A stretch of 61,360 nucleotides of DNA, counting the filler. It is 3 parts of 3 records of this genome, joined end to end, with 100 filler letters (N's around TTAATTAATTAA, not from the genome) between each part and the next. Parts side by side here need not be neighbours in the genome. Positions count along the whole stretch, not along the records: positions 1 to 28,703 come from SRR20825019_1433; 2 more parts are not named here. One strand, written 5' to 3'. A program made the translations under genes and the position numbers. This document shows positions 1-61,360 of this stretch, piece after piece (position 1 is the stretch's first letter; the number at the start of each line of letters is the position of its first letter). Under the pieces are notes generated by a model. That model did not search any database, was not told the DNA's origin, and saw only the letters and a program-made list of their open reading frames with translations.

Positions 1-28
1 GTCCTTGGTTCGAGCCCAAGAGGGGGAG
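1..28 (+). tRNA. 3' end of a tRNA (T-arm and acceptor strand), probably tRNA-Asn; truncated by window start
   Basis: T-stem/loop CTTGG-TTCGAGC-CCAAG followed by acceptor strand AGGGGGA and discriminator G. The anticodon is not in the window, so the isotype is inferred. Confidence 0.8.
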
Positions 29-38
29 CATCCAAAGC

Positions 39-68
39 AAAAGCCACCGAATTTCGGTGGCTTTTTTT
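39..68 (+). terminator. Rho-independent terminator after the tRNA
   Basis: AAAAGCCACCGA-ATT-TCGGTGGCTTTTTTT hairpin with U-tract. Confidence 0.85.
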
Positions 69-287
69 GTTGGTACTGTGCAACTTCGTAGTTCTTTTCC
101 CATGTGGTACATCTAACTTTAGTACCAACAATGCTCACTCGATTTCAAGAATATTCTTTAATACCCATTTTTTGTACGAAAAATCTGTGGACCACCTGTC
201 TGGTCAATTCTTTTTTTTGTAATTTAAGTACATAAACACTTGTAAATCAACCTAAAATGAAATCATTATCTATTTTTTTTATGTGCC

Positions 288-1094
288 ATGGCATTACTGT
301 TTTGCAATGAAAGTGCCAAGGCCCAAGATGCCGTTGACAAAGTTTATATGCTCGATGGCAAGGTCAACGAAGGAACCGTAAAAGCCATGGAGGACAACGC
401 CATTACGTTTGTTTATACGGGCGAAAGCTTGGAATATTCCTTGGAAAAATCAAAAATCAACAAAATCGTGTTCGGCAGTGGGAGAACGCAGGTAATCAAT
501 GAGGCTGCTGCCCCCGTAACCGCTGCAGCTGTTGCCAGTGCAAATTCCCGGAACAAACTTGCCGTGATTCCTTTTACCATGATTTCCAACGAAAGCTCAT
601 TGACCACCGATGCCATGGGAGAGGAAATTCAGCATACTACCATCAACTCTTTTATGGACAATACCAGAGGGCTTACCATTTTAGACCCAATGACCACCAA
701 CGCGCTTTTGTTGAAAAATAACCTGAACGCTAACACCATAAAGGCAAAGCTTCCCCAAGAGGTGGCCAAGTTGTTGGGGGTGGAATTTGTAGTGTACGGA
801 ACGGCGAACATTAATTATGAGGGAACTATGACGTTCGGTAGTACCAGCACCACTTATAAGGATAAGGATAAGAGAGGTAGTAAGGATAGGGAAAAATCGG
901 GTAAGGAGTTTAGTAGCAGTAGCTCTTCCACCAGTGATAATTATGATACCACTATAGAAATGAGCATTTATAACGACCAAGGGCAAACCGTGCACAGTGT
1001 TAAAAGAAATGGCTTTGGTTCGTCGTTGGATAAATATCAGGCAACTATAAATTACGTTGTTAAGCGCACCCCTTGGGGAGACAAGCATAAGTAG
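288..1094 (+). CDS. Exported hypothetical protein with a TolB-N/CsgG/LpoB-like alpha/beta domain; true start probably ATG 257, displaced by a +1 slip in a T8 tract
   Basis: 268-aa ORF; KLAVIPF...LLGVEFVVYG pattern; Ala-rich linker; signal peptide is complete only if T8 at 273-280 is read as T7. Confidence 0.6.
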   Translation: MALLFCNESAKAQDAVDKVYMLDGKVNEGTVKAMEDNAITFVYTGESLEYSLEKSKINKIVFGSGRTQVINEAAAPVTAAAVASANSRNKLAVIPFTMISNESSLTTDAMGEEIQHTTINSFMDNTRGLTILDPMTTNALLLKNNLNANTIKAKLPQEVAKLLGVEFVVYGTANINYEGTMTFGSTSTTYKDKDKRGSKDREKSGKEFSSSSSSTSDNYDTTIEMSIYNDQGQTVHSVKRNGFGSSLDKYQATINYVVKRTPWGDKHK

Positions 1095-1170
1095 ACAGCC
1101 AATCTTTTGGGAGCTTTGCTTTAACAGGGAGTTCCCGTTTAAATACAACCCATTAATCCTTCAACTGACC

Positions 1171-2184
1171 ATGCAATCCAAAACACAAACCATCAAAGGG
1201 CCGTTTTTGGCCAAAACAATCACTTTCCTGTATCTAATGTTTTTTGCCCATCAACAAATGTACGGACAAGATTTGGGCTCTACCAGTATAATATCCTACG
1301 AGGATAAACTTGCTTATGGCATCGATTTTAGTACTGATATTGATGAGTTTTTTATTAACAATCCAGATGATGGTGTAAATGCCCATTTGGTTTCCAACAA
1401 TGACCTAAAGCTCACGGTCAGGTTCAACTATAAATTTTTGAACTTGAGTGCCTCTTTCGCCCCGGAGTTTCTGCCAGGCAATGATGACGATGAAGAGCGG
1501 GGAAAAAGTTCATTTCAGAACTATCAGGCCAACCTGTTTCCTGGAAGATTTGTACAGAATGTGTTTTTTAGAAGAATGAAAGGGTTTTATGTTGAGAATA
1601 CCCAAGATTTTCTTCCTACCTGGACCGGGGGCGATCCCTATTTGCAATTCCCGGACCTAAAGAGTATTACGTGGGGCGGAGGTACCGGTTTTATACTTAA
1701 CAAGGACTTCTCATTAAGATCCATCTTAAACCGTCAAGAATGGCAATTGGAAAGTAAGGGGAGCTTTATACCATCCATACAGTATGAGTTCACCAAATTC
1801 ACCAATACTTTTGCTTTTGAGGAGGGGAACGCCTACGGAAAGGAGAACGTAGTCGATTTAAGAGCCGATATTGGATATTATTATAATTTGGTGGTGACTC
1901 CGAACGTAAATATAGTTCCGTCCGTAAGGGGCGGCATTGGTCCCAAATTCTCCAAATATACCCTGCAAGGTGAGGTGGAGAAAAACAACTATTTTGTTAC
2001 CGAGTACGGAGCAGGACTTCGCGTGGGTTATAATACGGATAAGCTCTATTTGGGAGTTATCGGTGAGTTGAATGGTACTTCATACGATGACGATGATGAC
2101 AACATCTCCAATAATCTATGGCATGGGGCATTTTATATTGGTTATCGATTTGAGGCGCCGGAGAGATTAAAAAGAATTTTTTAG
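1171..2184 (+). CDS. DUF4421-like outer-membrane beta-barrel protein
   Basis: Alternating aromatic beta-strands, C-terminal FYIGYRF motif; start placed at internal ATG (MQSK). Confidence 0.65.
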   Translation: MQSKTQTIKGPFLAKTITFLYLMFFAHQQMYGQDLGSTSIISYEDKLAYGIDFSTDIDEFFINNPDDGVNAHLVSNNDLKLTVRFNYKFLNLSASFAPEFLPGNDDDEERGKSSFQNYQANLFPGRFVQNVFFRRMKGFYVENTQDFLPTWTGGDPYLQFPDLKSITWGGGTGFILNKDFSLRSILNRQEWQLESKGSFIPSIQYEFTKFTNTFAFEEGNAYGKENVVDLRADIGYYYNLVVTPNVNIVPSVRGGIGPKFSKYTLQGEVEKNNYFVTEYGAGLRVGYNTDKLYLGVIGELNGTSYDDDDDNISNNLWHGAFYIGYRFEAPERLKRIF

Positions 2185-2199
2185 TTAAGAGGGGAAAAG

Positions 2200-2227
2200 A
2201 AAGAGCCACCGAAATAGGTGGCTCTTT
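2200..2227. terminator. Bidirectional terminator between convergent genes
   Basis: AAAGAGCCACC-GAAATA-GGTGGCTCTTT inverted repeat. Confidence 0.8.
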
Positions 2228-2242
2228 GTATGGAGACATATT

Positions 2243-2803
2243 TTATTGCTGCGCCATTTCCAAATGGATGGTCAGCTCCACTTCATCCCCCAATGTTGGG
2301 GTGTCACCACCAACTCCGAATGCCAATCGGTCTACGGTTCCGGTAAGTTTTAGTCCTGCTTTCAATTTTTGACTGCGTTGATCGGTAATTATTCCGTTGA
2401 CAGTGCCTTCCAAGGTAACCGGTTTGGTAACCCCGTGCATGCTAAGGTCGCCCATTAACTTAAAGGTTTTGTCTCCGGTCTTTTCAAAGCTGGTACTCTT
2501 AAAAGTGATGGAAGGATACTTTTCCACCTCAAAAAAGTCGGCACTTCTTAAATGATCGTCGCGCCTATCATTATCCGTATCAATACTGTTGGTTTTAATA
2601 TCCACCATAAATTCGGCGTCGTCAAAAGTATCAGTCGCTGTTGCTGTTATGTCAAAATCACTAAAATGGCCCTCTATGGTAGAGATCATTAGGTGTGAAA
2701 TGCCAAAACCGACTTTGGAGTGTGCCCCGTCCGATTTCCAAGTGGATTGTGCCGCAACCGCTAGGGATGTTAAAAACGCAAGTACGAAAATAGTCTTCTT
2801 CAT
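2243..2803 (-). CDS. yceI: YceI family lipid/polyisoprenoid-binding protein
   Basis: Signal peptide; HSKVGF..HLMIS and SIDT.NDRRDDHLRSADFFEVEKYP motifs. Confidence 0.9.
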   Translation of the reverse strand: MKKTIFVLAFLTSLAVAAQSTWKSDGAHSKVGFGISHLMISTIEGHFSDFDITATATDTFDDAEFMVDIKTNSIDTDNDRRDDHLRSADFFEVEKYPSITFKSTSFEKTGDKTFKLMGDLSMHGVTKPVTLEGTVNGIITDQRSQKLKAGLKLTGTVDRLAFGVGGDTPTLGDEVELTIHLEMAQQ

Positions 2804-3064
2804 GATTGTGTGATTTAAGTGTTAGTAGTTTTGTTTATAATGCTTTTACCAATTTCAGATAAAATTTTCAACTAAATATGGTCAATTAAAACTTAAGATA
2901 TAAATATTTTCCGTGAACAACATGGGTTAACCCTCAATCAACCAATTGGTTAAGAATGGAAAGAAATAAGATGTCGTTGAGGGGTTAAATATGGTTGTTG
3001 GTAAAGCTACTTTTTTGTAAAAGCAGTTTTATACATAGATTTAGCTCACCTAACTATAATTGCA

Positions 3065-4063
3065 TTGATTTCTAAAAAGGAACTTCTTTTTCAAATAGTA
3101 TTGCACGTATTGGTTCTCCTGTTTTTTTCTTTTGATAGGAATACAGGAAGTATAGTAGTGCACAGGGCAATATTTCTTTTGTTTTATGCCTTGGCCACCG
3201 TGGGTGTTACCTACTATCTTATGCCTAAATTCTTGTACAAAAAGAAATATTGGCAGTTTTTCTTGGGTTCGGCCATAGTGGTATCAATTGTTATTGTAAT
3301 TGAAGAAGTTGTTTTGGAACCCATCATCTTCCCGGGTACCAAACGAGCAGATACTTTTCCGGGTGTTTATGTTTCCCTTTTGGGAATTTTGCCCGTAATG
3401 TTCATTCTGTCAGGATGTAAATTTGGATGGGATGCCCTTAAAAAACAGGCCCAAATCGATGAACTCGAAACCACCATACAAGAAAGTGAACTTCAATTTT
3501 TGCGTAGTCAAATAAATCCTCACTTTTTGTTCAACAATTTAAACAACCTGTATTCTTATGCTTTGCAGGAATCTCCCAAAACTCCAGAAATCATACTCGA
3601 GATGAGCGGAGTATTGCGCTATATGCTGTACGAATCCAAGGAAAAATTAGTGCCCTTGAAAAAGGAGCTGGAGCAATTGGGCAATTTTATCCGTCTGTAT
3701 AAATTGCAGATAGAAGATAGGGGGGAAGTACAGTTTGATGTGGACGAAATTGAGGGAGATTATAGGATTGCACCCTTGATTTTGATTGTTTTCATAGAAA
3801 ATGCCTTCAAGCACAGCCAATCGGGACAGTCTTCAAATATAGAAATAGATATTTCCGTAAAGTTGAGTAATTCTATATTGGAGTTCAGGTGCAAGAACAA
3901 TTATGAGCCAGGGTTTAGTCTGGATAGTGTTGCCAAAGGAATCGGTTTAAAAAATGTAAAGAAGCGTCTTGAACTTCTTTATCCAAAAAAACATATTTTG
4001 CATATAGAGGAGACCGATAACAGCTATAAGGTGTTTCTGAAGCTGGAATTGGAAAAGGTTTAG
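3065..4063 (+). CDS. LytS-type sensor histidine kinase
   Basis: N-terminal TM helices; ELQFLRSQINPHFLFNNLN H-box; IENAFKH; GIGLKNVKKRL. Confidence 0.9.
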   Translation: MISKKELLFQIVLHVLVLLFFSFDRNTGSIVVHRAIFLLFYALATVGVTYYLMPKFLYKKKYWQFFLGSAIVVSIVIVIEEVVLEPIIFPGTKRADTFPGVYVSLLGILPVMFILSGCKFGWDALKKQAQIDELETTIQESELQFLRSQINPHFLFNNLNNLYSYALQESPKTPEIILEMSGVLRYMLYESKEKLVPLKKELEQLGNFIRLYKLQIEDRGEVQFDVDEIEGDYRIAPLILIVFIENAFKHSQSGQSSNIEIDISVKLSNSILEFRCKNNYEPGFSLDSVAKGIGLKNVKKRLELLYPKKHILHIEETDNSYKVFLKLELEKV

Positions 4064-4066
4064 TTT

Positions 4067-4756
4067 ATGAGGTGTATAATTGTTGAAGATCAGCCGCCGG
4101 CACAGCGAATACTAAAGAAGTTTATTCAGGATGTGCCCACATTGGAACTGGTACAGGTTTTCTCCGATGGATTGACGGCTATGGAATTCCTGAACAAGGA
4201 GTCGGTGGACCTCATGTTCCTCGATATCCATCTACCCAAAATAAATGGACTGGATTTTCTAAAGAGCATTCCGGACCCTCCACATGTTATATTGACCACT
4301 GCTTTTTCAGAATATGCACTCGAAGGATACGATTTGAACGTCGTGGACTATCTTTTAAAGCCCTTTTCTTTTCAACGTTTCCTGCAAGCTGTCAATAAGG
4401 TCAACGCAAAGCACGAACATGTAAGTACCAAAAATGATACTACGCCACTCACCGAGATCTATGTAAAATCCAGCCATGAGCACATCAAGGTTTTGGTACG
4501 TGACATTTATACCATTGCTTCCGATTCGGATTACACAGAAATTCACCTAAAGGACAAAAAAATATTGTCCAATGAGCCTTTGCGCCATTGGATGGAAGTA
4601 TTGGGAGGCAGTCAGTTCTATCAAATACACAAATCGCATATCATCAACACCAAAAAAATAGATCGTATATCGGGAAATCTTGTAATGCTGAGTAATGGAG
4701 CCAAAATACCCATGGGGAGGGCATATAAGGATAACTTCTTAAAAAGTATTCTATAA
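4067..4756 (+). CDS. LytTR family response regulator
   Basis: Receiver domain (IVED, FLDIHLP, DYLLKP) plus LytTR domain (FYQIHKSHIIN). Confidence 0.92.
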   Translation: MRCIIVEDQPPAQRILKKFIQDVPTLELVQVFSDGLTAMEFLNKESVDLMFLDIHLPKINGLDFLKSIPDPPHVILTTAFSEYALEGYDLNVVDYLLKPFSFQRFLQAVNKVNAKHEHVSTKNDTTPLTEIYVKSSHEHIKVLVRDIYTIASDSDYTEIHLKDKKILSNEPLRHWMEVLGGSQFYQIHKSHIINTKKIDRISGNLVMLSNGAKIPMGRAYKDNFLKSIL

Positions 4757-4781
4757 AAAAAGCCCAGATTTCTGGGCTTTT
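4757..4781. terminator. Bidirectional terminator
   Basis: AAAAAGCCCAGA-TT-TCTGGGCTTTT between convergent genes. Confidence 0.8.
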
Positions 4782-4803
4782 ATATTTTACTTTACCTCAT
4801 CTT

Positions 4804-6453
4804 CTACTTCGCAAAGTAGATATAAATTCCAACTACGATTATGGCAATGAATGTACTTGCCAATTTCACATGTTTCCAAGGTTCTATGGAAACCTGCTTG
4901 GTATACTCCAGTTGGAAAGGCTCTTTTCGCGGGTAGAATTTTCCGATAATCAACATGATGAGGATGTTGGAAATAAACAATATCGCCATTACGTGTAGAT
5001 AGTGTGGATAGGCGCCTGCCTCTATTAAATTGAGCTCTGCAGGGTCGGTAATTCCGTTTGCTTTTGCTTCGGCCAGTGCGTTGGCGACCATTTTTGGTCC
5101 AACAATAAATTGACTGATGATATAAAGAACTGAACCAGAAAGTATACCAATTTTTGCTGCGATGGCGGGAACCCTTTTGGTCAAATAGCCCACCACGATG
5201 ATCGTAAAGATGGGGATGCTGTATATACCATTGATCTCTTGTAGATAGTTGAACAAGCTGCCCGCATTGGCGATAAGAGGTGCTATGAACATCGCTGCAA
5301 GTGCCAAACAGACCCCAAAAACTTTACCGTATTTTACCACGGTCATTTCCGATGCATTTTTGTTGATGTGCTGCTTGTAGATGTCAATTCCGAACAAAGT
5401 TACCGAACTGTTGAGTACACTGTTGAAGGAACTCAAAATAGCTCCAAAAAGCACGGCTGCAAAAAAGCCCATTAATGGTTTGGGCAGTACGGCTCTGACC
5501 AGTTCCGGGTAGGCAAGGTCACTGCTGGCCAATCCGCCTTCAAAATAGTAGTAAGCGATCATTCCTGGCAATACCAAGATGATTGGCCCCAAAATTTTTA
5601 AAAAGGCGGCCAATAACAGTCCTTTTTGTCCTTCAGCAAGGTTTTTGGCCCCCAGACCCCGTTGAATAATCTGTTGATTGGTTCCCCAATAGAAGAGCTG
5701 AACCAGCATCATTCCGGTAAAAATAGTGGAAAAGGGCACCTCTTGTCCTGGATTTCCGGTCGAATCAAAACGCTCTGGGTTAGCGGCCATCAAAGTTTCC
5801 AATCCGCCCATTACACTTCCATCGCCTATGGCCATCAAACCAAAAACGGGAATCATGATCCCCCCAATAATAAGACCAACGGCATTGATACTATCTGAAA
5901 CGGCAACGGCCTTCAACCCACCAAAAACAGCATAAATGGAACCAATGACACCGATGCCCCAGATACAGATTACCAAGGCTGTGGAGTCGGATACGCCCAA
6001 TAGTGCGGGAACATCGAACATGCCACTAATGGCTACGGAACCGGAATACAAGATTACTGGAAGCAGAACCACTACGTAACCTGTCAGGAACAGTCCAGAG
6101 GTTATGGTTTTTGTGGCGACGTCAAAACGTTTGGCCAAAAATTGGGGCACGGTTGTTAGTCCTCCTTTAAGGTAGCGGGGGAGCAAGAACATGGCCGTCA
6201 CTACAATGGCGAGGGCAGCCAAGGTTTCCCAGGCCATAACGGAGAGCCCGTCCTTGTAAGCACTACCGTTTAGTCCAACGATTTGTTCCGTGGAGAGGTT
6301 GGTCAATAATAAGGAGCCGGCTATGACTCCTGCGGTAAGACTCCTGCCTCCCAAAAAATAACCGTCCGACGATGTTTCATCTGTTTTTCTAACCGACCAC
6401 CAAGAAATGATTCCTACTAAAATGGTGAATCCCAAAAACGAAATAAGTGCCAT
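4804..6453 (-). CDS. Sodium:solute symporter (SLC5/SSS, YidK-like)
   Basis: GYFLGGRSL, SLLLTNLSTEQIVG, YWGTNQQIIQR motifs; many TM helices. Confidence 0.9.
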   Translation of the reverse strand: MALISFLGFTILVGIISWWSVRKTDETSSDGYFLGGRSLTAGVIAGSLLLTNLSTEQIVGLNGSAYKDGLSVMAWETLAALAIVVTAMFLLPRYLKGGLTTVPQFLAKRFDVATKTITSGLFLTGYVVVLLPVILYSGSVAISGMFDVPALLGVSDSTALVICIWGIGVIGSIYAVFGGLKAVAVSDSINAVGLIIGGIMIPVFGLMAIGDGSVMGGLETLMAANPERFDSTGNPGQEVPFSTIFTGMMLVQLFYWGTNQQIIQRGLGAKNLAEGQKGLLLAAFLKILGPIILVLPGMIAYYYFEGGLASSDLAYPELVRAVLPKPLMGFFAAVLFGAILSSFNSVLNSSVTLFGIDIYKQHINKNASEMTVVKYGKVFGVCLALAAMFIAPLIANAGSLFNYLQEINGIYSIPIFTIIVVGYLTKRVPAIAAKIGILSGSVLYIISQFIVGPKMVANALAEAKANGITDPAELNLIEAGAYPHYLHVMAILFISNILIMLIIGKFYPRKEPFQLEYTKQVSIEPWKHVKLASTFIAIIVVGIYIYFAK

Positions 6454-6719
6454 ACTATATTATTTGGTGTTTTGTCCATGGACAAAACGATTTGTTTAGC
6501 TGGTTGTGCACGCTAATATAACTTGAATTTTCCGAAATTAAGGGTGAAGCCTTAAACTCAACATTTTATTTTAAAACTGAAGTATTTGAAAAAGATGATG
6601 TGCTTATGACACTTGTAAAAACATAATGGATTGCTAACGATAATTTAAACTAAAAAGTAGGGTAGCTCTCTTAAAAAATTGAGTAATTTGAAACATAATT
6701 TTATTATTTGTAAACATTT

Positions 6720-8012
6720 ATGAATAAAAGTACGGTCATCAAGCGACCAGGGTTCGTGTTTGTGTTGCATGCTTCGCTTGCCGCTTTTGGCACCTACTTT
6801 TGTATGTACGCCTTTAGAAAGCCATTTTCCGTGGCCACTTTTGATGGGCTCTCCTTTATAGGTGTGGATTACAAAATACTTTTGGTGATTGCCCAGGTTT
6901 TGGGTTATGCACTTTCCAAATTTGTTGGGATAAAAATCATCTCGGAACTTAAGCCCAACCGAAGGTTACTTTACCTAATTTCACTTATAATACTTGCGGA
7001 AATTTCGCTCTTGCTCTTCGCATGGGTACCCGCACCGTACAATATCCCATTTATGTTCCTTAACGGTTTTCCTTTGGGAATGATATGGGGCATTGTGTTC
7101 TCTTATATTGAAGGACGTAGGTTTACCGATATTTTGGGAGTAGTCCTTTCCGCAAGTTTTATAGTATCCAGCGGAGTGGTAAAATCGGTGGGACTTTTTG
7201 TTATGAATTCTTGGGAGGTCAGTGAATTTTGGATGCCGTCCGTAACGGGGGCACTCTTCTTTGTGCCCCTTTTGATCTGTTCATATTTGTTGCAACGGGT
7301 GCCTCCGCCAACCCCCGAAGATATTGCCAACCGTACGGAGCGGATTCCAATGACGGCAGCCGATAGAAAAAGTTTAGTGAAAAAGTTCATGTTTCCGTTG
7401 CTTATTATTGTGCTGTTCTATACGTTTTTGACGGCCTTCCGGGATTTTCGGGACAATTTTGCCCGGGAGCTTTGGGACAGTATCGGTTATGAAGGTGATG
7501 CTTCCGTTTTTTCCACATCGGAAATCATTATCGCCGTCGTAGTGCTTTTGATAATCGGGACCATCTTTTATGTGAAAGATAACTTTAAAGCCTTGCTTAC
7601 CTATCATGTGCTACTGATTTTAGGAACTTTGGTTTTGGTGATCAGTACCATAATGTTTCAAATCGGGGTTTTGGACCCGTTTGTTTGGATGGTCTGTACA
7701 GGGTTTGGCCTTTATATTTGTTATGTACCGTTCAACTGTCTCTTTTTTGATCGCTTTATAGCCACTTTTAAGGTAAAAGGCAACTCAGGTTTTCTAATTT
7801 ACATTGCAGATGCCTTTGGGTACCTTGGAAGCATCTTGGTATTACTGTACAAGAATTTTGGGCAGGCAAATGTGTCGTGGCTGAACTTTTTTGTGTACGG
7901 AACGTACGCAGTTGCATTGATAGGTATTGTCAGTACATCGATATTATATGTGCACTTTGTGACCCGCCACAGATCGGAAGAATTTAATAAGCAATTGGAA
8001 TATGGACAATAA
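6720..8012 (+). CDS. DUF5690 family MFS-like membrane transporter (phosphonate-cluster associated)
   Basis: AAFGTYFCMYAFRKPF, LGMIWGIVFSYIEGRR, RDFRDNF motifs; ~12 TM helices; overlaps next gene. Confidence 0.75.
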   Translation: MNKSTVIKRPGFVFVLHASLAAFGTYFCMYAFRKPFSVATFDGLSFIGVDYKILLVIAQVLGYALSKFVGIKIISELKPNRRLLYLISLIILAEISLLLFAWVPAPYNIPFMFLNGFPLGMIWGIVFSYIEGRRFTDILGVVLSASFIVSSGVVKSVGLFVMNSWEVSEFWMPSVTGALFFVPLLICSYLLQRVPPPTPEDIANRTERIPMTAADRKSLVKKFMFPLLIIVLFYTFLTAFRDFRDNFARELWDSIGYEGDASVFSTSEIIIAVVVLLIIGTIFYVKDNFKALLTYHVLLILGTLVLVISTIMFQIGVLDPFVWMVCTGFGLYICYVPFNCLFFDRFIATFKVKGNSGFLIYIADAFGYLGSILVLLYKNFGQANVSWLNFFVYGTYAVALIGIVSTSILYVHFVTRHRSEEFNKQLEYGQ

Positions 8013-9174
8013 ATATGATGCCGTCATAGTAGGTGGGGGTGTTTTAGGGACTTTTCATGCCTACCATGCACTGGAATTGGGCCTAAAAGTCTGTTTGGTA
8101 GAAAAAGATATCTATCCCAAAGGAGCGACCACACAAAATTTTGGACAAGTCGTCCCTTCGGGCATGAATACCAAATGGCAGAAATTTGGAAGGGAAAGTC
8201 TTCGAATCTATAAAGATATACAGTCTCAGTTCGATATTAGCATCCGCCAGAACGGAACGGTGTATTTGGCATCCAATGAAGAGGAGGAACAGTTGCTGGT
8301 GGAGTTGAGAGCCATCAACAATGGGAACGATTACACATCAAAAATGCTCACCAAACAAGAATGTTTGGCCAATTACCCCGGACTTAGAAAGGAATATGTG
8401 ACGGCAGGTCTTTTTTTTCCACAAGAGGTCACGGTTGAGCCTAAAACCATGATCCATAAGCTCCAGAAATATCTGATGGAACAAAAAGGCTTGGATATCA
8501 AGTTTGATTTTCCCGTGGTTTCTTGTGAATCCGATGGGGAATGGGTGTCTGTTCAGAACACAAAAAATGAAACGGTTTTTGGCAAAAAAGTAATAATATG
8601 TAATGGCGCCGATTTTAAAAATCTGTATCCGGAAATCTTCGCAGACAGCGACCTGGAAGTTTCCAAATTACAGATGATGCAGACCAAGCCCCAAGAAAAC
8701 TATAACTTGAAAGGTTCGATTCTTACAGGTTGGTCCATTCGCAGGTACGAAGCATTTCATGAATGCCCATCCTTTGCTGGAATCAAGGAAAACGAGCCAA
8801 AGGACAGCCTTCAGAAAATATGGGGAGTACACATTCTTTTTAAACAAGCGATGGATGGTTCGGTGATTTTGGGTGATTCCCATCAATATGCCGATGCCAA
8901 CAGGATAGAGGATTTGGGTTACGACCTGGATATGGATATCGATAATTTTATGATAGAGGAAGCCAAAAAAATCATTGATCTTCCTACGTATCAAATTCAA
9001 AGAAGATGGTACGGAATGTACTCACAATGCAAGAACAGCGATATTTTTCAAAAAACAATTGACAACAATATTCATGTTGTAACAGGCATTGGTGGTAAGG
9101 GGATGACGGGAAGCGCCGGATTCTCGAAAAAAAATATCGCAACGATTTTTAACGCACAGAAAATCAAACTATGA
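8002..9174 (+). CDS. TIGR03364-type FAD-dependent oxidoreductase (putative aminophosphonate oxidase)
   Basis: GGGVLG dinucleotide-binding motif, GATTQNFGQ, GDSHQY, GIGGKGMT; phosphonate gene context. Confidence 0.8.
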   Translation: MDNKYDAVIVGGGVLGTFHAYHALELGLKVCLVEKDIYPKGATTQNFGQVVPSGMNTKWQKFGRESLRIYKDIQSQFDISIRQNGTVYLASNEEEEQLLVELRAINNGNDYTSKMLTKQECLANYPGLRKEYVTAGLFFPQEVTVEPKTMIHKLQKYLMEQKGLDIKFDFPVVSCESDGEWVSVQNTKNETVFGKKVIICNGADFKNLYPEIFADSDLEVSKLQMMQTKPQENYNLKGSILTGWSIRRYEAFHECPSFAGIKENEPKDSLQKIWGVHILFKQAMDGSVILGDSHQYADANRIEDLGYDLDMDIDNFMIEEAKKIIDLPTYQIQRRWYGMYSQCKNSDIFQKTIDNNIHVVTGIGGKGMTGSAGFSKKNIATIFNAQKIKL

Positions 9175-9845
9175 AAAAAATACAATTGGCCGTTTTTGAT
9201 ATGGCAGGCACCACAGTGAACGAGGACAATGTAGTCTATAAAACGGTTAGGGCCGCTTTGGCCAAGCATGGGGTAGAAGTTTCTTTGGATACCGTTCTGG
9301 AATTTGGCGCAGGTAAGGAAAAATTCAAGGCCATTGCAGATATATTGGAACAGACCAAGAATACATCAATTGATACCAATCTTGTATTTGAAGATTTCAA
9401 AGAAATGTTGGACGAAGCCTATTCCAATTTAGAAGTTACCTCCTATGATGGTGTAGAGGCATTTTTTCAACTATTAAAGTCCAAAGATGTCAAAGTAGTA
9501 TTGAACACTGGATATGACCAAAAAACCGCAAGTTCACTTTTGAGCAAACTGGGATGGGTCCAAGGGAATCAAATCGATGCTGTGATTACCGCCGACGATG
9601 TGGTAAATGGGAGACCTTCTTCGGAAATGATAGACAAGGCTATGGATATGTTCGGTATCAAAAACCCTGAAAATGTATTGAAAGCTGGTGACTCCATTAT
9701 CGATATTGAAGAGGGGAAAAATGCGAATTGTGGTTGGACCGTGGGTGTTTTGACCGGCGCCCAAACACGTGAACAGTTGTCGACTGCCCAACCGACGCTG
9801 ATATTGGATTCCTTGACCGATTTGGAAAAGGTATTGTTTTCTTGA
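9171..9845 (+). CDS. Phosphonatase-like HAD hydrolase (TIGR03351/PhnX-like)
   Basis: Motif I FDMAGT (cf. PhnX DWAGT), cap Lys in GAGKEK, LNTGY, GRP, KAGDSIIDIEEGKNA. Confidence 0.85.
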   Translation: MKKIQLAVFDMAGTTVNEDNVVYKTVRAALAKHGVEVSLDTVLEFGAGKEKFKAIADILEQTKNTSIDTNLVFEDFKEMLDEAYSNLEVTSYDGVEAFFQLLKSKDVKVVLNTGYDQKTASSLLSKLGWVQGNQIDAVITADDVVNGRPSSEMIDKAMDMFGIKNPENVLKAGDSIIDIEEGKNANCGWTVGVLTGAQTREQLSTAQPTLILDSLTDLEKVLFS

Positions 9846-10412
9846 TCAAATAAAGTAATAGACCACCAACATTTTAGAGGCGACTTTTCCTCTATTGATA
9901 GGCACATGGGGGATTCGACCGTCAAAAAATATAGAGTCCCCCTCTTTTAGGAGTACTTCTTGGTCCCCGATCTCGTAATAGCACTCTCCTGTTAAAATAT
10001 ACTTGAACTCAAAAGCATCGGTCACTACTTTTTCTCTTTTTGAATTGGGCTGTACTTCCAGAAGCACACTTTCAAAACCCACGGAATTCAATTGTTTACC
10101 GAAGATATAGTTGTAGGTAAACCCTATCGCCTCATCCTCTTTTTCGATAATGGACTGTTCGTTCTTACGGGTCACAATAAAATTTTGACCGATACCTTTC
10201 GGGATACCATCAAAAAAATCTGTCATCTGGGTACCCAATGCTTCCACAATTTTTAAAAATACGGGAAGAGATGGTATGGTTCTCCCATTTTCAATGCGCG
10301 AAATAAGACCTGCAGTTACACCGGCAGCTATCGCAACATCGTTTATGGTCTTTTTATTGTTCTTGCGGATTTGCTTTATTCTTTTCCCAATCCCTATGAG
10401 GTAATCTTCCAT
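9846..10412 (-). CDS. XRE family transcriptional regulator with cupin sensor domain
   Basis: N-terminal HTH (ISRIENGRTIPSL) and C-terminal cupin (GDSIFFDGRIPH). Confidence 0.9.
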   Translation of the reverse strand: MEDYLIGIGKRIKQIRKNNKKTINDVAIAAGVTAGLISRIENGRTIPSLPVFLKIVEALGTQMTDFFDGIPKGIGQNFIVTRKNEQSIIEKEDEAIGFTYNYIFGKQLNSVGFESVLLEVQPNSKREKVVTDAFEFKYILTGECYYEIGDQEVLLKEGDSIFFDGRIPHVPINRGKVASKMLVVYYFI

Positions 10413-10693
10413 TATTTATGGCCTCCTAAATTTTAGTATTTATAATATTTTTTGATAAATCAAGAATACTAAAAAAATACGATTAATCCATTAAACTAAT
10501 GGGGTATGTTGTAAAATCTGTCTTTTTGTCGATTTAGATAAATTGCATATTTGTAAATAATGTTTACATAACATTGAACGGTTTCTTTTAACCATTCCGT
10601 ATCATTTTTTTAATCTGTTTAAAGGTCTGCCTTAACTCTTGTGTTGGATATTTGTTGATAAATAATTAACCAATTTTTACAAATACTCAACAA

Positions 10694-13600
10694 ATGAAAA
10701 AATCGATTGTAGCTTTTTTACTTGCATTCACCGTAAGTATAATTGGCTATTCGCAAGTCACCTTTTCAGGAAAGGTATTAGACGAGAACAACGTGCCATT
10801 GCCGGGTGCATCGGTGGTTGTAAAGGGTGGGTCCACTGGTGTGGCGACCGACTTTGATGGAAATTTTGAAATTGAGCTCCCGCAAGGAGGAGAAATCTTG
10901 GTGGTATCCTATATAGGATATATCTCCCAGGATTTGGAAACAGCGGGCCAAACAAGCGCAACCGTTGTATTGCAGCCCGATTCGCAACAATTGGATGAAG
11001 TTGTGGTAACCGCTTTGGGTATTCAAAGGGAGACCAAGAAACTAGCGTATGCAGTACAAAAGGTTTCGGGAGAGGAAATTTCCGAGGCCAAAGAAACCAA
11101 CGTGGTCAACTCCCTTGCAGGTAAAATGGCCGGAGTTCAAATCACGGGAGGAAACTCGGGTGTTGGATCTTCTTCACAGATTATTATTCGTGGTGAAAAC
11201 TCGCTTAACCCAAGTCCAAATGCCAACTCACCATTATTTGTAGTGGACGGTATTCCTATCAACAACAATGTGAACAACACCGGTAGTGAAGGTAACATGG
11301 GGGTTGACTATGGTAATGGCGCCATGGACATCAACCCCGACGATGTAGAGACCATGACCGTGCTTAAAGGACCAAATGCAACGGCGCTTTATGGTTCCAG
11401 AGGAGCCAATGGTGTTGTGCTTATTACCACTAAATCAGGTAAGGGAAGTAAAGGGATTGGAGTTTCCTATACCCACAATTCCACTTTCGAAGATCTTTTG
11501 ACACTCCCAAAATATCAAAACCGCTATGGACAAGGTTCGGGAGGTCAGTTTGCTTTTAATGATGGGGGACAAAACCGTTCCTTGACAGGTGGGATAAACG
11601 ACCATGTGGACGAAAGTTGGGGGCCTGCCCTGAACGGACAATTGATTCCACAGCACGATAGCCCTACCACTAGCGGTCTGCGAGCCGGTGACGTTCATGT
11701 TAGGCCAAGAAATCCTGATGGAACATTTGCTGATGAGATTATTGCAACGCCTTTTTCTCCACAGCCAAACAATATCGATGACTTTTTTAGAACAGGCTTC
11801 ACCATGAGCAATAACATTGCGTTGACGGGAGCTAACGAAGATGGTAACTTTAGGGTGTCCTTCACCGATTTGCAAAGTGAGAGTGTTATCCCAAACTCCA
11901 ACTTTAAAAGAAGATCGTACCAAGTCAACGGGTCATACAATCTTACCGATTGGTTAAAGGTGACCGGTTCCATGAACTACATCAACTCGAACTCCCGCAA
12001 CCGTCCCAATAACTCTTACGGAACAGAAAACGTAATGTATCTGTGGATTTGGTTCGGTCGTCATATCAACATGAACAATTTAAGGGATTATTGGCAGCCA
12101 GGTTTGGAAGGTGTGCAGCAGTACAATTACAACTATAACTATCACGACAACCCTTTCTTTACCGTGTACGAGAACACCAATGCCTTTAACAAGGACCGTG
12201 TAATCACCAACCTAAGGGCGGATATGACCTTGGCAAAAGGCTTGAGCCTAATGTTGCGTTCCGGTTTTGACTATTCCAGTGAACTTGACATGAGAAAAAG
12301 GGCATATTCAACGCAACGTTTCCCGAACGGTCAGTACAGGGAGGACTTTATTTATGCCTACGAGCAAAACACTGATTTTCTTTTTGCGTATAACACTGAG
12401 CTGAACCAAGATTTTGATTTTGGAGTGTCCTTCGGAGGTAACCATCGTTCCGCTAAAAATAGATATCAACGAATAAGTGCCAACTCATTGTCTATTCCTG
12501 GAATCTATAACTTTGGAAACGCGGCCGAGCCGTTGACGCAGAGTGATTATGACGGTAAATTCACCGTAAACAGTTTGTATGCCTTCTCCAATTTGGCCTA
12601 TAAAGATTATGCTTTCTTGGATGTTACCGCTCGTAACGATTGGTCTTCCACATTACCTGATGGAAACAATAGTTATTTCTATCCATCCGTTGGTTTGAGT
12701 TTCATTCTTTCTGATATGTTCCAAATGCCGGAAGCCATCAGCTTTGCTAAAGTTAGAGGTGGTTGGGCCAGTGTTGGTAACGATACCGACCCCTATAACT
12801 TGGCCGCGACCTTTGGTTTTGGAAATACCTTCAACGGATATTCAAGGGCCTATTCCCCATCCGAATTGAAACTTGCCGATTTAAAACCGGAACGTACCAA
12901 CTCATTCGAAGTAGGTGCCGATGTTCGGTTCTTCGGAAACCGATTGGGATTGGATGTGGCCGCATATAAGTCGGTAACGAATAACCAGATTCTTTCTTTA
13001 CCAGTATCCAACACCTCTGGATTTAGTTCCAGGGTCATCAATGCCGGTGAGGTAGAGAATAAAGGTTTGGAAATTACCTTGACGGCAACACCGCTTAGAA
13101 CTGACAACTTTAGCTGGGATACCAACATCAACTTTACCACCAACCGTGGTGAGGTAAAGGAACTTACGGATGGGTTAACGCAATATTTGGTGAAGGAAAA
13201 TTACCTTCAAGTTGTTGCAGAGGTCGGCGAACGTATGGGCGACCTTTACGGAACAGGTTTCGAACAGGTGACCGATCAAAACAGTCCTTACTACGGACAA
13301 TGGATCATTGATGGAGATTCAGGTCTGCCCATAAGAAGCAACGAACTGCGAAACCTTGGCAATTACAACCCGGACTTTATGGTTGGTTTCCAAAACAGTT
13401 TCAAGTACAAAAATCTTCGTTTTGGATTCCTTTTCGATTGGAGACAAGGTGGTGTTTATCACTCAAGAACCGTTGCCATTGGTGGTACCACAGGGATGCT
13501 GGACTTCACCGTTCCAGGTCGTGAAACAGGCATTGTGGCACAAGGTGTTATAGATGATGGAAATGGCAATTATACGCCTAACACGGTCAATGTGGCAGCA

Positions 13601-13903
13601 TCAAACTATTATTCCCATGTGTACAACAGGGGCAATGAGCAAAGTTCCATGTTCGACGCTACCTACGTAAAACTAAGAGAAGTAAAATTGGGCTACACGC
13701 TGCCAAGCAAGCTTTTGGCCAACACGCCAATACGTTCGGCAACAATTTCTTTGGTGGGTCGTAACCTGGCGCTTTGGACGGAAAACGACCACGTAGATCC
13801 TGAATCTATTTCTTTCTCTGGAGGTTCAATAGTACCAGGCGTGGAAGATATGGCATTGCCAAGTACAAGAAGTTTTGGACTTAACCTTAACGTAGAATTT
13901 TAA
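10694..13903 (+). CDS. susC: SusC/RagA family TonB-dependent transporter
   Basis: PLFVVDGIP, DINPDDVETMTVLKGPNATALYGSRGANGVVLITTKSG signature; C-terminal Phe. Confidence 0.95.
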   Translation: MKKSIVAFLLAFTVSIIGYSQVTFSGKVLDENNVPLPGASVVVKGGSTGVATDFDGNFEIELPQGGEILVVSYIGYISQDLETAGQTSATVVLQPDSQQLDEVVVTALGIQRETKKLAYAVQKVSGEEISEAKETNVVNSLAGKMAGVQITGGNSGVGSSSQIIIRGENSLNPSPNANSPLFVVDGIPINNNVNNTGSEGNMGVDYGNGAMDINPDDVETMTVLKGPNATALYGSRGANGVVLITTKSGKGSKGIGVSYTHNSTFEDLLTLPKYQNRYGQGSGGQFAFNDGGQNRSLTGGINDHVDESWGPALNGQLIPQHDSPTTSGLRAGDVHVRPRNPDGTFADEIIATPFSPQPNNIDDFFRTGFTMSNNIALTGANEDGNFRVSFTDLQSESVIPNSNFKRRSYQVNGSYNLTDWLKVTGSMNYINSNSRNRPNNSYGTENVMYLWIWFGRHINMNNLRDYWQPGLEGVQQYNYNYNYHDNPFFTVYENTNAFNKDRVITNLRADMTLAKGLSLMLRSGFDYSSELDMRKRAYSTQRFPNGQYREDFIYAYEQNTDFLFAYNTELNQDFDFGVSFGGNHRSAKNRYQRISANSLSIPGIYNFGNAAEPLTQSDYDGKFTVNSLYAFSNLAYKDYAFLDVTARNDWSSTLPDGNNSYFYPSVGLSFILSDMFQMPEAISFAKVRGGWASVGNDTDPYNLAATFGFGNTFNGYSRAYSPSELKLADLKPERTNSFEVGADVRFFGNRLGLDVAAYKSVTNNQILSLPVSNTSGFSSRVINAGEVENKGLEITLTATPLRTDNFSWDTNINFTTNRGEVKELTDGLTQYLVKENYLQVVAEVGERMGDLYGTGFEQVTDQNSPYYGQWIIDGDSGLPIRSNELRNLGNYNPDFMVGFQNSFKYKNLRFGFLFDWRQGGVYHSRTVAIGGTTGMLDFTVPGRETGIVAQGVIDDGNGNYTPNTVNVAASNYYSHVYNRGNEQSSMFDATYVKLREVKLGYTLPSKLLANTPIRSATISLVGRNLALWTENDHVDPESISFSGGSIVPGVEDMALPSTRSFGLNLNVEF

Positions 13904-13924
13904 ACAAAGAATTTAAGACAAAGA

Positions 13925-15376
13925 ATGATGAAAACATCAAACTTCATAACATCCATCTTATTTGCAGGAACCGCATTGGTTTCGTGTACCGATAATTTTG
14001 AGAGTATCAACTCCAACCCCAACGCCCCGGAACAAGTTAGTGCCAACTTGCTAACCTCCACCGTAACTTCGGAAATCACAAGAACGTTGACACAGGAAGG
14101 GTATAGCGATGGAAATACCATTACCCAGCTCATGGCAAAAAACAACTTTCCCGGTTTTAGCCAATTTGATTGGGGAGATCAAGGCATGTGGAATTTCTTT
14201 TACAACTACTTGCCCGAAATCAACGATATTCTGGAAATCTCCCGTGCGGAAGGGTCACAAAATGCAACCTACGAAGGAATTGCCCTGACATTGAGAGCAC
14301 TTTCTTTTGCCAACCTTACCGATCTCTATGGCCACGTACCGTACACCGAGGCCATGGCAGGTGAATCCGAAGGAATTTTTACACCGGTTTACGATGATCA
14401 AGAAACCGTTTACAATGGAGTCCTTCAAGATTTGGCAGATGCCGATGCCGCATTGGCAAAAGGGGAGGCGATTACCGGATCCACCGGTGACGTTATTTAC
14501 GATGGAGATGCTTCCAAATGGAGAAAACTGGCGAATTCCTTGCGTCTTCGTTACCTGATGAGAATTTCCAAACAAAGGGATGTCTCGGCTGAAATGCAGG
14601 CGATTGTAAGTGCAGGCAACTACATCAATTCTAATGATGACAACGCCACATTAACCTATAGTGGAACTTCAAATACCGATTCATGGCCAGAAAGCACAGG
14701 TCGTATCGGTGGTTTTGATGAAAAGAGTCTTTGCACCACCTTGTTGGGCTATTTTGAAGAATTCAATGATCCTCGATTGGATATTTGGTTCGATCGCAAC
14801 AGTGACGGAGAATGGGTGGGAATTCCCATTGGTCTCAACCAAGATAATGCCCGTGCCTATGATGATGCCAATAGTCCAAGTCGCTTGGATGTAGAACTGT
14901 TCTACTTCTCTTCCACGGCAGCGGAAGCATTTATCATGAAAAACTCCGAAGTACAGTTCATTCTGGCAGAGGCTGCCGAAAGAGGATTCATTGCCGGTAG
15001 TGCTGCCGATTACTACAATGCAGGAATCAGGGCAAGCTTGGCCTATTGGGGCGTAGCGGATGATGATATTGATGCATACTTGGCCCAGCCATCTGTGCAA
15101 TATGATGGTTCTCTGGAATTGCTTTTAACTCAAAAGACCATAGCACTTTGGAACGTGGATTACCAAGGATGGATGGATTACAGAAGAACAGGAATTCCTG
15201 CCTTGGAGACTGGTCAGGACGACCTTAATGGAGGACGCTATCCAGTTCGTTTCCTTTATCCATCGTCCGAACAGACATTGAATACGGCAAACTATGAAGC
15301 AGCCGTACAAGCCATGGGCGGGGAAGGAGACAACATCAATACACCTAGCTGGTGGGAAACCGGAACCAGATATTAA
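13925..15376 (+). CDS. susD: SusD/RagB family substrate-binding lipoprotein
   Basis: Lipobox LVSC; TDLYGHVPYTEA, WRKLANSLRLR, WMDYRRTG, RFLYP; directly after susC. Confidence 0.92.
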   Translation: MMKTSNFITSILFAGTALVSCTDNFESINSNPNAPEQVSANLLTSTVTSEITRTLTQEGYSDGNTITQLMAKNNFPGFSQFDWGDQGMWNFFYNYLPEINDILEISRAEGSQNATYEGIALTLRALSFANLTDLYGHVPYTEAMAGESEGIFTPVYDDQETVYNGVLQDLADADAALAKGEAITGSTGDVIYDGDASKWRKLANSLRLRYLMRISKQRDVSAEMQAIVSAGNYINSNDDNATLTYSGTSNTDSWPESTGRIGGFDEKSLCTTLLGYFEEFNDPRLDIWFDRNSDGEWVGIPIGLNQDNARAYDDANSPSRLDVELFYFSSTAAEAFIMKNSEVQFILAEAAERGFIAGSAADYYNAGIRASLAYWGVADDDIDAYLAQPSVQYDGSLELLLTQKTIALWNVDYQGWMDYRRTGIPALETGQDDLNGGRYPVRFLYPSSEQTLNTANYEAAVQAMGGEGDNINTPSWWETGTRY

Positions 15377-15408
15377 ACGATTGAAAAATAGTCTTTTAAA
15401 CAAAATAT

Positions 15409-15438
15409 GGTTGCCCTGTTTTTCAGGGCAGCCTTTAT
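15409..15438 (+). terminator. Intra-operon hairpin after susD (terminator or mRNA stabiliser)
   Basis: GGTTGCCCTG-TTTTT-CAGGGCAGCC followed by TTTAT. Confidence 0.6.
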
Positions 15439-15455
15439 TGTTAAAAATAAATAAG

Positions 15456-17111
15456 ATGTCTAATAAACTACTGTTACTTATTTTGTTGCTTGGTTTGATG
15501 GTATCGTGCTCAAAAAAAGTAGGTCGGTCCACCAATATTGAGCACGTCGTCATCATTGGAATAGACGGTATGAGTCCCGATGGGATTCAAAAGGCCAAAA
15601 CACCAACCTTGGATTCCATGATCCGGAATGGGGCCGCAACCATGCATGCACGGTCCGTACTCCCATCAAGTTCCAGTCCCAATTGGGCCAGTATGATCAT
15701 GGGAGCCGATACAGAACAACATGGGGTAACCTCCAACGGTTGGGAAAAGTTCGACCACCAATTACCACCGGTGGTCGTTACCAAAAATGGGACATTTCCA
15801 ACCATATTTACACTGTTTAAAGACCAACAGCCAGAAGCACATGTGGGTGCCATTTACGACTGGGACGGTTTTGGACGTTTGTTCGAAAAATCTGATGTTG
15901 ATTTTGATATCGACGGAAATCATGAGGATAACACCACCCAAGCAGCGGTAAATTACATCAAAGAACATAGACCAAAATTCACCTTTGTGCATTTGGATCA
16001 CGTGGATCATGCGGGACACTCCCAAGGACACGGAAGCCCTGATTATTACAAATCGGTGGAGAAAGCAGATTCCTTGATAGCTACAATCGTTAATTCAACC
16101 AAGGATGCAGGAATTTTTGAAAAAACCATGTTCATTATATCCGCAGACCACGGAGGATTGGGTTTTGGCCACGGAGGCGAAAGCCTTGCCGAAATGGAAA
16201 TTCCCTTTATAATGTATGGTGCGGGCATCAAAAAAGGCTATAAAATCGAAGAGACCGTTTACCAATACGATAATGCCCCAACGGTTGCCTACGCCATGGG
16301 ATTGCAAATGCCCCAAGCTTGGATAGGCAGACCTATAAAAGGGGCATTTATCGGAAATGAGGCTCCAAAACTTGTCTATAAACGAAAGGAGCAGATAACC
16401 CAACCAAAAATCCTCCCGGACGCAGGCTATTTTGAACCAGCAGGAGGGGTTTTCAAAGCGGATTCGGTAGCCGTCGTTATGCAAAACCCGAATAACGTTG
16501 GTGAGATTCGCTATACCATTGGCAATAATGTGCCTACTTTGGAAAACAGCCAAGTCTATCAGGATACTTTTTATCTAAACGAAACCGTAATCATCAAGGC
16601 CGGCATCTTTCAGAATGATCAATTGGTGAGTACGGTTGCCGAGGGCAATTTTAGGATTGTTTCAAAAACAAAACAAGACCCTGTCAAATTTGAGGTTTTT
16701 GAAGTAAGCGGTATCGAAAAGCTTCCGGATTTCACTACCTTAAATCCGGCGCATGAAGGTTACGTAACAGAATTCTCCCATAAGCAAGCACTCTCCGAAG
16801 ATATGCCGCAAGAGCAAGTAGCCGTTGTTTTTGAAAGTTATTTGGAAGTGACCGAAGCAGGAACTTATAATTTTTTCACCAATAGTGATGATGGCAGTAA
16901 ACTTTATGTGAACGGTACCGAGATAGTGAATAACGACGGAGACCATGGGGTTATGGAACGCAGCGGATCGTTGGAACTATCCGAAGGAAGGCATCTAGTT
17001 CGGGTCGAATTTTTTAATGGGGGTGGGGGCTATCATTTGGATGTCAAATATTCAGGTCCCAACACGCCGAAACAGATTATTCCAGCGGGCAGACTGTTTA
17101 GAGAAAAATAA
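15456..17111 (+). CDS. Alkaline-phosphatase-superfamily (NPP-like) lipoprotein with FN3-associated and PA14 domains
   Basis: Lipobox MVSC; IGIDGMS, SSPNWAS, DHVDHAGH, SADHG metal motifs; PA14 motif SDDGSKLYVNG..NNDGDH; start at MSNKLL. Confidence 0.85.
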   Translation: MSNKLLLLILLLGLMVSCSKKVGRSTNIEHVVIIGIDGMSPDGIQKAKTPTLDSMIRNGAATMHARSVLPSSSSPNWASMIMGADTEQHGVTSNGWEKFDHQLPPVVVTKNGTFPTIFTLFKDQQPEAHVGAIYDWDGFGRLFEKSDVDFDIDGNHEDNTTQAAVNYIKEHRPKFTFVHLDHVDHAGHSQGHGSPDYYKSVEKADSLIATIVNSTKDAGIFEKTMFIISADHGGLGFGHGGESLAEMEIPFIMYGAGIKKGYKIEETVYQYDNAPTVAYAMGLQMPQAWIGRPIKGAFIGNEAPKLVYKRKEQITQPKILPDAGYFEPAGGVFKADSVAVVMQNPNNVGEIRYTIGNNVPTLENSQVYQDTFYLNETVIIKAGIFQNDQLVSTVAEGNFRIVSKTKQDPVKFEVFEVSGIEKLPDFTTLNPAHEGYVTEFSHKQALSEDMPQEQVAVVFESYLEVTEAGTYNFFTNSDDGSKLYVNGTEIVNNDGDHGVMERSGSLELSEGRHLVRVEFFNGGGGYHLDVKYSGPNTPKQIIPAGRLFREK

Positions 17112-17117
17112 TAAAGA

Positions 17118-18485
17118 ATGAATCAAATGCGCGATAAGCACAACCCAGAATCTGTTGTGGAAGGCGACATCAACCTGACTCCTGCGAGGGGAAAATGGTT
17201 GCAGAACGAAGTGAGCGATGAAACCAAGGAGCTACTGGAAAAGGACGCCAAGTATTTTATGCATCAATCCATGTCGACACCTTGTTTGGACGTGCTCCAA
17301 AATTGTGAAGGTTCGCACATGATAAGTGTGTCGGGCAAGAAATACCTCGATTTTCACGGAAACAATGTGCACCAAATCGGGTTTTCCCACCCAAAACTGG
17401 TCGCTCGACTAACAGAGCAGCTTCAAAATTTGACTTTTTCCACAAGACGCTACGCCAATGCAACGGCTGTAAAGTTTGCGGAGAAATTGACCTCTTACAC
17501 TCCAAAAGGTTTTAACCGCATCTTATTGACCCCAAACGGAAGCTCGGCCATCGGCATTGCCCTAAAATTGGCCAGGGCCATCACGGGCAAGCACAAGGTG
17601 GTCTCTTTTTGGGATTCGTTCCACGGTGCATCTCTGGATGCCATCAGCGTTGGGGGCGAAGCAGTTTTTCAGGAGCATATGGGGCCATTAATGCCCGGTG
17701 TGGAGCGTATTCCTCCCCCAATAACCTATCGCGGCATATTTGAGGGAAACGAGGATAAAGCCTTGGAGTATTTGCAGTATGTTTTGGAGAAAGACCATCA
17801 AATTGGAGCTTTTTTAGCGGAGACCATTCGCAACACCGATGTGCAGATTCCATCAAAAAAATTCTGGAAAGCAGCTAGGGAGCTTTGCACCAAACATGGT
17901 GTTTTGTTGATTTTGGATGAAATCCCCATCGCTTTTGGAAGAACGGGAACTATGTTCGCCTATGAACTTTTCGACATTGAGCCAGACATTCTCTGCTTGG
18001 GCAAAGGATTGGGAGGTGGAATTATTCCTCAAGCTGCCATTGTTACCCGGGAAGAATACAACAAGTTCGGACACATTTCCCTTGGTCATTACACCCACGA
18101 AAAAAGTCCTTTGGGGACTATGGCCGGTCTTACACTTCTGGAGGTTCTGGAAGAGGAAAACATTTTGCAAAAAGTGAAGGAAGATGAAGAATTCATGAGA
18201 AAGGCCCTATACAAAATGCATCGAAAATATTCCTTGATCGGGGATGTGCGGGGTGTTGGACTTTTATGGGGCATTGAACTGGTGACCGATAGAACCTCTA
18301 AAGAAAAAGCAACGGCCGAAGCCGAAGAAATTATGTACGAGTGCCTAAAACAAGGATTAAGTTTTAAAGTTTCCAAAGGAAACGTACTGCAACTGTCACC
18401 TCCATTGACCATAACCAGGGAAGAACTGGAAAAAGCTTTTGAAATATTAAACTCTGCCTTTTTAAAAACAAACCATATCGCCTAA
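17118..18485 (+). CDS. pbfA: PbfA-like (R)-1-hydroxy-2-aminoethylphosphonate ammonia-lyase (class III PLP fold)
   Basis: EGDINLTPAR, HQSMSTPCLD, DFHGNNVHQ, WDSFHGASLDAISVGGEA, IRNTDVQ, LGHYTHEKSP blocks as recalled for PbfA; PLP Lys in LCLGKGLGGG. Confidence 0.82.
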   Translation: MNQMRDKHNPESVVEGDINLTPARGKWLQNEVSDETKELLEKDAKYFMHQSMSTPCLDVLQNCEGSHMISVSGKKYLDFHGNNVHQIGFSHPKLVARLTEQLQNLTFSTRRYANATAVKFAEKLTSYTPKGFNRILLTPNGSSAIGIALKLARAITGKHKVVSFWDSFHGASLDAISVGGEAVFQEHMGPLMPGVERIPPPITYRGIFEGNEDKALEYLQYVLEKDHQIGAFLAETIRNTDVQIPSKKFWKAARELCTKHGVLLILDEIPIAFGRTGTMFAYELFDIEPDILCLGKGLGGGIIPQAAIVTREEYNKFGHISLGHYTHEKSPLGTMAGLTLLEVLEEENILQKVKEDEEFMRKALYKMHRKYSLIGDVRGVGLLWGIELVTDRTSKEKATAEAEEIMYECLKQGLSFKVSKGNVLQLSPPLTITREELEKAFEILNSAFLKTNHIA

Positions 18486-20074
18486 TGAAAAAAACCAACC
18501 AGTTACTCTTGCTATTTTGTCTGGGTCTGATGGAGCTTACCGCCCAGACCGAGCCCCAAATTTTAGTGCAACCCTATCTTCAAGATGCCGAACCGAACTC
18601 CATTGTAATCATGTGGGAGACCACTAGCGGAGAAGAAAGCACTGTTGAGTGGGGAACCACGGAAAAATTGGGTAAAAAAACCTCAGGGAAAGCTGAGGAT
18701 ATCAATTTCTCTGAATCTCGGGTGCATATTGTAAAATTGGAAGGCCTCAAACGCTTTACCGAGTATTATTATCGGGTGAAAACCGGTAAGGCCAAATCGG
18801 ATATATATCAATTCAGGACCCCACCCTTTTCAAGTGACGAGGAATCGTTCAACATTGTTGCCATGAGTGATATGCAATACGATAGCCAGCATCCGAACAA
18901 ATTTTCCGAAATCGTGAACCAAGGCATTCTACAGTATTTGGAAAAGGAGCACGGTGGCAAGTTGCCGGACAATCTGGCTATGGTGATGATACCCGGGGAT
19001 TTGGTTTCTTCGGGCAGTAAATATTACCAATGGAAAGAACACTTCTTCGACCCGGCACAAAAACTCTTTGCTGAGGTGCCCGTATATCCAGTGTTGGGCA
19101 ACCATGAGAAAAATTCTGTTTTCTATTTCAAATATTTCAGCCTTCCGGAAAATGGAACGCCCGCCTTTGCCGAACATTGGTGGTATAAGGATTATGGAAA
19201 CACAAGAATCATCGGGTTGAATTCCAACGAGGGTTACCGCGACCTTCGTGAACAATATGAATGGTTGGAACAAGTTTTGGCCGATACCGAAAAGAACGAT
19301 GACATTGATTTTGTGTTCGCTCAGCTGCACCATCCCCACAAATCTGAACTTTGGATTCCGGGCGAGGAAGAATCCACAGGGAAGGTGGTTAAAATGTTGG
19401 AGGCCTTTTCAACCAAAACAGGAAAGCCCAGCGTTCATTTTTTTGGACACACCCATGGCTATTCAAGAGGGCAATCTAGAGACCACAAACACTTGTGGAT
19501 CAATGTGGCCTCAGCTGGGGGAGCCATCGACAATTGGGGCGAGTTCGAAGGCAGGGACTATGACGAATTCACCGTTACACAGGACGAATACGGATTTGTT
19601 ATGGTCGAAATCGACGGTAACCGGAGCGACCCCAAATTCACTATCAAAAGAATCAGTCAAGGGAACAATGTGAAGTCAAGACAAAATGAACTTCGCGACA
19701 GTATTACCATCTGGCGATTGGAGAAGAAACCCGATGCTCCAGCCGTAGTTTTTCCAACTAAAAATGAAAAAGTACTGGAAGAATTTGTCACCTTGAAGGC
19801 CGGAGAGTTTTCAAGTCCGCTCGGTGATGCTTTCCATGCGGCAGCACATTGGCAAGTTTCCCAAACCCAAGATTTTGAAAAGTTGGATTTGGACAGCTGG
19901 AAACAGTTCGAAAACTGGTACTACAAGGAAAATCGTCAAAAAGAGGACGATTTGACCGATGAAAAAACCAAAAGATTACAATCCAATACCACCTATTATT
20001 GGAGGGTTCGGTACCGAGACCAAAACTTGAATTGGAGTGATTGGTCCGAAACAGCATCATTTAAAACAAAGTAA
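18485..20074 (+). CDS. Exported purple-acid-phosphatase-like metallophosphoesterase with FN3 domains
   Basis: Signal peptide; SDMQ, GDLV, GNHE, HHPH, GHTH calcineurin-like motifs; C-terminal YYWRVRYRD FN3. Confidence 0.88.
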   Translation: MKKTNQLLLLFCLGLMELTAQTEPQILVQPYLQDAEPNSIVIMWETTSGEESTVEWGTTEKLGKKTSGKAEDINFSESRVHIVKLEGLKRFTEYYYRVKTGKAKSDIYQFRTPPFSSDEESFNIVAMSDMQYDSQHPNKFSEIVNQGILQYLEKEHGGKLPDNLAMVMIPGDLVSSGSKYYQWKEHFFDPAQKLFAEVPVYPVLGNHEKNSVFYFKYFSLPENGTPAFAEHWWYKDYGNTRIIGLNSNEGYRDLREQYEWLEQVLADTEKNDDIDFVFAQLHHPHKSELWIPGEEESTGKVVKMLEAFSTKTGKPSVHFFGHTHGYSRGQSRDHKHLWINVASAGGAIDNWGEFEGRDYDEFTVTQDEYGFVMVEIDGNRSDPKFTIKRISQGNNVKSRQNELRDSITIWRLEKKPDAPAVVFPTKNEKVLEEFVTLKAGEFSSPLGDAFHAAAHWQVSQTQDFEKLDLDSWKQFENWYYKENRQKEDDLTDEKTKRLQSNTTYYWRVRYRDQNLNWSDWSETASFKTK

Positions 20075-20078
20075 GAAA

Positions 20079-21152
20079 ATGAAAAATAGAGTCTTGTTTT
20101 TGATGATTGCCACTGTGGCAATGTTCAGGGTAAATGCCCAAAATAACGATACCAAGATAATTTTGATAACGTTGGACGGTTTCCGTTGGCAGGAATTATT
20201 TACAGGAGCCGATTCCCTTTTGATTGGTAATAAGGATTATGTTCACGAACCCGAAATGTTGAAAAAAGCTTTCTGGAGAGACACCCCATCTGAAAGAAGA
20301 GAAGCGTTGTTGCCCTTTTTCTGGAGTCAAGTGGTAAAAATGGGCCAGATTCATGGAAATCGAAAGTTGGAAAGCAAAGTAGATTTGACCAATTCCATGT
20401 GGTTCTCTTACCCGGGTTACAACGAAATTTTGACAGGAACTGCAGATGATAAAAACATCCGAAGTAATGACAAAATACCGAACCCCAACACAACAGTTTT
20501 AGAGCTTTACAATAACGCCGCCGAAGGAAAGGGCAAAGTCGCTGCCTTTGGTAGTTGGGATGTGTTTCCATCCATCATAAATGAAGAGCGGTCAGGAGTT
20601 CCCGTCAATGCGGGTTTTGAGTCAGCTATTGGAAACCTGAATGAAAGGGAAAAGTTTCTCAACCAATTGCAGAACCAGATACCCAGTCCATGGGGCTCGG
20701 TCCGGTTGGATGCATTTACGCATCATTATGCTTTGGAGCACATGAAAAAGGAACATCCAAAATTGGTTTTCATTTCCTACGGAGAAACCGATGATTTTGC
20801 CCATGATGGGGATTATCAAGCCTATTTAAAATCGGCCCACAATACCGATGGGTTGATCAAGGAGGTATGGGAGTTTACCCAACAAGATGATTTTTATAAG
20901 GACCAGACCGTGTTTTTGATCACTACGGACCATGGGCGTGGAACAGAGCCCTTGGATACTTGGAGAAGCCATGGCAGCGACATCAATGGGGCAGGCTCCG
21001 TTTGGATGATTGCTTTTGGAAAGAATGTTGATTCCAAAGGAGAAGTAAAGGAGGAAGAACAATTATACTCCAACCAGATTGCACCGACCATTTTAAGGAT
21101 ATTGGGAATACCCTTTCCAAAGGAAATCGAGGGAAAACCCATGAAATTATAA
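20079..21152 (+). CDS. Exported alkaline-phosphatase-superfamily metalloenzyme
   Basis: Signal peptide; ITLDGFRWQE, FSYPGYNE, TDDFAH, TTDHGRG motifs. Confidence 0.82.
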   Translation: MKNRVLFLMIATVAMFRVNAQNNDTKIILITLDGFRWQELFTGADSLLIGNKDYVHEPEMLKKAFWRDTPSERREALLPFFWSQVVKMGQIHGNRKLESKVDLTNSMWFSYPGYNEILTGTADDKNIRSNDKIPNPNTTVLELYNNAAEGKGKVAAFGSWDVFPSIINEERSGVPVNAGFESAIGNLNEREKFLNQLQNQIPSPWGSVRLDAFTHHYALEHMKKEHPKLVFISYGETDDFAHDGDYQAYLKSAHNTDGLIKEVWEFTQQDDFYKDQTVFLITTDHGRGTEPLDTWRSHGSDINGAGSVWMIAFGKNVDSKGEVKEEEQLYSNQIAPTILRILGIPFPKEIEGKPMKL

Positions 21153-21197
21153 GTTTAAGTTCGTTTGATTCAGTTTATTAGTTTGCGTAACCGCAGT

Positions 21198-21230
21198 AGA
21201 CCCGTGCCATTGGTACGGGTCTTGTTTTTT
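21198..21230 (+). terminator. Rho-independent terminator ending the susC operon
   Basis: AGACCCGTGCCA-T-TGGTACGGGTCT followed by TGTTTTTT. Confidence 0.85.
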
Positions 21231-21294
21231 GGTATCTCCCAAGAAGTTTCGTTTTTACTAAAATGGTTACCTTAGAGGAACGTATTTTTATCAC

Positions 21295-21927
21295 ATGAAA
21301 GAAGAGCTTTTAGCAACATTCAGCAACCATTTTGAACAGCCCCTTATCGATGAAATCCTAGAAGAAGGGAGATTAATGGAAGTTCCTGCGGGCGAGACCA
21401 TAATGGACATTGGGCAGTACATCCGAAGTATACCCTTATTGTTGTCGGGAGCAATTAAAGTGCTTCGGGAGGATGAGGAGGGAGATGAACTACTGCTATA
21501 CTATCTGGAACAAGGGGAAACCTGTTCGGTGACCATGGCCTGCTGTATGGGGCAGACCAAGAGCGAGATCAGGGCAATTACGGAAACCGATACTAGATTG
21601 GTCATGGTCCCTGTTCAAAAAATGGAAGAGTGGATGGGCAAGTACAAAGGTTGGCGAAACTATGTTTTCGAAAGTTATCAGAACCGCCTGAACGAGCTGC
21701 TACAGACCGTGGATAGCATTGCATTTAAAAACTTGGACCAAAGACTGGTTGATTATCTTAAAAAGAAGGTTGAGGTTACGAATGACAACCAAATAAGAAA
21801 TACCCACCAAGAAATAGCATACGATCTCCATACTTCAAGAGTTGTGGTTTCCCGATTGCTAAAAAAACTGGAAAAAATGAAGAAGTTGGAACTGCATAGA
21901 AATTACATTCAAATTGTGAATCTCTAA
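21295..21927 (+). CDS. CRP/FNR family transcriptional regulator
   Basis: cNMP-binding-like domain with CSVTMACC; HTH THQEIAYDLHTSRVVVSRLLKKLE. Confidence 0.92.
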   Translation: MKEELLATFSNHFEQPLIDEILEEGRLMEVPAGETIMDIGQYIRSIPLLLSGAIKVLREDEEGDELLLYYLEQGETCSVTMACCMGQTKSEIRAITETDTRLVMVPVQKMEEWMGKYKGWRNYVFESYQNRLNELLQTVDSIAFKNLDQRLVDYLKKKVEVTNDNQIRNTHQEIAYDLHTSRVVVSRLLKKLEKMKKLELHRNYIQIVNL

Positions 21928-21930
21928 GTT

Positions 21931-21975
21931 TGTGCCCTTTGTTACTGTGGATTGCCATTAGGCAACCTATTTTTG
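21931..21975 (+). promoter_or_regulatory. CRP/FNR-type box plus -7 promoter element upstream of sulP
   Basis: T-GTGCC-CTTT-GTTAC (21931-21945), 22-nt spacer, TATTTTTG (21968-21975). Confidence 0.7.
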
Positions 21976-21990
21976 CATAAAACCAATTGC

Positions 21991-23724
21991 ATGCTCAAAA
22001 GGATATTTCCTTTTTTATCATGGATTACCAACTATGATCGCTCAAAGTTAAATAGCGATTTAGTGGCAGGTCTTACAGTGGGAATCATGTTGATTCCTCA
22101 AGGTATGGCTTATGCCATGATTGCTGGAATGCCCCCTATTTATGGATTGTATGCTGCATTGGTGCCCCAACTTGTCTATGCCTTAATGGGAACTTCAAGG
22201 CAGTTGGCCGTTGGGCCCGTGGCCATGGATTCATTATTGGTGGCAGCAGGTGTAGGAGCCTTGAATTTAATCAACAAGGAGGACTATATCACAACGGTAC
22301 TTTTCCTGACTTTGCTTATCGGGGGTCTGCAATTGCTTATGGGAATATTCAAAATGGGGTTTTTTGTCAATTTTTTGTCCAAACCGGTCATAAGCGGGTT
22401 TACATCGGCTGCGGCACTTCTTATAGGTTTTGGTCAATTGAACCATATTTTGGGAACCAACTTTGCACAGTCAGGAAGAATACATGAACTTTTAGCGAAT
22501 ATATTCCGAAGCTTGCCCTACATTCACTGGCCTACATTTGTTATGGGTTTGGGATCCATACTATTTATAGTTCTGTTGAACAGATTCAATAAAAAATTAC
22601 CAGTGCCTCTGTTCTTGGTGGTATTGGGCATTTTGGCCGTGGTTATTTTCAGTCTTAATACGTTGGGAATCCATATTGTGGGAGATATCCCAAAGGGACT
22701 TCCCGGTTTTCAGGCCCCTGAGTTCCAGTGGGACAAGATGGGGCAACTTATGCCCATAGCCATAACCGTGGCCCTCTTCGGATTTATGGAATCCGTTTCC
22801 ATAGCCAAAACGGTAGAGGAAAGGCATCCCGAGTATGAATTGGACCCCAACCAAGAACTCCGAGCATTGGGTATTGCCAATATTTTAGGTTCATTCTTCC
22901 AGTCCTTTTCGGTATCGGGAAGTTTTTCAAGAACCGCCGTGAACGACAAAGCAGGGGCAAAAACAGGAATGTCATTGATTTTTAGCACCCTGATTATTGC
23001 AGGGGTGTTACTTTTTCTTACCCCTTTGTTCTATAATCTTCCAGCAGTGGTGTTGGGGGCCATTATTATTGTTTCGGTATCGGGTCTCATCGATTTAAGA
23101 TATCCGTGGGTACTTTGGAAAAATAGAAAGGATGAATTCCTGTTGTTGGTCGCCACTTTTTTGATGACACTGTTCATTGGGTTGATGGAGGGAATCCTTT
23201 TCGGGGTATTATTGTCCTTAATGTTGTTGGTCTACCGGATATCCAAGCCACATATGGCGGTATTGGGAAGAATCAAGGATACAAGCTATTTTAAAAATAT
23301 AGATCGCTTTTCGGGCGATGTGGAGGTGGAAGCCGATAAACTGGTGATACGTTTCGATGCCCAATTATATTTCGGCAACAAGGATTATTTCAAAAAGCAA
23401 CTATACCGGCAGATTGCAAAAAAAGGTCCGGTACTTAGGTATATCATTTTAAATGCCGAACCTATCAATTACATTGATAGCAGCGCCGCTTCCATGTTGG
23501 AGCGTATCATCTTGGATTTAAGGCACCGTGACATCCACTTTTTGATAGCAGCGGCCATAGGTCCAACAAGGGATATTTTGTACAGTAGCGGAATTGTGGA
23601 TATCCTTGGGGAAGAGAACCTGTACGTACAAACAATCGATGCCGTGAACGGTTGTTCCGAACAGAGTGAAAGGAGCTTTATGCAGAAAAAAGTGTCCCTA
23701 CAGTCCAAAAACAAGAGTTTGTAA
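21991..23724 (+). CDS. sulP: SulP/SLC26 anion permease with STAS domain
   Basis: DLVAGLTVGIMLIPQGMAYA, GSFSRTAVN, STAS motif YIDSSAA. Confidence 0.93.
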   Translation: MLKRIFPFLSWITNYDRSKLNSDLVAGLTVGIMLIPQGMAYAMIAGMPPIYGLYAALVPQLVYALMGTSRQLAVGPVAMDSLLVAAGVGALNLINKEDYITTVLFLTLLIGGLQLLMGIFKMGFFVNFLSKPVISGFTSAAALLIGFGQLNHILGTNFAQSGRIHELLANIFRSLPYIHWPTFVMGLGSILFIVLLNRFNKKLPVPLFLVVLGILAVVIFSLNTLGIHIVGDIPKGLPGFQAPEFQWDKMGQLMPIAITVALFGFMESVSIAKTVEERHPEYELDPNQELRALGIANILGSFFQSFSVSGSFSRTAVNDKAGAKTGMSLIFSTLIIAGVLLFLTPLFYNLPAVVLGAIIIVSVSGLIDLRYPWVLWKNRKDEFLLLVATFLMTLFIGLMEGILFGVLLSLMLLVYRISKPHMAVLGRIKDTSYFKNIDRFSGDVEVEADKLVIRFDAQLYFGNKDYFKKQLYRQIAKKGPVLRYIILNAEPINYIDSSAASMLERIILDLRHRDIHFLIAAAIGPTRDILYSSGIVDILGEENLYVQTIDAVNGCSEQSERSFMQKKVSLQSKNKSL

Positions 23725-23764
23725 CTTTGGTGACTGAACTTACGGATGCAGAATACTATATTTG
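23720..23764 (+). promoter_or_regulatory. CRP/FNR-type box plus -7 promoter element upstream of the MBL-rhodanese gene
   Basis: T-GTAAC-TTTG-GTGAC (23720-23734, contains the sulP stop codon), 22-nt spacer, TATATTTG (23757-23764). Confidence 0.78.
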
Positions 23765-23779
23765 AAAAAACTGGAAAAC

Positions 23780-25195
23780 ATGAAAATAGAACAGATATAT
23801 ACAGGCTGTCTTGCACAAGGCGCCTACTACATAGAAAGCGCAGGAGAAGCGGCAATAATCGACCCGCTAAGGGAAATCGACCCCTATTTGAAAACAGCAA
23901 AGGAAAGTGGAGCAAAGATCAAATATATTTTTGAGACACACTTCCATGCCGATTTTGTAAGCGGCCACCTTACGTTATCCAAAGAAACCGGAGCGCCCAT
24001 TGTATACGGTCCTACCGCTGAACCTTCATTTGAAGCTATTATTGCTAAAGATCAGCAGGAGTTTAAACTGGGTAAAATCACCATAGTGGCATTGCATACA
24101 CCCGGTCACACCATGGAGAGCACTACCTATTTGTTGAGGGATGAAAATGGAAAGGACCATGCCATTTTTAGTGGGGACACCTTGTTCCTTGGAGATGTTG
24201 GCCGTCCGGATTTGGCCCAAAAAGCGGCCCATATGACCCAAGAAGAATTGGCAGGAACCTTGTTCGATAGTCTGCGCAACAAGATTATGCCATTGGCCGA
24301 CGATGTTATTGTATATCCTGCCCACGGCGCTGGTTCCGCATGCGGAAAAAACATGATGAAGGAAACCGTGGACACCTTGGGCAACCAGAAAAAGATGAAC
24401 TATGCCCTTAGGGCGGATATGACCCGTGATGAATTTATTGATGAAGTGACCGAAGGTCTTTTGCCACCACCACAATATTTCCCACTCAATGTAAAAATGA
24501 ACAAAGAGGGTTACGAGGATATTGATAAAGTATTGGAAAGAGGCACCCAAGCCCTTGCCCCAGATGCCTTTGAAGCGGCCGCCAATGAAACAGGTGCCGT
24601 TGTACTCGATGTGCGCCATCAAGATGATTTTGCCAAAGGGCACGTGCCACGTTCCATATTTATTGGGCTGGACGGTAGTTTTGCCCCATGGGTGGGAGCA
24701 TTGGTAGCCGATGTAAAGCAACCGATACTTTTGGTGACTCCCGAAGGTAGGGAGGAAGAAACCATCACTCGATTGTCTCGTGTTGGGTTTGACCATACCT
24801 TGGGCTTCTTAAAAGGCGGAATCGAGGCTTGGAAGGCAGCAGGAAAAGAAACGGATACCGTGGACAGCATCAATGCCGAAGAGCTTAAAGAATTAATAGA
24901 AGAAAAAGAGGAGGTTCCGGTATACGATGTCCGCAAGGAATCGGAATACCAAGCAGAGCACGTGGAAAATGCAAACTTGACCCCTTTGGATTACATCAAC
25001 GACCACCTATCGGAATTTCCGGAAAAAGAAACCTTTTATGTTCATTGCGCAGGAGGATATCGTAGTATGATTGCCTCTTCCATCTTAAAAAGTAGAGGGA
25101 TTCATAATTTAGTGGATGTAGCTGGTGGTTTTGCCGATATTAAAAAGGCTGGAATACCCGTTACGGACTATGTTTGCCCCACAACACTGAAATAA
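23780..25195 (+). CDS. Persulfide dioxygenase-like MBL-fold hydrolase fused to two rhodanese domains (CstB/Blh-like)
   Basis: ETHFHADF, HTPGHT, GDTLFLGDVGRPDL, PAHGAGSACG; C-terminal rhodanese active loop CAGGYRS. Confidence 0.88.
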   Translation: MKIEQIYTGCLAQGAYYIESAGEAAIIDPLREIDPYLKTAKESGAKIKYIFETHFHADFVSGHLTLSKETGAPIVYGPTAEPSFEAIIAKDQQEFKLGKITIVALHTPGHTMESTTYLLRDENGKDHAIFSGDTLFLGDVGRPDLAQKAAHMTQEELAGTLFDSLRNKIMPLADDVIVYPAHGAGSACGKNMMKETVDTLGNQKKMNYALRADMTRDEFIDEVTEGLLPPPQYFPLNVKMNKEGYEDIDKVLERGTQALAPDAFEAAANETGAVVLDVRHQDDFAKGHVPRSIFIGLDGSFAPWVGALVADVKQPILLVTPEGREEETITRLSRVGFDHTLGFLKGGIEAWKAAGKETDTVDSINAEELKELIEEKEEVPVYDVRKESEYQAEHVENANLTPLDYINDHLSEFPEKETFYVHCAGGYRSMIASSILKSRGIHNLVDVAGGFADIKKAGIPVTDYVCPTTLK

Positions 25196-25235
25196 GTCCA
25201 AATCCCACTGGAAAATTGATTAAAAAGATGGGCTG

Positions 25236-25280
25236 TGTAACCGTGGTTACTGACAGCCATGGGTTGTATGAAGTACTTTG
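25236..25280 (+). promoter_or_regulatory. CRP/FNR-type box plus -7-like element upstream of the rhodanese gene
   Basis: T-GTAAC-CGTG-GTTAC (25236-25250), 22-nt spacer, GTACTTTG (TTTG at the same offset as the other sites). Confidence 0.72.
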
Positions 25281-25301
25281 GTCTCACAAAACAATGAGAC
25301 T

Positions 25302-25646
25302 ATGTCAATACTCGGTTTTTTGTTCAAAGAACATAACCTTCCCGATGAAATCCAGATAATGGATCGGGAAGAATATAGAAAAGCCATATCCCGCGGAAAG
25401 GTGCAGTTGGTGGATGTGAGGACCAGGGCGGAGTTTGCTTCTGGCCACATCAATGGAGCCAAGAACATTGATTTTTTTCAAGGTTCCGCTTTCGAATCAG
25501 CATTTTCCAAGATGAAGAAAGATGCCCCGGTATTTATTTATTGCCAATCCGGAAACAGAAGCCAAAAGGCAGCCAAACGATTGGTAGAATTGGGCTTCGC
25601 CAAAGTGTGCGACCTTAGGGGAGGCTACAGAAACTGGTGCTATTAA
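25302..25646 (+). CDS. Single-domain rhodanese (sulfurtransferase)
   Basis: LVDVRT..EF..GHI.GA, active loop YCQSGNRS, DLRGG. Confidence 0.92.
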   Translation: MSILGFLFKEHNLPDEIQIMDREEYRKAISRGKVQLVDVRTRAEFASGHINGAKNIDFFQGSAFESAFSKMKKDAPVFIYCQSGNRSQKAAKRLVELGFAKVCDLRGGYRNWCY

Positions 25647-25658
25647 ATTCATGTTGCT

Positions 25659-25925
25659 GTGCAAACTACTTTTCAAGTACAAAACTTAAAATGCGGAGGT
25701 TGTGTAAAGAGCATCTCCAACAAACTTTCTGAGATAAAAGAAATTAAAAATGTGATTGTGGATAAGGAAAGCTCATCGGTTAGCTTTGATCATCAAAGCG
25801 CCGATGATGCTTCCTTGATTAAAGAAGCCCTTAAACGCATGGGCTATCCCACCATTGATGACGAAAATGGTTTTGGGGACAAGGCAAAATCGTTTGTAAG
25901 TTGCGCGAGTGGAAAGTTGGCTTAG
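25659..25925 (+). CDS. Heavy-metal-associated (HMA/CopZ-like) domain protein
   Basis: NLKCGGC motif, MGYP, C-terminal SFVSCASG. Confidence 0.85.
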   Translation: MQTTFQVQNLKCGGCVKSISNKLSEIKEIKNVIVDKESSSVSFDHQSADDASLIKEALKRMGYPTIDDENGFGDKAKSFVSCASGKLA

Positions 25926-25940
25926 GTAATTAGATGGAGA

Positions 25941-26819
25941 TTACCCTTTATCTTTTTTTCTAAAACCGGATACTGATTGACCCCAGAATCTCTTCGGAAG
26001 TTTTTCATCACCGGGAAACCCCAACTCTATTTTACCGTCGCTTTCGGGAATATAATTTGTTCGGAATATATAATCCCAAAGACTCAGGCTAATTCCAAAA
26101 TTCATTCCATAGCGATGCCCCTCGGGAAGATTATAGGCGTGGTGGTACAGGTGCATCACCGGATTGTTCAGTATATACTTTAAAGGACCATAGGTCAGTT
26201 TAATGTTCGAATGATTAAAGTGTCCAATGGCAATGGCAGCAAAATGGACAATGTAGGCTTGTTCGGGTTCAAACCCTCCGAGGACCATCAATCCCAAAGT
26301 TTTTAAGGGTTTGTAAAGAACATTTTCCATCCAATGGAAACGCATGTGGGCAGCGAAGCCCATTTCCTTCACGCTATGGTGTACTTTATGAAATTCCCAA
26401 AAAGCAGGGACCCTGTGCAATAGGATATGAGTGAACCATTGAACAAAATCGAGCACTACAAAAAACACAAGCAACTGAACCCATTGGGGCCAATTGGCAA
26501 TATCCACAATGGCCAAAGATTTTGAAGTAATTCCGAAATCGTTAAAAAGTATCGTCAAAACTTTATAAACCCCGTTTATAATGATGGCGAATACAAAGAA
26601 ATTGAAGAACATATAAAATATATCCAGCCAAAAGTCCTTTCTAAAAATGGATTGTTCCTTGCGCCATGGAAAGAGGATTTCCAGCCCCCATACCAAGAGT
26701 GAGATAAGAATCAAACCCCAAAAATAATTGGTGTACCAGGGAACATCAAAAATAATGGATCTCCAGGTCCATTGGACCATTCCTAAAAACCCGTTGACCA
26801 AAGCATCAATATATTTCAT
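25941..26819 (-). CDS. Sterol desaturase / fatty-acid hydroxylase family membrane di-iron enzyme
   Basis: His boxes HILLH, HKVHH, HFNH, HLYHH; NFGISLSLWD; start at MKYID. Confidence 0.88.
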   Translation of the reverse strand: MKYIDALVNGFLGMVQWTWRSIIFDVPWYTNYFWGLILISLLVWGLEILFPWRKEQSIFRKDFWLDIFYMFFNFFVFAIIINGVYKVLTILFNDFGITSKSLAIVDIANWPQWVQLLVFFVVLDFVQWFTHILLHRVPAFWEFHKVHHSVKEMGFAAHMRFHWMENVLYKPLKTLGLMVLGGFEPEQAYIVHFAAIAIGHFNHSNIKLTYGPLKYILNNPVMHLYHHAYNLPEGHRYGMNFGISLSLWDYIFRTNYIPESDGKIELGFPGDEKLPKRFWGQSVSGFRKKDKG

Positions 26820-26824
26820 CACAG

Positions 26825-27277
26825 CTAGTTTAGCTCGTACCATTCAATATCCTCCAGATTTTGGCGGCGGCCTTTATCGGTAGGAGCATAGTTTTTGGCC
26901 AAATAGGTCAAAATCAATTCCTCATTAGCGCCCAAATCCCAAAGGTTCTGGGTTTCTTGCATCCATTCTATAGTAGCTTTCCACCCTTCCCTGCTCATTC
27001 GGTTTTGGGTGACCAATTTTGCGGAGTGACAGGCGGTACAATTTTGTATGGTCTCCTGCATTCCTCTATCATCAATAAAACCTGTGGCCACGTGGATACC
27101 GTTTTCTACTTTGTCGTAATCTTCAGAGGATACTTCCAAAGGAATTTCCGTTATTTCAGGTTTTGATTTGTGGTTTGCCCAATAGTATAAACCACCGAAC
27201 AATACCAAGATCAAAATCAAAAAAGAAAGTAAGCTTTTGGAAAGTGAACGCACCTGCTTTTGAAACTCCTTGCCCAT
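26825..27277 (-). CDS. Membrane-anchored monoheme cytochrome c (SorB-like electron acceptor)
   Basis: N-terminal TM helix, CTACH heme motif, WMQETQNLW; directly downstream of the sulfite oxidase. Confidence 0.85.
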   Translation of the reverse strand: MGKEFQKQVRSLSKSLLSFLILILVLFGGLYYWANHKSKPEITEIPLEVSSEDYDKVENGIHVATGFIDDRGMQETIQNCTACHSAKLVTQNRMSREGWKATIEWMQETQNLWDLGANEELILTYLAKNYAPTDKGRRQNLEDIEWYELN

Positions 27278-27278
27278 G

Positions 27279-28499
27279 TTACACAATTTTAACGGCTATA
27301 CGATGGCAAGCATTGTTGAGATAGCCTTTTGGGTTCCACCCCGGAAGTACCATTGGTTGCGCTTTTCCGTTGGTGTCCGTAGCCCTTCCCCACACCTCGT
27401 AATAGCCCTTTTTGGGAAATGATACCGTTGCGTTGAAATGTTGCCAAGCCAAACGGTTTTTGGGTCTTTTAAGGGAACAGGTATGCCAAGTACTGCCAAA
27501 ATCGATGGAATACTCCATTTTTGAAACCTCAAGTTCACCTGCCCACGCATGGCCATTGATGTTCAATGTTTGGCCCTGTTTGATCAGTGCTCCACTTTTT
27601 GGGTAGGTTATCAAGGACTTTACCGGCATGGACTCTATGATGCACATATCAGAATCTTCGACCTTGCTGCCCGGGGCAACAGTTTCGCAAGGGACACGGT
27701 ACGAGGTGCCCCCCATTTTTTCACCATCGTGCACTTTATTTCTGATACTGATTCGATTGACCCATTTCCCCGACGTGGAGGCGGGCCACCCCCCACAGAC
27801 CAATCGCAATGGAAAACCGTGTGCCAATGGAATATCCTCCCCGTTCATGGCAAAAGCGAGCAAGGTTTCATCTTGAAGTGCTTTCCAAATTGGAACGCCC
27901 CTGGAGATAGGTTCCTTATTTGGGTCGCCACTCAAATGGGTATCCGTGGCATGGTAGCCAATATAAACGGCGTCGGAATTGATTCCTGCATCTTCAAGGA
28001 CATCGCGAAGCCTTACTCCGGTCCATTCGGCACAAGAAACCGCTCCGACAGTCCATTGATTGCCCTTTGCGGGTGGATTGAACTCACTTCGGCCATTTCC
28101 ACCACATTCCAAAGTCAATTGATAGGTGTAGTGTTGGAACTTATCTTTTAAATCTGCCAGGGAATAGGTTTTTTTGTTTTTGACGGACTCACCATCTAAG
28201 GTCAATGTCCATTGGGAAGCTTCAATATTCTCAGGAATTCTTCCATTGTTGCGAACGAACATATATTTGTTGGGAGTAATGTCATCGTTCAACAAATGGG
28301 CCTGAGCCTCCATATTCCATGGTTTGTTGTTGAGCACAACCATTTCCTTGTCTTTGTGGAACATTTTAAAGGGATCGGGATCCTGTAGGCCTAGTGGTCG
28401 ATATCCTTTTGGCATCCGATGGCCATATACGATCTCTAAACCCAATATACTGGCCACGGCCGCCAACGAAATTTTGTTTGTAAAACCTCTTCTGTTCAT
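27279..28499 (-). CDS. Sulfite oxidase family molybdoenzyme (SorA/SoxC-like)
   Basis: Tat-like NRRGF; FVRNNG, Mo-ligand Cys in TLECGGNGR, HGFPLRL, GKWV, dimerisation domain, GYLNN. Confidence 0.92.
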   Translation of the reverse strand: MNRRGFTNKISLAAVASILGLEIVYGHRMPKGYRPLGLQDPDPFKMFHKDKEMVVLNNKPWNMEAQAHLLNDDITPNKYMFVRNNGRIPENIEASQWTLTLDGESVKNKKTYSLADLKDKFQHYTYQLTLECGGNGRSEFNPPAKGNQWTVGAVSCAEWTGVRLRDVLEDAGINSDAVYIGYHATDTHLSGDPNKEPISRGVPIWKALQDETLLAFAMNGEDIPLAHGFPLRLVCGGWPASTSGKWVNRISIRNKVHDGEKMGGTSYRVPCETVAPGSKVEDSDMCIIESMPVKSLITYPKSGALIKQGQTLNINGHAWAGELEVSKMEYSIDFGSTWHTCSLKRPKNRLAWQHFNATVSFPKKGYYEVWGRATDTNGKAQPMVLPGWNPKGYLNNACHRIAVKIV

Positions 28500-28512
28500 T
28501 CAGGTCAAAATT

Positions 28513-28586
28513 TAAATGTATCATAAAAATAAACAAAGCTATGTAACCAAGGTTACCGGACAATCCGTGATGAACCGTTACTTTTG
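28513..28586. promoter_or_regulatory. Single CRP/FNR-type box serving two divergent promoters
   Basis: GTAAC-CAAG-GTTAC (28543-28556); TACTTTTG on + strand at 28579-28586 and TACATTTA on - strand at 28520-28513, each 22 nt from the box. Confidence 0.78.
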
Positions 28587-28677
28587 AAGTAAATATTTGA
28601 AAATCAATAAGAGGCAAGGTGCAAGCTGATACGATTTTTGAAAATAAGTTGTATGCAACAATCATAAACTATCCATT

Positions 28678-28703
28678 ATGAAAAAAAATATGGGCGGTGC
28701 AGA
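28678..28703 (+). CDS. 5' end of a probable DUF2892 (YgaP-like membrane) protein, cut by contig end
   Basis: ATG AAA AAA AAT ATG GGC GGT GCA GA = MKKNMGGA(D/E), the usual DUF2892 start; only 8 full codons visible. Confidence 0.55.
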
Positions 28704-28803
28704 NNNNNNNNNNNNNNNNNNNNNNNNNNNNNNNNNNNNNNNNNNNNTTAATTAATTAANNNNNNNNNNNNNNNNNNNNNNNNNNNNNNNNNNNNNNNNN
28801 NNN
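28704..28803. other. Artificial contig spacer
   Basis: 44 N + TTAATTAATTAA (28748-28759, stop codons in all frames) + 44 N. Confidence 0.98.
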
Positions 28804-28946
28804 TAAACCCCACCTGGAGCAAGACCAAATAGGAATCCTATGGCGCGGCCCGCGCTGGATTCGGGTAGGTCGCTTGAGGCATGCGGTGACGCAGGCCCTA
28901 GATGAATGACTGTCCCAGACAGAACCCGGCTTACCGGCGAGCTCAT
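28804..28946 (+). ncRNA. rnpB: RNase P RNA, 3' portion
   Basis: TAAACCCCACCTGGAGCAAGACCAAATAGG ... CCTAGATGAATGACTGTC ... ACAGAACCCGGCTTA conserved segments; position upstream of mraZ. Confidence 0.93.
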
Positions 28947-29186
28947 TTTTATTTCTCCGCTTGATGTGACATTTGTCATTCTCACCAGCAAGCTTTTATA
29001 GCCAAAAAATCTTAGAGTTCACCTGCCATCTTCAGAACTGACTGCAGGTGATTGATTTTTAGGTTTTTCTTTTCTGTAATCTCCAGCTTTTGACCAATCT
29101 TGTTCTGTAACCTCTTGTCGTGAAAGGAACTTTTCCTGGTGTGGCGCTGTTCGCGGCGCTTGCATTGTGTATTGCGTGTTTCTATA

Positions 29187-29230
29187 GTGTGCACAAGTGG
29201 GGAAAAGTGGTTTCTAGTGGTTATTTGTGG
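29187..29230 (+). promoter_or_regulatory. MraZ-binding direct repeats of the dcw promoter
   Basis: GTGG at 29197, 29207, 29217, 29227 (and GTGT at 29187), 10-nt period, just upstream of mraZ. Confidence 0.85.
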
Positions 29231-29255
29231 TTTCTGAACCCCGGAATTGGTGCTA

Positions 29256-29708
29256 ATGAGCAATTTTCTTGGCAGTCATGCCATCAATATGGATGCGAAG
29301 GGTCGCTTGGCGATCCCCGCCAGGGTGCGCGAAGAGCTTGCGCATGCCTGCAGTGGTCGCATTGTATTGACGGCCAATGCCGATGAAGAGCGCTGTTTGC
29401 TGATGTATCCGGAACCGCAGTGGGAGGCATTAAGGCCACAAATTGAAGCACTTCCCAATATGAATAAAGCTGCCCGCAGGCTGCAGCGACTGCTGCTGGG
29501 CCATGCCACGCCTTTGGAGCTGGACTCGGCGGGGCGCATTCTGGTGCCGCCCACGTTGCGCAGTTATGCGCGCCTGGAGAAGAAATTGATGCTGATTGGT
29601 CAGGGCAAGAAGTTGGAACTTTGGAGCGAAGAGCGTTGGTTCGCTTGGCTTGACGAGTCATCGGATGAAGACGAGATGCCGCCGGAAATGGAGGCGTTGT
29701 CGCTATGA
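29256..29708 (+). CDS. mraZ: Division/cell-wall cluster transcriptional repressor MraZ
   Basis: Two DxKGR/DSAGR repeats. Confidence 0.96.
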
Positions 29709-30685
29709 CAGCCGGCCGCGGGCAGGAGCCTGCCGGTCAGTACCGGCACCGTTCCGTGCTCCTGGACTCGGCGGTGGACTTGCTGGTCAACGATCCGGAT
29801 GGCGTTTATATCGATGGCACCTTTGGTCGCGGAGGTCACAGTCGGCTGATTCTGGGGCGGCTCGGGCAGGGCGGAAAGGTGTTGGGTATCGACAAGGATC
29901 CGGACGCAATTCAGGTGGCCCGAGACCTGTCGGCGAGCGATGCTCGGTTTCAGCCATTTCACGGCTCGTTTGCGGAACTGGGCGCTGCCGCTGAAGCCCA
30001 GGGGTGGATGAAGGTTAATGGTGTTTTGCTGGATCTTGGTGTTTCATCCCCGCAGCTGGACGATGCCGCCAGGGGGTTCAGCTTTATGCGCGATGGGCCA
30101 CTGGATATGAGAATGGACCCCGGGCAGGCGCCAAGTGCGGCGCAATGGTTGGCCGAGGCGGACGAAAAAGACATCGCGAACGTGATCTGGCGATACGGCG
30201 AGGAGAAATTCTCCCGCCGTATCGCTCGTCTTGTAGTGGAGCGACGTAAGGAGGTGCCCCTGGAAACCACGCGTCAACTGGCGTCGTTGGTCAGTGAGGC
30301 GGTGCCGAAAAAAGAAAAGCACAAGCACCCGGCCACCCGGACGTTCCAGGCAATCCGGATTTTTATCAACCGGGAGCTGGAAGATCTGGAGCTTGGGCTC
30401 AATGCCGCTGTTGAAAAGCTGATGCCCGGTGGAAGGCTGGTGGTTATCAGCTTCCATTCGTTGGAGGACCGGCTGGTCAAACGCTTTATGCGGGACTTGG
30501 CGCGCGGGCCGAGATTGCCAAAAGGCGTGCCGGTGACGGCGGAGCAGGAAGCATCGACGTTTCGGTTGATCGGCAAGGCGAACAAGGCGGATACAGAAGA
30601 AGTGAGCGACAACGTGCGGGCGAGGAGCGCGGTTATGCGTGTACTTGAACGGATACCGGAACAACACAAGTTAGGGAGCGCGTAA
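29705..30685 (+). CDS. rsmH: 16S rRNA m4C1402 methyltransferase
   Basis: [37 protein letters not shown]. Confidence 0.97.
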
Positions 30686-30687
30686 TC

Positions 30688-31095
30688 ATGGGCGCGGTAG
30701 CGATTGAACAGCCAACAAAAACAGCGCGACTGAACAGAAAGCGTGTCAGGGACGGCGTTGCCACTGCGGTCAGGTTGTCGAACCAGGTCTTTACCGCACT
30801 TCAGCAGAAGCGCGTGTTGATCACCGTGGGTTTGGTGATGCTGTTGATTGTGTCCTCGCTGGGCGTTGTTGTCGGTGCCCATGAGAACCGTGAATTGTTC
30901 AACTCCTTATCTCAGCTGCAGGAGCAGCGTGACAACTACCAGCGTGAGTGGAGTCAGTTGTTGCTGGAGCAGAGTGCCTTGAGTGCCCACGGACGGGTAG
31001 AGCAACTGGCCTCCGAGCGTTTCGGGATGGTCGTGCCAGGCAAGCAGGATATCGTTCTGGTGCCGTTGATGGCGCCGCTCGTCGGGTCGCGTTAA
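30688..31095 (+). CDS. ftsL: Cell division protein FtsL
   Basis: Single TM helix, coiled coil EWSQLLLEQS, gene order. Confidence 0.93.
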   Translation: MGAVAIEQPTKTARLNRKRVRDGVATAVRLSNQVFTALQQKRVLITVGLVMLLIVSSLGVVVGAHENRELFNSLSQLQEQRDNYQREWSQLLLEQSALSAHGRVEQLASERFGMVVPGKQDIVLVPLMAPLVGSR

Positions 31096-31116
31096 GCGAA
31101 AACAACAAACCGTAAG

Positions 31117-32865
31117 GTGAAGACAGTGTCGGACCAGGGAAAAACAGCAACATGGGGCCAGCGACTGGCTGCCGGGCTTGGGGCCTGGCGGTACGGCACC
31201 GTGTTGGGCGTTTTTCTGTTGGTTGTCGGTGCCCTTGCCTGGCGGTTGGTGGATCTTCATGTGGTGGACAACGAGTTCCTGCGTAAGCAGGGCGATGTGC
31301 GCACCATTCGGGTGGAGAGCATCGATGCCCATCGTGGTGTAGTGACGGACCGGCACGGCGAATCACTGGCGGTGAGCACTCCAGTCCAGACCATCTGGGC
31401 GAATCCGTCCGAGATCGACGCGGATGAGCCGCGACTGACGAATGTCGCTCGCCTGTTGGGCCTTCAGGAGGCCAGGCTGCGCGAGCGGCTGCGTAAGTAT
31501 TCGGGCCGCGAGTTTATTTACCTGCGCCGTAAGCTTCAGCCAGAAATTGCTCGGCAGGTGCTGGCAATGGGTATTCCGGGTGTGTACAGCCGCCAGGAGT
31601 ACCGTCGTTACTATCCCGCTGGAGAGGTGACGGCTCATGTGGTCGGGTTTACGAATATCGATGAAAGCGGTCAGGAAGGTATCGAGCTGGCCTACAACCA
31701 GTGGCTGAGTGGTGAAAGTGGTCGCAAGAGGGTGCTCAAGGACAACCGTGGCCGTGTGATCAAGGATCTGACGTTGATCCGCGACGCGAAGCCTGGTCGC
31801 AACCTCGAACTCAGCATTGATTTGCGGCTCCAGTATCTGGCTTATCGGGAGCTGAAAGCCGTTGTCGGCGCGCACGACGCCAGGGGTGGCACTCTGGTGA
31901 TGCTGGACGTGGACACCGGCGAGGTATTGGCCATGGTGAATCAGGGCTCCTACAACCCCAACGACCGCAGCCAACTGAGTCCCGACCGTTTACGGAACAA
32001 GGCTATTACCGATCTGTTTGAGCCGGGGTCCACGATGAAGCCTGTTTCCATGGCTGCAGCACTGGAATCGGGGAAGTTCAAGGCTTCCAGCACCATAGAC
32101 ACAGCGCCGGGGTACCGGCGCTTTGGTCGTTTCACGATTCGTGATCACCGGAATTATGGGGTCATCAGCCTGACTGACGTGATTGCGAAATCCAGCAACG
32201 TCGGCATTAGCAAGATCGCCACCGAGTTGGGTGGTGACACTATCCGCGATCTTTATGCCCGCCTGGGGCTGGGCCAGCCTACCGGTATCGGGTTCCCTGG
32301 TGAGGCTGTTGGCGTGTTGCCGGCACCACCAAAGTGGCGCCCCGTCGAAGAAGCAACCCTGTCTTATGGGTATGGCATGAGCGTCAATGCGCTTCAGCTG
32401 GCGCAGGCATACATGGTTCTGGCCAATGGCGGAATCCGTTACCCGTTGAGTCTGTTGAAGGCCGATGAAAAACCCGTTGGGGAACGAGTTCTTTCCGAAG
32501 ACGTCTCATTCCAGATCAGGGAAATGTTGCGAGAGGTGGTCGAGAACGGTACCGGAAAGCGCGCTCAACCGGGATTCTATTCCGCCGGTGGTAAAACCGG
32601 CACGGTACACCTGGTGGGTAAGAATGGGTATGAGGATAGCCAGTACAAGGCGATATTTGCCGGTATGGCTCCCATCGACAATCCGCGGATTGTCACAGTC
32701 GTGGCTGTCGATGCACCCCAGTCCGGCGAATACTACGGTGGCGAAGTGGCTGCACCCGTATTCGCCCGGGTGATGGGAGATGCATTGCGGCTGCTGAACG
32801 TAAAGCCGGAACTGGAGCTGGGCGACGCAAAGGCGCCGCGTCTGGCATCCGGGGAGCGGGGTTAG
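31117..32865 (+). CDS. ftsI: Peptidoglycan transpeptidase FtsI (PBP3)
   Basis: EPGSTMKP, SSN, KTGT motifs. Confidence 0.96.
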   Translation: MKTVSDQGKTATWGQRLAAGLGAWRYGTVLGVFLLVVGALAWRLVDLHVVDNEFLRKQGDVRTIRVESIDAHRGVVTDRHGESLAVSTPVQTIWANPSEIDADEPRLTNVARLLGLQEARLRERLRKYSGREFIYLRRKLQPEIARQVLAMGIPGVYSRQEYRRYYPAGEVTAHVVGFTNIDESGQEGIELAYNQWLSGESGRKRVLKDNRGRVIKDLTLIRDAKPGRNLELSIDLRLQYLAYRELKAVVGAHDARGGTLVMLDVDTGEVLAMVNQGSYNPNDRSQLSPDRLRNKAITDLFEPGSTMKPVSMAAALESGKFKASSTIDTAPGYRRFGRFTIRDHRNYGVISLTDVIAKSSNVGISKIATELGGDTIRDLYARLGLGQPTGIGFPGEAVGVLPAPPKWRPVEEATLSYGYGMSVNALQLAQAYMVLANGGIRYPLSLLKADEKPVGERVLSEDVSFQIREMLREVVENGTGKRAQPGFYSAGGKTGTVHLVGKNGYEDSQYKAIFAGMAPIDNPRIVTVVAVDAPQSGEYYGGEVAAPVFARVMGDALRLLNVKPELELGDAKAPRLASGERG

Positions 32866-32869
32866 GGTT

Positions 32870-34354
32870 ATGTGTATTACATCACTCAGCACCTTGTTGC
32901 AGGGAATCGCACCGGTACCGTCGGTGTTTGATGTCACAATCCACGGCCTGAAGACCGACAGCCGTGACGTCAGGTCGGGCGACGCGTTCGTTGCCCTGGC
33001 CGGTGCCCGAACACCCGCCGACCACTACATCGAACAGGCGATCGGTGCGGGTGCCACCGTAATCCTGTTGGAGTCAGCGCAGCCGGATGAATGCTACGAG
33101 CATGAAGGTGTTCTTATCGTTCCGGTGACGATGTTGCGCGCTCACCTCGGGAAGCTCGCGGATCGATTTTTCGAGCATCCCTCCCAACGATTGCGCCTGA
33201 TCGGCGTGACCGGAACGAATGGCAAAACGTCGGTAAGCCATTACATAGCGACATTGCTACAGGAAACCGGCACACCATGCGGCGTTATCGGCACCCTCGG
33301 CTATGGTATGCCCGGTGCGCTGCAGGAAGGTACACACACCACGCCGGATGTCGTGCAGGTAAACCGCGTACTGTCGAAAATCATCGCCCAGGGTGGACGC
33401 GCGGCGGCGATGGAAGTCTCTTCACACGCACTCGAACAGGGGCGGGTCGACAACCTGACCATGACCGGCGCGGTGTTTACCAATCTTACCCGGGACCACC
33501 TGGACTACCACGGTTCCATGGATGCTTACGGAGCGGCGAAGGCCCGTCTTTTTCATCGCGAAGAGCTGCATTTTGCGGTCATCAACTTCGATGATCCGTT
33601 TGGAAGGCAGCTCTATGAGAAGCTTGATGGCAAATGTGACCGTGTCCGTTACAGCTTGCACGAAGCCCAGACCGAGCTCTGGCTGACGGAATTCGTACCG
33701 TCCATTGACGGTTTTAACGCCAGCGTAGACGGGCTTTGGGGCAGGTTTAATGTGTCCGCCCGGGTACTGGGAAGCTTTAACGTCAGCAATATTCTCGCAG
33801 CCATGGCAGCCGTGCTCAGCCTGGGTGTGCCGGTAGAGCGGGTTCAGCAAGCGGTTGAGCGGTTGTCGCCCCCACCGGGACGGCTGGAGCCCTTCGCCGG
33901 CAGTAACGATGTGCGTGTTGTCGTGGATTACGCCCATACTCCGGACGCCCTGAACAGTGCCCTTGCCGCCTTGCGCCCGCATGTTGCCGGGCGGCTTTTC
34001 TGTGTATTCGGCTGTGGCGGCGACCGCGACACCGGTAAGCGGCCAGAGATGGCCCGGGAAGCGGAAAAAGGGGCCGATGTCGTGATCGTGACGGACGACA
34101 ATCCGCGCAGTGAAGACCCGGATGCCATTACCTCCGACATCGTTGCCGGATTCGAGCGCCCGGAACAGGTCGCGGTTATCCATGATCGTGCTGAGGCGAT
34201 TCGCCAGGCCATTCATTCTGCTGTGGCAGGAGACATTGTACTGATTGCTGGAAAGGGCCACGAAGCATGGCAGGAAGTGGCAGGCCAGAGATTTCCGTTC
34301 AGCGACGCTGAACAGGTGCGGCATGCGCTGTCGCTGAACGGGGGTGTCGCATGA
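32870..34354 (+). CDS. murE: UDP-MurNAc-tripeptide synthetase (meso-DAP)
   Basis: GTNGKTS, DYAHTPDA, DNPR. Confidence 0.97.
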   Translation: MCITSLSTLLQGIAPVPSVFDVTIHGLKTDSRDVRSGDAFVALAGARTPADHYIEQAIGAGATVILLESAQPDECYEHEGVLIVPVTMLRAHLGKLADRFFEHPSQRLRLIGVTGTNGKTSVSHYIATLLQETGTPCGVIGTLGYGMPGALQEGTHTTPDVVQVNRVLSKIIAQGGRAAAMEVSSHALEQGRVDNLTMTGAVFTNLTRDHLDYHGSMDAYGAAKARLFHREELHFAVINFDDPFGRQLYEKLDGKCDRVRYSLHEAQTELWLTEFVPSIDGFNASVDGLWGRFNVSARVLGSFNVSNILAAMAAVLSLGVPVERVQQAVERLSPPPGRLEPFAGSNDVRVVVDYAHTPDALNSALAALRPHVAGRLFCVFGCGGDRDTGKRPEMAREAEKGADVVIVTDDNPRSEDPDAITSDIVAGFERPEQVAVIHDRAEAIRQAIHSAVAGDIVLIAGKGHEAWQEVAGQRFPFSDAEQVRHALSLNGGVA

Positions 34355-35742
34355 TGCGTCCATTTGCGCTGGCTGAGGCTGTCAATTGGCTTGGCGGCAC
34401 TGTGGCTGTGGGTGATCTGAACGGCCTGATGTTTCAGGGTGTCTCGACCGACACGCGCCGAATCGCCAACGGAGACGTGTTCGTGGCGCTTCGGGGTGAG
34501 AACTTCGACGGGCACGATTATCTGGCTGTGGCCGAGAAGTCTGGAGCCGTGGCTGCTGTTGTAGACAAAGCAGACCCGAGCCTGGGGCTTCCGCAAATCC
34601 GGGTTTCGGACACGATAGACGCTTTGGCACAACTAGCCTTGGCCAATCGCAATGCCAGCACCGCGCGTTTTGTGGCGATCACCGGTAGCAGCGGTAAGAC
34701 CACGGTACGCGAAATGGTGGCCGCGATTCTTTCGCAGGTGGGTAATACCCTCGCCACCGAGGGCAACCTCAATAACCACATTGGCGTTCCCCTGACGCTG
34801 TTCAGGTTGTCACCGGAACACCAGCTGGGCGCGATAGAACTCGGAGCCAGCGGCCTGGGGGAAATAGCCCACACCGTCAATGTTGTTCGGCCGGAGGTGG
34901 TCATCCTCACCAACGCCGGGCAGGCGCATCTGGAAGGGTTTGGCGGTTATGACAACGTGGTGCGCGCAAAGGGTGAAATCATTGATGGCGCGCCAGCATC
35001 CGGTCTTGTGGTCCTGAACAGTGATGACCCGGCCTTCGATCTATGGCGTCAGCGGGCGGGCCAGCGTCGGGTCGCAGGTGTCAGTGGCCGGGCAAGTGAA
35101 GGGGCTGATTACGTCCCCGAAGATATCCGCAGCGATGGCGATGTCCGGCAGTTTCGTGCACAGGGGCCGGACGGCTGGTCCTGTGACATCAGCCTTTCCC
35201 TGCAGGGCGAGCACAATATCACCAATGCATTGTTGGCGATTGCCGCTGCACGCGAGTTGGGTGCAGGCGATGAGGCGATAAAGACGGGGCTGGCGGCTTT
35301 GAAGCCGGTAAAGGGGCGCCTGCAAATGATGGCGCTGACACCGAAACTGACCGTCATCGACGACAGCTACAACGCCAACCCTGCCTCCATGAAAGCCGCT
35401 TTGGATGTGTTGGCTGCGCGACCGGCCGGCCGTGTGGCTGTGTTGGGGGCGATGGCTGAGTTAGGGCAGGACAGCTTAGTTCTGCACAGGGAGGTTGGTG
35501 AGTTCGCCAGGGCGAGGGGCATCGAAAGGTTGATCGCTGTGGGTCCTGGCTGTGAAGGATATGTTGAGGGTTTCGGAGACGCCGCTGAGGTGTGTGCGAG
35601 CCATGACGACGCCGTGCGTCGTCTGTTTGAGGGGCCTGCCGAGTCACAGACGGTACTGGTCAAGGGTTCTCGCAGTTCCGCCATGGATCGCGTGGTGGAG
35701 GGAATACAAGAAAAGGTGGGTAACGCATGCTGCTCTGGCTGA
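34351..35742 (+). CDS. murF: UDP-MurNAc-pentapeptide synthetase
   Basis: [26 protein letters not shown]. Confidence 0.97.
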
Positions 35743-36812
35743 CAGAGGCTCTTTCACAGTACTTTTCCGCGCTGACGGTTTTCCAGTACCTGACCGTCAG
35801 GGGGATCTTCGGGGTGTTGACGGCCCTTTTGATTTCCCTGCTGATCGGCCCGGTGATGATTCGCAAACTCAGCCAATACCAGATCGGGCAGGCGGTTCGT
35901 GACGACGGCCCACAAACGCATTTGAGTAAAGCCGGCACGCCGACCATGGGTGGTGCGCTGATTCTGGTAGCCGTCGGGGTCAGCTCATTGCTGTGGGCGG
36001 ACCTGAGTAATCGGTATGTCTGGGTGGCGATTCTGGTCACGCTTTTGTTCGGTGCGATTGGCTGGGTGGACGACTACCGCAAAGTGGTGGAGCGCAATCC
36101 GAGGGGACTGCCTGCTCGCTGGAAATATTTCTGGCAGTCAGTGATCGGTGCGACGGCGGCGGTCGTGTTGTTCATGAGTTCCGCACTGCCCCAGGAAACG
36201 TCGCTCTACGTGCCATTTTTCAAGAACGTATCGCTGACCCTGGGGCCGGTGCTGTTCATCCTGTTGAGCTATTTCGTGATTGTGGGCAGCAGCAACGCGG
36301 TGAACCTGACCGATGGCCTGGACGGGCTGGCCATTATGCCGACGGTGATGGTGGCGGCGGCGCTGGGCATCTTCGCATACGTGTCTGGCCATGCTCAGTT
36401 CGCCGATTATTTGCTGATTCCTCATTTGCCGGGCACCGGTGAGTTGATTGTATTTTGTGGCGCGCTCGTGGGTGCCGGCCTGGGATTTCTGTGGTTCAAC
36501 ACCTATCCGGCCCAGGTGTTCATGGGGGATGTGGGCGCGTTGGCGCTTGGCGCGGCGCTGGGTGTCGTGGCCGTGATCGTACGGCAGGAAATCGTATTGT
36601 TCATCATGGGCGGCGTGTTCGTTATGGAAACCGTCTCCGTGATTCTGCAGGTGGCGTCCTTCCGGCTTACCGGCCGGCGGATATTCCGCATGGCGCCGCT
36701 GCATCATCATTTTGAACTGAAGGGCTGGCCGGAGCCGCGCGTTATCGTGCGCTTCTGGGTTGTCACTGTCGTGTTAGTACTGGTTGGCCTGGCCAGCCTG
36801 AAACTGAGATAG
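35727..36812 (+). CDS. mraY: Phospho-MurNAc-pentapeptide translocase
   Basis: [30 protein letters not shown]. Confidence 0.98.
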
Positions 36813-36826
36813 GGAAGCAAAGCACC

Positions 36827-38167
36827 ATGGGTGTCATCGTTTCGGATCGTCGAACGCTGGTTGTGGGGCTCGGTAAAACCGGGCTCTCCTGCGTGCGCTA
36901 TCTGTGCGAAAAAGGCCGCGATGTTGCCGTGGCTGATAGCCGCCTGTCGCCGCCCGGCCTGGATGAGCTCAGGGCCGAATGGCCGGACCTGCCCGTGTAC
37001 CTGGGGGAGTTCGATGCCGACCTGTTTGCCGGCTTTAACGAACTGGTGGTCAGCCCCGGGATCAGTGTTGCCGAACCGGCCATTCGGGTGGCAGCCGATA
37101 AAGGGGCTGTCATTCGCGGTGACATTGACCTGTTCTCGGAAGTAGCGGACGCGCCGATCATCGCCATTACGGGGTCCAATGGTAAAACCACGGTGACCAC
37201 GCTGGTCGGAGAGATGGCGAGGGCCGCTGGCCGCCGCGTGGAAGTTGGCGGCAATATCGGCACTCCGGCGCTGGAGCTGCTTGGTCGCGGTGCCGACCTC
37301 TATGTCCTGGAGTTATCGAGCTTCCAGCTCGAAACCACCCGGGAACTGAATGCCCTGGCGGCCACGGTGCTGAACGTCAGCGATGATCACATGGATCGCT
37401 ACCCTGACAAGATGGCCTATTTCCAGGCCAAACAACGAATTTTCAACGGCTGCCAGAACGCCGTGGTCAATCTGGACGATGCCCTCAGCACGCCCATGGC
37501 CAGGGACAACCTCCGGTTCCTGTGTTTCGGTTTTCACCGTGTTAACCCGGATACGTTCAGTACCCGCGATGACGATGAAGGTACCTGGATTACCTTCGGC
37601 TTTGACAATCTGCTGTTGGCCGAGGAATTGGGCCTGATGGGCCAGCACAATATCAGCAATGTGATGGCGGCACTGGCACTTGGACACGCTGCCGGATTAC
37701 CGATGGACGTGATGCTGGACACTGCCAAGCGTTTCAAGGGGCTTCCGCATCGGTGCGAATTCGTTCGGCGGGTGAGTGATGTCGACTACATCAATGACTC
37801 CAAGGGCACCAATGTGGGAGCGACGGCCGCCGCCATTGAAAGCCTGGTGCCAGCGGGTGGAAAGATCGTGCTGATTGCCGGTGGTGAAGGCAAGGGCGCT
37901 GATTTCTCATTGCTCGCTGAACCCGTGGCAACTCATTGTCGCGCGGTTGTACTGATCGGCGCTGATGCTGAGACCATCGCCACCGTCTTGGGTAACCGGG
38001 TGGAGACGGTCAACGCCGCTGACATCGCAGGCGCTGTCCATACGGCAAAAAAGCTGGCCCAACCGGGTGATCGGGTGCTGTTGTCACCTGCCTGCGCCAG
38101 TTTCGACATGTTCCGCGACTACGGGGATCGTGGCGATCGTTTCCGTCAACAGGTGGAGGGGCTGTGA
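36827..38167 (+). CDS. murD: UDP-MurNAc-L-Ala:D-Glu ligase
   Basis: GSNGKTT, ELSSFQL, NDSKGTN, SPACASFD. Confidence 0.97.
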   Translation: MGVIVSDRRTLVVGLGKTGLSCVRYLCEKGRDVAVADSRLSPPGLDELRAEWPDLPVYLGEFDADLFAGFNELVVSPGISVAEPAIRVAADKGAVIRGDIDLFSEVADAPIIAITGSNGKTTVTTLVGEMARAAGRRVEVGGNIGTPALELLGRGADLYVLELSSFQLETTRELNALAATVLNVSDDHMDRYPDKMAYFQAKQRIFNGCQNAVVNLDDALSTPMARDNLRFLCFGFHRVNPDTFSTRDDDEGTWITFGFDNLLLAEELGLMGQHNISNVMAALALGHAAGLPMDVMLDTAKRFKGLPHRCEFVRRVSDVDYINDSKGTNVGATAAAIESLVPAGGKIVLIAGGEGKGADFSLLAEPVATHCRAVVLIGADAETIATVLGNRVETVNAADIAGAVHTAKKLAQPGDRVLLSPACASFDMFRDYGDRGDRFRQQVEGL

Positions 38168-39369
38168 TGCACGCTGACCTGTCCCTCACCAGTCATCACG
38201 GTTTGTTCCGTGATCTGCGCCCGCTGCCCCTACTGATCATCAGTTCCGCTGCGTTGCTGGTCATGGGCATTGTGATGATTTCTTCCGCCTCCATGGACAT
38301 GGCGGCGGAAACCATGGGTAACAGTTACCACTATGTGATCCGTCAGCTCATTTTTGCCGGCATCGGCTGCGTCCTTGCGCTGATTGCCGTCAACGTGCCG
38401 ATCTCCTGGTGGGAGCGCAGCGGGTGGCTGTTGCTCGGGGTCGGTTTGCTGTCACTGCTTCTGGTGCTGACGCCCCTCGGGCGTACGGTGAATGGCTCCA
38501 CCCGCTGGATCTCGTTCGGGCTGTTCAATGTTCAGGTGTCGGAAATTGCCAAGCTTTGCCTGATTGCCTATCTGGCCGGCTACGTCGTGCGTCGTCGGGA
38601 TGAGTTGCTAAACACCTGGCCTGGGTTCCTCAAGCCGTTGGGCGTGCTGGGTATTGCCTCGGTGCTGCTGGTTATCGAGCCGGACTTCGGCGCCACGGTG
38701 GTACTGGTTGCTGCATCAGCCGGCATGATTTTCCTGAGTGGCGTCCGGCTTAGCCGGTTTATGCCGCTGATTGGCGTGTTGGTGGTGATGGGCTCCGTGC
38801 TGGTATTCACCCAGCCCTACCGGTTGAAGCGGGTTGTGAGTTACCTCGACCCCTGGAAAGACCAGTTTGATACCGGCTACCAGCTAACCCAATCGCTGAT
38901 TGCGTTCGGTCGTGGCGACTGGGCGGGTACCGGGTTGGGGAATTCGGTACAGAAACTGTTCTATCTGCCGGAGGCCCACACCGACTTTATCTTCGCGATC
39001 ATTGCGGAAGAATTCGGGCTGTTGGGGTCGCTGATGGTCCTGGGCCTGTTCACCGTACTGGTGGTGACCGGATTTGTGATTGCGAGAAGGGCCGAGAAAG
39101 CGGGCATGCCATTCGCCGCGTGCTTCTCCTATGGCATTACTTTGCTGATTGGCTTGCAGGCCGGTATCAATATGGCGGTCAGTACGGGCCTACTGCCTAC
39201 CAAAGGGCTGACCTTGCCGCTTGTGAGCTATGGCGGTTCCAGCCTGATGATTACCGCTGTCTGCATTGGTGTGCTGGCACGGGTGGAGATGGAGAGGCTG
39301 GACCGCGAAAAACTGGCCAGCGAAAAGAGCCGTAAACCAGCGGCCAGGGGAGGTGCGGTTTATGACTGA
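38164..39369 (+). CDS. ftsW: SEDS peptidoglycan polymerase FtsW
   Basis: EPDFG, LPEAHTDFI, SYGGSS. Confidence 0.96.
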   Translation: MMHADLSLTSHHGLFRDLRPLPLLIISSAALLVMGIVMISSASMDMAAETMGNSYHYVIRQLIFAGIGCVLALIAVNVPISWWERSGWLLLGVGLLSLLLVLTPLGRTVNGSTRWISFGLFNVQVSEIAKLCLIAYLAGYVVRRRDELLNTWPGFLKPLGVLGIASVLLVIEPDFGATVVLVAASAGMIFLSGVRLSRFMPLIGVLVVMGSVLVFTQPYRLKRVVSYLDPWKDQFDTGYQLTQSLIAFGRGDWAGTGLGNSVQKLFYLPEAHTDFIFAIIAEEFGLLGSLMVLGLFTVLVVTGFVIARRAEKAGMPFAACFSYGITLLIGLQAGINMAVSTGLLPTKGLTLPLVSYGGSSLMITAVCIGVLARVEMERLDREKLASEKSRKPAARGGAVYD

Positions 39370-40439
39370 TAAACGGCGCTTTCTGATGATGGCTGGTGGC
39401 ACCGGTGGCCATGTTTTCCCTGCCCTGGCAACGGCGAGACAGCTGCAGGACAAGGGGCATGAGGTTTTCTGGTTGGGTTCTCGTGGTGGTATGGAAGAGC
39501 GACTGATCGGTGAAACCGACATACCACTGTCGCTGATCCAGGTCTCCGGGCTGAGGGGCAAGGGTCGCCTGGCTTTGTTGATGGCGCCGTTCCGGCTGAT
39601 GCGCGCTCTTGGCCAGGCCTTTACGATCGTTCGCACCATCCGCCCACATTGCGTCATCGGCATGGGTGGCTTTGTGACCGGTCCTGGCGGTCTCTCCGCC
39701 TGGCTGAATCGGGTGCCGCTGGTAATTCACGAGCAAAATGCCATTGCCGGAATGACCAACCGCATTCTGGTGCGCTTCGCTCATACCGTGTTGGAGGCCT
39801 TTCCCGGGAGCTTCGGCACGACTGTGGTAACCCGCTGTACCGGCAACCCGGTCAGGCAGGACCTGGCCGAGCTCGCCGAACCCGATCAGCGGATGTCCGG
39901 TCGGGCGGGTGCGCTGCGGTTACTGGTGGTGGGCGGCAGCCTTGGTGCCCAGGTATTCAATCGCACGTTGCCGGCGGCATTGGCTCAGTTGCCGGAAGCC
40001 GAACGGCCAACGGTGCGCCATCAGTGTGGCGAGAAAAATATCGAGGAAGCCGGTGATGCCTACCGTGACCACGGCGTGGATGCATCGGTGGAGCCGTTTA
40101 TCAAAGACATGGCAGAGGCCTACGGCTGGGCCGACATTGTGCTCTGCCGGTCTGGTGCGCTCACCGTTTCTGAGTTGTGTGTTGCCGGCGTAGGCGCCGT
40201 GCTGGTGCCGTTCCCCCATGCCGTGGACGACCACCAGACCCGGAACGCACAGCAAATGGTTAATGCGAAAGGCGCCATCCTGATCCCGCAGCCAAAGCTG
40301 TCGGCCGATCTGCTGGCGGAAACCCTGACCGATCTCGGCAAGGACCGCCGCCGGATTCTGGACATGGCGAAGGCCGCAAAGACGCTGGCTCGCCCCGATG
40401 CAACGGAGAGAGTCGTGAATTACTGTTTGGAGGCCGCAA

Positions 40440-40447
<8 letters not shown>
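39362..40447 (+). CDS. murG: Lipid II GlcNAc transferase
   Basis: [28 protein letters not shown]. Confidence 0.97.
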
Positions 40448-43687
<3,240 letters not shown>

Positions 43688-43723
43688 CAACGCTAAATTC
43701 AGACCTACGGTTTGGTGGAACAC

Positions 43724-44959
43724 ATGTCATCGGTTGAAACGGAAAACATGATTGTCGGCCTCGATATCGGAACCTCGAAAGTGGTTGCGATCGTCGGCAA
43801 GCGCAAAATGGACGGGACCATTGAGGTGGTGGGTATCGGTTCCCATCCCTCCCGCGGGCTCAAGCGTGGCGTGGTGGTCAATATCGAAACCACGGTCCAG
43901 GCGATACAGCGTGCGGTGGAAGAAGCCGAACTGATGGCGGGTTGCCGGATTCACTCGGTCTACGCGGGTATTGCCGGCAGCCATATCAAGAGCCTCAACT
44001 CCCACGGCATTGTAGCGATCCGTGACCGGGAGGTGACCCAGGCTGACATTGACCGGGTGATTGACGCCGCCCAGGCGGTGGCGATTCCGGCGGACCAGAA
44101 GATCCTTCACATACTGCCGCAGGAGTTTGTGATCGACAGCCAGGAGGGCATCAAGGAGCCCATGGGAATGTCCGGCGTTCGCCTGGAGGCCAAGGTTCAC
44201 CTCGTCACCTGTGCGGTGAACGCCGCCCAGAACATCGAAAAATGCGTGAAACGCTGCGGCCTGGAAGTGGATGACATCATCCTGGAGCAGTTGGCCTCCA
44301 GTCACGCCATCCTCACCGAGGATGAAAAGGAACTGGGTGTCTGCGTGGTGGATATTGGCGGTGGTACCACCGATATAGCGGTGTTCACCGGTGGCGCCAT
44401 TCGGCACACGGCAGTCATTCCTATCGCTGGTGATCAGGTCACCAACGACATCGCCATGGCCCTGCGGACACCCACGCAGAATGCCGAGGAAATCAAGATC
44501 AAATACGCCTGCGCCTTGACTCAGCTGGCCGGCGCGGATGAAACCATCAAGGTGCCCAGTGTGGGTGACCGGGCGCCACGGGATTTGTCCCGTCAGGCGC
44601 TCGCCGAGGTGGTGGAGCCGCGCTACGAAGAGCTGTTCACCCTGGTGCAGTCTGAACTTCGCCGTTCGGGATTCGAAGACCTGATCCCGGCCGGCATCGT
44701 GATTACCGGCGGTTCCTCCACCATGGAAGGCGTGGTGGAACTGGCCGAAGAAATCTTCCACATGCCGGTAAGGCTGGCCTGTCCGCAGGCGGTCTCCGGT
44801 ATGACGGAGGTAGTCAACAACCCCATCTACGCCACGGGCGTTGGGTTGTTGATCCATGGCTTCCGCCAGATGGATCTGGGGCGGGCGCCGGCGCTTAAGG
44901 GTGAAGATGCACCCACGCTGTTTGAGCGCATGAAAGCCTGGTTTACCGGTCACTTCTGA
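43724..44959 (+). CDS. ftsA: Cell division protein FtsA
   Basis: GLDIGTSK, DIGGGTTD, C-terminal amphipathic helix. Confidence 0.97.
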   Translation: MSSVETENMIVGLDIGTSKVVAIVGKRKMDGTIEVVGIGSHPSRGLKRGVVVNIETTVQAIQRAVEEAELMAGCRIHSVYAGIAGSHIKSLNSHGIVAIRDREVTQADIDRVIDAAQAVAIPADQKILHILPQEFVIDSQEGIKEPMGMSGVRLEAKVHLVTCAVNAAQNIEKCVKRCGLEVDDIILEQLASSHAILTEDEKELGVCVVDIGGGTTDIAVFTGGAIRHTAVIPIAGDQVTNDIAMALRTPTQNAEEIKIKYACALTQLAGADETIKVPSVGDRAPRDLSRQALAEVVEPRYEELFTLVQSELRRSGFEDLIPAGIVITGGSSTMEGVVELAEEIFHMPVRLACPQAVSGMTEVVNNPIYATGVGLLIHGFRQMDLGRAPALKGEDAPTLFERMKAWFTGHF

Positions 44960-45060
44960 CGGCGAGCCGGGAGAAGACATACACGAAGGTATCTCGAAAA
45001 TCATAATCTCGAAAAATCAGTCTGGAAAAGGCTGATAAACAGCACGAAGGAGTAGGGGAA

Positions 45061-46218
45061 ATGTTTGAACTCGTCGATAATGTCCAGCAAAACGCTGTCA
45101 TTAAAGTAGTAGGCGTTGGCGGTGGTGGCGGCAATGCCGTTCGCCACATGCTCAACAGTGATATCGAAGGCGTGGAGTTTATTTGCGCCAACACCGACGC
45201 TCAGGCCCTGACGGACCTGGATGCACGTCAGATTATTCAGCTTGGTGGCAATATCACCAAAGGGCTGGGTGCCGGTGCCAACCCGGAAGTAGGGCGTCAA
45301 TCCGCTCTGGAAGACCGTGATCGCATCGCCGAGTCGCTGAAAGGCGCTGACATGGTGTTCATTACCGCCGGCATGGGCGGCGGAACCGGTACCGGTGCCG
45401 CTCCGGTTGTGGCTGAAGTGGCCCGGGAAATGGGTATCCTGACCGTTGCCGTTGTCACCAAGCCATTCATGTTTGAAGGTGGCAAGCGCATGAGTGTGGC
45501 GGAAGCCGGCCTCAAGGAGCTGGAGGAAACCGTTGACTCGCTGATCACCATCCCCAACGAAAAGTTGTTGGCGGTGATGGGTAAGAAAACCAGCCTGCTG
45601 GACGCGTTTGGTTCAGCAAACGATGTGCTGTTGGGGGCGGTTCAGGGTATTGCTGACCTGATTACCCGCAACGGTATGATCAACGTGGACTTCGCCGACG
45701 TAAAAACCGTTATGTCGGAGATGGGCAACGCCATGATGGGTACGGCGCGTGCCACTGGCGAGAACCGCGCCCGCGAAGCTGCAGAAGCCGCTGTTCGAAG
45801 CCCGCTTCTGGAAGACATCAACCTGCAGGGTGCCAAGGGTATCCTGGTCAACATCACCGCAGGTATGGATCTCAACCTGGGAGAATTCTCTGAGGTTGGC
45901 GACATTGTTCGTGAATTCGCTTCGGATTCCGCCACGGTGGTCGTGGGTACCGTGATTGATCCGGAAATGACTGACGAACTCAAGGTGACGGTGGTTGCGA
46001 CCGGCCTGGGCGGTGACCGCGAGAAGCCGACCAAGGTGGTGGACAACACCCGTAGCCTGGATGGCACAACGGATTACAACCAGCTTGACCGTCCGGCCGT
46101 TCTGCGTCGTCGCGCCGTGGCTCACGGCAATGTGGCGATTGATCAGAGCAAGGACAGCGAGGAGCAGGGAGTTGACTATCTCGATATTCCCGCATTCCTT
46201 CGCCGTCAGGCTGACTGA
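45061..46218 (+). CDS. ftsZ: Cell division protein FtsZ
   Basis: GGGTGTG tubulin motif; C-terminal [11 protein letters not shown]. Confidence 0.99.
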
Positions 46219-46414
46219 TAATCTGTTGCAAATGTATTCGGTAATGGAACCTTTGCGACCGAATTACGTGTGCTGACTATCAGTCCGGACTTGTGCCGGG
46301 AGGCCAATCAAAGGTTAACGATTGGTTAAATGGTATTCAGTCTTACTTTCTGGTATTCTCCGGGCAGAATTTTGCCCAGACTATATCGCTTTTATGTGAC
46401 GGAAATATGTACCG

Positions 46415-47329
46415 ATGATCAGACAACGGACACTTAAGAACACCATCCGCGCCACCGGCGTTGGCTTGCACTCGGGGGAGAAAGTGTATCTGACCCTGAA
46501 GCCCGCTCCGGTGGACTCGGGGATCGTTTTTCGCCGTACCGATCTTGACCCTGTGGTTGAAATCCGTGCCTGCGCGGAAAACGTTGGTGAGACCATGCTT
46601 TCCACGACACTGCTGAAAGACGGTGTCCGGGTTGCAACAGTGGAGCATTTGTTGTCAGCCATGGCTGGTCTCGGGATTGATAACTGTTTCGTCGAGCTCA
46701 GCGCCGCGGAAGTGCCCATTATGGACGGCTCTGCCGGTCCGTTTGTGTTTCTTCTGCAGTCCGCCGGTATTGCCGAGCAGGACGCCGCCAAGCGTTTCAT
46801 CCGCATCAAGCGCGAAGTAACGGTTGAAGAAGGTGACAAAAAGGCGACTCTGCTGCCTTTCGAAGGCTTCAAGGTCAGCTTCGGTATCGACTTTGACCAC
46901 CCTGTCTTCAAGGGGCGCGCCCAGACCGCAACCGTTGACTTTTCCAGCACGTCGTTTGTGAAGGAAGTCAGCCGCGCACGGACGTTTGGTTTCATGCGTG
47001 ATATTGAAAAGTTGCGTGCGATGAACCTGGCGTTGGGCGGAAGCGTTGACAATGCCATCGTCGTTGACGATTACAAAATCCTCAACGAAGACGGTCTGCG
47101 TTACGACGACGAATTCGTCAAGCACAAGCTGCTGGATGCCATCGGTGACCTCTACCAGTTGGGCAACAGCCTGATTGGCGAGTTCCGTGGTATTAAATCC
47201 GGCCACGACCTGAACAACAAGCTGCTGCGCAAGCTCAGGGCAGAAGAGGATGCGTGGGAAGTGGTGACCTTCGACGACGAGGCCGCTGCCCCGATTTCCT
47301 ACATGAAACCTGTGCTGGCGGCGGGCTGA
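46415..47329 (+). CDS. lpxC: UDP-3-O-acyl-GlcNAc deacetylase
   Basis: [27 protein letters not shown]. Confidence 0.98.
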
Positions 47330-47340
47330 GGCAGGACGCC

Positions 47341-47787
47341 TTAATCCCGGACGTGGCTTGCGAGTTTTTCGAGAACCTCGCGTAATTGTTTGTCCTTCGT
47401 GTGCCCGGCTTCCTCTTTGAGGAGCCGGGCATTTTCGTTACTGAGGGGTGTCATTTTTGCTTTCGGACGCTCGCTGAATCGCGGCGGAGCGACCTTGACC
47501 TTGAGTTTCCAGACGAAACGGAACAGCTCCTGTTTGCGAAGTTCTTCCATGATTTCATGCTGGCGGAAACGAATCTGGCTGGCGGTGGTGGCTGCCGTAG
47601 CCGACAGGACCAGCTCCCCGTCACGGCAACTGACAAACCGTGTGCCTTTGGCAAGACTTTCCGGAAGCGCAGCGAGAACGAGTTGTTCCGCCTGAGTATG
47701 ATGCTGGGCTTTTGCCATCAGTTCACGCAGGGTTGAAGCCCTGGAGAAGCTGTCCGGAGTCAATTCGAGGTCGGTTTTCTTTTTCAT
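47341..47787 (-). CDS. dciA: DciA/DUF721 family protein
   Basis: Typical antisense position between lpxC and the M23 peptidase; LVLSA..ATTASQIRF pattern. Confidence 0.7.
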   Translation of the reverse strand: MKKKTDLELTPDSFSRASTLRELMAKAQHHTQAEQLVLAALPESLAKGTRFVSCRDGELVLSATAATTASQIRFRQHEIMEELRKQELFRFVWKLKVKVAPPRFSERPKAKMTPLSNENARLLKEEAGHTKDKQLREVLEKLASHVRD

Positions 47788-48080
47788 GGCAATCAGTAAT
47801 TCTCGACGACAACGGTAACGATTGGTTACACTTCGGCACGGTTAATAGGCAGAGCCTGTATTACACTCGTTTTACATTGTCTGGTGTGTGTATGTCCACG
47901 GGCGGCTGCTATTTTATTAAACGTAGTCGTTGCAATGGATAGCACGTGCGTTTTCAGACGCGATTTATGCTGCCCAGGATTGAGTAGTCGGATAGGAAAT
48001 CCGCAATCTGGCAAAGGATGCCCCGGCAGGCCCAGTCAGAACACTCTGGATGCAACACTACAGGATCAGGTTGCGTCCAC

Positions 48081-49034
48081 ATGAAACCAGAAGACGATAT
48101 GAACATTATCCTCGTTGGCAAACGCCATGGGAAATCCCGCACGGTTTCGGTAAACGCCCCTGTCCTGGCAGGCGCGGTGTTATTCGTGACTGCACTGTTG
48201 GTACTGGCGGGCTGGTCCGGCTATAAGGTGGCGGTGAGCCAGATTGAACCGGCGGAGCCTGCAGAATCAGAATTGGTCGCTCAGTGGCAATCCCGGCTGG
48301 GCGAACAGAAGGTAGAGCTTGCACGGATCGAGCGGAATGTCCAGCAGCAGGTTGATGCCTTAACGCTGCGGCTGGGTGAAATGCAGGGGCGTCTGCTCAG
48401 GCTTGATGCTCTCGGGCAGCGCTTTCTGGAATCGGGCCTGGTGGCCAGCGACGAATTCGACTTTGATCAGCCAGCTGCCGTCGGTGGCCCCGAGGAAAGT
48501 CTTGATGGCGACTCTTTCACCGCGCCAGAACTGACCAGCATGATTGATCAGCTTGCCCGCCGCATTGAAGATCGGGAGCAACAATTGCGCATGCTGGATA
48601 TGGTTACTTCCCGCCAGAAGCTCGAGAAAGAGCTCTTCGTGGAGGGTCGTCCTATTACCTGGGGTTGGCTGTCCTCGAAATACGGCTATCGTTCCGATCC
48701 GTTCACCGGTAAGCGTACCTGGCACGCCGGTGTGGACCTGGCTGGCAAGGAAGGTAGCGACATTATCTCCGTGGCGGGTGGCGTGGTCACTTATGCCGAC
48801 GAGCGCTATGGCTACGGCAACCTCGTTGAGGTGGACCACGGCGATGGCCTGGTAACCCGCTACGCCCATGCCAAGACCATCAAGGTCAAAGTGGGCGACG
48901 TTGTCCAGAAGGGGCAGGTGCTGGCTCTGATGGGCAGTACAGGCCGTTCCACCGGGCCTCACGTGCATTTTGAAGTAATCCGCAACGGCAAATCCGAGAA
49001 TCCGGAAACCTACATCAAACGAGCTAGCCGCTAG
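48081..49034 (+). CDS. M23 family metallopeptidase with coiled coil
   Basis: HAGVD, YAH, STGPHVHFE; start uncertain (48081 or 48099). Confidence 0.92.
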   Translation: MKPEDDMNIILVGKRHGKSRTVSVNAPVLAGAVLFVTALLVLAGWSGYKVAVSQIEPAEPAESELVAQWQSRLGEQKVELARIERNVQQQVDALTLRLGEMQGRLLRLDALGQRFLESGLVASDEFDFDQPAAVGGPEESLDGDSFTAPELTSMIDQLARRIEDREQQLRMLDMVTSRQKLEKELFVEGRPITWGWLSSKYGYRSDPFTGKRTWHAGVDLAGKEGSDIISVAGGVVTYADERYGYGNLVEVDHGDGLVTRYAHAKTIKVKVGDVVQKGQVLALMGSTGRSTGPHVHFEVIRNGKSENPETYIKRASR

Positions 49035-49209
49035 CCGCTTGTAGAGGCGCCTGTGAGGGCGCCTGATCTCTTCCCGTTGTCCCCGTCCGGCACTCTTTTT
49101 TCAATCTTTTCAGCGTTGTGACAGGCTTCTGTGAGGCCTGACTTTTGTACTGCTGCGAAATAAGGTTAGAATGCCGGCTTCCTCCGTTTAATCAAAGAAG
49201 CAGTGGTCT

Positions 49210-49872
49210 ATGTTCACAAAGCTTGCAACCAAGATGTTCGGCAGTAAGAACGCCAGAGAAATCAAGCGAATGCGCAAAACCGTATCGCGTATTAATGAGC
49301 TTGAAGAGCAGTATGGCAATTTGTCCGACACCGAGTTGCAAGGCAAGACTGCGGAGTTTCGCCGTCGCTATGACGAAGGTGAAAGCCTTGACGCATTGCT
49401 TCCCGAAGCGTTTGCCACCACCCGTGAGGCAAGTCGTCGAGTCATGGGGATGCGCCACTACGACGTGCAGATGATCGGCGGTATCACGCTTCACGAAGGC
49501 CGTATTTCCGAGATGAAAACCGGCGAAGGTAAAACGCTGGTAGCGACGCTGGCCGTGTATCTGAATGCTCTGACTGGCAAGGGCGTGCATCTGGTCACTG
49601 TGAACGACTACCTGGCTCGCCGCGATGCCGAATGGATGGGGAAGCTGTATCGCTTCCTGGGGCTACAGGTAGGTGTTGTCGTAGCCGGCCAGCCGCCTGA
49701 AGAGAAGCGGGCTGCCTATCAGGCGGATATTACCTACGGCACGAACAACGAGTTCGGCTTTGACTATCTTCGCGACAACATGGCCTTCAGCACGGAAGAC
49801 AAGGTGCAGCGCGGCCTCCACTTTGCCATCGTGGACGAAGTGGACTCGATCCTGATTGACGAAGCCCGTACC
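49210..49872 (+). CDS. secA: Preprotein translocase ATPase SecA (5' part, cut by contig end)
   Basis: [28 protein letters not shown]. Confidence 0.97.
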
Positions 49873-49972
49873 NNNNNNNNNNNNNNNNNNNNNNNNNNNN
49901 NNNNNNNNNNNNNNNNTTAATTAATTAANNNNNNNNNNNNNNNNNNNNNNNNNNNNNNNNNNNNNNNNNNNN
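49873..49972. other. Artificial contig spacer
   Basis: 44 N + TTAATTAATTAA (49917-49928) + 44 N. Confidence 0.98.
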
Positions 49973-50161
49973 CAGGATATCGGGGACTGGGACACCTCGA
50001 AAGTGGAAAGTATGACTCTGATGTTTCTTGGTGCAAGCGCTTTCGACCGGGATATCTCGGATTGGAACGTAGACAATGTGAGTTCTTGTGAATATTTTAG
50101 TGATGGGACCTCCTCCGAATGGACTTTAGACGAAAAGCCTGGATTGACCTGTTCTCATTAG
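49973..50161 (+). CDS. 3' end of a DUF285/BspA-type repeat surface protein (not in the ORF track)
   Basis: Hand translation: QDIGDWDTSKVESMTLMFLGASAFDRDISDWNVDNVSSCEYF...KPGLTCSH*. Confidence 0.85.
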   Translation, partial: QDIGDWDTSKVESMTLMFLGASAFDRDISDWNVDNVSSCEYFSDGTSSEWTLDEKPGLTCSH

Positions 50162-50186
50162 AACTTAAGTTGGCACACAGATACTC

Positions 50187-50212
50187 AAAAGGCCCCGACA
50201 AAGGGGCCTTTT
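50187..50212. terminator. Rho-independent terminator
   Basis: AAAAGGCCCC-GACAAA-GGGGCCTTTT. Confidence 0.82.
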
Positions 50213-50390
50213 GGGAATCACGTGATTTCTTGCTATCAGAAAAAAGCATACTGGTTGTAAAAGCGGTCGCGGTATCCACACGAAACGGAAAAGAGTGAGC
50301 ATGGTAAAACACAAATAAGTGACTGATTAATATAAAATCAAGGTATTTCAATTTATCCGCCTTTAGCGGTTCTCATTTTCCGTCCCTTCC

Positions 50391-50690
50391 AATGAAATAA
50401 CGGAGTGGATGAATTATTTTGTACAGACCGTTCTTGAGGCACAAATAGATACCGAACAAGAAATCGAGTTCACTTTAAAAAAGACCAAGTTCTTTGATCA
50501 GCACGAGGATAGTTTCAATGATCGTCAAGAGAAAGCGGTTCGTCACATGTTGGACGAAGGGAATAAAGGCTTTGAAGGTGTGATGAACGCACGAAAATAC
50601 GTTTCATTGACAGGAACATCCAAAGCCACGGCCACTAGGGATTTACTGGATGGGATGGATTGTGGGAGCCACCAAGAACGGCAAATTTGA
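50391..50690 (+). pseudogene. C-terminal remnant of a Fic-family protein with HTH
   Basis: NEITEWMNYF...NDRQEKAV..ML..G..GFEG.MNARKY..LTGTSKATATRDL; no Fic catalytic domain upstream; tail diverges. Confidence 0.7.
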
Positions 50691-50909
50691 ACCACCAAAC
50701 ATTTTGTTGTAGCAGGTTGTACGTCAGTTCTTTGTTGGCTGTATTACTATGCTCACTCTTTTCCGGCGAGGGTGGTATTCTATGTCCGTTTTTAACAACA
50801 TGACTGTAAATTGAAGATATACCCCTTATGAAAATTAACCTTTTGTTAAACGGCTTATGTTACAGTATGAAAAGGCAAATTATAAACTTTACCATCTAAA
50901 TTTCGGGTT

Positions 50910-51479
50910 TTGGATAGTTTGGAATCGACCTCTGATCAATTTCTTTTTCAAGAAATCAAAAAGGGTAACAAAAAAGCGTTCAATAGGCTTTTTGAGACCC
51001 ATTGGGATGGGTTGTACCAAGCTGCCTATAAAGTTTTGTTGAGTGAGGATATGGCCAAGGATGCGGTTCAAGAGGTTTTTTTTGATCTTTGGTTGCGCAA
51101 ACTTCAACTTGAGGTCGAAAATATACCGGGATTCCTTTATAAGGCTGTACGAAATCAATCACTGAAACAATTGAGGAAAAACGCTCCTTTGCAAATTCAC
51201 GAAGATAGATTTAAGGAGCTGTTGGTCAACACCACCCAAGAACAGTTGGACCTTATTGACCTTAAAACAAAATTGGGGGAAAAGCTGGGTGCCCTGTCGC
51301 CAAGGGAAAGAGAAATATTTGAAATGAGCCGGTATCAAAACCTGTCCAATAAAGAAATTGCAAACCACCTTAATCTTTCGCAAAGAACCGTTGAATGGTA
51401 TTTGTATCAAGTTGTTAAGGAACTTAAAACCGCGTTGACCGTCTCTGTTCTTGTTATCCTATCCTACCTTTTCTATTGA
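50910..51479 (+). CDS. ECF RNA polymerase sigma factor (Bacteroidetes SusC-linked type)
   Basis: AKDAVQEVFFDLW region 2; REIFEMSR..LSNKEIA..LNLSQRTVE region 4. Confidence 0.92.
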   Translation: MDSLESTSDQFLFQEIKKGNKKAFNRLFETHWDGLYQAAYKVLLSEDMAKDAVQEVFFDLWLRKLQLEVENIPGFLYKAVRNQSLKQLRKNAPLQIHEDRFKELLVNTTQEQLDLIDLKTKLGEKLGALSPREREIFEMSRYQNLSNKEIANHLNLSQRTVEWYLYQVVKELKTALTVSVLVILSYLFY

Positions 51480-51634
51480 TTTACCGCTGATGTTACCAGC
51501 TTTTAAAATCAGTGATATGAGTCCATCATCCGTCAAGGTTACCTTAAGGTTAGCTGTGTTATCTATGGGTTAAATCCAAGTATTGGCCCCAGTAAATGTT
51601 CTTTGTTGGGGTACTTATAGGTAAAAGCACAGCC

Positions 51635-52603
51635 ATGGATAAATCAAAATTGATTGATTTACTTTCAAAATATGATAAGGGTACCTGCACCAAGGAAGAA
51701 CTTGTACTGCTGTATCGCTTCTTCGATGCTTTCCAAGATGATAACAATATTTGGGACACGAAAGGAATTGTTGAGAAAGAGCGAATACGAAAGGAATTAT
51801 CAAAAAAAATAAAACAAAGAATCGATTTTCAGGAAAGGAATCGAAAATCCATCTCTCCCTTGTGGAAGGTGGCCGCCGCAATACTTTTTGTCATTGGGTT
51901 GGGGGCAATGACCAAAATGCTTCTTTTCCAAAAAGAGCAGCCCATCGAATATGAACGGATCGTTTCAAATGATATGGGAATCAAGGAGGTTGCATTGATG
52001 GATGGATCCACGGTCTGGTTAAACCGGAACAGCGAACTGGTCGTTGCCAAAAAGTTCATGGAATCCGAATTTAGGGAGATCACCTTGCATGGGGAGGCAT
52101 TCTTTGAAGTGGCAAAAATCAAAAACAGGCCATTTATCGTCCATTCCAGTGGCTTTCAAACCAAGGTATTGGGCACCAAATTCAATGTAAAGGAATCCAA
52201 CGAAAGAACGGATGTCGCATTGATTGAAGGAAGCGTCGAGGTCAATGCAAATGCCGAGCAGGTATTGTTGAAACCCATGGAAAAGGCAGTGTTCGGCCAT
52301 GGAAATGACAGTATCGCGATTGTTGAAATGGACATGGAGCTGGAACTCGCTTGGATGACCAATGATTTCGATTTTAAAAACACCAAACTATCCCGGGTCG
52401 CCACCATGCTGGAACGGCGGTTTCATAAAAAGATAACATTTGAACAATCCGGTATGGCCGAAAAAAAAGTGACCGGACATTATGAGAATGAAAGCCTCAA
52501 TGCCATTCTGCTTTCCGTGACCCAGGCCGGCAACTTGGATTACAAATACAATGACAAACAGCACATACTGATTTTTAAACCCCTAAAAAATAATTCCATG
52601 TAA
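51635..52603 (+). CDS. fecR: FecR family anti-sigma factor
   Basis: TM helix; LMDGSTVWLN, GEAFFEV, VLGTKFNV; start at MDKSK. Confidence 0.92.
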   Translation: MDKSKLIDLLSKYDKGTCTKEELVLLYRFFDAFQDDNNIWDTKGIVEKERIRKELSKKIKQRIDFQERNRKSISPLWKVAAAILFVIGLGAMTKMLLFQKEQPIEYERIVSNDMGIKEVALMDGSTVWLNRNSELVVAKKFMESEFREITLHGEAFFEVAKIKNRPFIVHSSGFQTKVLGTKFNVKESNERTDVALIEGSVEVNANAEQVLLKPMEKAVFGHGNDSIAIVEMDMELELAWMTNDFDFKNTKLSRVATMLERRFHKKITFEQSGMAEKKVTGHYENESLNAILLSVTQAGNLDYKYNDKQHILIFKPLKNNSM

Positions 52604-52621
52604 AAAGAGAGCCATAAAAAA

Positions 52622-52643
52622 GGGAAGCGCTCCAACGCTTCCC
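52622..52643 (+). promoter_or_regulatory. Hairpin in the fecR-susC intergenic region
   Basis: GGGAAGCG-CTCCAA-CGCTTCCC preceded by an A-run. Confidence 0.5.
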
Positions 52644-52732
52644 CATGAAATTAATTCGTACGAGCAAAAAATGATAATGTAGTGAAAATACATTTGAACC
52701 ACTTTTTTAATGAAAAAATTCCAACTAAAACT

Positions 52733-55700
52733 ATGAAAAAAAATGAACATGATTTTAGAAAACTTCTAATGAAACTTACTTCAGTTTATATATTGCTGGC
52801 ATTGGGTCTTCAAGGGGTTTTGGCCAATGGGGCCAATGCGCAATCTTTGCGAAGCACAGAAATCTCCCTTGAACGCGGTTCCTATACGGTACGCAATATT
52901 CTCAACAACGTAGAAGACCAGACTGATTTCAACTTTACCTATTATGAAAGTGAAGTTGATTTGGGCGCTGCATATTCAATTGACAGAACCTACGATTCAT
53001 TATTTGACCTATTATATGACCTATCCTTGGAGAAACATTTTCGTTTCAATAGAATCAACAAATCCATTGCGATATCCAAAATACAGCAGAAAAAAAAGGA
53101 ACCGGAAATTGTGGAACAATTGCAGGTAAGTGGGGTGGTGCTGGATGAAAACGGACAGCCTTTGCCAGGTGCGACAATCGTTGCAAAAGGAAGCAGCATC
53201 GGTACCACTACCGATTTTGATGGAAACTTTGAGGTCGCGGTAAATTCAGATGCCACTTTGTTGGTATCGTACATTGGTTATTTGACCAAGGAAGTCCCTG
53301 TCAATGGACAGACCTCGATGACCATCAGTCTTCAATTGGATACCCAGAAACTGCAAGAGGTCGTTGTGATAGGGTATGGCACCAGCTCAAAAGAAAAAAT
53401 ATCCGGAGCGGTAACCAGCATGGATCAAGAGGAGATCCAACAGTATTCCAATGCCAATTTTGATCAGGCCATCGTGGGGAAACTTGCGGGTGTAAATATT
53501 CTGACCAATGCGCGGAACCCCGGTGATGGCAACACGATTACCATCAGAGGGGCGGGATCCATTACACGGGATGCCAATCCATTGGTGGTGGTTGACGGCT
53601 TTCCATTGGCAGAGGGCAGCTCACTGAATGTAATAAATCCCAACGATATCGCATCCATAGATGTGATCAAGGATGCTGCCTCCGCAGCCATATATGGATC
53701 TCGTGCAGCCAATGGGGTTATCATGATCACCACAAAAAAGGGCAAGGGGAAAAAGTTGACCGTTGAACTTCGTTCTGTTATGGGGCTTCAGGAAAAAACA
53801 GGAAGCTACGATTTGTTGAATGCTTACGATGCAGCTAAATTTTTTAGGGATGGTCGTAACAATGCGTATCTAAAAAACCATGGTAACGTGGGTGTCAACG
53901 ATTCGGAGGAACAGCGTATTGCCAATGGGGCGAATGTCCGAGAGCTCATTTTGGATTACACGGTGCCCTATTTGAACAATGAACCTGGGTTGACAGATTT
54001 CGATTGGGAAGACGCGGTATATAGGACAGGCCTGGTACAGAACCACTATGTGAACATTTCCGGATCCACCGAGGCCACCAATTATGCTGCTTCATTGGGT
54101 TATACCAATGAGGAAGGCATCGTGATTACGGCAGATCAGAAACGCTATACCACCAATTTAAAACTGAATACGAAACTTGGAAAATATTTTAAGTTCGGTA
54201 TAAACCTAAATGGATACTATGCGGAAAGAGGGCTGACCAATGGCGGGAATGGATACCGTTTCCCCATTGACCCCGCGGGAAGGGCAATGGTGTACATGTT
54301 CCCATTTTTTTCAGCCTATGATGACACCAACCCTACGGGCTACAACATCGAGGCGCAGATATTGGCCAATAGGCCCTATAATGCTAATATGCAGGAAAAC
54401 CCTGTGGCAATGTCCGAATTGTCCAAATACGATAGAAGGGAGTTCAGGACTTTTGGCAACACCTACCTTTCTTTTGAACCAATCGATAATTTGGTGCTGA
54501 AAACATCCCTGGGATATTTGTTAGAGTCAAAGTTTACCGATCAATACGCACCCATGCTTACCGGTTCGTATAGACGATTGATCAGTGAAAGGGATTCCAA
54601 CCAAGGTTCGGAAAGCAGAAGCGACCAAGGGGACATACTTGTGGAAAATACGGCGAACTATACCTTCGATATCGGAAAGCATTCCTTCAATGCCCTATTG
54701 GGACAGAGTTTCCAGAAAAGTTCATACACATCGCTATCAGTGAACGGATATGATTTTCCAAACGATATCATTCAGAATATAGATGGATCCACGGAACAGA
54801 CCGCATCAGCTTCTCGCAGCAAGTGGACACAGCTTTCCTATTTCGGGAGGATATTGTATGATTATGATGACCGTTATTTTCTCTCTGGGTCCATTCGTAC
54901 CGATGGGTCGTCAAGATTTGGAAAGGACAATAGATATGGAACTTTTAGTTCTTTCTCCGCTGGATGGGTGTTGAGCAATGAATCCTTTTTTCCTGAAAAT
55001 GACATTTTAACCTATGCAAAGCTGCGATACAGCTGGGGGCAGACAGGAAATAACCAAATAGGGAACTATGCCCAATATGCCTCTATCAGTACAGGAAGGG
55101 ATTATCCCTATGACGGTACCCTTTCCCCAGGGGCCGCGCCTTCCAGTGCGCCTTCATATTCGTTGGGTTGGGAGACCAATACATCGAACAACTTCGGTGT
55201 TGATCTTGGTTTTTTCAACAAAATAAATTTAGGGGTCGATTATTATATAGCGGATATTTCGGACCTGCTATTGGACAGGCCGGTTCCCAAGCATACAGGT
55301 TTTAACAGTTCACTTCAGAACATCGGCGAAATGCGGAACAAAGGATGGGAATTTGAGCTCAATGGATCCAATTTCAATATTGGTGGTCTTTCTTTGGGGT
55401 TCAATGCAAATCTGACCACCAATGAAAATGAGATCATTTCTTTGGGCGGTGCCGATGAACTCTACGAAGGAGGCAATCAAAGGTTTATAACCAGGGAAGG
55501 GGAGTCATTGGCCAATCTATACGGCTATAAAATCATTGGACTTCTAAAATCCGAGGAAGAGGTGGCCGAATATAAGAGCAGGAAGAACACCACATTGTCC
55601 GCTGAAGTTGGGGATTATATTTTCCAAGATACCGATGGGAATGACATTATTGATGCTGATGACAGGGTGCTCCTTGGGGATTATAACCCCGAAGTGACCT

Positions 55701-56209
55701 ATGGATTTGGAATTGATCTAGCTTATAAGGGATTTGATCTGAACCTGAACTTTAATGGAACGATGGGGAGGGTAGCCTATGATTTGATGACCTCTAATTA
55801 TTTGGAATATGGGGAAGCCTTTACCAATACAAACTACAATTATTTCAACAACTATTGGGACCCTGTAAGCAATCCCGAGGGCTATTTGGCACCGCCGGAT
55901 GCCTACGGGAACACCGCGACCCGTAAGGCCAGCAGAAATCCCACAAGCTATAATGTTTTGGACGCGGATTATCTCAGGTTGCGAAGTGTGCAGTTGGGAT
56001 ACAATTTGCCTTCCGGTGTTTTGGACCAATTTCACTTGCAGGCCATGCGCGTTTATGTTTCGGCGAACAATCTCCATACATGGACCAAGTACAGGGGCAT
56101 GAACCCTGATGGCGGGTATACGGGCAATCCGCTTGATAGGGGATATATACAAGGAACCACATCGGTGCCAAGGCTTATTTCCGTCGGCATCAATCTAACA
56201 CTTCAATAA
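52733..56209 (+). CDS. susC: SusC/RagA TonB-dependent transducer with N-terminal signalling extension
   Basis: N-terminal extension before the carboxypeptidase-like domain; INPNDIASIDVIKDAASAAIYGSRAANGVIMITTKKG. Confidence 0.94.
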   Translation: MKKNEHDFRKLLMKLTSVYILLALGLQGVLANGANAQSLRSTEISLERGSYTVRNILNNVEDQTDFNFTYYESEVDLGAAYSIDRTYDSLFDLLYDLSLEKHFRFNRINKSIAISKIQQKKKEPEIVEQLQVSGVVLDENGQPLPGATIVAKGSSIGTTTDFDGNFEVAVNSDATLLVSYIGYLTKEVPVNGQTSMTISLQLDTQKLQEVVVIGYGTSSKEKISGAVTSMDQEEIQQYSNANFDQAIVGKLAGVNILTNARNPGDGNTITIRGAGSITRDANPLVVVDGFPLAEGSSLNVINPNDIASIDVIKDAASAAIYGSRAANGVIMITTKKGKGKKLTVELRSVMGLQEKTGSYDLLNAYDAAKFFRDGRNNAYLKNHGNVGVNDSEEQRIANGANVRELILDYTVPYLNNEPGLTDFDWEDAVYRTGLVQNHYVNISGSTEATNYAASLGYTNEEGIVITADQKRYTTNLKLNTKLGKYFKFGINLNGYYAERGLTNGGNGYRFPIDPAGRAMVYMFPFFSAYDDTNPTGYNIEAQILANRPYNANMQENPVAMSELSKYDRREFRTFGNTYLSFEPIDNLVLKTSLGYLLESKFTDQYAPMLTGSYRRLISERDSNQGSESRSDQGDILVENTANYTFDIGKHSFNALLGQSFQKSSYTSLSVNGYDFPNDIIQNIDGSTEQTASASRSKWTQLSYFGRILYDYDDRYFLSGSIRTDGSSRFGKDNRYGTFSSFSAGWVLSNESFFPENDILTYAKLRYSWGQTGNNQIGNYAQYASISTGRDYPYDGTLSPGAAPSSAPSYSLGWETNTSNNFGVDLGFFNKINLGVDYYIADISDLLLDRPVPKHTGFNSSLQNIGEMRNKGWEFELNGSNFNIGGLSLGFNANLTTNENEIISLGGADELYEGGNQRFITREGESLANLYGYKIIGLLKSEEEVAEYKSRKNTTLSAEVGDYIFQDTDGNDIIDADDRVLLGDYNPEVTYGFGIDLAYKGFDLNLNFNGTMGRVAYDLMTSNYLEYGEAFTNTNYNYFNNYWDPVSNPEGYLAPPDAYGNTATRKASRNPTSYNVLDADYLRLRSVQLGYNLPSGVLDQFHLQAMRVYVSANNLHTWTKYRGMNPDGGYTGNPLDRGYIQGTTSVPRLISVGINLTLQ

Positions 56210-56218
56210 AAAAGCATT

Positions 56219-57595
56219 ATGAAATTCAATAGAATCGTTATATACTCTTTCGCATTGCTTATTGGCATTGCTTGTGAGAATGAGCTCGAACAACTTCCTG
56301 AAACAGGGATATTGGCAGAAAATTATTACTCCACCCAGGAAAATGTGGAGTCGACCGTGACTGCAACCTATAATGAACTCCAAGCATTGTATGATTACTA
56401 TATGATACTTTGGGGCGAAATTCCCTCCGATAATGCCTATATCCAAGCACCGAACTCCAATGGGGGCGCCAGGCCTTTGGAGGATTTTTCATGGACCAGT
56501 ACTTCTGGGTTTGTGGGCAGTATTTGGGAAAATTCCTATGAAGGGATTTTTTATGCCAATACGGTGTTGTCCGTTATTGATGACGTGCTATATGACAGCG
56601 AGTCGCTTAAAAATATCAGGATTGGGGAAATGAAGTTTATCAGGGGATTTTTATATGACAACCTTACCACGATTTATGGCGATGTCCCCTTGGTGTTGAC
56701 CATTGATGACCCCACCTATGCATTTGATGATGCAAGGACCCCGAAAACGGAGATATATGCCCAAATCGAGACAGATCTACTGGATGCGATCGAACTCTTG
56801 CCATCATCCAACAGTGCCGGTAGGCCCAATGCATATGCGGCCCGCGCCATCCTTGCCAAACATTATATGAAAACAAGGGATTTTGATAAGGCAGAAGCTC
56901 AATTGCAGATCATTGTTTCCTCGGGAAAGTATTCCCTTGTGGACATTGATGCACTTTTTGGTGTTGAAAATGAAGGCAACGATGAAGATGTTTTCAGTAT
57001 CCAGTATGCATCCAATCTGGATGGAATGAGCGAGGGAAGTGAATACTACTATATGTTCACACAACCTGATGACCAAGGAGGCCTTGGGGCCATGGCCATG
57101 GAAAGTAGCCTGTATGAACTTTATGCTGCAGACGACCTAAGGAAAGGGTTGGTCACCGAATCCAGTAATGTCTACTACATCAACAAATGGACGCCTTCCC
57201 CCAATAATAGCACGGACGATGGCGGTGACAATCATTTTGTGGTTAGATATGCGGACGTACTGTTGCTCTATGCCGAATGTCTTAATGAGAATAACAAGAT
57301 TGCAGCAGCGGCAACGTACCTTAATATGGTCAGAAACCGGGCAAATTTGGATGATACAACTGCTTCCGGCCAATCGGACATGCGAAGTGCCATTGCAATG
57401 GAAAGACGTTTGGAGCTCGCCGGAGAAGGCCATAGGTGGTTTGATTTACTGCGTACCGGCAAGGCATTGGAGACCATGAATGCTTTCTTTCAAAATGACG
57501 GAAGTAAAATTACCGTTGAAGCCTATCGATTGTTGTCACCTTTGCCACAGGCCGAAGTCGACATCACCAAAATGGAGCAAAATCCCGGGTATTAA
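56219..57595 (+). CDS. susD: SusD/RagB family lipoprotein
   Basis: Lipobox GIAC; YGDVPLV, RYADVLLLYAE, ERRLELAGEGHRWFDLLR, QNPGY. Confidence 0.94.
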   Translation: MKFNRIVIYSFALLIGIACENELEQLPETGILAENYYSTQENVESTVTATYNELQALYDYYMILWGEIPSDNAYIQAPNSNGGARPLEDFSWTSTSGFVGSIWENSYEGIFYANTVLSVIDDVLYDSESLKNIRIGEMKFIRGFLYDNLTTIYGDVPLVLTIDDPTYAFDDARTPKTEIYAQIETDLLDAIELLPSSNSAGRPNAYAARAILAKHYMKTRDFDKAEAQLQIIVSSGKYSLVDIDALFGVENEGNDEDVFSIQYASNLDGMSEGSEYYYMFTQPDDQGGLGAMAMESSLYELYAADDLRKGLVTESSNVYYINKWTPSPNNSTDDGGDNHFVVRYADVLLLYAECLNENNKIAAAATYLNMVRNRANLDDTTASGQSDMRSAIAMERRLELAGEGHRWFDLLRTGKALETMNAFFQNDGSKITVEAYRLLSPLPQAEVDITKMEQNPGY

Positions 57596-57614
57596 ACTAA
57601 AATCAAAAAACCAA

Positions 57615-59138
57615 ATGAAACGTTTTTATAACATATTTTTATGGGTCGCTTGCATAGTGCCGATCCTACATGCATGCAATGTGGATAATACTGATTATTC
57701 TTTGGATACAAGAGATGTCTATATCGATTCCATAGTTATTGAAGCTTCCAAGAACAACTGTGTCGGGGAAGATATCGAGGTGTCGGTGTCCAATTCCTCC
57801 AGAACCATTGCTGCGACCTTGCCCACGGAATGTGATGCAAGTGAAATTATCCTGACCATTTATACAAAGGAAGGTATCTCTGTGTCCCCTGCCTCAGGGT
57901 CGGGTTTCACTACAGGGGATTCCTCACTTTTGGTCTCAGGTTTTGGCCTTGAAGAGGAGTTTACGGTAAAATTGAATGTACTGGAACCATTTCAATCCGA
58001 TGAGGAATTTGTGACGGTTTGGAGAGTTGCTTCGGACGAGGCCATTACCCTGCCCTTGACCGAAAATGGAACATATAATTTTAAAGTGTTTTGGGGGGAT
58101 GGTGAAGACAGCATTGTGGCCGGGTATGATCTTGAATCTGCCACCCACATGTACTCCGAGGCAGGGGATTATACGGTAACCATATGGGGGAATATTGAAG
58201 GATTTAATTTTTATCAAACGGACCAAAGTGCCGATAATATATTGGATATTACCCGTTGGGGGCAAGTAAAACTCGGCAATGATGAGGCTTATTTTAGGGG
58301 GTGTTCCAACCTTCAGATAAGTGCAGTGGATGCCCCTGACCTTACCGGAACCACCACGTTGAAGGCCATCTTCAGAGAGGCCACATCATTTAACAGCAAC
58401 ATCAACCACTGGGATGTGAGCGGTGTGTCCAATATGCAAGATGTTTTTTACAAGGCCACCAACTTTAACCAGCCCTTGAATCAATGGGACGTAAGCAATG
58501 TCAATACCTTCGAAACCATGTTCAGGGAATCTGCATTTGACCAAGATATTTCCAGTTGGGATGTGAGCAATGCCGTTACGTTGAAAAATATGTTCCGGGA
58601 TGCTCCTTTTGATCAACCCATAGGCAATTGGGACGTTTCCAAGGTCACAAGTTTTCAATCCACTTTTAGGGGCAATGATGCGTTCAGCCAAGATTTATCA
58701 GGTTGGGGGGACAAACTCAATAATGTTGTCACCATGCGGGAGATGTTCAGGGACTCTGATTACGATGGTGATTTGAGCGCATGGGATGTCAGTCAGGTCG
58801 TTAGCATGTGGGATATGTTCAAGGACAGTGGTTTTAACAATCCCTCAATTGCTAATTGGGATGTGAGCGGTCTGGACAATATGGAAACTATGTTTGGGGG
58901 CAATGATTGCGCGTTTAATCAAGATATTTCCGGATGGAATGTCAGCAATGTGGTGAACATGCAGAACCTGTTCAAGGAGAACCTTGCCTTTAATCAAGAT
59001 ATTTCCGGTTGGGACGTTGGTAATGTACAGTGTAACTATGATTTTGATAAAGATGCACCACAATGGGAAGATGCGTTTAAACCAAAGTTTAACGCAGATA
59101 AGACAGATAACAACGAATTCTGCAATAGGGATAATTAA
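57615..59138 (+). CDS. Surface lipoprotein with Ig/PKD-like domains and nine DUF285 (BspA-type) repeats
   Basis: Lipobox LHAC; WGDG...HMYSEAGDYTVTI PKD motif; nine FNQ.I..WDVS.V..M..MF-type repeats. Confidence 0.88.
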   Translation: MKRFYNIFLWVACIVPILHACNVDNTDYSLDTRDVYIDSIVIEASKNNCVGEDIEVSVSNSSRTIAATLPTECDASEIILTIYTKEGISVSPASGSGFTTGDSSLLVSGFGLEEEFTVKLNVLEPFQSDEEFVTVWRVASDEAITLPLTENGTYNFKVFWGDGEDSIVAGYDLESATHMYSEAGDYTVTIWGNIEGFNFYQTDQSADNILDITRWGQVKLGNDEAYFRGCSNLQISAVDAPDLTGTTTLKAIFREATSFNSNINHWDVSGVSNMQDVFYKATNFNQPLNQWDVSNVNTFETMFRESAFDQDISSWDVSNAVTLKNMFRDAPFDQPIGNWDVSKVTSFQSTFRGNDAFSQDLSGWGDKLNNVVTMREMFRDSDYDGDLSAWDVSQVVSMWDMFKDSGFNNPSIANWDVSGLDNMETMFGGNDCAFNQDISGWNVSNVVNMQNLFKENLAFNQDISGWDVGNVQCNYDFDKDAPQWEDAFKPKFNADKTDNNEFCNRDN

Positions 59139-59154
59139 TGACCATAACTGATAA

Positions 59155-59181
59155 AGAAGGGACTCCGAAAGAGTCCCTTCT
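59155..59181. terminator. Intergenic hairpin between the DUF285 and PI-PLC-like genes
   Basis: AGAAGGGACTC-CGAAA-GAGTCCCTTCT; no strong U-tract on the + strand. Confidence 0.6.
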
Positions 59182-59200
59182 AAATATAACTTCGGGTAGT

Positions 59201-61105
59201 ATGAAAATGTGGATTACGTTCAGTCTCGCTTTTTTGAGTTTTTTTATTAACTATGGATGTTCATCCGATGGAGGGGACCCATCGATCACAACACCAACGG
59301 ATGACAGCGTTGATCCAGGTCCGGAACCAGTGGTGTTGGATTCCACAACGGCAATTTACAGACAATTTTTCTTTGAGGGCACCCATAACTCCTATTCAGG
59401 GAACTTGGCGGGTATGAAAAGGGAGGGTATCGAGACCCAATTGGAAGCGGGACTTCGTTTTTTTGAGTTTGACCTGTTTTCCTTCCATACACGAAAGGAA
59501 CTTCAGGCGACATGGGCCGAGGAAGTAGATGCCTTTTCCGTTTTTGATTCTATGGGAGATACGTTTATGATCACCTATATGGATGCAACGGGAAAAACCA
59601 CGGTATATAAAGTATTGGACGGTGAAACCGAAATATCATCGGAAAAGACGGAGGTAAAATGGGAAGGGGTGGAACGAAAATTTTCAATAGTGTCCCGATC
59701 TACGGGTGAATATATCTTTAACTATGCTCCGGGAAATGGTGATTTGACGATTTATAGCTTCAACGGTAGCAGTTTGGAAGAAATCCATTCAGAGAATATC
59801 GGTGTTGCCAACATAGGTCTTTCCGCATTTGTTTTTAATGACAACGTCTATTTGGGTGTGCATGCAAAGGATGGTCGCAGATACGATATTCTTAAAGTAT
59901 CATTTGAGGAAGGAGGTGTTTCCATTGGAGCATCCATATATGAACTGGCCTCGGTCTCTTCGGACGAGACCTTGTACCCATTTGAGCAGGACAATAGGCT
60001 ATACCTATTTCGGCACAATGTGAACACCGTGACCAATTTTTCGGTGGAATCTGTAGATACCAGTGGAAGTATGTGGTCTAGAAGTGGCAGCACAACCGGT
60101 ATATCAGATTTGCTCAAGGGAGCGGTGCAGGCAGTTCAAGCGGACGGAAAATTATTTGTGAACTCTTATGCGGCCAACGGCGACGTGGTGGGCTCACAAT
60201 TGGTGATGGACAGCGGAACACCCATATTGGTATACGAGTACAATAACGAAGATGATATGTTGTCGAGTGCCGATGCAGGGGTGTACCCATCCAAGGGTGG
60301 ATACTTCCTGCTTTTGGACAAGGGGGTGTCCGTTCAATTGTCGAAAATGGATATCGGTGTCCTTTCATTGGGCCATGATGCTCCTGGAGATGAGGTAGAT
60401 CTTACGGTTGATAATCCGCAATCCATCTTTCTGGCGGATTGGATCGAATATATAGCTCAATGGAGCAATGCACATCCTGACCATGAACCCCTTTTCATCA
60501 TGACGGAGCTAAAAGAATATGAACAATGGCTGGCAGATGCCAAATGGCAAAATATCATCAAGCTGATGCAGGACAAGTTTGGAGACAAATTAAGGTATCA
60601 CAGTTCAAGTGGGTTCCGCAATGAGCCTCTAGTGGATACTGACAAGATTGTTGATGGTAAAACCCTTTATTTTATGGATGAAAAGGGATCTAAGGAAGGT
60701 GGGCTGTTGGGAAAAGTCATTCTCTACATTCAGCCCAACAACAAGATTACCAAAAGTGAATACACCAATGATTTTGAACCTTTCAAAACCTCGGATGGAA
60801 TACTTCAAGAAAACTTTCTTCAGCTCAAGCGCTATAGGGAAAATAATAAATTGGTGTCTCCAGATTGGAGGCATCCCAATAAGTATGGCAATGATATAGG
60901 TGCTTATATCGATGCAAAGGATGACAGTTATATCAGCCGTATATTCCATATGGAAAGTGCAGACGGTAATGGGCAATATGACAACATCCACTGTACTGAT
61001 GTGATGTTTGGGGTATCTGATAGGCCCTATGAAGGATTGTATACGGATTATGCAAAGGAACAGCGCGTGAAGAACAAGCTCGAAAAGGTAGTGGGCTGTG
61101 ATTGA
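59201..61105 (+). CDS. PI-PLC-like phosphodiesterase lipoprotein with a large internal insertion
   Basis: Lipoprotein signal ending NYGC; GTHNSY..QLEAGLRFFEFD and GHD...WSNAHPDHEPLFIMTELK motifs separated by ~290 aa. Confidence 0.65.
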   Translation: MKMWITFSLAFLSFFINYGCSSDGGDPSITTPTDDSVDPGPEPVVLDSTTAIYRQFFFEGTHNSYSGNLAGMKREGIETQLEAGLRFFEFDLFSFHTRKELQATWAEEVDAFSVFDSMGDTFMITYMDATGKTTVYKVLDGETEISSEKTEVKWEGVERKFSIVSRSTGEYIFNYAPGNGDLTIYSFNGSSLEEIHSENIGVANIGLSAFVFNDNVYLGVHAKDGRRYDILKVSFEEGGVSIGASIYELASVSSDETLYPFEQDNRLYLFRHNVNTVTNFSVESVDTSGSMWSRSGSTTGISDLLKGAVQAVQADGKLFVNSYAANGDVVGSQLVMDSGTPILVYEYNNEDDMLSSADAGVYPSKGGYFLLLDKGVSVQLSKMDIGVLSLGHDAPGDEVDLTVDNPQSIFLADWIEYIAQWSNAHPDHEPLFIMTELKEYEQWLADAKWQNIIKLMQDKFGDKLRYHSSSGFRNEPLVDTDKIVDGKTLYFMDEKGSKEGGLLGKVILYIQPNNKITKSEYTNDFEPFKTSDGILQENFLQLKRYRENNKLVSPDWRHPNKYGNDIGAYIDAKDDSYISRIFHMESADGNGQYDNIHCTDVMFGVSDRPYEGLYTDYAKEQRVKNKLEKVVGCD

Positions 61106-61252
61106 ATGGTTTTTTAAGATTCAGGATTTTCAAGTCGCTGGATAAAAACTTATAGAAATCAAAGCGTCAAACCGTATGGTATTGTGTTTGTTTAATTGGT
61201 GATTGGTGTAGCAACTTTAATAGTGCTGCGCCTTTTTTTAAATGCTATCCAA

Positions 61253-61276
61253 GCGGTCCGGTGGACGGGACTCGAA
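61253..61276 (-). mobile_element. Degenerate tRNA 3'-end copy (att-like remnant, probably tRNA-Asp)
   Basis: Reverse complement TTCGAGTCCCGT(CCA)CCGGACCGC equals T-loop plus acceptor strand GTCCGGACCG with a 3-nt insertion; no 5' half of a tRNA adjacent. Confidence 0.6.
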
Positions 61277-61360
61277 ATTTTTTCCAAAATACCTCGTTTT
61301 TCAGGGCCTCCCAGAGGGTCAATAATGGGAGGCACCGAATTGCTCACCTTTTAACAAATT

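Follow-up and report, generated by a model that had tools for sequence, protein, structure and literature searches.

An aminophosphonate gene cluster was found in a marine flavobacterium, in which SusCD and secreted phosphoesterases stand beside enzymes that break the C-P bond. It lies within the 61,360 nucleotides of DNA that were analysed (hereafter the window), and we hold, with moderate confidence, that it represents a SusCD locus of the Pus type (phosphate utilisation system) with a specialisation for aminophosphonates. The left part runs in the order DUF5690 membrane protein, PbfD-type FAD oxidase, PhnX-like HAD hydrolase and divergent XRE-cupin regulator. The right part consists of SusC, SusD, a hairpin, an NPP-PA14 lipoprotein, PbfA, a purple-acid-phosphatase-like (PAP-like) enzyme, a small alkaline-phosphatase-superfamily (AP-like) enzyme and a terminator. 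The genes overlap or abut, and with the hairpin after susD and the terminator after the last gene this indicates operon structure; the DUF5690-PbfD-PhnX-like set and the SusCD-to-AP-like set are separate operons. All ten genes listed in the first-pass annotation were recovered in place by profile searches, each matching its named family. A domain search of the locus detected no glycoside hydrolase or CAZyme, in agreement with the earlier description of a susC-susD pair with no such enzymes behind it. The identical gene set and order recur in many Flavobacteriaceae genera; therefore, the arrangement is not due to chance.

Cytoplasmic enzymes of C-P cleavage

The PbfD-type FAD oxidase (8002..9174, + strand) scored 413.3 bits on TIGR03364 (cut-off 285.1), and its first 11 nt overlap the end of the DUF5690 gene. 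It is expected from its family to oxidise 2-aminoethylphosphonate (AEP) or N-methyl-AEP to phosphonoacetaldehyde. PbfD1 of A. baumannii belongs to TIGR03364, and both PbfD1 and PbfD2 convert M1AEP and AEP to PAA by oxidation, with no oxidation of non-phosphonate analogues (PMC10590968). PbfD and PbfA activities are already published (PMC10590968; PMC8154272). PbfA itself (17118..18485, +) is a PLP enzyme that scored 714.8 on the equivalog model NF049939, exceeding the cut-off of 525 by 190 bits; the generic model NF004755 gave a score nearly as high (702.5). It shares 55-59% identity with Vibrio proteins, and in the one Vibrio locus annotated (L072) this homologue is flanked by a PhnW-type (Aminotran_5) gene on one side and a canonical phnX (330 bits on TIGR01422) on the other.

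The PhnX-like HAD hydrolase (9171..9845, +) exceeded the TIGR03351 cut-off by just 2.2 bits (221.1 vs 218.9). This model is graded merely 'hypothetical equivalog', and a characterised member was not found in the literature searched. The protein stayed below the cut-off of the canonical PhnX model TIGR01422 (103.6 vs 220), and its best solved relatives were B. cereus phosphonatase chains (E 9e-16). The catalytic Asp D10, the Ala A12 at position Asp+2 and the cap-domain Lys K51 were invariant in 53/53 rows of an alignment that takes in canonical PhnX. Phosphatases need a second Asp at Asp+2, whereas the PhnX-like enzyme, a candidate phosphonoacetaldehyde hydrolase, carries Ala there like canonical phosphonatases. 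Neither a signal peptide nor a lipobox was found in the protein sequences of PbfA, PbfD and the PhnX-like enzyme, nor a hydrophobic segment in PbfA. As the first-pass annotation had proposed, a cytoplasmic route in which PbfD and PbfA would supply phosphonoacetaldehyde to the PhnX-like enzyme is well supported by family scores and catalytic residues.

The closest available genome, 100% complete by markers, was searched with profiles for further C-P routes. Canonical PhnX, PhnW and PhnA gave no match over cut-off, and PhnJ and PEP mutase gave no match. By this search, the phosphonoacetaldehyde that PbfA and PbfD form can leave by no route there except the PhnX-like enzyme, and the cell makes no phosphonates itself.

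Surface, secreted and membrane proteins and their control

SusC (10694..13903, +) is a SusC/RagA-type TonB-dependent transporter (TIGR04056, 684.2 vs 368.25) with the SusC signature and a signal peptide. The SusD-like surface lipoprotein (13925..15376, +; SusD-like_2, 342.1 bits) has a lipobox ending in Cys21. The SusC barrel and SusD are exchanged as a cassette inside one genus, which is new here. The NPP-type phosphodiesterase (15453..17111, +) contains Phosphodiest (103.1), Fn3_assoc/CHB_HEX_C and PA14 (48.7) domains and, like SusD, a lipobox. Its start is most likely 15453 rather than 15294, because a lipoprotein signal ending LMVSC follows 15453 and a hairpin (15409..15433, +; 10-bp stem, 7 G-C pairs, T-rich tail) lies between susD and that start. 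This hairpin is a possible attenuator. The NPP metal-site and Ser/Asn motif residues were invariant (42/42), and we propose NPP-PA14 as a new candidate phosphonate-ester hydrolase.

The PAP-like metallophosphoesterase (18485..20074, +) combines Pur_ac_phosph_N, Metallophos and a C-terminal Ig domain. It has a type-I signal peptide, as do orthologues, and its five metallophosphoesterase motifs were invariant in 33/33 sequences. The AP-like enzyme (20079..21152, +, most likely start 20079; Metalloenzyme/Sulfatase/Phosphodiest), which databases auto-name 'phosphoglyceromutase', also has a type-I signal, and D33, S110, D238, H242, D284 and H285 were invariant (20/20). The operon closes with a terminator-like hairpin (21198..21222, +; 11-bp stem, 7 G-C pairs, T run). 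DUF5690 (6720..8012, +; PF18943, 563.7 bits) is a polytopic membrane protein with about 10-12 hydrophobic segments and a central loop. No detectable relation was found to solved transporters or to one MFS_1 protein; its linkage suggests a candidate inner-membrane aminophosphonate importer.

The regulator (9846..10412, - strand; HTH_19, HTH_3, Cupin_2) is divergent from susC. Loci of Flavobacteriaceae, Dyadobacter and Chryseolinea have the XRE-cupin gene next to the cluster, and it was present in 43/55 loci with full flanks (among the best 80 of 589 PbfA loci). The 9-mer TATTTGTAA occurs at 6705-6713 in the promoter region of the DUF5690-pbfD-phnX-like operon (6454..6719, +), and at 10548-10556 (+) and 10677-10685 (-) in the divergent control region (10413..10693). 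Three of its four copies in 61 kb thus fall in the two promoter regions of the locus; 0.51 copies were expected, and 1/100 shuffles reached four. Relative to susC, the two control-region boxes sit near -145 and -18 and keep these positions across genera; both together were seen in 28/31 loci with a divergent XRE gene vs 2/11 without, suggesting that they are operators.

Linkage across genomes

The locus survey covered the best 80 of 589 PbfA loci, ranked by similarity to the window's PbfA rather than drawn at random. Among these 80, SusC, SusD and NPP lay directly upstream of PbfA in 38/63 Bacteroidota loci with enough flank, and NPP in 53/66 Bacteroidota loci; neither arrangement was found in the 10 proteobacterial loci. 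Synteny of SusCD across Bacteroidota, one of the checks set out beforehand, was borne out by these counts. Counting against the proposed specialisation, ten of the 63 loci had neither NPP nor SusCD within counting distance, although in one of them (L021) both were present further upstream, and in the two annotated Chitinophagaceae/Sphingobacteriales loci (L053 and L055), PbfA homologues stood isolated amid unrelated genes. We also compared a family sample of 301 genomes in which each genus is represented once, apart from the window's genus with two. PbfA occurred in 20 genomes and DUF5690 in 26; 18 had both, and in 16 of these the two genes shared a contig, about 12 kb or less apart.

Proposed route, rival readings and published loci

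Localisation signals and conserved linkage suggest the following for capture, ester hydrolysis, import and regulation. SusD would bind an aminophosphonate-bearing compound, be it a glycan or lipid-headgroup phosphonate ester or perhaps the free acid itself, for TonB-dependent import by SusC. The outer-membrane-anchored NPP-PA14 would cut the P-O ester to give AEP, N-methyl-AEP or 1-hydroxy-AEP (HAEP), and the periplasmic PAP-like and AP-superfamily enzymes may act likewise on further esters or remove accompanying phosphate esters. The free aminophosphonate would enter the cytoplasm via DUF5690. AEP and N-methyl-AEP would be oxidised by PbfD and (R)-HAEP deaminated by PbfA, both giving phosphonoacetaldehyde, which the PhnX-like enzyme would split into acetaldehyde and phosphate, with both divergent operons under XRE-cupin control. 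The complete phosphonate-ester route of the first-pass annotation holds in its gene inventory, its cytoplasmic part and its conserved SusCD linkage; dedication to esters, headgroup release by the three secreted esterases and import by DUF5690 are read from linkage, and an action of SusCD and the secreted esterases on phosphonate esters mainly from the tight NPP-PbfA-DUF5690 association. Any preference of the three esterases for phosphonate esters, as against ordinary phosphodiesters or monoesters, is putative.

It is possible, though we think it rather unlikely, that the locus is composite. SusCD and the esterases would then serve the ordinary phosphate esters of nucleic-acid fragments, lipid headgroups and sugar phosphates; alternatively, SusCD would take up dilute free aminophosphonates. 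DUF5690, PbfD, PhnX-like and PbfA would form a separate, co-regulated module for free AEP, N-methyl-AEP and HAEP, with no phosphonate ester involved. The characterised PusCD1 and PusCD2 bind inositol phosphate and GroPI, which are small phosphorylated ligands, and have phosphodiesterase partners; the PAP-like and AP-superfamily enzymes belong to families typical of phosphomonoesterases. A phosphonate monoester needs one hydrolysis, so three esterases exceed what the aminophosphonate model needs. The two gene sets, in separate operons here, are arranged differently with respect to one another in Leeuwenhoekiella and Flavobacterium sp. Dyadobacter clusters (11 loci) tell on both sides: their lack of PAP and AP-like genes counts against the aminophosphonate-ester model, but NPP stays with PbfA and DUF5690 even though SusCD is missing too, which argues against a composite. 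The same holds for Prolixibacteraceae, where NPP again keeps company with PbfA and DUF5690 although SusCD, PAP and the AP-like gene are missing; NPP-PA14 there shares a cluster with an aminotransferase of the PhnW type, an MFS gene and canonical PhnX. Moreover, 17 of the 19 genomes with long-form NPP-PA14 in the 301-genome sample were PbfA-positive, though 281/301 lack PbfA, and short NPP paralogues adjoin DUF5690 in three further genomes.

That the system handles no phosphonates, with the PLP and HAD enzymes acting on phosphate-ester amines (e.g. phosphoethanolamine set free from lipid headgroups) and an ordinary amine as the substrate of the FAD enzyme, seems improbable. Class-III aminotransferase relatives do include ethanolamine-phosphate phospho-lyase (6tor, 168.8 bits), and the NF004755 score and TIGR03351 grade leave room for it; however, the margin over the PbfA cut-off, the identity to Vibrio proteins with the L072 neighbourhood, the Ala at Asp+2 and the reported inactivity of PbfD enzymes on non-phosphonate analogues all speak against it. 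Least credible is a glycan (e.g. laminarin) transporter incidentally beside phosphorus genes. In a Maribacter forsetii study, the top up-regulated SusCD pair of laminarin-grown cells, probably of the window's type, was placed in the laminarin pathway, with alkaline phosphatase, FAD oxidoreductase and phosphonatase-like hydrolase genes as neighbours (PMC11345257). However, the pair was equally 'on' in glucose and 'off' only in a carbon-limited, lower-density control, so a response to nutrient limitation may fit better than laminarin induction. The pair is a putative orthologue, no CAZyme appears beside it or in the window locus, and the SusCD-NPP-PbfA order recurs in the survey.

With the aminophosphonate-specialised Pus-type locus as the preferred reading, its place among known loci was considered. 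In Flavobacterium, PusCD loci induced by low phosphate adjoin phosphonate genes ('phosphonate-degrading enzymes') according to Lidbury's group (bioRxiv 10.1101/719427; PMC8115612), with phnX, dao, dgdA and gpmI1 as neighbours in the figure legend, and a 2026 preprint states that aminophosphonate genes often adjoin pusCD-like loci. The kind of locus is thus less new than the first-pass annotation suggests; the narrower point made there, that no characterised SusCD locus is tied to C-P catabolism, stands because the published loci are all uncharacterised in the literature searched. The window locus is a new marine example of these already reported SusCD-phosphonate loci.

Gene content and layout of the locus

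The ORF listing, together with Pfam and NCBIfam scans, bore out every gene that the first-pass annotation had named. The locus opens with a DUF5690 gene (6720-8012, +; Pfam, 563.7 bits), a gene for a TIGR03364 FAD oxidoreductase of the PbfD type (8002-9174, +; 413.3 bits versus a cut-off of 285.1) and a gene for a TIGR03351 "phosphonatase-like hydrolase", PhnX-like (9171-9845, +), the last two overlapping by 4 nt. A gene for an XRE helix-turn-helix and cupin protein (9846-10412, -; Pfam) is followed by susC (10694-13903, +; TIGR04056, 684.2 versus 368.25; SusC signature TIGR04057, 59.4 versus 46.2) and, after 21 nt, by susD (13925-15376, +; SusD-like_2, 342.1 bits; lipobox). A 10-bp hairpin (15409-15433) lies between susD and the gene of an NPP-type phosphodiesterase with Fn3_assoc/CHB_HEX_C and PA14 modules, NPP-PA14 (15453-17111, +; Phosphodiest, PF01663, 103.1 bits versus a gathering threshold of 23). 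The genes of PbfA (17118-18485, +), a purple-acid-phosphatase-like (PAP-like) metallophosphoesterase (18485-20074, +; Pfam) and a small protein of the alkaline-phosphatase superfamily, AP-like (20079-21152, +), follow, and the operon ends in an 11-bp terminator-like hairpin (21198-21222). Genes of the locus abut or overlap. The gene inventory of the first-pass annotation stood; two gene starts were corrected: that of NPP is most likely 15453, which gives a lipoprotein signal ending in LMVSC, and that of the last gene is most likely 20079, with which a type-I signal is present.

Lipoboxes were found on SusD and NPP and type-I signal peptides on the PAP-like and AP-like enzymes, the orthologues of these two enzymes carrying type-I signals likewise. 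No hydrophobic segment was detected in PbfA, PbfD or the PhnX-like protein. From the signals and segments of its products, the locus covers the outer membrane, periplasm, inner membrane and cytoplasm.

Two candidates for membership were rejected. The sodium:solute symporter (4804-6453, -; NF007790, 772.7 bits) is not kept beside the cluster outside the genus; it shares the interval 3065-6453 with a LytTR-type two-component pair (His_kinase and response regulator), which is not conserved beside the cluster either. The CRP/SulP/rhodanese genes downstream are not conserved there outside the genus, CRP and SulP following the locus only in Flagellimonas/Muricauda. They belong to a sulfur-related stretch (21295-28499) that encodes, besides the CRP-family regulator and the SulP permease, a rhodanese, a fusion of metallo-beta-lactamase with rhodanese, and a sulfite-oxidase-type molybdopterin oxidoreductase.

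A block of about 20 kb within 28704-50900 has 54-60% G+C versus 39-47% in its flanks and holds a complete dcw cluster with the gene order of E. coli (mraW, ftsI, murE, murF, mraY, murD, ftsW, murG, murC, ddl, ftsQ, ftsA, ftsZ, lpxC, an M23 peptidase gene and a secA fragment of 236 aa). The closest genome compared, G001, matches window positions 26000-28703 at 100%, the match ending there, and a public contig of 28,704 bases aligns co-linearly from window position 6400 onward, with matching coordinates. The block has the appearance of an insertion of foreign DNA or of a chimeric join; the phosphonate locus lies wholly in the first part. At 50910-61105 is a second, unrelated SusCD system with an ECF sigma factor, a FecR anti-sigma factor, SusC (1175 aa), SusD_RagB, a DUF285 protein and a 655-aa protein without a Pfam match.

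Four copies of the 9-mer TATTTGTAA were counted in the 61-kb window versus 0.51 expected, a number reached in 1 of 100 shuffles, and three of them sit in the two promoter regions of the locus. Two boxes 5′ of susC, at about -145 and -18, are position-conserved across genera; both were present together in 28/31 loci with a divergent XRE gene versus 2/11 without this divergence. These boxes upstream of susC are candidate operators. A sigma-70 promoter scan was uninformative (37 sites versus 29.2 expected), the model being unsuited to Bacteroidota. Among related systems, phosphate depletion induces the PusCD pairs of Flavobacterium, as published exoproteomes show, and the accessible figure legend lists phnX, dao, dgdA and gpmI1 among their neighbours (bioRxiv 10.1101/719427). 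In the available part of another report (PMC11345257), a Maribacter forsetii SusCD pair neighbours an alkaline phosphatase, an FAD oxidoreductase and a "phosphonatase-like hydrolase"; it was on in laminarin- and glucose-grown cultures and off in a carbon-limited control, and its authors read it as a laminarin transporter. We suspect that this pair, the putative counterpart of the window SusCD, reflects a response to nutrient limitation.

Cytoplasmic C-P chemistry and a candidate importer

PbfA is described as converting (R)-1-hydroxy-2-aminoethylphosphonate (HAEP) into phosphonoacetaldehyde in the accessible text of one report (PMC8154272). According to the available portion of another, TIGR03364-type PbfD enzymes oxidize 2-aminoethylphosphonate (AEP) and N-methyl-AEP to the same aldehyde, PbfD2 taking the place of PhnW in a PhnW-less organism (PMC10590968). 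All four models proposed as a check in the first-pass annotation (TIGR03364, TIGR03351, DUF5690 and PbfA) matched, TIGR03351 only marginally. The window PbfA exceeded the equivalog cut-off of NF049939 (714.8 versus 525; the generic model NF004755 gave 702.5) and was 55-59% identical to the PbfA homologues of six Vibrio loci (L072, L075, L078, L081, L082 and L085). In L072, the homologue is flanked by a PhnW-type Aminotran_5 gene and phnX (TIGR01422, 330 bits). By this comparison, which used Vibrio proteins other than the characterized V. splendidus PbfA, the window PbfA appears orthologous to the Vibrio phnW-phnX-cluster enzyme. PbfD passed its curated cut-off and is syntenic with a phosphonatase-like hydrolase; the homologues in L039, L048, L058 and L061 scored 416-470.

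The window HAD hydrolase fell outside the PhnX equivalog (TIGR01422, 103.6 versus a cut-off of 220), whereas the canonical PhnX of L069 (Prolixibacteraceae) and L072 scored 325-330. With TIGR03351 it was only marginally over the cut-off (221.1 versus 218.9); five Flavobacteriaceae homologues scored 224-238, and two from Dyadobacter, at 195-199, were under it. D10, A12 (Asp+2) and K51 of the cap domain were unchanged in 53/53 aligned rows, one protein being entered twice and canonical PhnX included. In Bacillus cereus phosphonatase, these residues correspond to the nucleophile Asp, the Ala at Asp+2 and the Schiff-base Lys of the cap domain. The best solved relatives of the window HAD are phosphonatases, and the aligned region matches the B. 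cereus phosphonatase chains.

Genome-wide searches refer to G001, which is 100% complete by markers and has 59% of the window's sampled words in common. In this genome, the best PhnX match was the HAD of the same cluster (97.4 bits), the best PhnW match reached 40 bits versus a cut-off of 400.8, the best PhnA match 38.1 versus 407.55, and PhnJ and PEP mutase gave no match. Because no alternative C-P enzyme scored over its cut-off, the aldehyde from PbfA and PbfD would have no other outlet in G001. As PEP mutase was not found, the organism is probably no phosphonate maker; recycling of an endogenous phosphonolipid was therefore rejected, and the locus would scavenge foreign compounds.

DUF5690, the candidate inner-membrane aminophosphonate importer, has about 10-12 hydrophobic segments and a central hydrophilic loop, compatible with a 6+6 carrier. 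Even at E 10 it gave no MFS match in Pfam, the DUF5690 family alone being matched, and a profile search found no solved-structure relative at E 10. Aligned with one MFS_1 protein by hhalign, it gave a probability of 0.9%. An MFS_1 protein stands in its stead in the Prolixibacteraceae cluster.

Conservation of the core and exchange of the outer-membrane cassette

The window PbfA has 589 relatives (one genome per species). The best 80 of these, a set biased toward the window's relatives, were taken with 10-kb flanks, onto which the window proteins were mapped by tblastn, and comprised 70 Bacteroidota and 10 Gammaproteobacteria loci. Within this set, NPP lies directly 5′ of PbfA in 53 of the 66 Bacteroidota loci whose upstream flank spans 3.6 kb or more. 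Synteny across Bacteroidetes, which the first-pass annotation had suggested looking for, was observed: SusC, SusD and NPP accompany PbfA in 38 of the 63 Bacteroidota loci whose upstream flank reaches 8.5 kb or more. In a further 14, NPP occurs but SusCD does not; one (Chryseolinea) shows the reverse, and the remaining 10 show neither, although L021, counted among these, holds both farther upstream. NPP and SusCD were found at none of the 10 proteobacterial loci. Such counts are a description rather than a test, related genomes being non-independent. At L007 (Flagellimonas abyssi strain W52), all twelve proteins tested were 96-100% identical. Genera in which the full set was present include Flagellimonas/Muricauda, Saonia, Mangrovimonas, Ulvibacterium, Cellulophaga, Maribacter, Zobellia, Leeuwenhoekiella, Sediminicola, Confluentibacter and a Flavobacterium.

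Among nine loci covered by Pfam and NCBIfam annotation, three variants were seen. That of Dyadobacter has XRE-cupin, HAD, PbfD, NPP-PA14, PbfA and DUF5690, without SusCD, PAP or the AP-like gene. That of Prolixibacteraceae joins NPP-PA14 and PbfA to a PhnW-type aminotransferase, canonical PhnX and an MFS_1 carrier, and the textbook Vibrio variant consists of a PhnW-type gene, PbfA, PhnX and an ABC system. In a family sample of 301 genomes from 300 genera, PbfA was present in 20, DUF5690 in 26 and both in 18, and in 16 of these 18 a single contig carries the two, no more than about 12 kb apart. Long-form NPP-PA14 (a frame of at least 540 aa with at least 52% identity) was found in 19/301 genomes, 17 of them PbfA-positive; in three further genomes, short NPP paralogues adjoin DUF5690. 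Judged from these sequences, the conserved core is XRE-cupin, HAD, PbfD, NPP, PbfA and DUF5690, and SusCD, PAP and AP-like are a flavobacterial extension.

Several further features were noted at these loci. Many related loci hold an extra gene of about 420 aa between NPP-PA14 and PbfA, as at L008:8734-10008, L023:8713-9969 and L051:8713-9969 and in the 1.2 kb that separates NPP from PbfA in L012, L014 and L017. Its only match is a weak one to the metallo-beta-lactamase fold (Lactamase_B, 25.5 bits), and it may encode a further phosphodiesterase. The window is without this gene, NPP ending at 17111 and PbfA starting at 17118. Besides PbfA, the Dyadobacter, Prolixibacteraceae and Chryseolinea clusters carry a paralogue of the same class-III aminotransferase fold with about 40% identity to it (L058:6910-8262, L069:8536-9900 and L071:2971-4317); those of the first two are over the PbfA cut-off as well (638 and 619 bits), and the paralogue may have a substrate different from that of PbfA. 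In L053 and L055 (Chitinophagaceae/Sphingobacteriales), PbfA homologues of 61-63% identity stand beside a DnaJ-domain gene, and the annotation shows no phosphonate genes within 10 kb; tblastn found no cluster genes in L049, L052, L054, L056, L062 or L074. The AP-like gene of a metagenome-assembled Muricauda (L008:12950-14026) has an internal stop codon. Of three sequencing runs labelled RNA or possibly RNA that were compared with the window, one yielded no match and two yielded pieces of 27-114-kb contigs, behaving like DNA from a related strain. From 18664 onward (interval 18664-21300), the window matches a 27.6-kb contig from one of these two runs at 95-99%, and sequence upstream is unmatched at that threshold. 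This mismatch would be consistent with the susCD-NPP-pbfA part diverging between strains, or a filter may have dropped records.

Grouped at an identity of 60% or more, the SusD proteins at the locus position (41 rows) form eight clusters, three of them within Flagellimonas/Muricauda. Between SusD types, SusD is 27-49%, SusC 32-64% and PbfA 61-90% identical. In the SusD tree (40 rows), the 14 Flagellimonas rows split into three well-supported clades, one with Leeuwenhoekiella/Zobellia, one with Saonia and one with Maribacter/Cellulophaga. Monophyly of the Flagellimonas SusD, a group named after the identity clusters had been seen, was rejected (log-likelihood lower by 1198, p-AU 7.5e-6). In the PbfA tree of the same rows, Flagellimonas forms one side of a branch (SH-aLRT 83), compatible with monophyly. 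At the DNA level, L012 and L014 align colinearly with the window at 77-78% over 8404-11454; over 11455-15536 no similarity was found save scraps of 150-190 nt, and similarity resumes at 15537. These breakpoints place the barrel of SusC (starting near residue 254), SusD, the hairpin and the signal peptide of NPP inside the replaced piece. SusC residues 1-250 are 69-71% identical versus 48-49% for the rest. Thus, the N-terminal plug region of SusC stays with the locus while the barrel swaps, and the SusC barrel and SusD are replaced as a cassette within Flagellimonas/Muricauda (loci L008-L021). Polyphyly of PusD was already noted by Lidbury et al. (PMC8115612). Our literature searches, which were not aimed at this topic, met no earlier report of within-genus replacement with mapped boundaries.

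Secreted esterases and the proposed cleavage of phosphonate esters

The two-metal site and the Ser-Ser-x-Asn motif of NPP-PA14 were invariant in 42/42 orthologues (D38, S74, S75, N77, D182, H183, D185, H186, H189, D232, H233 and H240), and its putative nucleophile was assigned from the motif. Its non-catalytic PA14 and CHB_HEX_C modules, whose usual role is carbohydrate binding, are the sole carbohydrate-type modules in the locus. Metallophosphoesterases bind metal through five motifs (D, GDxx, GNH[DE], H and GHxH); in the PAP-like enzyme, SD129, GD172, GNHE205-208, H282 and GHTH321-324 were invariant in 33/33, and solved PAPs are distant (E 1e-6). The AP-like enzyme matched the protein atlas only in automatically named "phosphoglyceromutase" clusters, and its weak matches among solved structures fall on the C-terminal metal site of cofactor-independent phosphoglycerate mutase.

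With classical PULs, the locus shares a SusC/SusD pair at the head of the operon (a SusC-signature TonB-dependent transporter with a SusD-family lipoprotein directly after it), an outer-membrane lipoprotein enzyme with PA14 and CHB_HEX_C modules, periplasmic enzymes, an inner-membrane carrier and a local regulator. Unlike them, it contains no CAZyme in 6720-21152 (glycoside hydrolase, lyase or carbohydrate esterase; Pfam/NCBIfam scan) and so falls outside the canonical PUL. Its regulator is XRE-cupin rather than a hybrid two-component, SusR or ECF/anti-sigma system, and its proposed end products would be phosphate, ammonia or methylamine, and acetaldehyde. Its gene content is that by which PUS are defined, a SusCD-like pair with phosphoesterases and organophosphorus transporters replacing CAZymes (PMC8115612). 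The PusCD systems of Lidbury et al. (bioRxiv 10.1101/719427; PMC8115612) likewise combine SusCD, secreted phosphoesterases, inner-membrane organophosphorus transporters and "phosphonate-degrading enzymes" without CAZymes. In the accessible legend, phnX, dao, dgdA and gpmI1 are older names of PhnX-like, PbfD, PbfA and AP-like; dialkylglycine decarboxylase is among the closest solved relatives of PbfA, and AP-like was auto-named phosphoglyceromutase. Flavobacterium sp. DSR3-2 (L048) has all ten window genes. Among PUS, only PusCD1 and PusCD2 (phosphatidylinositol/GroPI) are characterized; phosphonate-linked pusCD forms receive mention only (Connolly et al. 2026 preprint 10.64898/2026.09.03.749221), and "phosphonatases" are named beside pusCD4, 5 and 6 (bioRxiv 10.1101/719427). 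PUS reports concern plant-associated strains, whereas the window and most relatives are from marine Flavobacteriaceae. The window locus is a marine member of an already published, so far uncharacterized PusCD kind. The kind being in print, its novelty was overstated in the first-pass annotation; the narrower statement made there, that no characterized SusCD locus is known to be tied to C-P catabolism, still stands, as the literature searched, with most subscription journals and supplements outside it, yielded no characterized phosphonate-linked member.

Like the hydrolytic AEP pathways (Vibrio PhnW-PbfA-PhnX and Mariniblastus fucicola PbfD2-PhnX, as far as the accessible texts describe them; PMC8154272, PMC10590968), the window pathway would pass phosphonoacetaldehyde to a HAD hydrolase, and it shares the lack of PhnW with M. 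fucicola by the search in G001. It differs in having a TIGR03351-type hydrolase in place of canonical PhnX, DUF5690 as candidate importer in place of the ABC system of Vibrio L072, and a connection to SusCD and three secreted esterases. AepXVW, AepP and AepSTU (PMC8316502) are dedicated aminophosphonate importers encoded beside catabolic genes, as DUF5690 would be; DUF5690, in contrast, is neither an ABC binding-protein system nor recognizable as kin of MFS_1/GlpT. PEH/PMH of Burkholderia caryophylli and Rhizobium leguminosarum, as cited in the available text of PMC5649143, are alkaline-phosphatase-superfamily enzymes that hydrolyze phosphodiesters as well as phosphonate monoesters, and the same chemistry is proposed here for NPP-PA14. 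By the title of Jonas et al. 2008 cited there, PMH belongs to the sulfatase branch with a formylglycine nucleophile, whereas NPP-PA14 is of the NPP branch, with its invariant Ser-Ser-x-Asn and PA14 module; the best match to solved PMH 4upk was weak (30.8 bits).

The main argument that NPP shares the compound class of PbfA is the tight NPP-PbfA-DUF5690 linkage, which spans three orders and outlasts changes of hydrolase type, importer and outer-membrane system. Natural HAEP sources, namely an Acanthamoeba phosphonoglycan and Bdellovibrio sphingophosphonolipids, are named in the accessible part of PMC8154272. Given this linkage, these sources, the carbohydrate-type modules and the invariant active site, NPP-PA14 is proposed as a phosphonate monoester hydrolase, which would cut phosphonate monoesters to give free aminophosphonate. 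Three esterases, however, exceed the need of one ester bond, and F. johnsoniae PusCD1 binds a small free ligand, so that the window SusCD could simply import free aminophosphonate. The locus might then be a composite one for phosphorus scavenging, with esterases and SusCD serving ordinary phosphate esters or SusCD taking up free aminophosphonate, a reading that we consider rather unlikely given the linkage of NPP to PbfA.

Natural aminophosphonate is mostly ester-bound to lipids or glycans. The catabolic pathways of a 2023 review (PMC10574752) begin at the free acid, without mention of "phosphonoglycan", "phosphonate ester" or "Bacteroid", and a 2017 study (PMC5649143) only postulated alkaline-phosphatase-like enzymes cutting the phosphonate ester bond of marine polysaccharides. 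Because the locus combines NPP-PA14 as a candidate enzyme with SusCD for capture and a complete downstream route, all in bacteria that can be cultivated, the question of phosphonate-ester cleavage becomes testable. With a swap of SusC barrel and SusD in a fixed operon, surface specificity can change while metabolism is untouched. Returning to the proposed monoester hydrolase, we tentatively suggest that NPP-PA14 may be the missing "first enzyme" of natural phosphonate mineralization, dedicated to freeing AEP, N-methyl-AEP and HAEP from phosphonoglycans and phosphonolipid headgroups, and that the exchangeable cassette may retarget a conserved catabolic core to different conjugates. In the available part of a global marine survey (PMC9381506), Flavobacteriales figure only as possible methylphosphonate producers, and G001 carries no PhnW, PhnX, PhnA or PhnJ match over cut-off. 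As the hydrolase is far under the PhnX cut-off and PhnW is lacking, surveys by phnW, phnX, phnA and phnJ counts would miss such organisms, and marine Flavobacteriaceae may thus be unrecognized consumers of conjugated, high-molecular-weight phosphonates.

Follow-up and report, generated by a model that had tools for sequence, protein, structure and literature searches.

Known reactive sulfur sensors and the regulator encoded at this locus

Sensors of reactive sulfur species (RSS) are described, in a passage of a 2026 review, as belonging only to the CsoR, ArsR and Fis families, joined by secondary MarR/OxyR-type sensors (PMC13467558). The same passage assigns to these sensors and to the sulfide response a gene set made up of SQR, PDO, sulfurtransferases, TauE, YeeE and cytochrome bd. 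A search of the literature found no characterized CRP/FNR-type persulfide sensor, in agreement with that passage and with the first-pass annotation of this DNA. A DNA motif already described is GTAACnnnnGTTAC, the consensus predicted in a passage of Rodionov et al. for the HcpR2 regulators of hcp (PMC1274295). By sequence comparison, the motif of the boxes described below is not new, as it equals this predicted HcpR2 motif.

The window analysed here is a stretch of 61,360 nucleotides, filler included, and the locus under study lies at the end of its first contig of 28,703 nt. It starts with a gene for a 210-aa CRP/FNR regulator (21295..21927, plus strand; PF00027, PF13545 and PF00325), which is 100% identical to a Crp/Fnr protein of Flagellimonas marinaquae. 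An intrinsic-terminator-like hairpin (21198..21222, plus strand; 11-pair stem with 7 GC pairs and the T-run tail TGTTTTTTGG) is predicted to insulate the regulator gene from an upstream phosphatase-type gene. The protein combines a cNMP-binding-type sensor domain, carrying C77, C83 and C84, with an HTH whose recognition helix reads S-R-V-V-V-S-R. In a HMMER alignment, R182, V183 and R187 align to R180, E181 and R185 of E. coli CRP; both DNA-contacting arginines of CRP are thus kept, while E181 is replaced by Val, a residue found in 81 of 84 orthologues. Residue 181 has been linked to exactly the TGTAAC-N4-GTTACA-type motif in a passage of Rodionov et al. (PMC1274295). The site is CRP-type, except that its half-site has A and not G as the second purine, and the loss of Glu181 matches this change. 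HcpR2 differs from this regulator at position 181, having Pro rather than Val. Given the common motif, a paralogue with the same recognition helix, if one is encoded elsewhere in the genome, could share sites with it.

Four boxes and five promoters

The first-pass annotation placed four boxes at 21931, 23720, 25236 and 28542, and reading back the sequence together with a DNA search found all of them there. The 22-nt gap it reported between each box and a TAnnTTTG-like element is exact at 21968, 23757, 25273 and 28579, and the claimed identical geometry extends to five promoters, four on the plus strand and one on the minus strand, in each of which exactly 22 nt separate the palindrome and a -7-type element.

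Box 1 (21931-21945; TGTGCCCTTTGTTAC, TGTGCC-CTTT-GTTAC, two mismatches to TGTAAC-N4-GTTAC) begins 3 nt past the regulator stop codon and, with the -7 element TATTTTTG (21968..21975, plus strand), serves the promoter of sulP. This gene encodes a 577-aa SulP anion transporter with a STAS domain (21991..23724, plus strand; PF00916, PF01740), which scores 498.7 bits against TIGR00815 sulP, over its cut-off. Box 2 (23720-23734; TGTAACTTTGGTGAC, TGTAAC-TTTG-GTGAC, one mismatch) overlaps the sulP stop codon and serves, through TATATTTG (23757..23764, plus strand), a CstB-type persulfide dioxygenase of 471 aa (23780..25195, plus strand; PF00753 and two PF00581 stretches). Its MBL-fold domain is fused to two rhodanese domains, and it matches PDB entries 3tp9 (E 3.7e-70) and 3r2u (E 2e-53) over its full length. 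Box 3 (25236-25250) is an exact TGTAAC-CGTG-GTTAC and serves a rhodanese-HMA promoter with the imperfect element GTACTTTG (25273..25280, plus strand), in which TTTG keeps its register but TA lies 1 nt off. The genes that follow encode a single-domain rhodanese of 114 aa, counted from the ATG at 25302 (25302..25646, plus strand; PF00581), and an 88-aa HMA-domain protein with a C-G-G-C motif (25659..25925, plus strand; PF00403).

Box 4 (28542-28556), an exact TGTAAC-CAAG-GTTAC, is common to two divergent promoters. On the plus strand, the element TACTTTTG (28579..28586) faces a YgaP-like TM (DUF2892) gene, of which the first 8 codons (MKKNMGGA...; 28678..28703) precede the contig end. The gene starts at 28678 and not later, with MKKNMGGAD being the N-terminus of the 68-aa YgaP-like TM proteins (PF11127) that occupy this position in the related loci L001, L002 and L004. 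On the minus strand, the element TACATTTA (28513..28520; one mismatch) lies 22 nt from box 4 and 13 nt ahead of the SorA-like ATG at 28499, in line with the proposed second role of this box as the promoter site of the sulfite dehydrogenase (sulfite oxidase) operon. The operon encodes a 406-aa SorA-type molybdopterin sulfite dehydrogenase catalytic subunit (27279..28499, minus strand; PF00174, PF03404), scoring 229.7 bits against the SorA model, under the equivalog cut-off of 600. Next comes a membrane-anchored, SorB-like mono-haem cytochrome c (26825..27277, minus strand; C-T-A-C-H in the translation), with a probable start at the ATG at 27277 and a weak SorB match (NF052246, 28.7 bits, under cut-off). 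The last gene is for a 300-aa FA_hydroxylase-superfamily membrane protein (25941..26843, minus strand; PF04116); it shares 19 nt with the cytochrome gene, and its family occurs in 24 of 81 loci. The box-to-SorA arrangement recurs in L006, L007, L012 and L026, and a bidirectional box like box 4, flanked by SorA or FAhyd on one side and the YgaP-TM gene on the other, in L002, L009, L022 and L026.

The 28,703-nt contig contains two copies of exact GTAAC-N4-GTTAC, each within this locus. Two one-mismatch sites are box 2 and a site at 12438 without -7 context. The 16 two-mismatch sites include box 1, which alone is therefore not significant. Across the whole window, 19 sites with at most two mismatches were counted, compared with 10.8 ± 4.0 in shuffles, of which 1 in 100 reaches 19. 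The statistics from the window alone are modest; the comparative evidence is decisive. Box 2 with the same single mismatch lies upstream of the orthologous gene in L001-L008. The position of box 1 is kept in the window and in L001-L005, and Flagellimonas relatives share the same degenerate site and the same 22-nt spacing. Box 1 gains support from this conservation of position and spacing. In most other genera a perfect box stands at its place, just 3' of the regulator stop codon. Box 1, with its two mismatches, is a decayed site, and both it and the -7 element of box 3 are weak here.

Conservation and geometry of the boxes in Flavobacteriaceae

The comparison set comprised 80 Flavobacteriaceae loci around regulator orthologues (1,424,156 nt). 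They hold 186 exact GTAAC-N4-GTTAC boxes, compared with 1.1 on average and never more than 6 for 59 composition-matched control palindromes, an enrichment of more than 100-fold. At least one exact box is present in 75 of the 80 loci. In four of the other five (L005, L044, L055 and L056), the regulators keep all three cysteines and Val183. The regulator of the fifth, L068, keeps Val183 and is missing C83 and C84; among full-length loci, L068 alone lacks both the boxes and the sulfur genes, a single case. Nearly all exact boxes (184/188) fall outside ORF calls. The 52 loci with full flanks have 126 exact boxes from 1 kb upstream of the regulator start to the downstream locus end, only 4 in the 9 kb further upstream, and a distribution peaking right past the regulator stop codon.

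These boxes could in principle be the sites of a factor encoded elsewhere, or a promoter-associated repeat with no regulatory role, given that flavobacterial CRP/FNR paralogues are many (7,832 matches at E <= 0.001 among the 8,000 candidates scored in a word-filtered search) and that the motif is common to HcpR2. We consider this highly improbable in view of the enrichment over control palindromes, the tight clustering beside the regulator gene (126 vs 4 exact boxes in the two flanks), the box within about 15 nt past the regulator stop codon in most genera, and a CRP-like recognition helix that suits a CRP-geometry palindrome. The proposal that the boxes belong to the neighbouring CRP/FNR protein as their cognate factor is supported by the boxes kept beside orthologous regulators and by the retained HTH arginines.

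A scan of orthologous loci, set as a check by the first-pass annotation, recovered the box, the 22-nt gap and the -7 element in 74 of 80 loci. TAnnTTTG with at most one mismatch is at offset 22 for 167 of the 186 exact boxes, and at any other offset from 10 to 40 for at most 9; perfect TAnnTTTG is found 90 times at offset 22 and 0-3 times at any other. A logo of 214 oriented promoters has a promoter-side asymmetry, with T(-34) and G(-33) at 58% each, compared with 20% for G(-33) in 198 box-less candidate promoters of the same loci. This TG would fit RNA polymerase docking beside the factor. As the -7 box occupies -12..-5 in flavobacteria according to a passage of PMC9723704, the 22-nt spacing puts the box centre at -41.5, a figure that takes the position of the -7 consensus from mapping in a different genus. 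The conserved spacing supports the class II geometry claimed earlier.

Repression is also conceivable for a site that overlaps the -33 region. The same factor at the same sites would then block sigma-A at -33 until freed by sulfane sulfur on its cysteines, which is the mode of CstR and SqrR/BigR. The box spans -48..-35, overlapping the place that a -33 element would take, and repression relieved by cysteine modification is, as stated in the review passage (PMC13467558), how the known dedicated persulfide sensors of the CsoR and ArsR types work. Such a repressor seems quite unlikely here: occlusion would tolerate a range of distances, while the strict spacing (167/186 at 22 nt) is required by face-of-helix polymerase contacts, and the promoters retain only the TG of a -33 element and look activator-dependent rather than intrinsically strong. 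Moreover, CRP/FNR-family sites at -41.5 are typically activating.

Regulon content and the candidate signal

We tallied the members of each family that lie in box-driven operons; the counts are approximate, as gene calls were crude, ATG-only greedy ORFs. The shares are 68/72 for PDO-Rhd2, 40/46 for TauE, 37/39 for Rhodanese, 17/21 for YeeE, 17/18 for HMA, 12/12 for cyt c-Tll0287, 10/12 for Peroxiredoxin, 9/11 for DUF2892, 8/12 for SQR (which matches human SQOR at E 8e-100), 5/7 for SorA and 4/10 for CydA. The conserved regulon thus holds CstB-like persulfide dioxygenase-rhodanese, TauE, rhodaneses, YeeE, SQR, SorA, cytochrome bd, peroxiredoxin and DUF2892. This content agrees with the gene set that the review passages assign to RSS sensors and the sulfide response (PMC13467558). 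That boxes front the same sulfur genes in relatives supports the suggested pathway from persulfide through sulfite to thiosulfate or sulfate. The regulon had also been called self-contained, which the data do not support: the contig breaks off after the first 26 nt of the DUF2892 gene, and in relatives boxes also precede SQR, YeeE, cydAB, peroxiredoxin and TauE.

Among the 84 orthologues, C77 is found in 84, C83 in 80 and C84 in 79. The three align to CRP I70, F76 and E77, flanking the cassette G71-E72...R82-S83. Val or Met takes the place of CRP E72 in the orthologues, and counterparts of the phosphate-binding R82 and S83 are retained (K/R89 in 76/84, S90 in 84/84). When the family is sampled more widely, as 140 representatives clustered at 50%, C77 is present in 139 and a second nearby Cys in 102; only C77 is near-universal, and a two-cysteine switch is therefore not general to the family.

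An oxyanion ligand would be as compatible with the retained K/R89 and S90 as a thiol switch. The factor may control these genes and sense something other than sulfane sulfur. One candidate is an oxyanion, sulfite or thiosulfate, bound as product or substrate in what was once the cyclic-nucleotide pocket; the regulon counts among its members a sulfite exporter, a sulfite dehydrogenase and a thiosulfate-type transporter. The other is O2, NO or H2S, through cysteine-held haem or Fe-S as in CooA, DNR, HcpR and FNR. Three Cys and an acidic residue can hold a cluster, as in Bacillus subtilis Fnr; the DNA motif is the same as that of HcpR2, and the cytochrome bd target in some genera would also fit low-O2 control. 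On balance a different signal is unlikely. The hcp-type family is absent among the 47 commonest annotated neighbour families, the FNR, CRP and NtcA equivalog models all score far under cut-off for the regulator, whose sequence has no N-terminal FNR cysteine cluster, and Val stands at 181 instead of the Pro of HcpR2. The main target is an O2-consuming dioxygenase, a poor fit with induction by anoxia.

Taken as a whole, the locus probably encodes a dedicated class II activator of a Flavobacteriaceae sulfide/reactive-sulfur detoxification regulon that senses reactive sulfur. In silico support covers the sites, their geometry, conservation, linkage to the regulator gene and regulon content. From it we infer that the protein physically binds the sites, and likewise the direction in which it regulates, the signal it responds to and the chemistry of its cysteines, as follows. 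A regulator dimer would bind the 16-bp site TGTAAC-N4-GTTACA, centred at -41.5, abutting a residual -33 TG and lying 22 nt upstream of the Bacteroidetes sigma-A -7 box, and from there would activate transcription in class II fashion. Its targets here would be the five promoters of sulP, the CstB-like persulfide dioxygenase-rhodanese gene, rhodanese-HMA, DUF2892 and the divergent SorA-cytochrome c-FA_hydroxylase operon; in relatives the same factor may drive SQR, TauE, YeeE/YedE, cydAB, 1-Cys peroxiredoxin and thioredoxin. The presumed signal is sulfide-derived sulfane sulfur (persulfide or polysulfide), which C77, C83 and C84 would sense around a degenerate cyclic-nucleotide phosphate-binding cassette. 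The regulator and its boxes, an arrangement shared by many marine flavobacteria, thus probably represent a kind of sulfide or persulfide switch that had gone undescribed.

A palindrome fixed relative to the -7 promoter element

Three contigs make up the window, joined by the linkers N44-TTAATTAATTAA-N44 at 28704-28803 and 49873-49972, and the locus occupies the 3′ end of the first (1-28703; GC of about 0.43). Sequence search and read-back located the four boxes, copies of the palindrome GTAAC-N4-GTTAC, exactly where the first-pass annotation had placed them, each with a 22-nt spacer before a plus-strand -7 element (TAnnTTTG). Box 1 (21931-45, TGTGCCCTTTGTTAC) has two mismatches to the palindrome and is followed by TATTTTTG; box 2 (23720-34, TGTAACTTTGGTGAC) has one and is followed by TATATTTG; box 3 (25236-50, TGTAACCGTGGTTAC) and box 4 (28542-56, TGTAACCAAGGTTAC) have none and are followed by GTACTTTG and TACTTTTG, respectively. 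The fifth promoter, proposed for the minus strand of box 4, is also present, with TACATTTA 22 nt from the box and 13 nt ahead of the SorA-like start codon (ATG), and Pfam and NCBIfam concur with the gene identities of the first-pass annotation. Inside the contig alone, the box statistics are only moderate: the first contig contains two exact 14-mers, both within the locus, two one-mismatch matches (box 2 and a site at 12438 without -7 context) and 16 two-mismatch matches, box 1 among them.

To extend the comparison, the 210-aa CRP/FNR-family regulator (21295-21927, +) was aligned with 29 relatives of 40-88% identity, and the resulting profile was used to scan genome contigs. This gave at least 80 Flavobacteriaceae loci (the 80 listed are numbered L001-L080) from some 30 named genera and from MAGs labelled only to family or above, with a regulator identity of 54-92% among the matches listed, up to 10 kb per side and 1,424,156 nt in total. 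The exact palindrome occurs 186 times in these 80 loci, while 59 control palindromes, made by permuting the same five letters, average 1.1 occurrences and reach at most 6. Among the 80 loci listed, 75 have at least one exact box, and L005, L044, L055, L056 and L068 have none. Full flanks are available for 52 loci. In these, the 9 kb farthest upstream of the regulator hold 4 exact boxes and the stretch from 1 kb upstream to the downstream end holds 126; the count peaks at 30 in the kilobase with the regulator and its stop codon. With the window's two counted, 184 of 188 exact boxes lie outside ORF calls; 41 of the 101 one-mismatch matches lie inside ORFs, and these are probably noise. The observation is confirmed and generalises well beyond the window. 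We rejected the idea that the palindrome is a repeat or mobile element, as its copies are intergenic and promoter-oriented and have no common flanking sequence. That another factor uses the boxes is the least likely of the alternatives that we weighed, as the box maximum sits at the regulator gene itself.

The distance from box to promoter is equally constrained. A perfect TAnnTTTG stands at offset 22 for 90 of the 186 exact boxes, against 0-3 at each of the other offsets between 0 and 72; when one mismatch is tolerated, the -7 element is at offset 22 for 167/186 boxes and at other offsets between 10 and 40 for at most 9. The accessible part of the Flavobacterium psychrophilum transcription-start map (PMC9723704) puts the sigma-A TAnnTTTG at -12 to -5. 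Numbered from that map, GTAAC occupies -48..-44 and GTTAC -39..-35, which puts the predicted dyad centre at -41.5. In a logo built from 214 distinct oriented promoters, there is extra T at -51 and -49, and the promoter side, unlike the other, carries T(-34) and G(-33) at 58% each; G at -33 is found in 20% of 198 box-less candidate promoters from the same loci. The consensus of the -33 element is TTTG/TTG, and we read the promoter-side 'TG' at -34/-33 as its remnant; on that reading the polymerase would dock directly beside the factor, as in a class II arrangement. A rival explanation has the same regulator working in repressor mode, the mode of CstR and SqrR; the strict spacing and the 'TG' remnant make activation more likely. 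What the sequence comparison shows is that a CRP-geometry palindrome accompanies the regulator gene and stands at one fixed distance from sigma-A -7 boxes.

The positions and spacing of all four boxes stand, but the strength of box 1 needs correcting. Neither the five Flagellimonas loci (L001-L005) nor the three of Robiginitalea (L006-L008) have a box with at most one mismatch directly after the regulator, and the window and L001-L005 keep a degenerate site with the GTTAC half intact or nearly so and the -7 element in register. Most other genera have a perfect box no more than about 15 nt past the regulator stop codon, and there it precedes TauE, SulP, rhodanese, peroxiredoxin or dioxygenase genes. 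Taken together, the degenerate in-register site and the perfect box of most other genera mark box 1 as an orthologous but weakened site. Autoregulation in the window was rejected, since the region upstream of its regulator (21153-21294) contains no box at up to two mismatches and just a single GTTAC half-site. Boxes upstream of the regulator or of a DUF983-regulator pair do occur in other genera, and the regulator itself falls in box-driven operons in 13/83 cases among the matches listed.

Other sequence features of the window were recorded alongside. Between box 1 and its -7 element, the 22-nt spacer is taken up by a small hairpin, TTGCCATTAGGCAA, at 21952-21965; L002 has a similar one and L003 does not, and the hairpin is probably incidental. 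The predicted leader of the DUF2892 gene (28587-28677) is unusually long, about 87 nt vs 9-17 nt at the other four promoters, and the corresponding box-to-ATG distance in L002 resembles it. An Rfam scan of 20500-28703 at gathering thresholds gave no matches, the DUF2892 leader included, so no known riboswitch or sRNA accounts for the conserved intergenic sequence. A sigma-70 promoter scan (17 sites vs 15.7 +/- 3.7 in shuffles) was uninformative, as expected for Bacteroidetes. Terminator-like sites were not enriched (8 vs 8.9), and the hairpin at 21198-21222 looks like the sole convincing one. The middle contig (28804-49872) has a GC of about 0.59 vs 0.43 in the other two and encodes mraZ, rsmH, ftsI and murE; on this composition and content it is probably from a different organism, as a mixed bin or contaminant.

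Genes behind the boxes

Gene content was compared after a crude ORF calling (ATG-only, at least 60 aa, greedy), clustering of the 1,388 proteins by BLASTP and Pfam annotation of the representatives of the 47 largest clusters. Families were counted as loci out of 81 (the matches listed plus the window), and their share in box-driven operons was obtained by tracing the genes downstream of every oriented box; both figures are given here in that order. The dioxygenase with an MBL and two rhodanese domains occurs in 61/81 loci listed (box-driven, 68/72), TauE/SafE in 46 (40/46), a single rhodanese in 35 (37/39), SulP in 21 (9/22), the YeeE halves in 21 and 19 (17/21 for YeeE) and HMA in 18 (17/18). 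Further down are a 1-Cys peroxiredoxin (12; 10/12), a flavoprotein (12; 8/12) that matches human sulfide:quinone oxidoreductase (SQR) at E 8e-100, a TPMT-type methyltransferase (11; 10/11), thioredoxin (11; 8/11), the YgaP-like TM protein DUF2892 (11; 9/11), the cytochrome bd subunits (10 and 8; 4/10 for CydA) and SorA (8; 5/7). The window's own dioxygenase (23780-25195) consists of PF00753 followed by two PF00581 stretches and matches the PDB entries 3tp9 and 3r2u over its full length, the latter of which we take to be S. aureus CstB. The palindrome precedes a coherent set of sulfide, persulfide and sulfite genes in at least 74 species-level genomes. A 2026 review (PMC13467558), in the portion available, places SQR, PDO, sulfurtransferases, TauE, YeeE and cytochrome bd under reactive-sulfur sensors and in the sulfide response, and the regulon here is that same gene set.

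The first-pass annotation had called the regulon self-contained, which it is not. The contig end cuts the window's DUF2892 gene after 8 codons, and the closest relatives carry further boxes past DUF2892, before SQR (L002, L004), near cydA (L002) and before an efflux operon (L001). The copy in the window is therefore truncated.

Several further families accompany these genes. The FA_hydroxylase-family membrane protein (25941-26843, -; cluster 4), of the fatty-acid-hydroxylase/sterol-desaturase superfamily, recurs in 24/81 loci listed (box-driven, 8/23), often last in the SorA operon or right behind a box; the cytochrome between it and SorA has the haem motif CTACH. Tll0287-like proteins (clusters 10 and 22; e.g. 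L035:11377-12378 and L007:15681-16292) are box-driven in 12/12 and 6/7 cases, and some are fused to cytochrome c, this cytochrome c-Tll0287-like form being found in 12/81 loci listed. Tll0287-like proteins are a haem-PAS-like family that is not known to be linked to sulfur. In some genera, boxes also precede operons with DsrE, DoxX and c43 (L040, L057, L060, L067), OEP/HlyD (TolC/HlyD-type) efflux operons (L001, L028, L033, L052) and TPMT and PEMT-like methyltransferase genes. It looks as if individual lineages have extended the regulon, perhaps toward methylation and export of sulfur or selenium/tellurium species.

A CRP/FNR-fold regulator with conserved cysteines

The regulator has the same sequence as a Crp/Fnr family regulator of Flagellimonas marinaquae (100% identity) and shares 79-99% identity with those of other Flagellimonas/Muricauda species. 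It contains the cNMP-binding-type beta-roll PF00027 (residues 29-116; 38.8 bits vs a cut-off of 27.5) and a C-terminal HTH (PF13545, 30.3 bits, cut-off 27; PF00325, 20.4 bits, slightly below its cut-off of 21), and it aligns lengthwise to CRP and NtcA structures, with PDB matches to CRP at E about 1e-10. The identity of CRP proper was rejected (NF008732, 61 bits vs a cut-off of 266; E72 and R82 replaced, S83 kept), as was that of FNR, the O2-sensing [4Fe-4S] protein (NF008365, 24.8 bits vs 228; no Cys before residue 77). The NCBIfam scores for NtcA and FtrB are far below cut-off, and these identities were rejected as well.

With E. coli CRP and FNR the regulator shares the two-domain fold, the 16-bp palindrome geometry (TGTAA-N6-TTACA vs TGTGA-N6-TCACA) and, by its predicted position, a site centre at -41.5 like that of class II promoters. 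It departs from them in its regulon, which is sulfur oxidation rather than carbon or anaerobic respiration, and in its partner polymerase, which is of the Bacteroidetes sigma-A type with a -7/-33 rather than a -10/-35 promoter. HMMER aligned it with CRP over residues 16-205, pairing S181-R182-V183-V184-V185-S186-R187 with CRP S179-R180-E181-T182-V183-G184-R185. The two DNA-contacting arginines of CRP, R180 and R185, are kept as R182 and R187, which are invariant in 84 orthologue sequences from the matches listed; residue 183, opposite CRP Glu181, is Val in 81/84 and Glu in 3/84. In the notation TGTAA-N6-TTACA the box shows the geometry of a CRP site, except that A replaces the second G of TGTGA. 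In CRP, Glu181 is the residue that reads this second G:C pair, and substitutions of Glu181 shift the specificity to A:T. In the sections available of Rodionov et al. (PMC1274295), residues 180, 181 and 185 touch DNA and the loss of Glu181 accompanies the motif GTAAC-N4-GTTAC.

The DNA motif is not new: the same 2005 paper, in those sections, predicts the consensus GTAACnnnnGTTAC, identical to the box consensus, for HcpR2, a predicted CRP/FNR regulator of hcp in Clostridia, Bacteroides, Thermotogales and Treponema. HcpR2 belongs to the same superfamily and has also lost Glu181; however, it carries Pro at position 181 where the regulator has Val, and as described there its genes adjoin hcp, mostly regulate hcp alone and have nitrosative stress, not sulfur, as predicted signal. 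No hybrid-cluster protein family is among the 47 commonest neighbour families of the 81 loci listed. Membership in HcpR2 was rejected on the sulfur-gene context and residue 181, despite the shared motif.

The three Glu183 sequences are second paralogues within their loci (L015:16974-17618, L018:6019-6609 and L023:15730-16368) and are without C83 and C84; in L015 and L023 the second paralogue adjoins DUF2892, just upstream. It may be another regulator with a different half-site. Since Glu183 is confined to these three among the 84 sequences, they are too few for a test of co-variation between HTH and motif.

Three cysteines stand out among the 84 orthologue sequences from the matches listed, C77 in 84/84, C83 in 80/84 and C84 in 79/84. 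Opposite them in CRP are I70, F76 and E77, around the phosphate-binding cassette. The ribose contact of CRP, E72, is replaced by Val/Met in the regulator family, which has thus lost this cAMP contact, while the phosphate contacts are largely retained, with K/R at CRP R82 in 76/84 (Lys in the regulator) and S at S83 in 84/84. Unlike FNR, the regulator has no N-terminal cysteine cluster, its first Cys being residue 77. The wider family, a large CRP/FNR branch of 245 clusters at E < 1e-30 (proteins P0122-P0271), was represented by 140 full-length sequences: C77 is present in 139 and a second Cys within residues 81-86 in 102, and at residue 183, 90 carry Glu and 44 Val. The near-invariance of C77 suggests a sensing principle shared well beyond the Flavobacteriaceae sulfur loci. 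The regulator's best solved relative, PDB 3dv8 (E 2e-16), is an uncharacterised 'transcriptional regulator, Crp/Fnr family' that keeps the equivalents of C77 and C83 and has Glu at the 181-equivalent (S-H-R-E-V-I-T-R), vs Val here. The exceptional loci fit the pattern of cysteines and boxes only loosely: the boxless L068 has a regulator without C83 and C84, yet L005, L044, L055 and L056 have canonical regulators and no exact box.

A possible class of reactive-sulfur sensor

The core of the first-pass interpretation is supported, with corrections on three points: the regulon is not self-contained, box 1 is weak, and the motif had been predicted before. From the sequence comparisons we infer that the regulator would bind the palindrome as a dimer and activate from -41.5, that its sensor would be C77, C83 and C84, and that sulfane sulfur made from sulfide would be the signal that switches it on. 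In a rival explanation the effector is another one, with sulfite or thiosulfate bound at the kept K/R89-S90 anion site or a haem/Fe-S cofactor held by the cysteines; the retained phosphate contacts are compatible with the former, and the conserved cysteines with both the latter and direct sensing of sulfane sulfur.

The preferred reading, sulfane-sulfur sensing by an activator, would make the regulator similar in mode to a class II CRP/FNR activator and in physiology to CstR, SqrR/BigR and FisR, with no fold shared with these. CstR of the Staphylococcus aureus cst operon, SqrR/BigR and FisR have the same target set (CstB-type PDO-rhodanese, rhodaneses, SQR, TauE and YeeE) and, like the regulator, conserved sensor cysteines. 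Their folds (CsoR, ArsR and sigma-54 AAA+) are unrelated to the CRP/FNR beta-roll and HTH, and Pfam found only CRP/FNR domains in the regulator, with no CsoR, ArsR or sigma-54 AAA+ fold. CstR and SqrR are repressors, and FisR activates via sigma-54 at a distance, not from -41.5. FLP of Lactobacillus casei and CprK of Desulfitobacterium have the CRP/FNR fold and an activity gated by cysteine redox chemistry, but their cysteines are at other positions and their signals are general oxidation or chlorophenol; we know of no link between them and sulfur-oxidation genes.

Our literature search, which covered openly accessible full-text papers, found no description of a CRP/FNR regulator acting on the persulfide or sulfide genes of Flavobacteria. 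The 2026 review (PMC13467558), in the portion available, names only the CsoR, ArsR and Fis families as primary reactive-sulfur sensors; for the 194 type III PDO genes that Xia et al. 2017 count across 185 Bacteroidetes genomes, no regulator is named in the passages searched. What we predict is a branch of CRP/FNR proteins whose physiological role is new and whose sensing chemistry is probably new as well. Somewhat more tentatively, at a confidence just short of even, we propose a fourth structural class of dedicated reactive-sulfur sensor, the first for Bacteroidota. It would be a CRP/FNR-fold activator with its phosphate-binding cassette rebuilt as the triad C77/C83/C84, which would read persulfide/polysulfide or hold an H2S-reading cofactor. 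Recruiting the Bacteroidetes sigma-A polymerase from -41.5, it would turn on SQR, CstB-type dioxygenase, rhodaneses, sulfite/thiosulfate transporters, sulfite dehydrogenase and a sulfide-resistant cytochrome bd across Flavobacteriaceae.

If true, this would be a new sensor architecture, activating rather than repressing, of relevance to the fields of reactive-sulfur sensing and Bacteroidetes transcription. It would offer a clean natural model of class II activation at Bacteroidetes sigma-A promoters, a candidate part for sulfide biosensors in Bacteroidota and a ready PWM (box + 22 nt + -7 box) with which sulfur-stress regulons could be annotated across hundreds of genomes. Flavobacteriaceae are major marine degraders of algal and particulate organic matter and meet sulfide and organic sulfur in doing so; to our knowledge, the regulation of their sulfide detoxification is undescribed. 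The regulon also gives a physiological context to functionally unassigned conserved members, namely DUF2892/YgaP-TM, HMA, the Tll0287-like cytochrome and the FA_hydroxylase-family protein.
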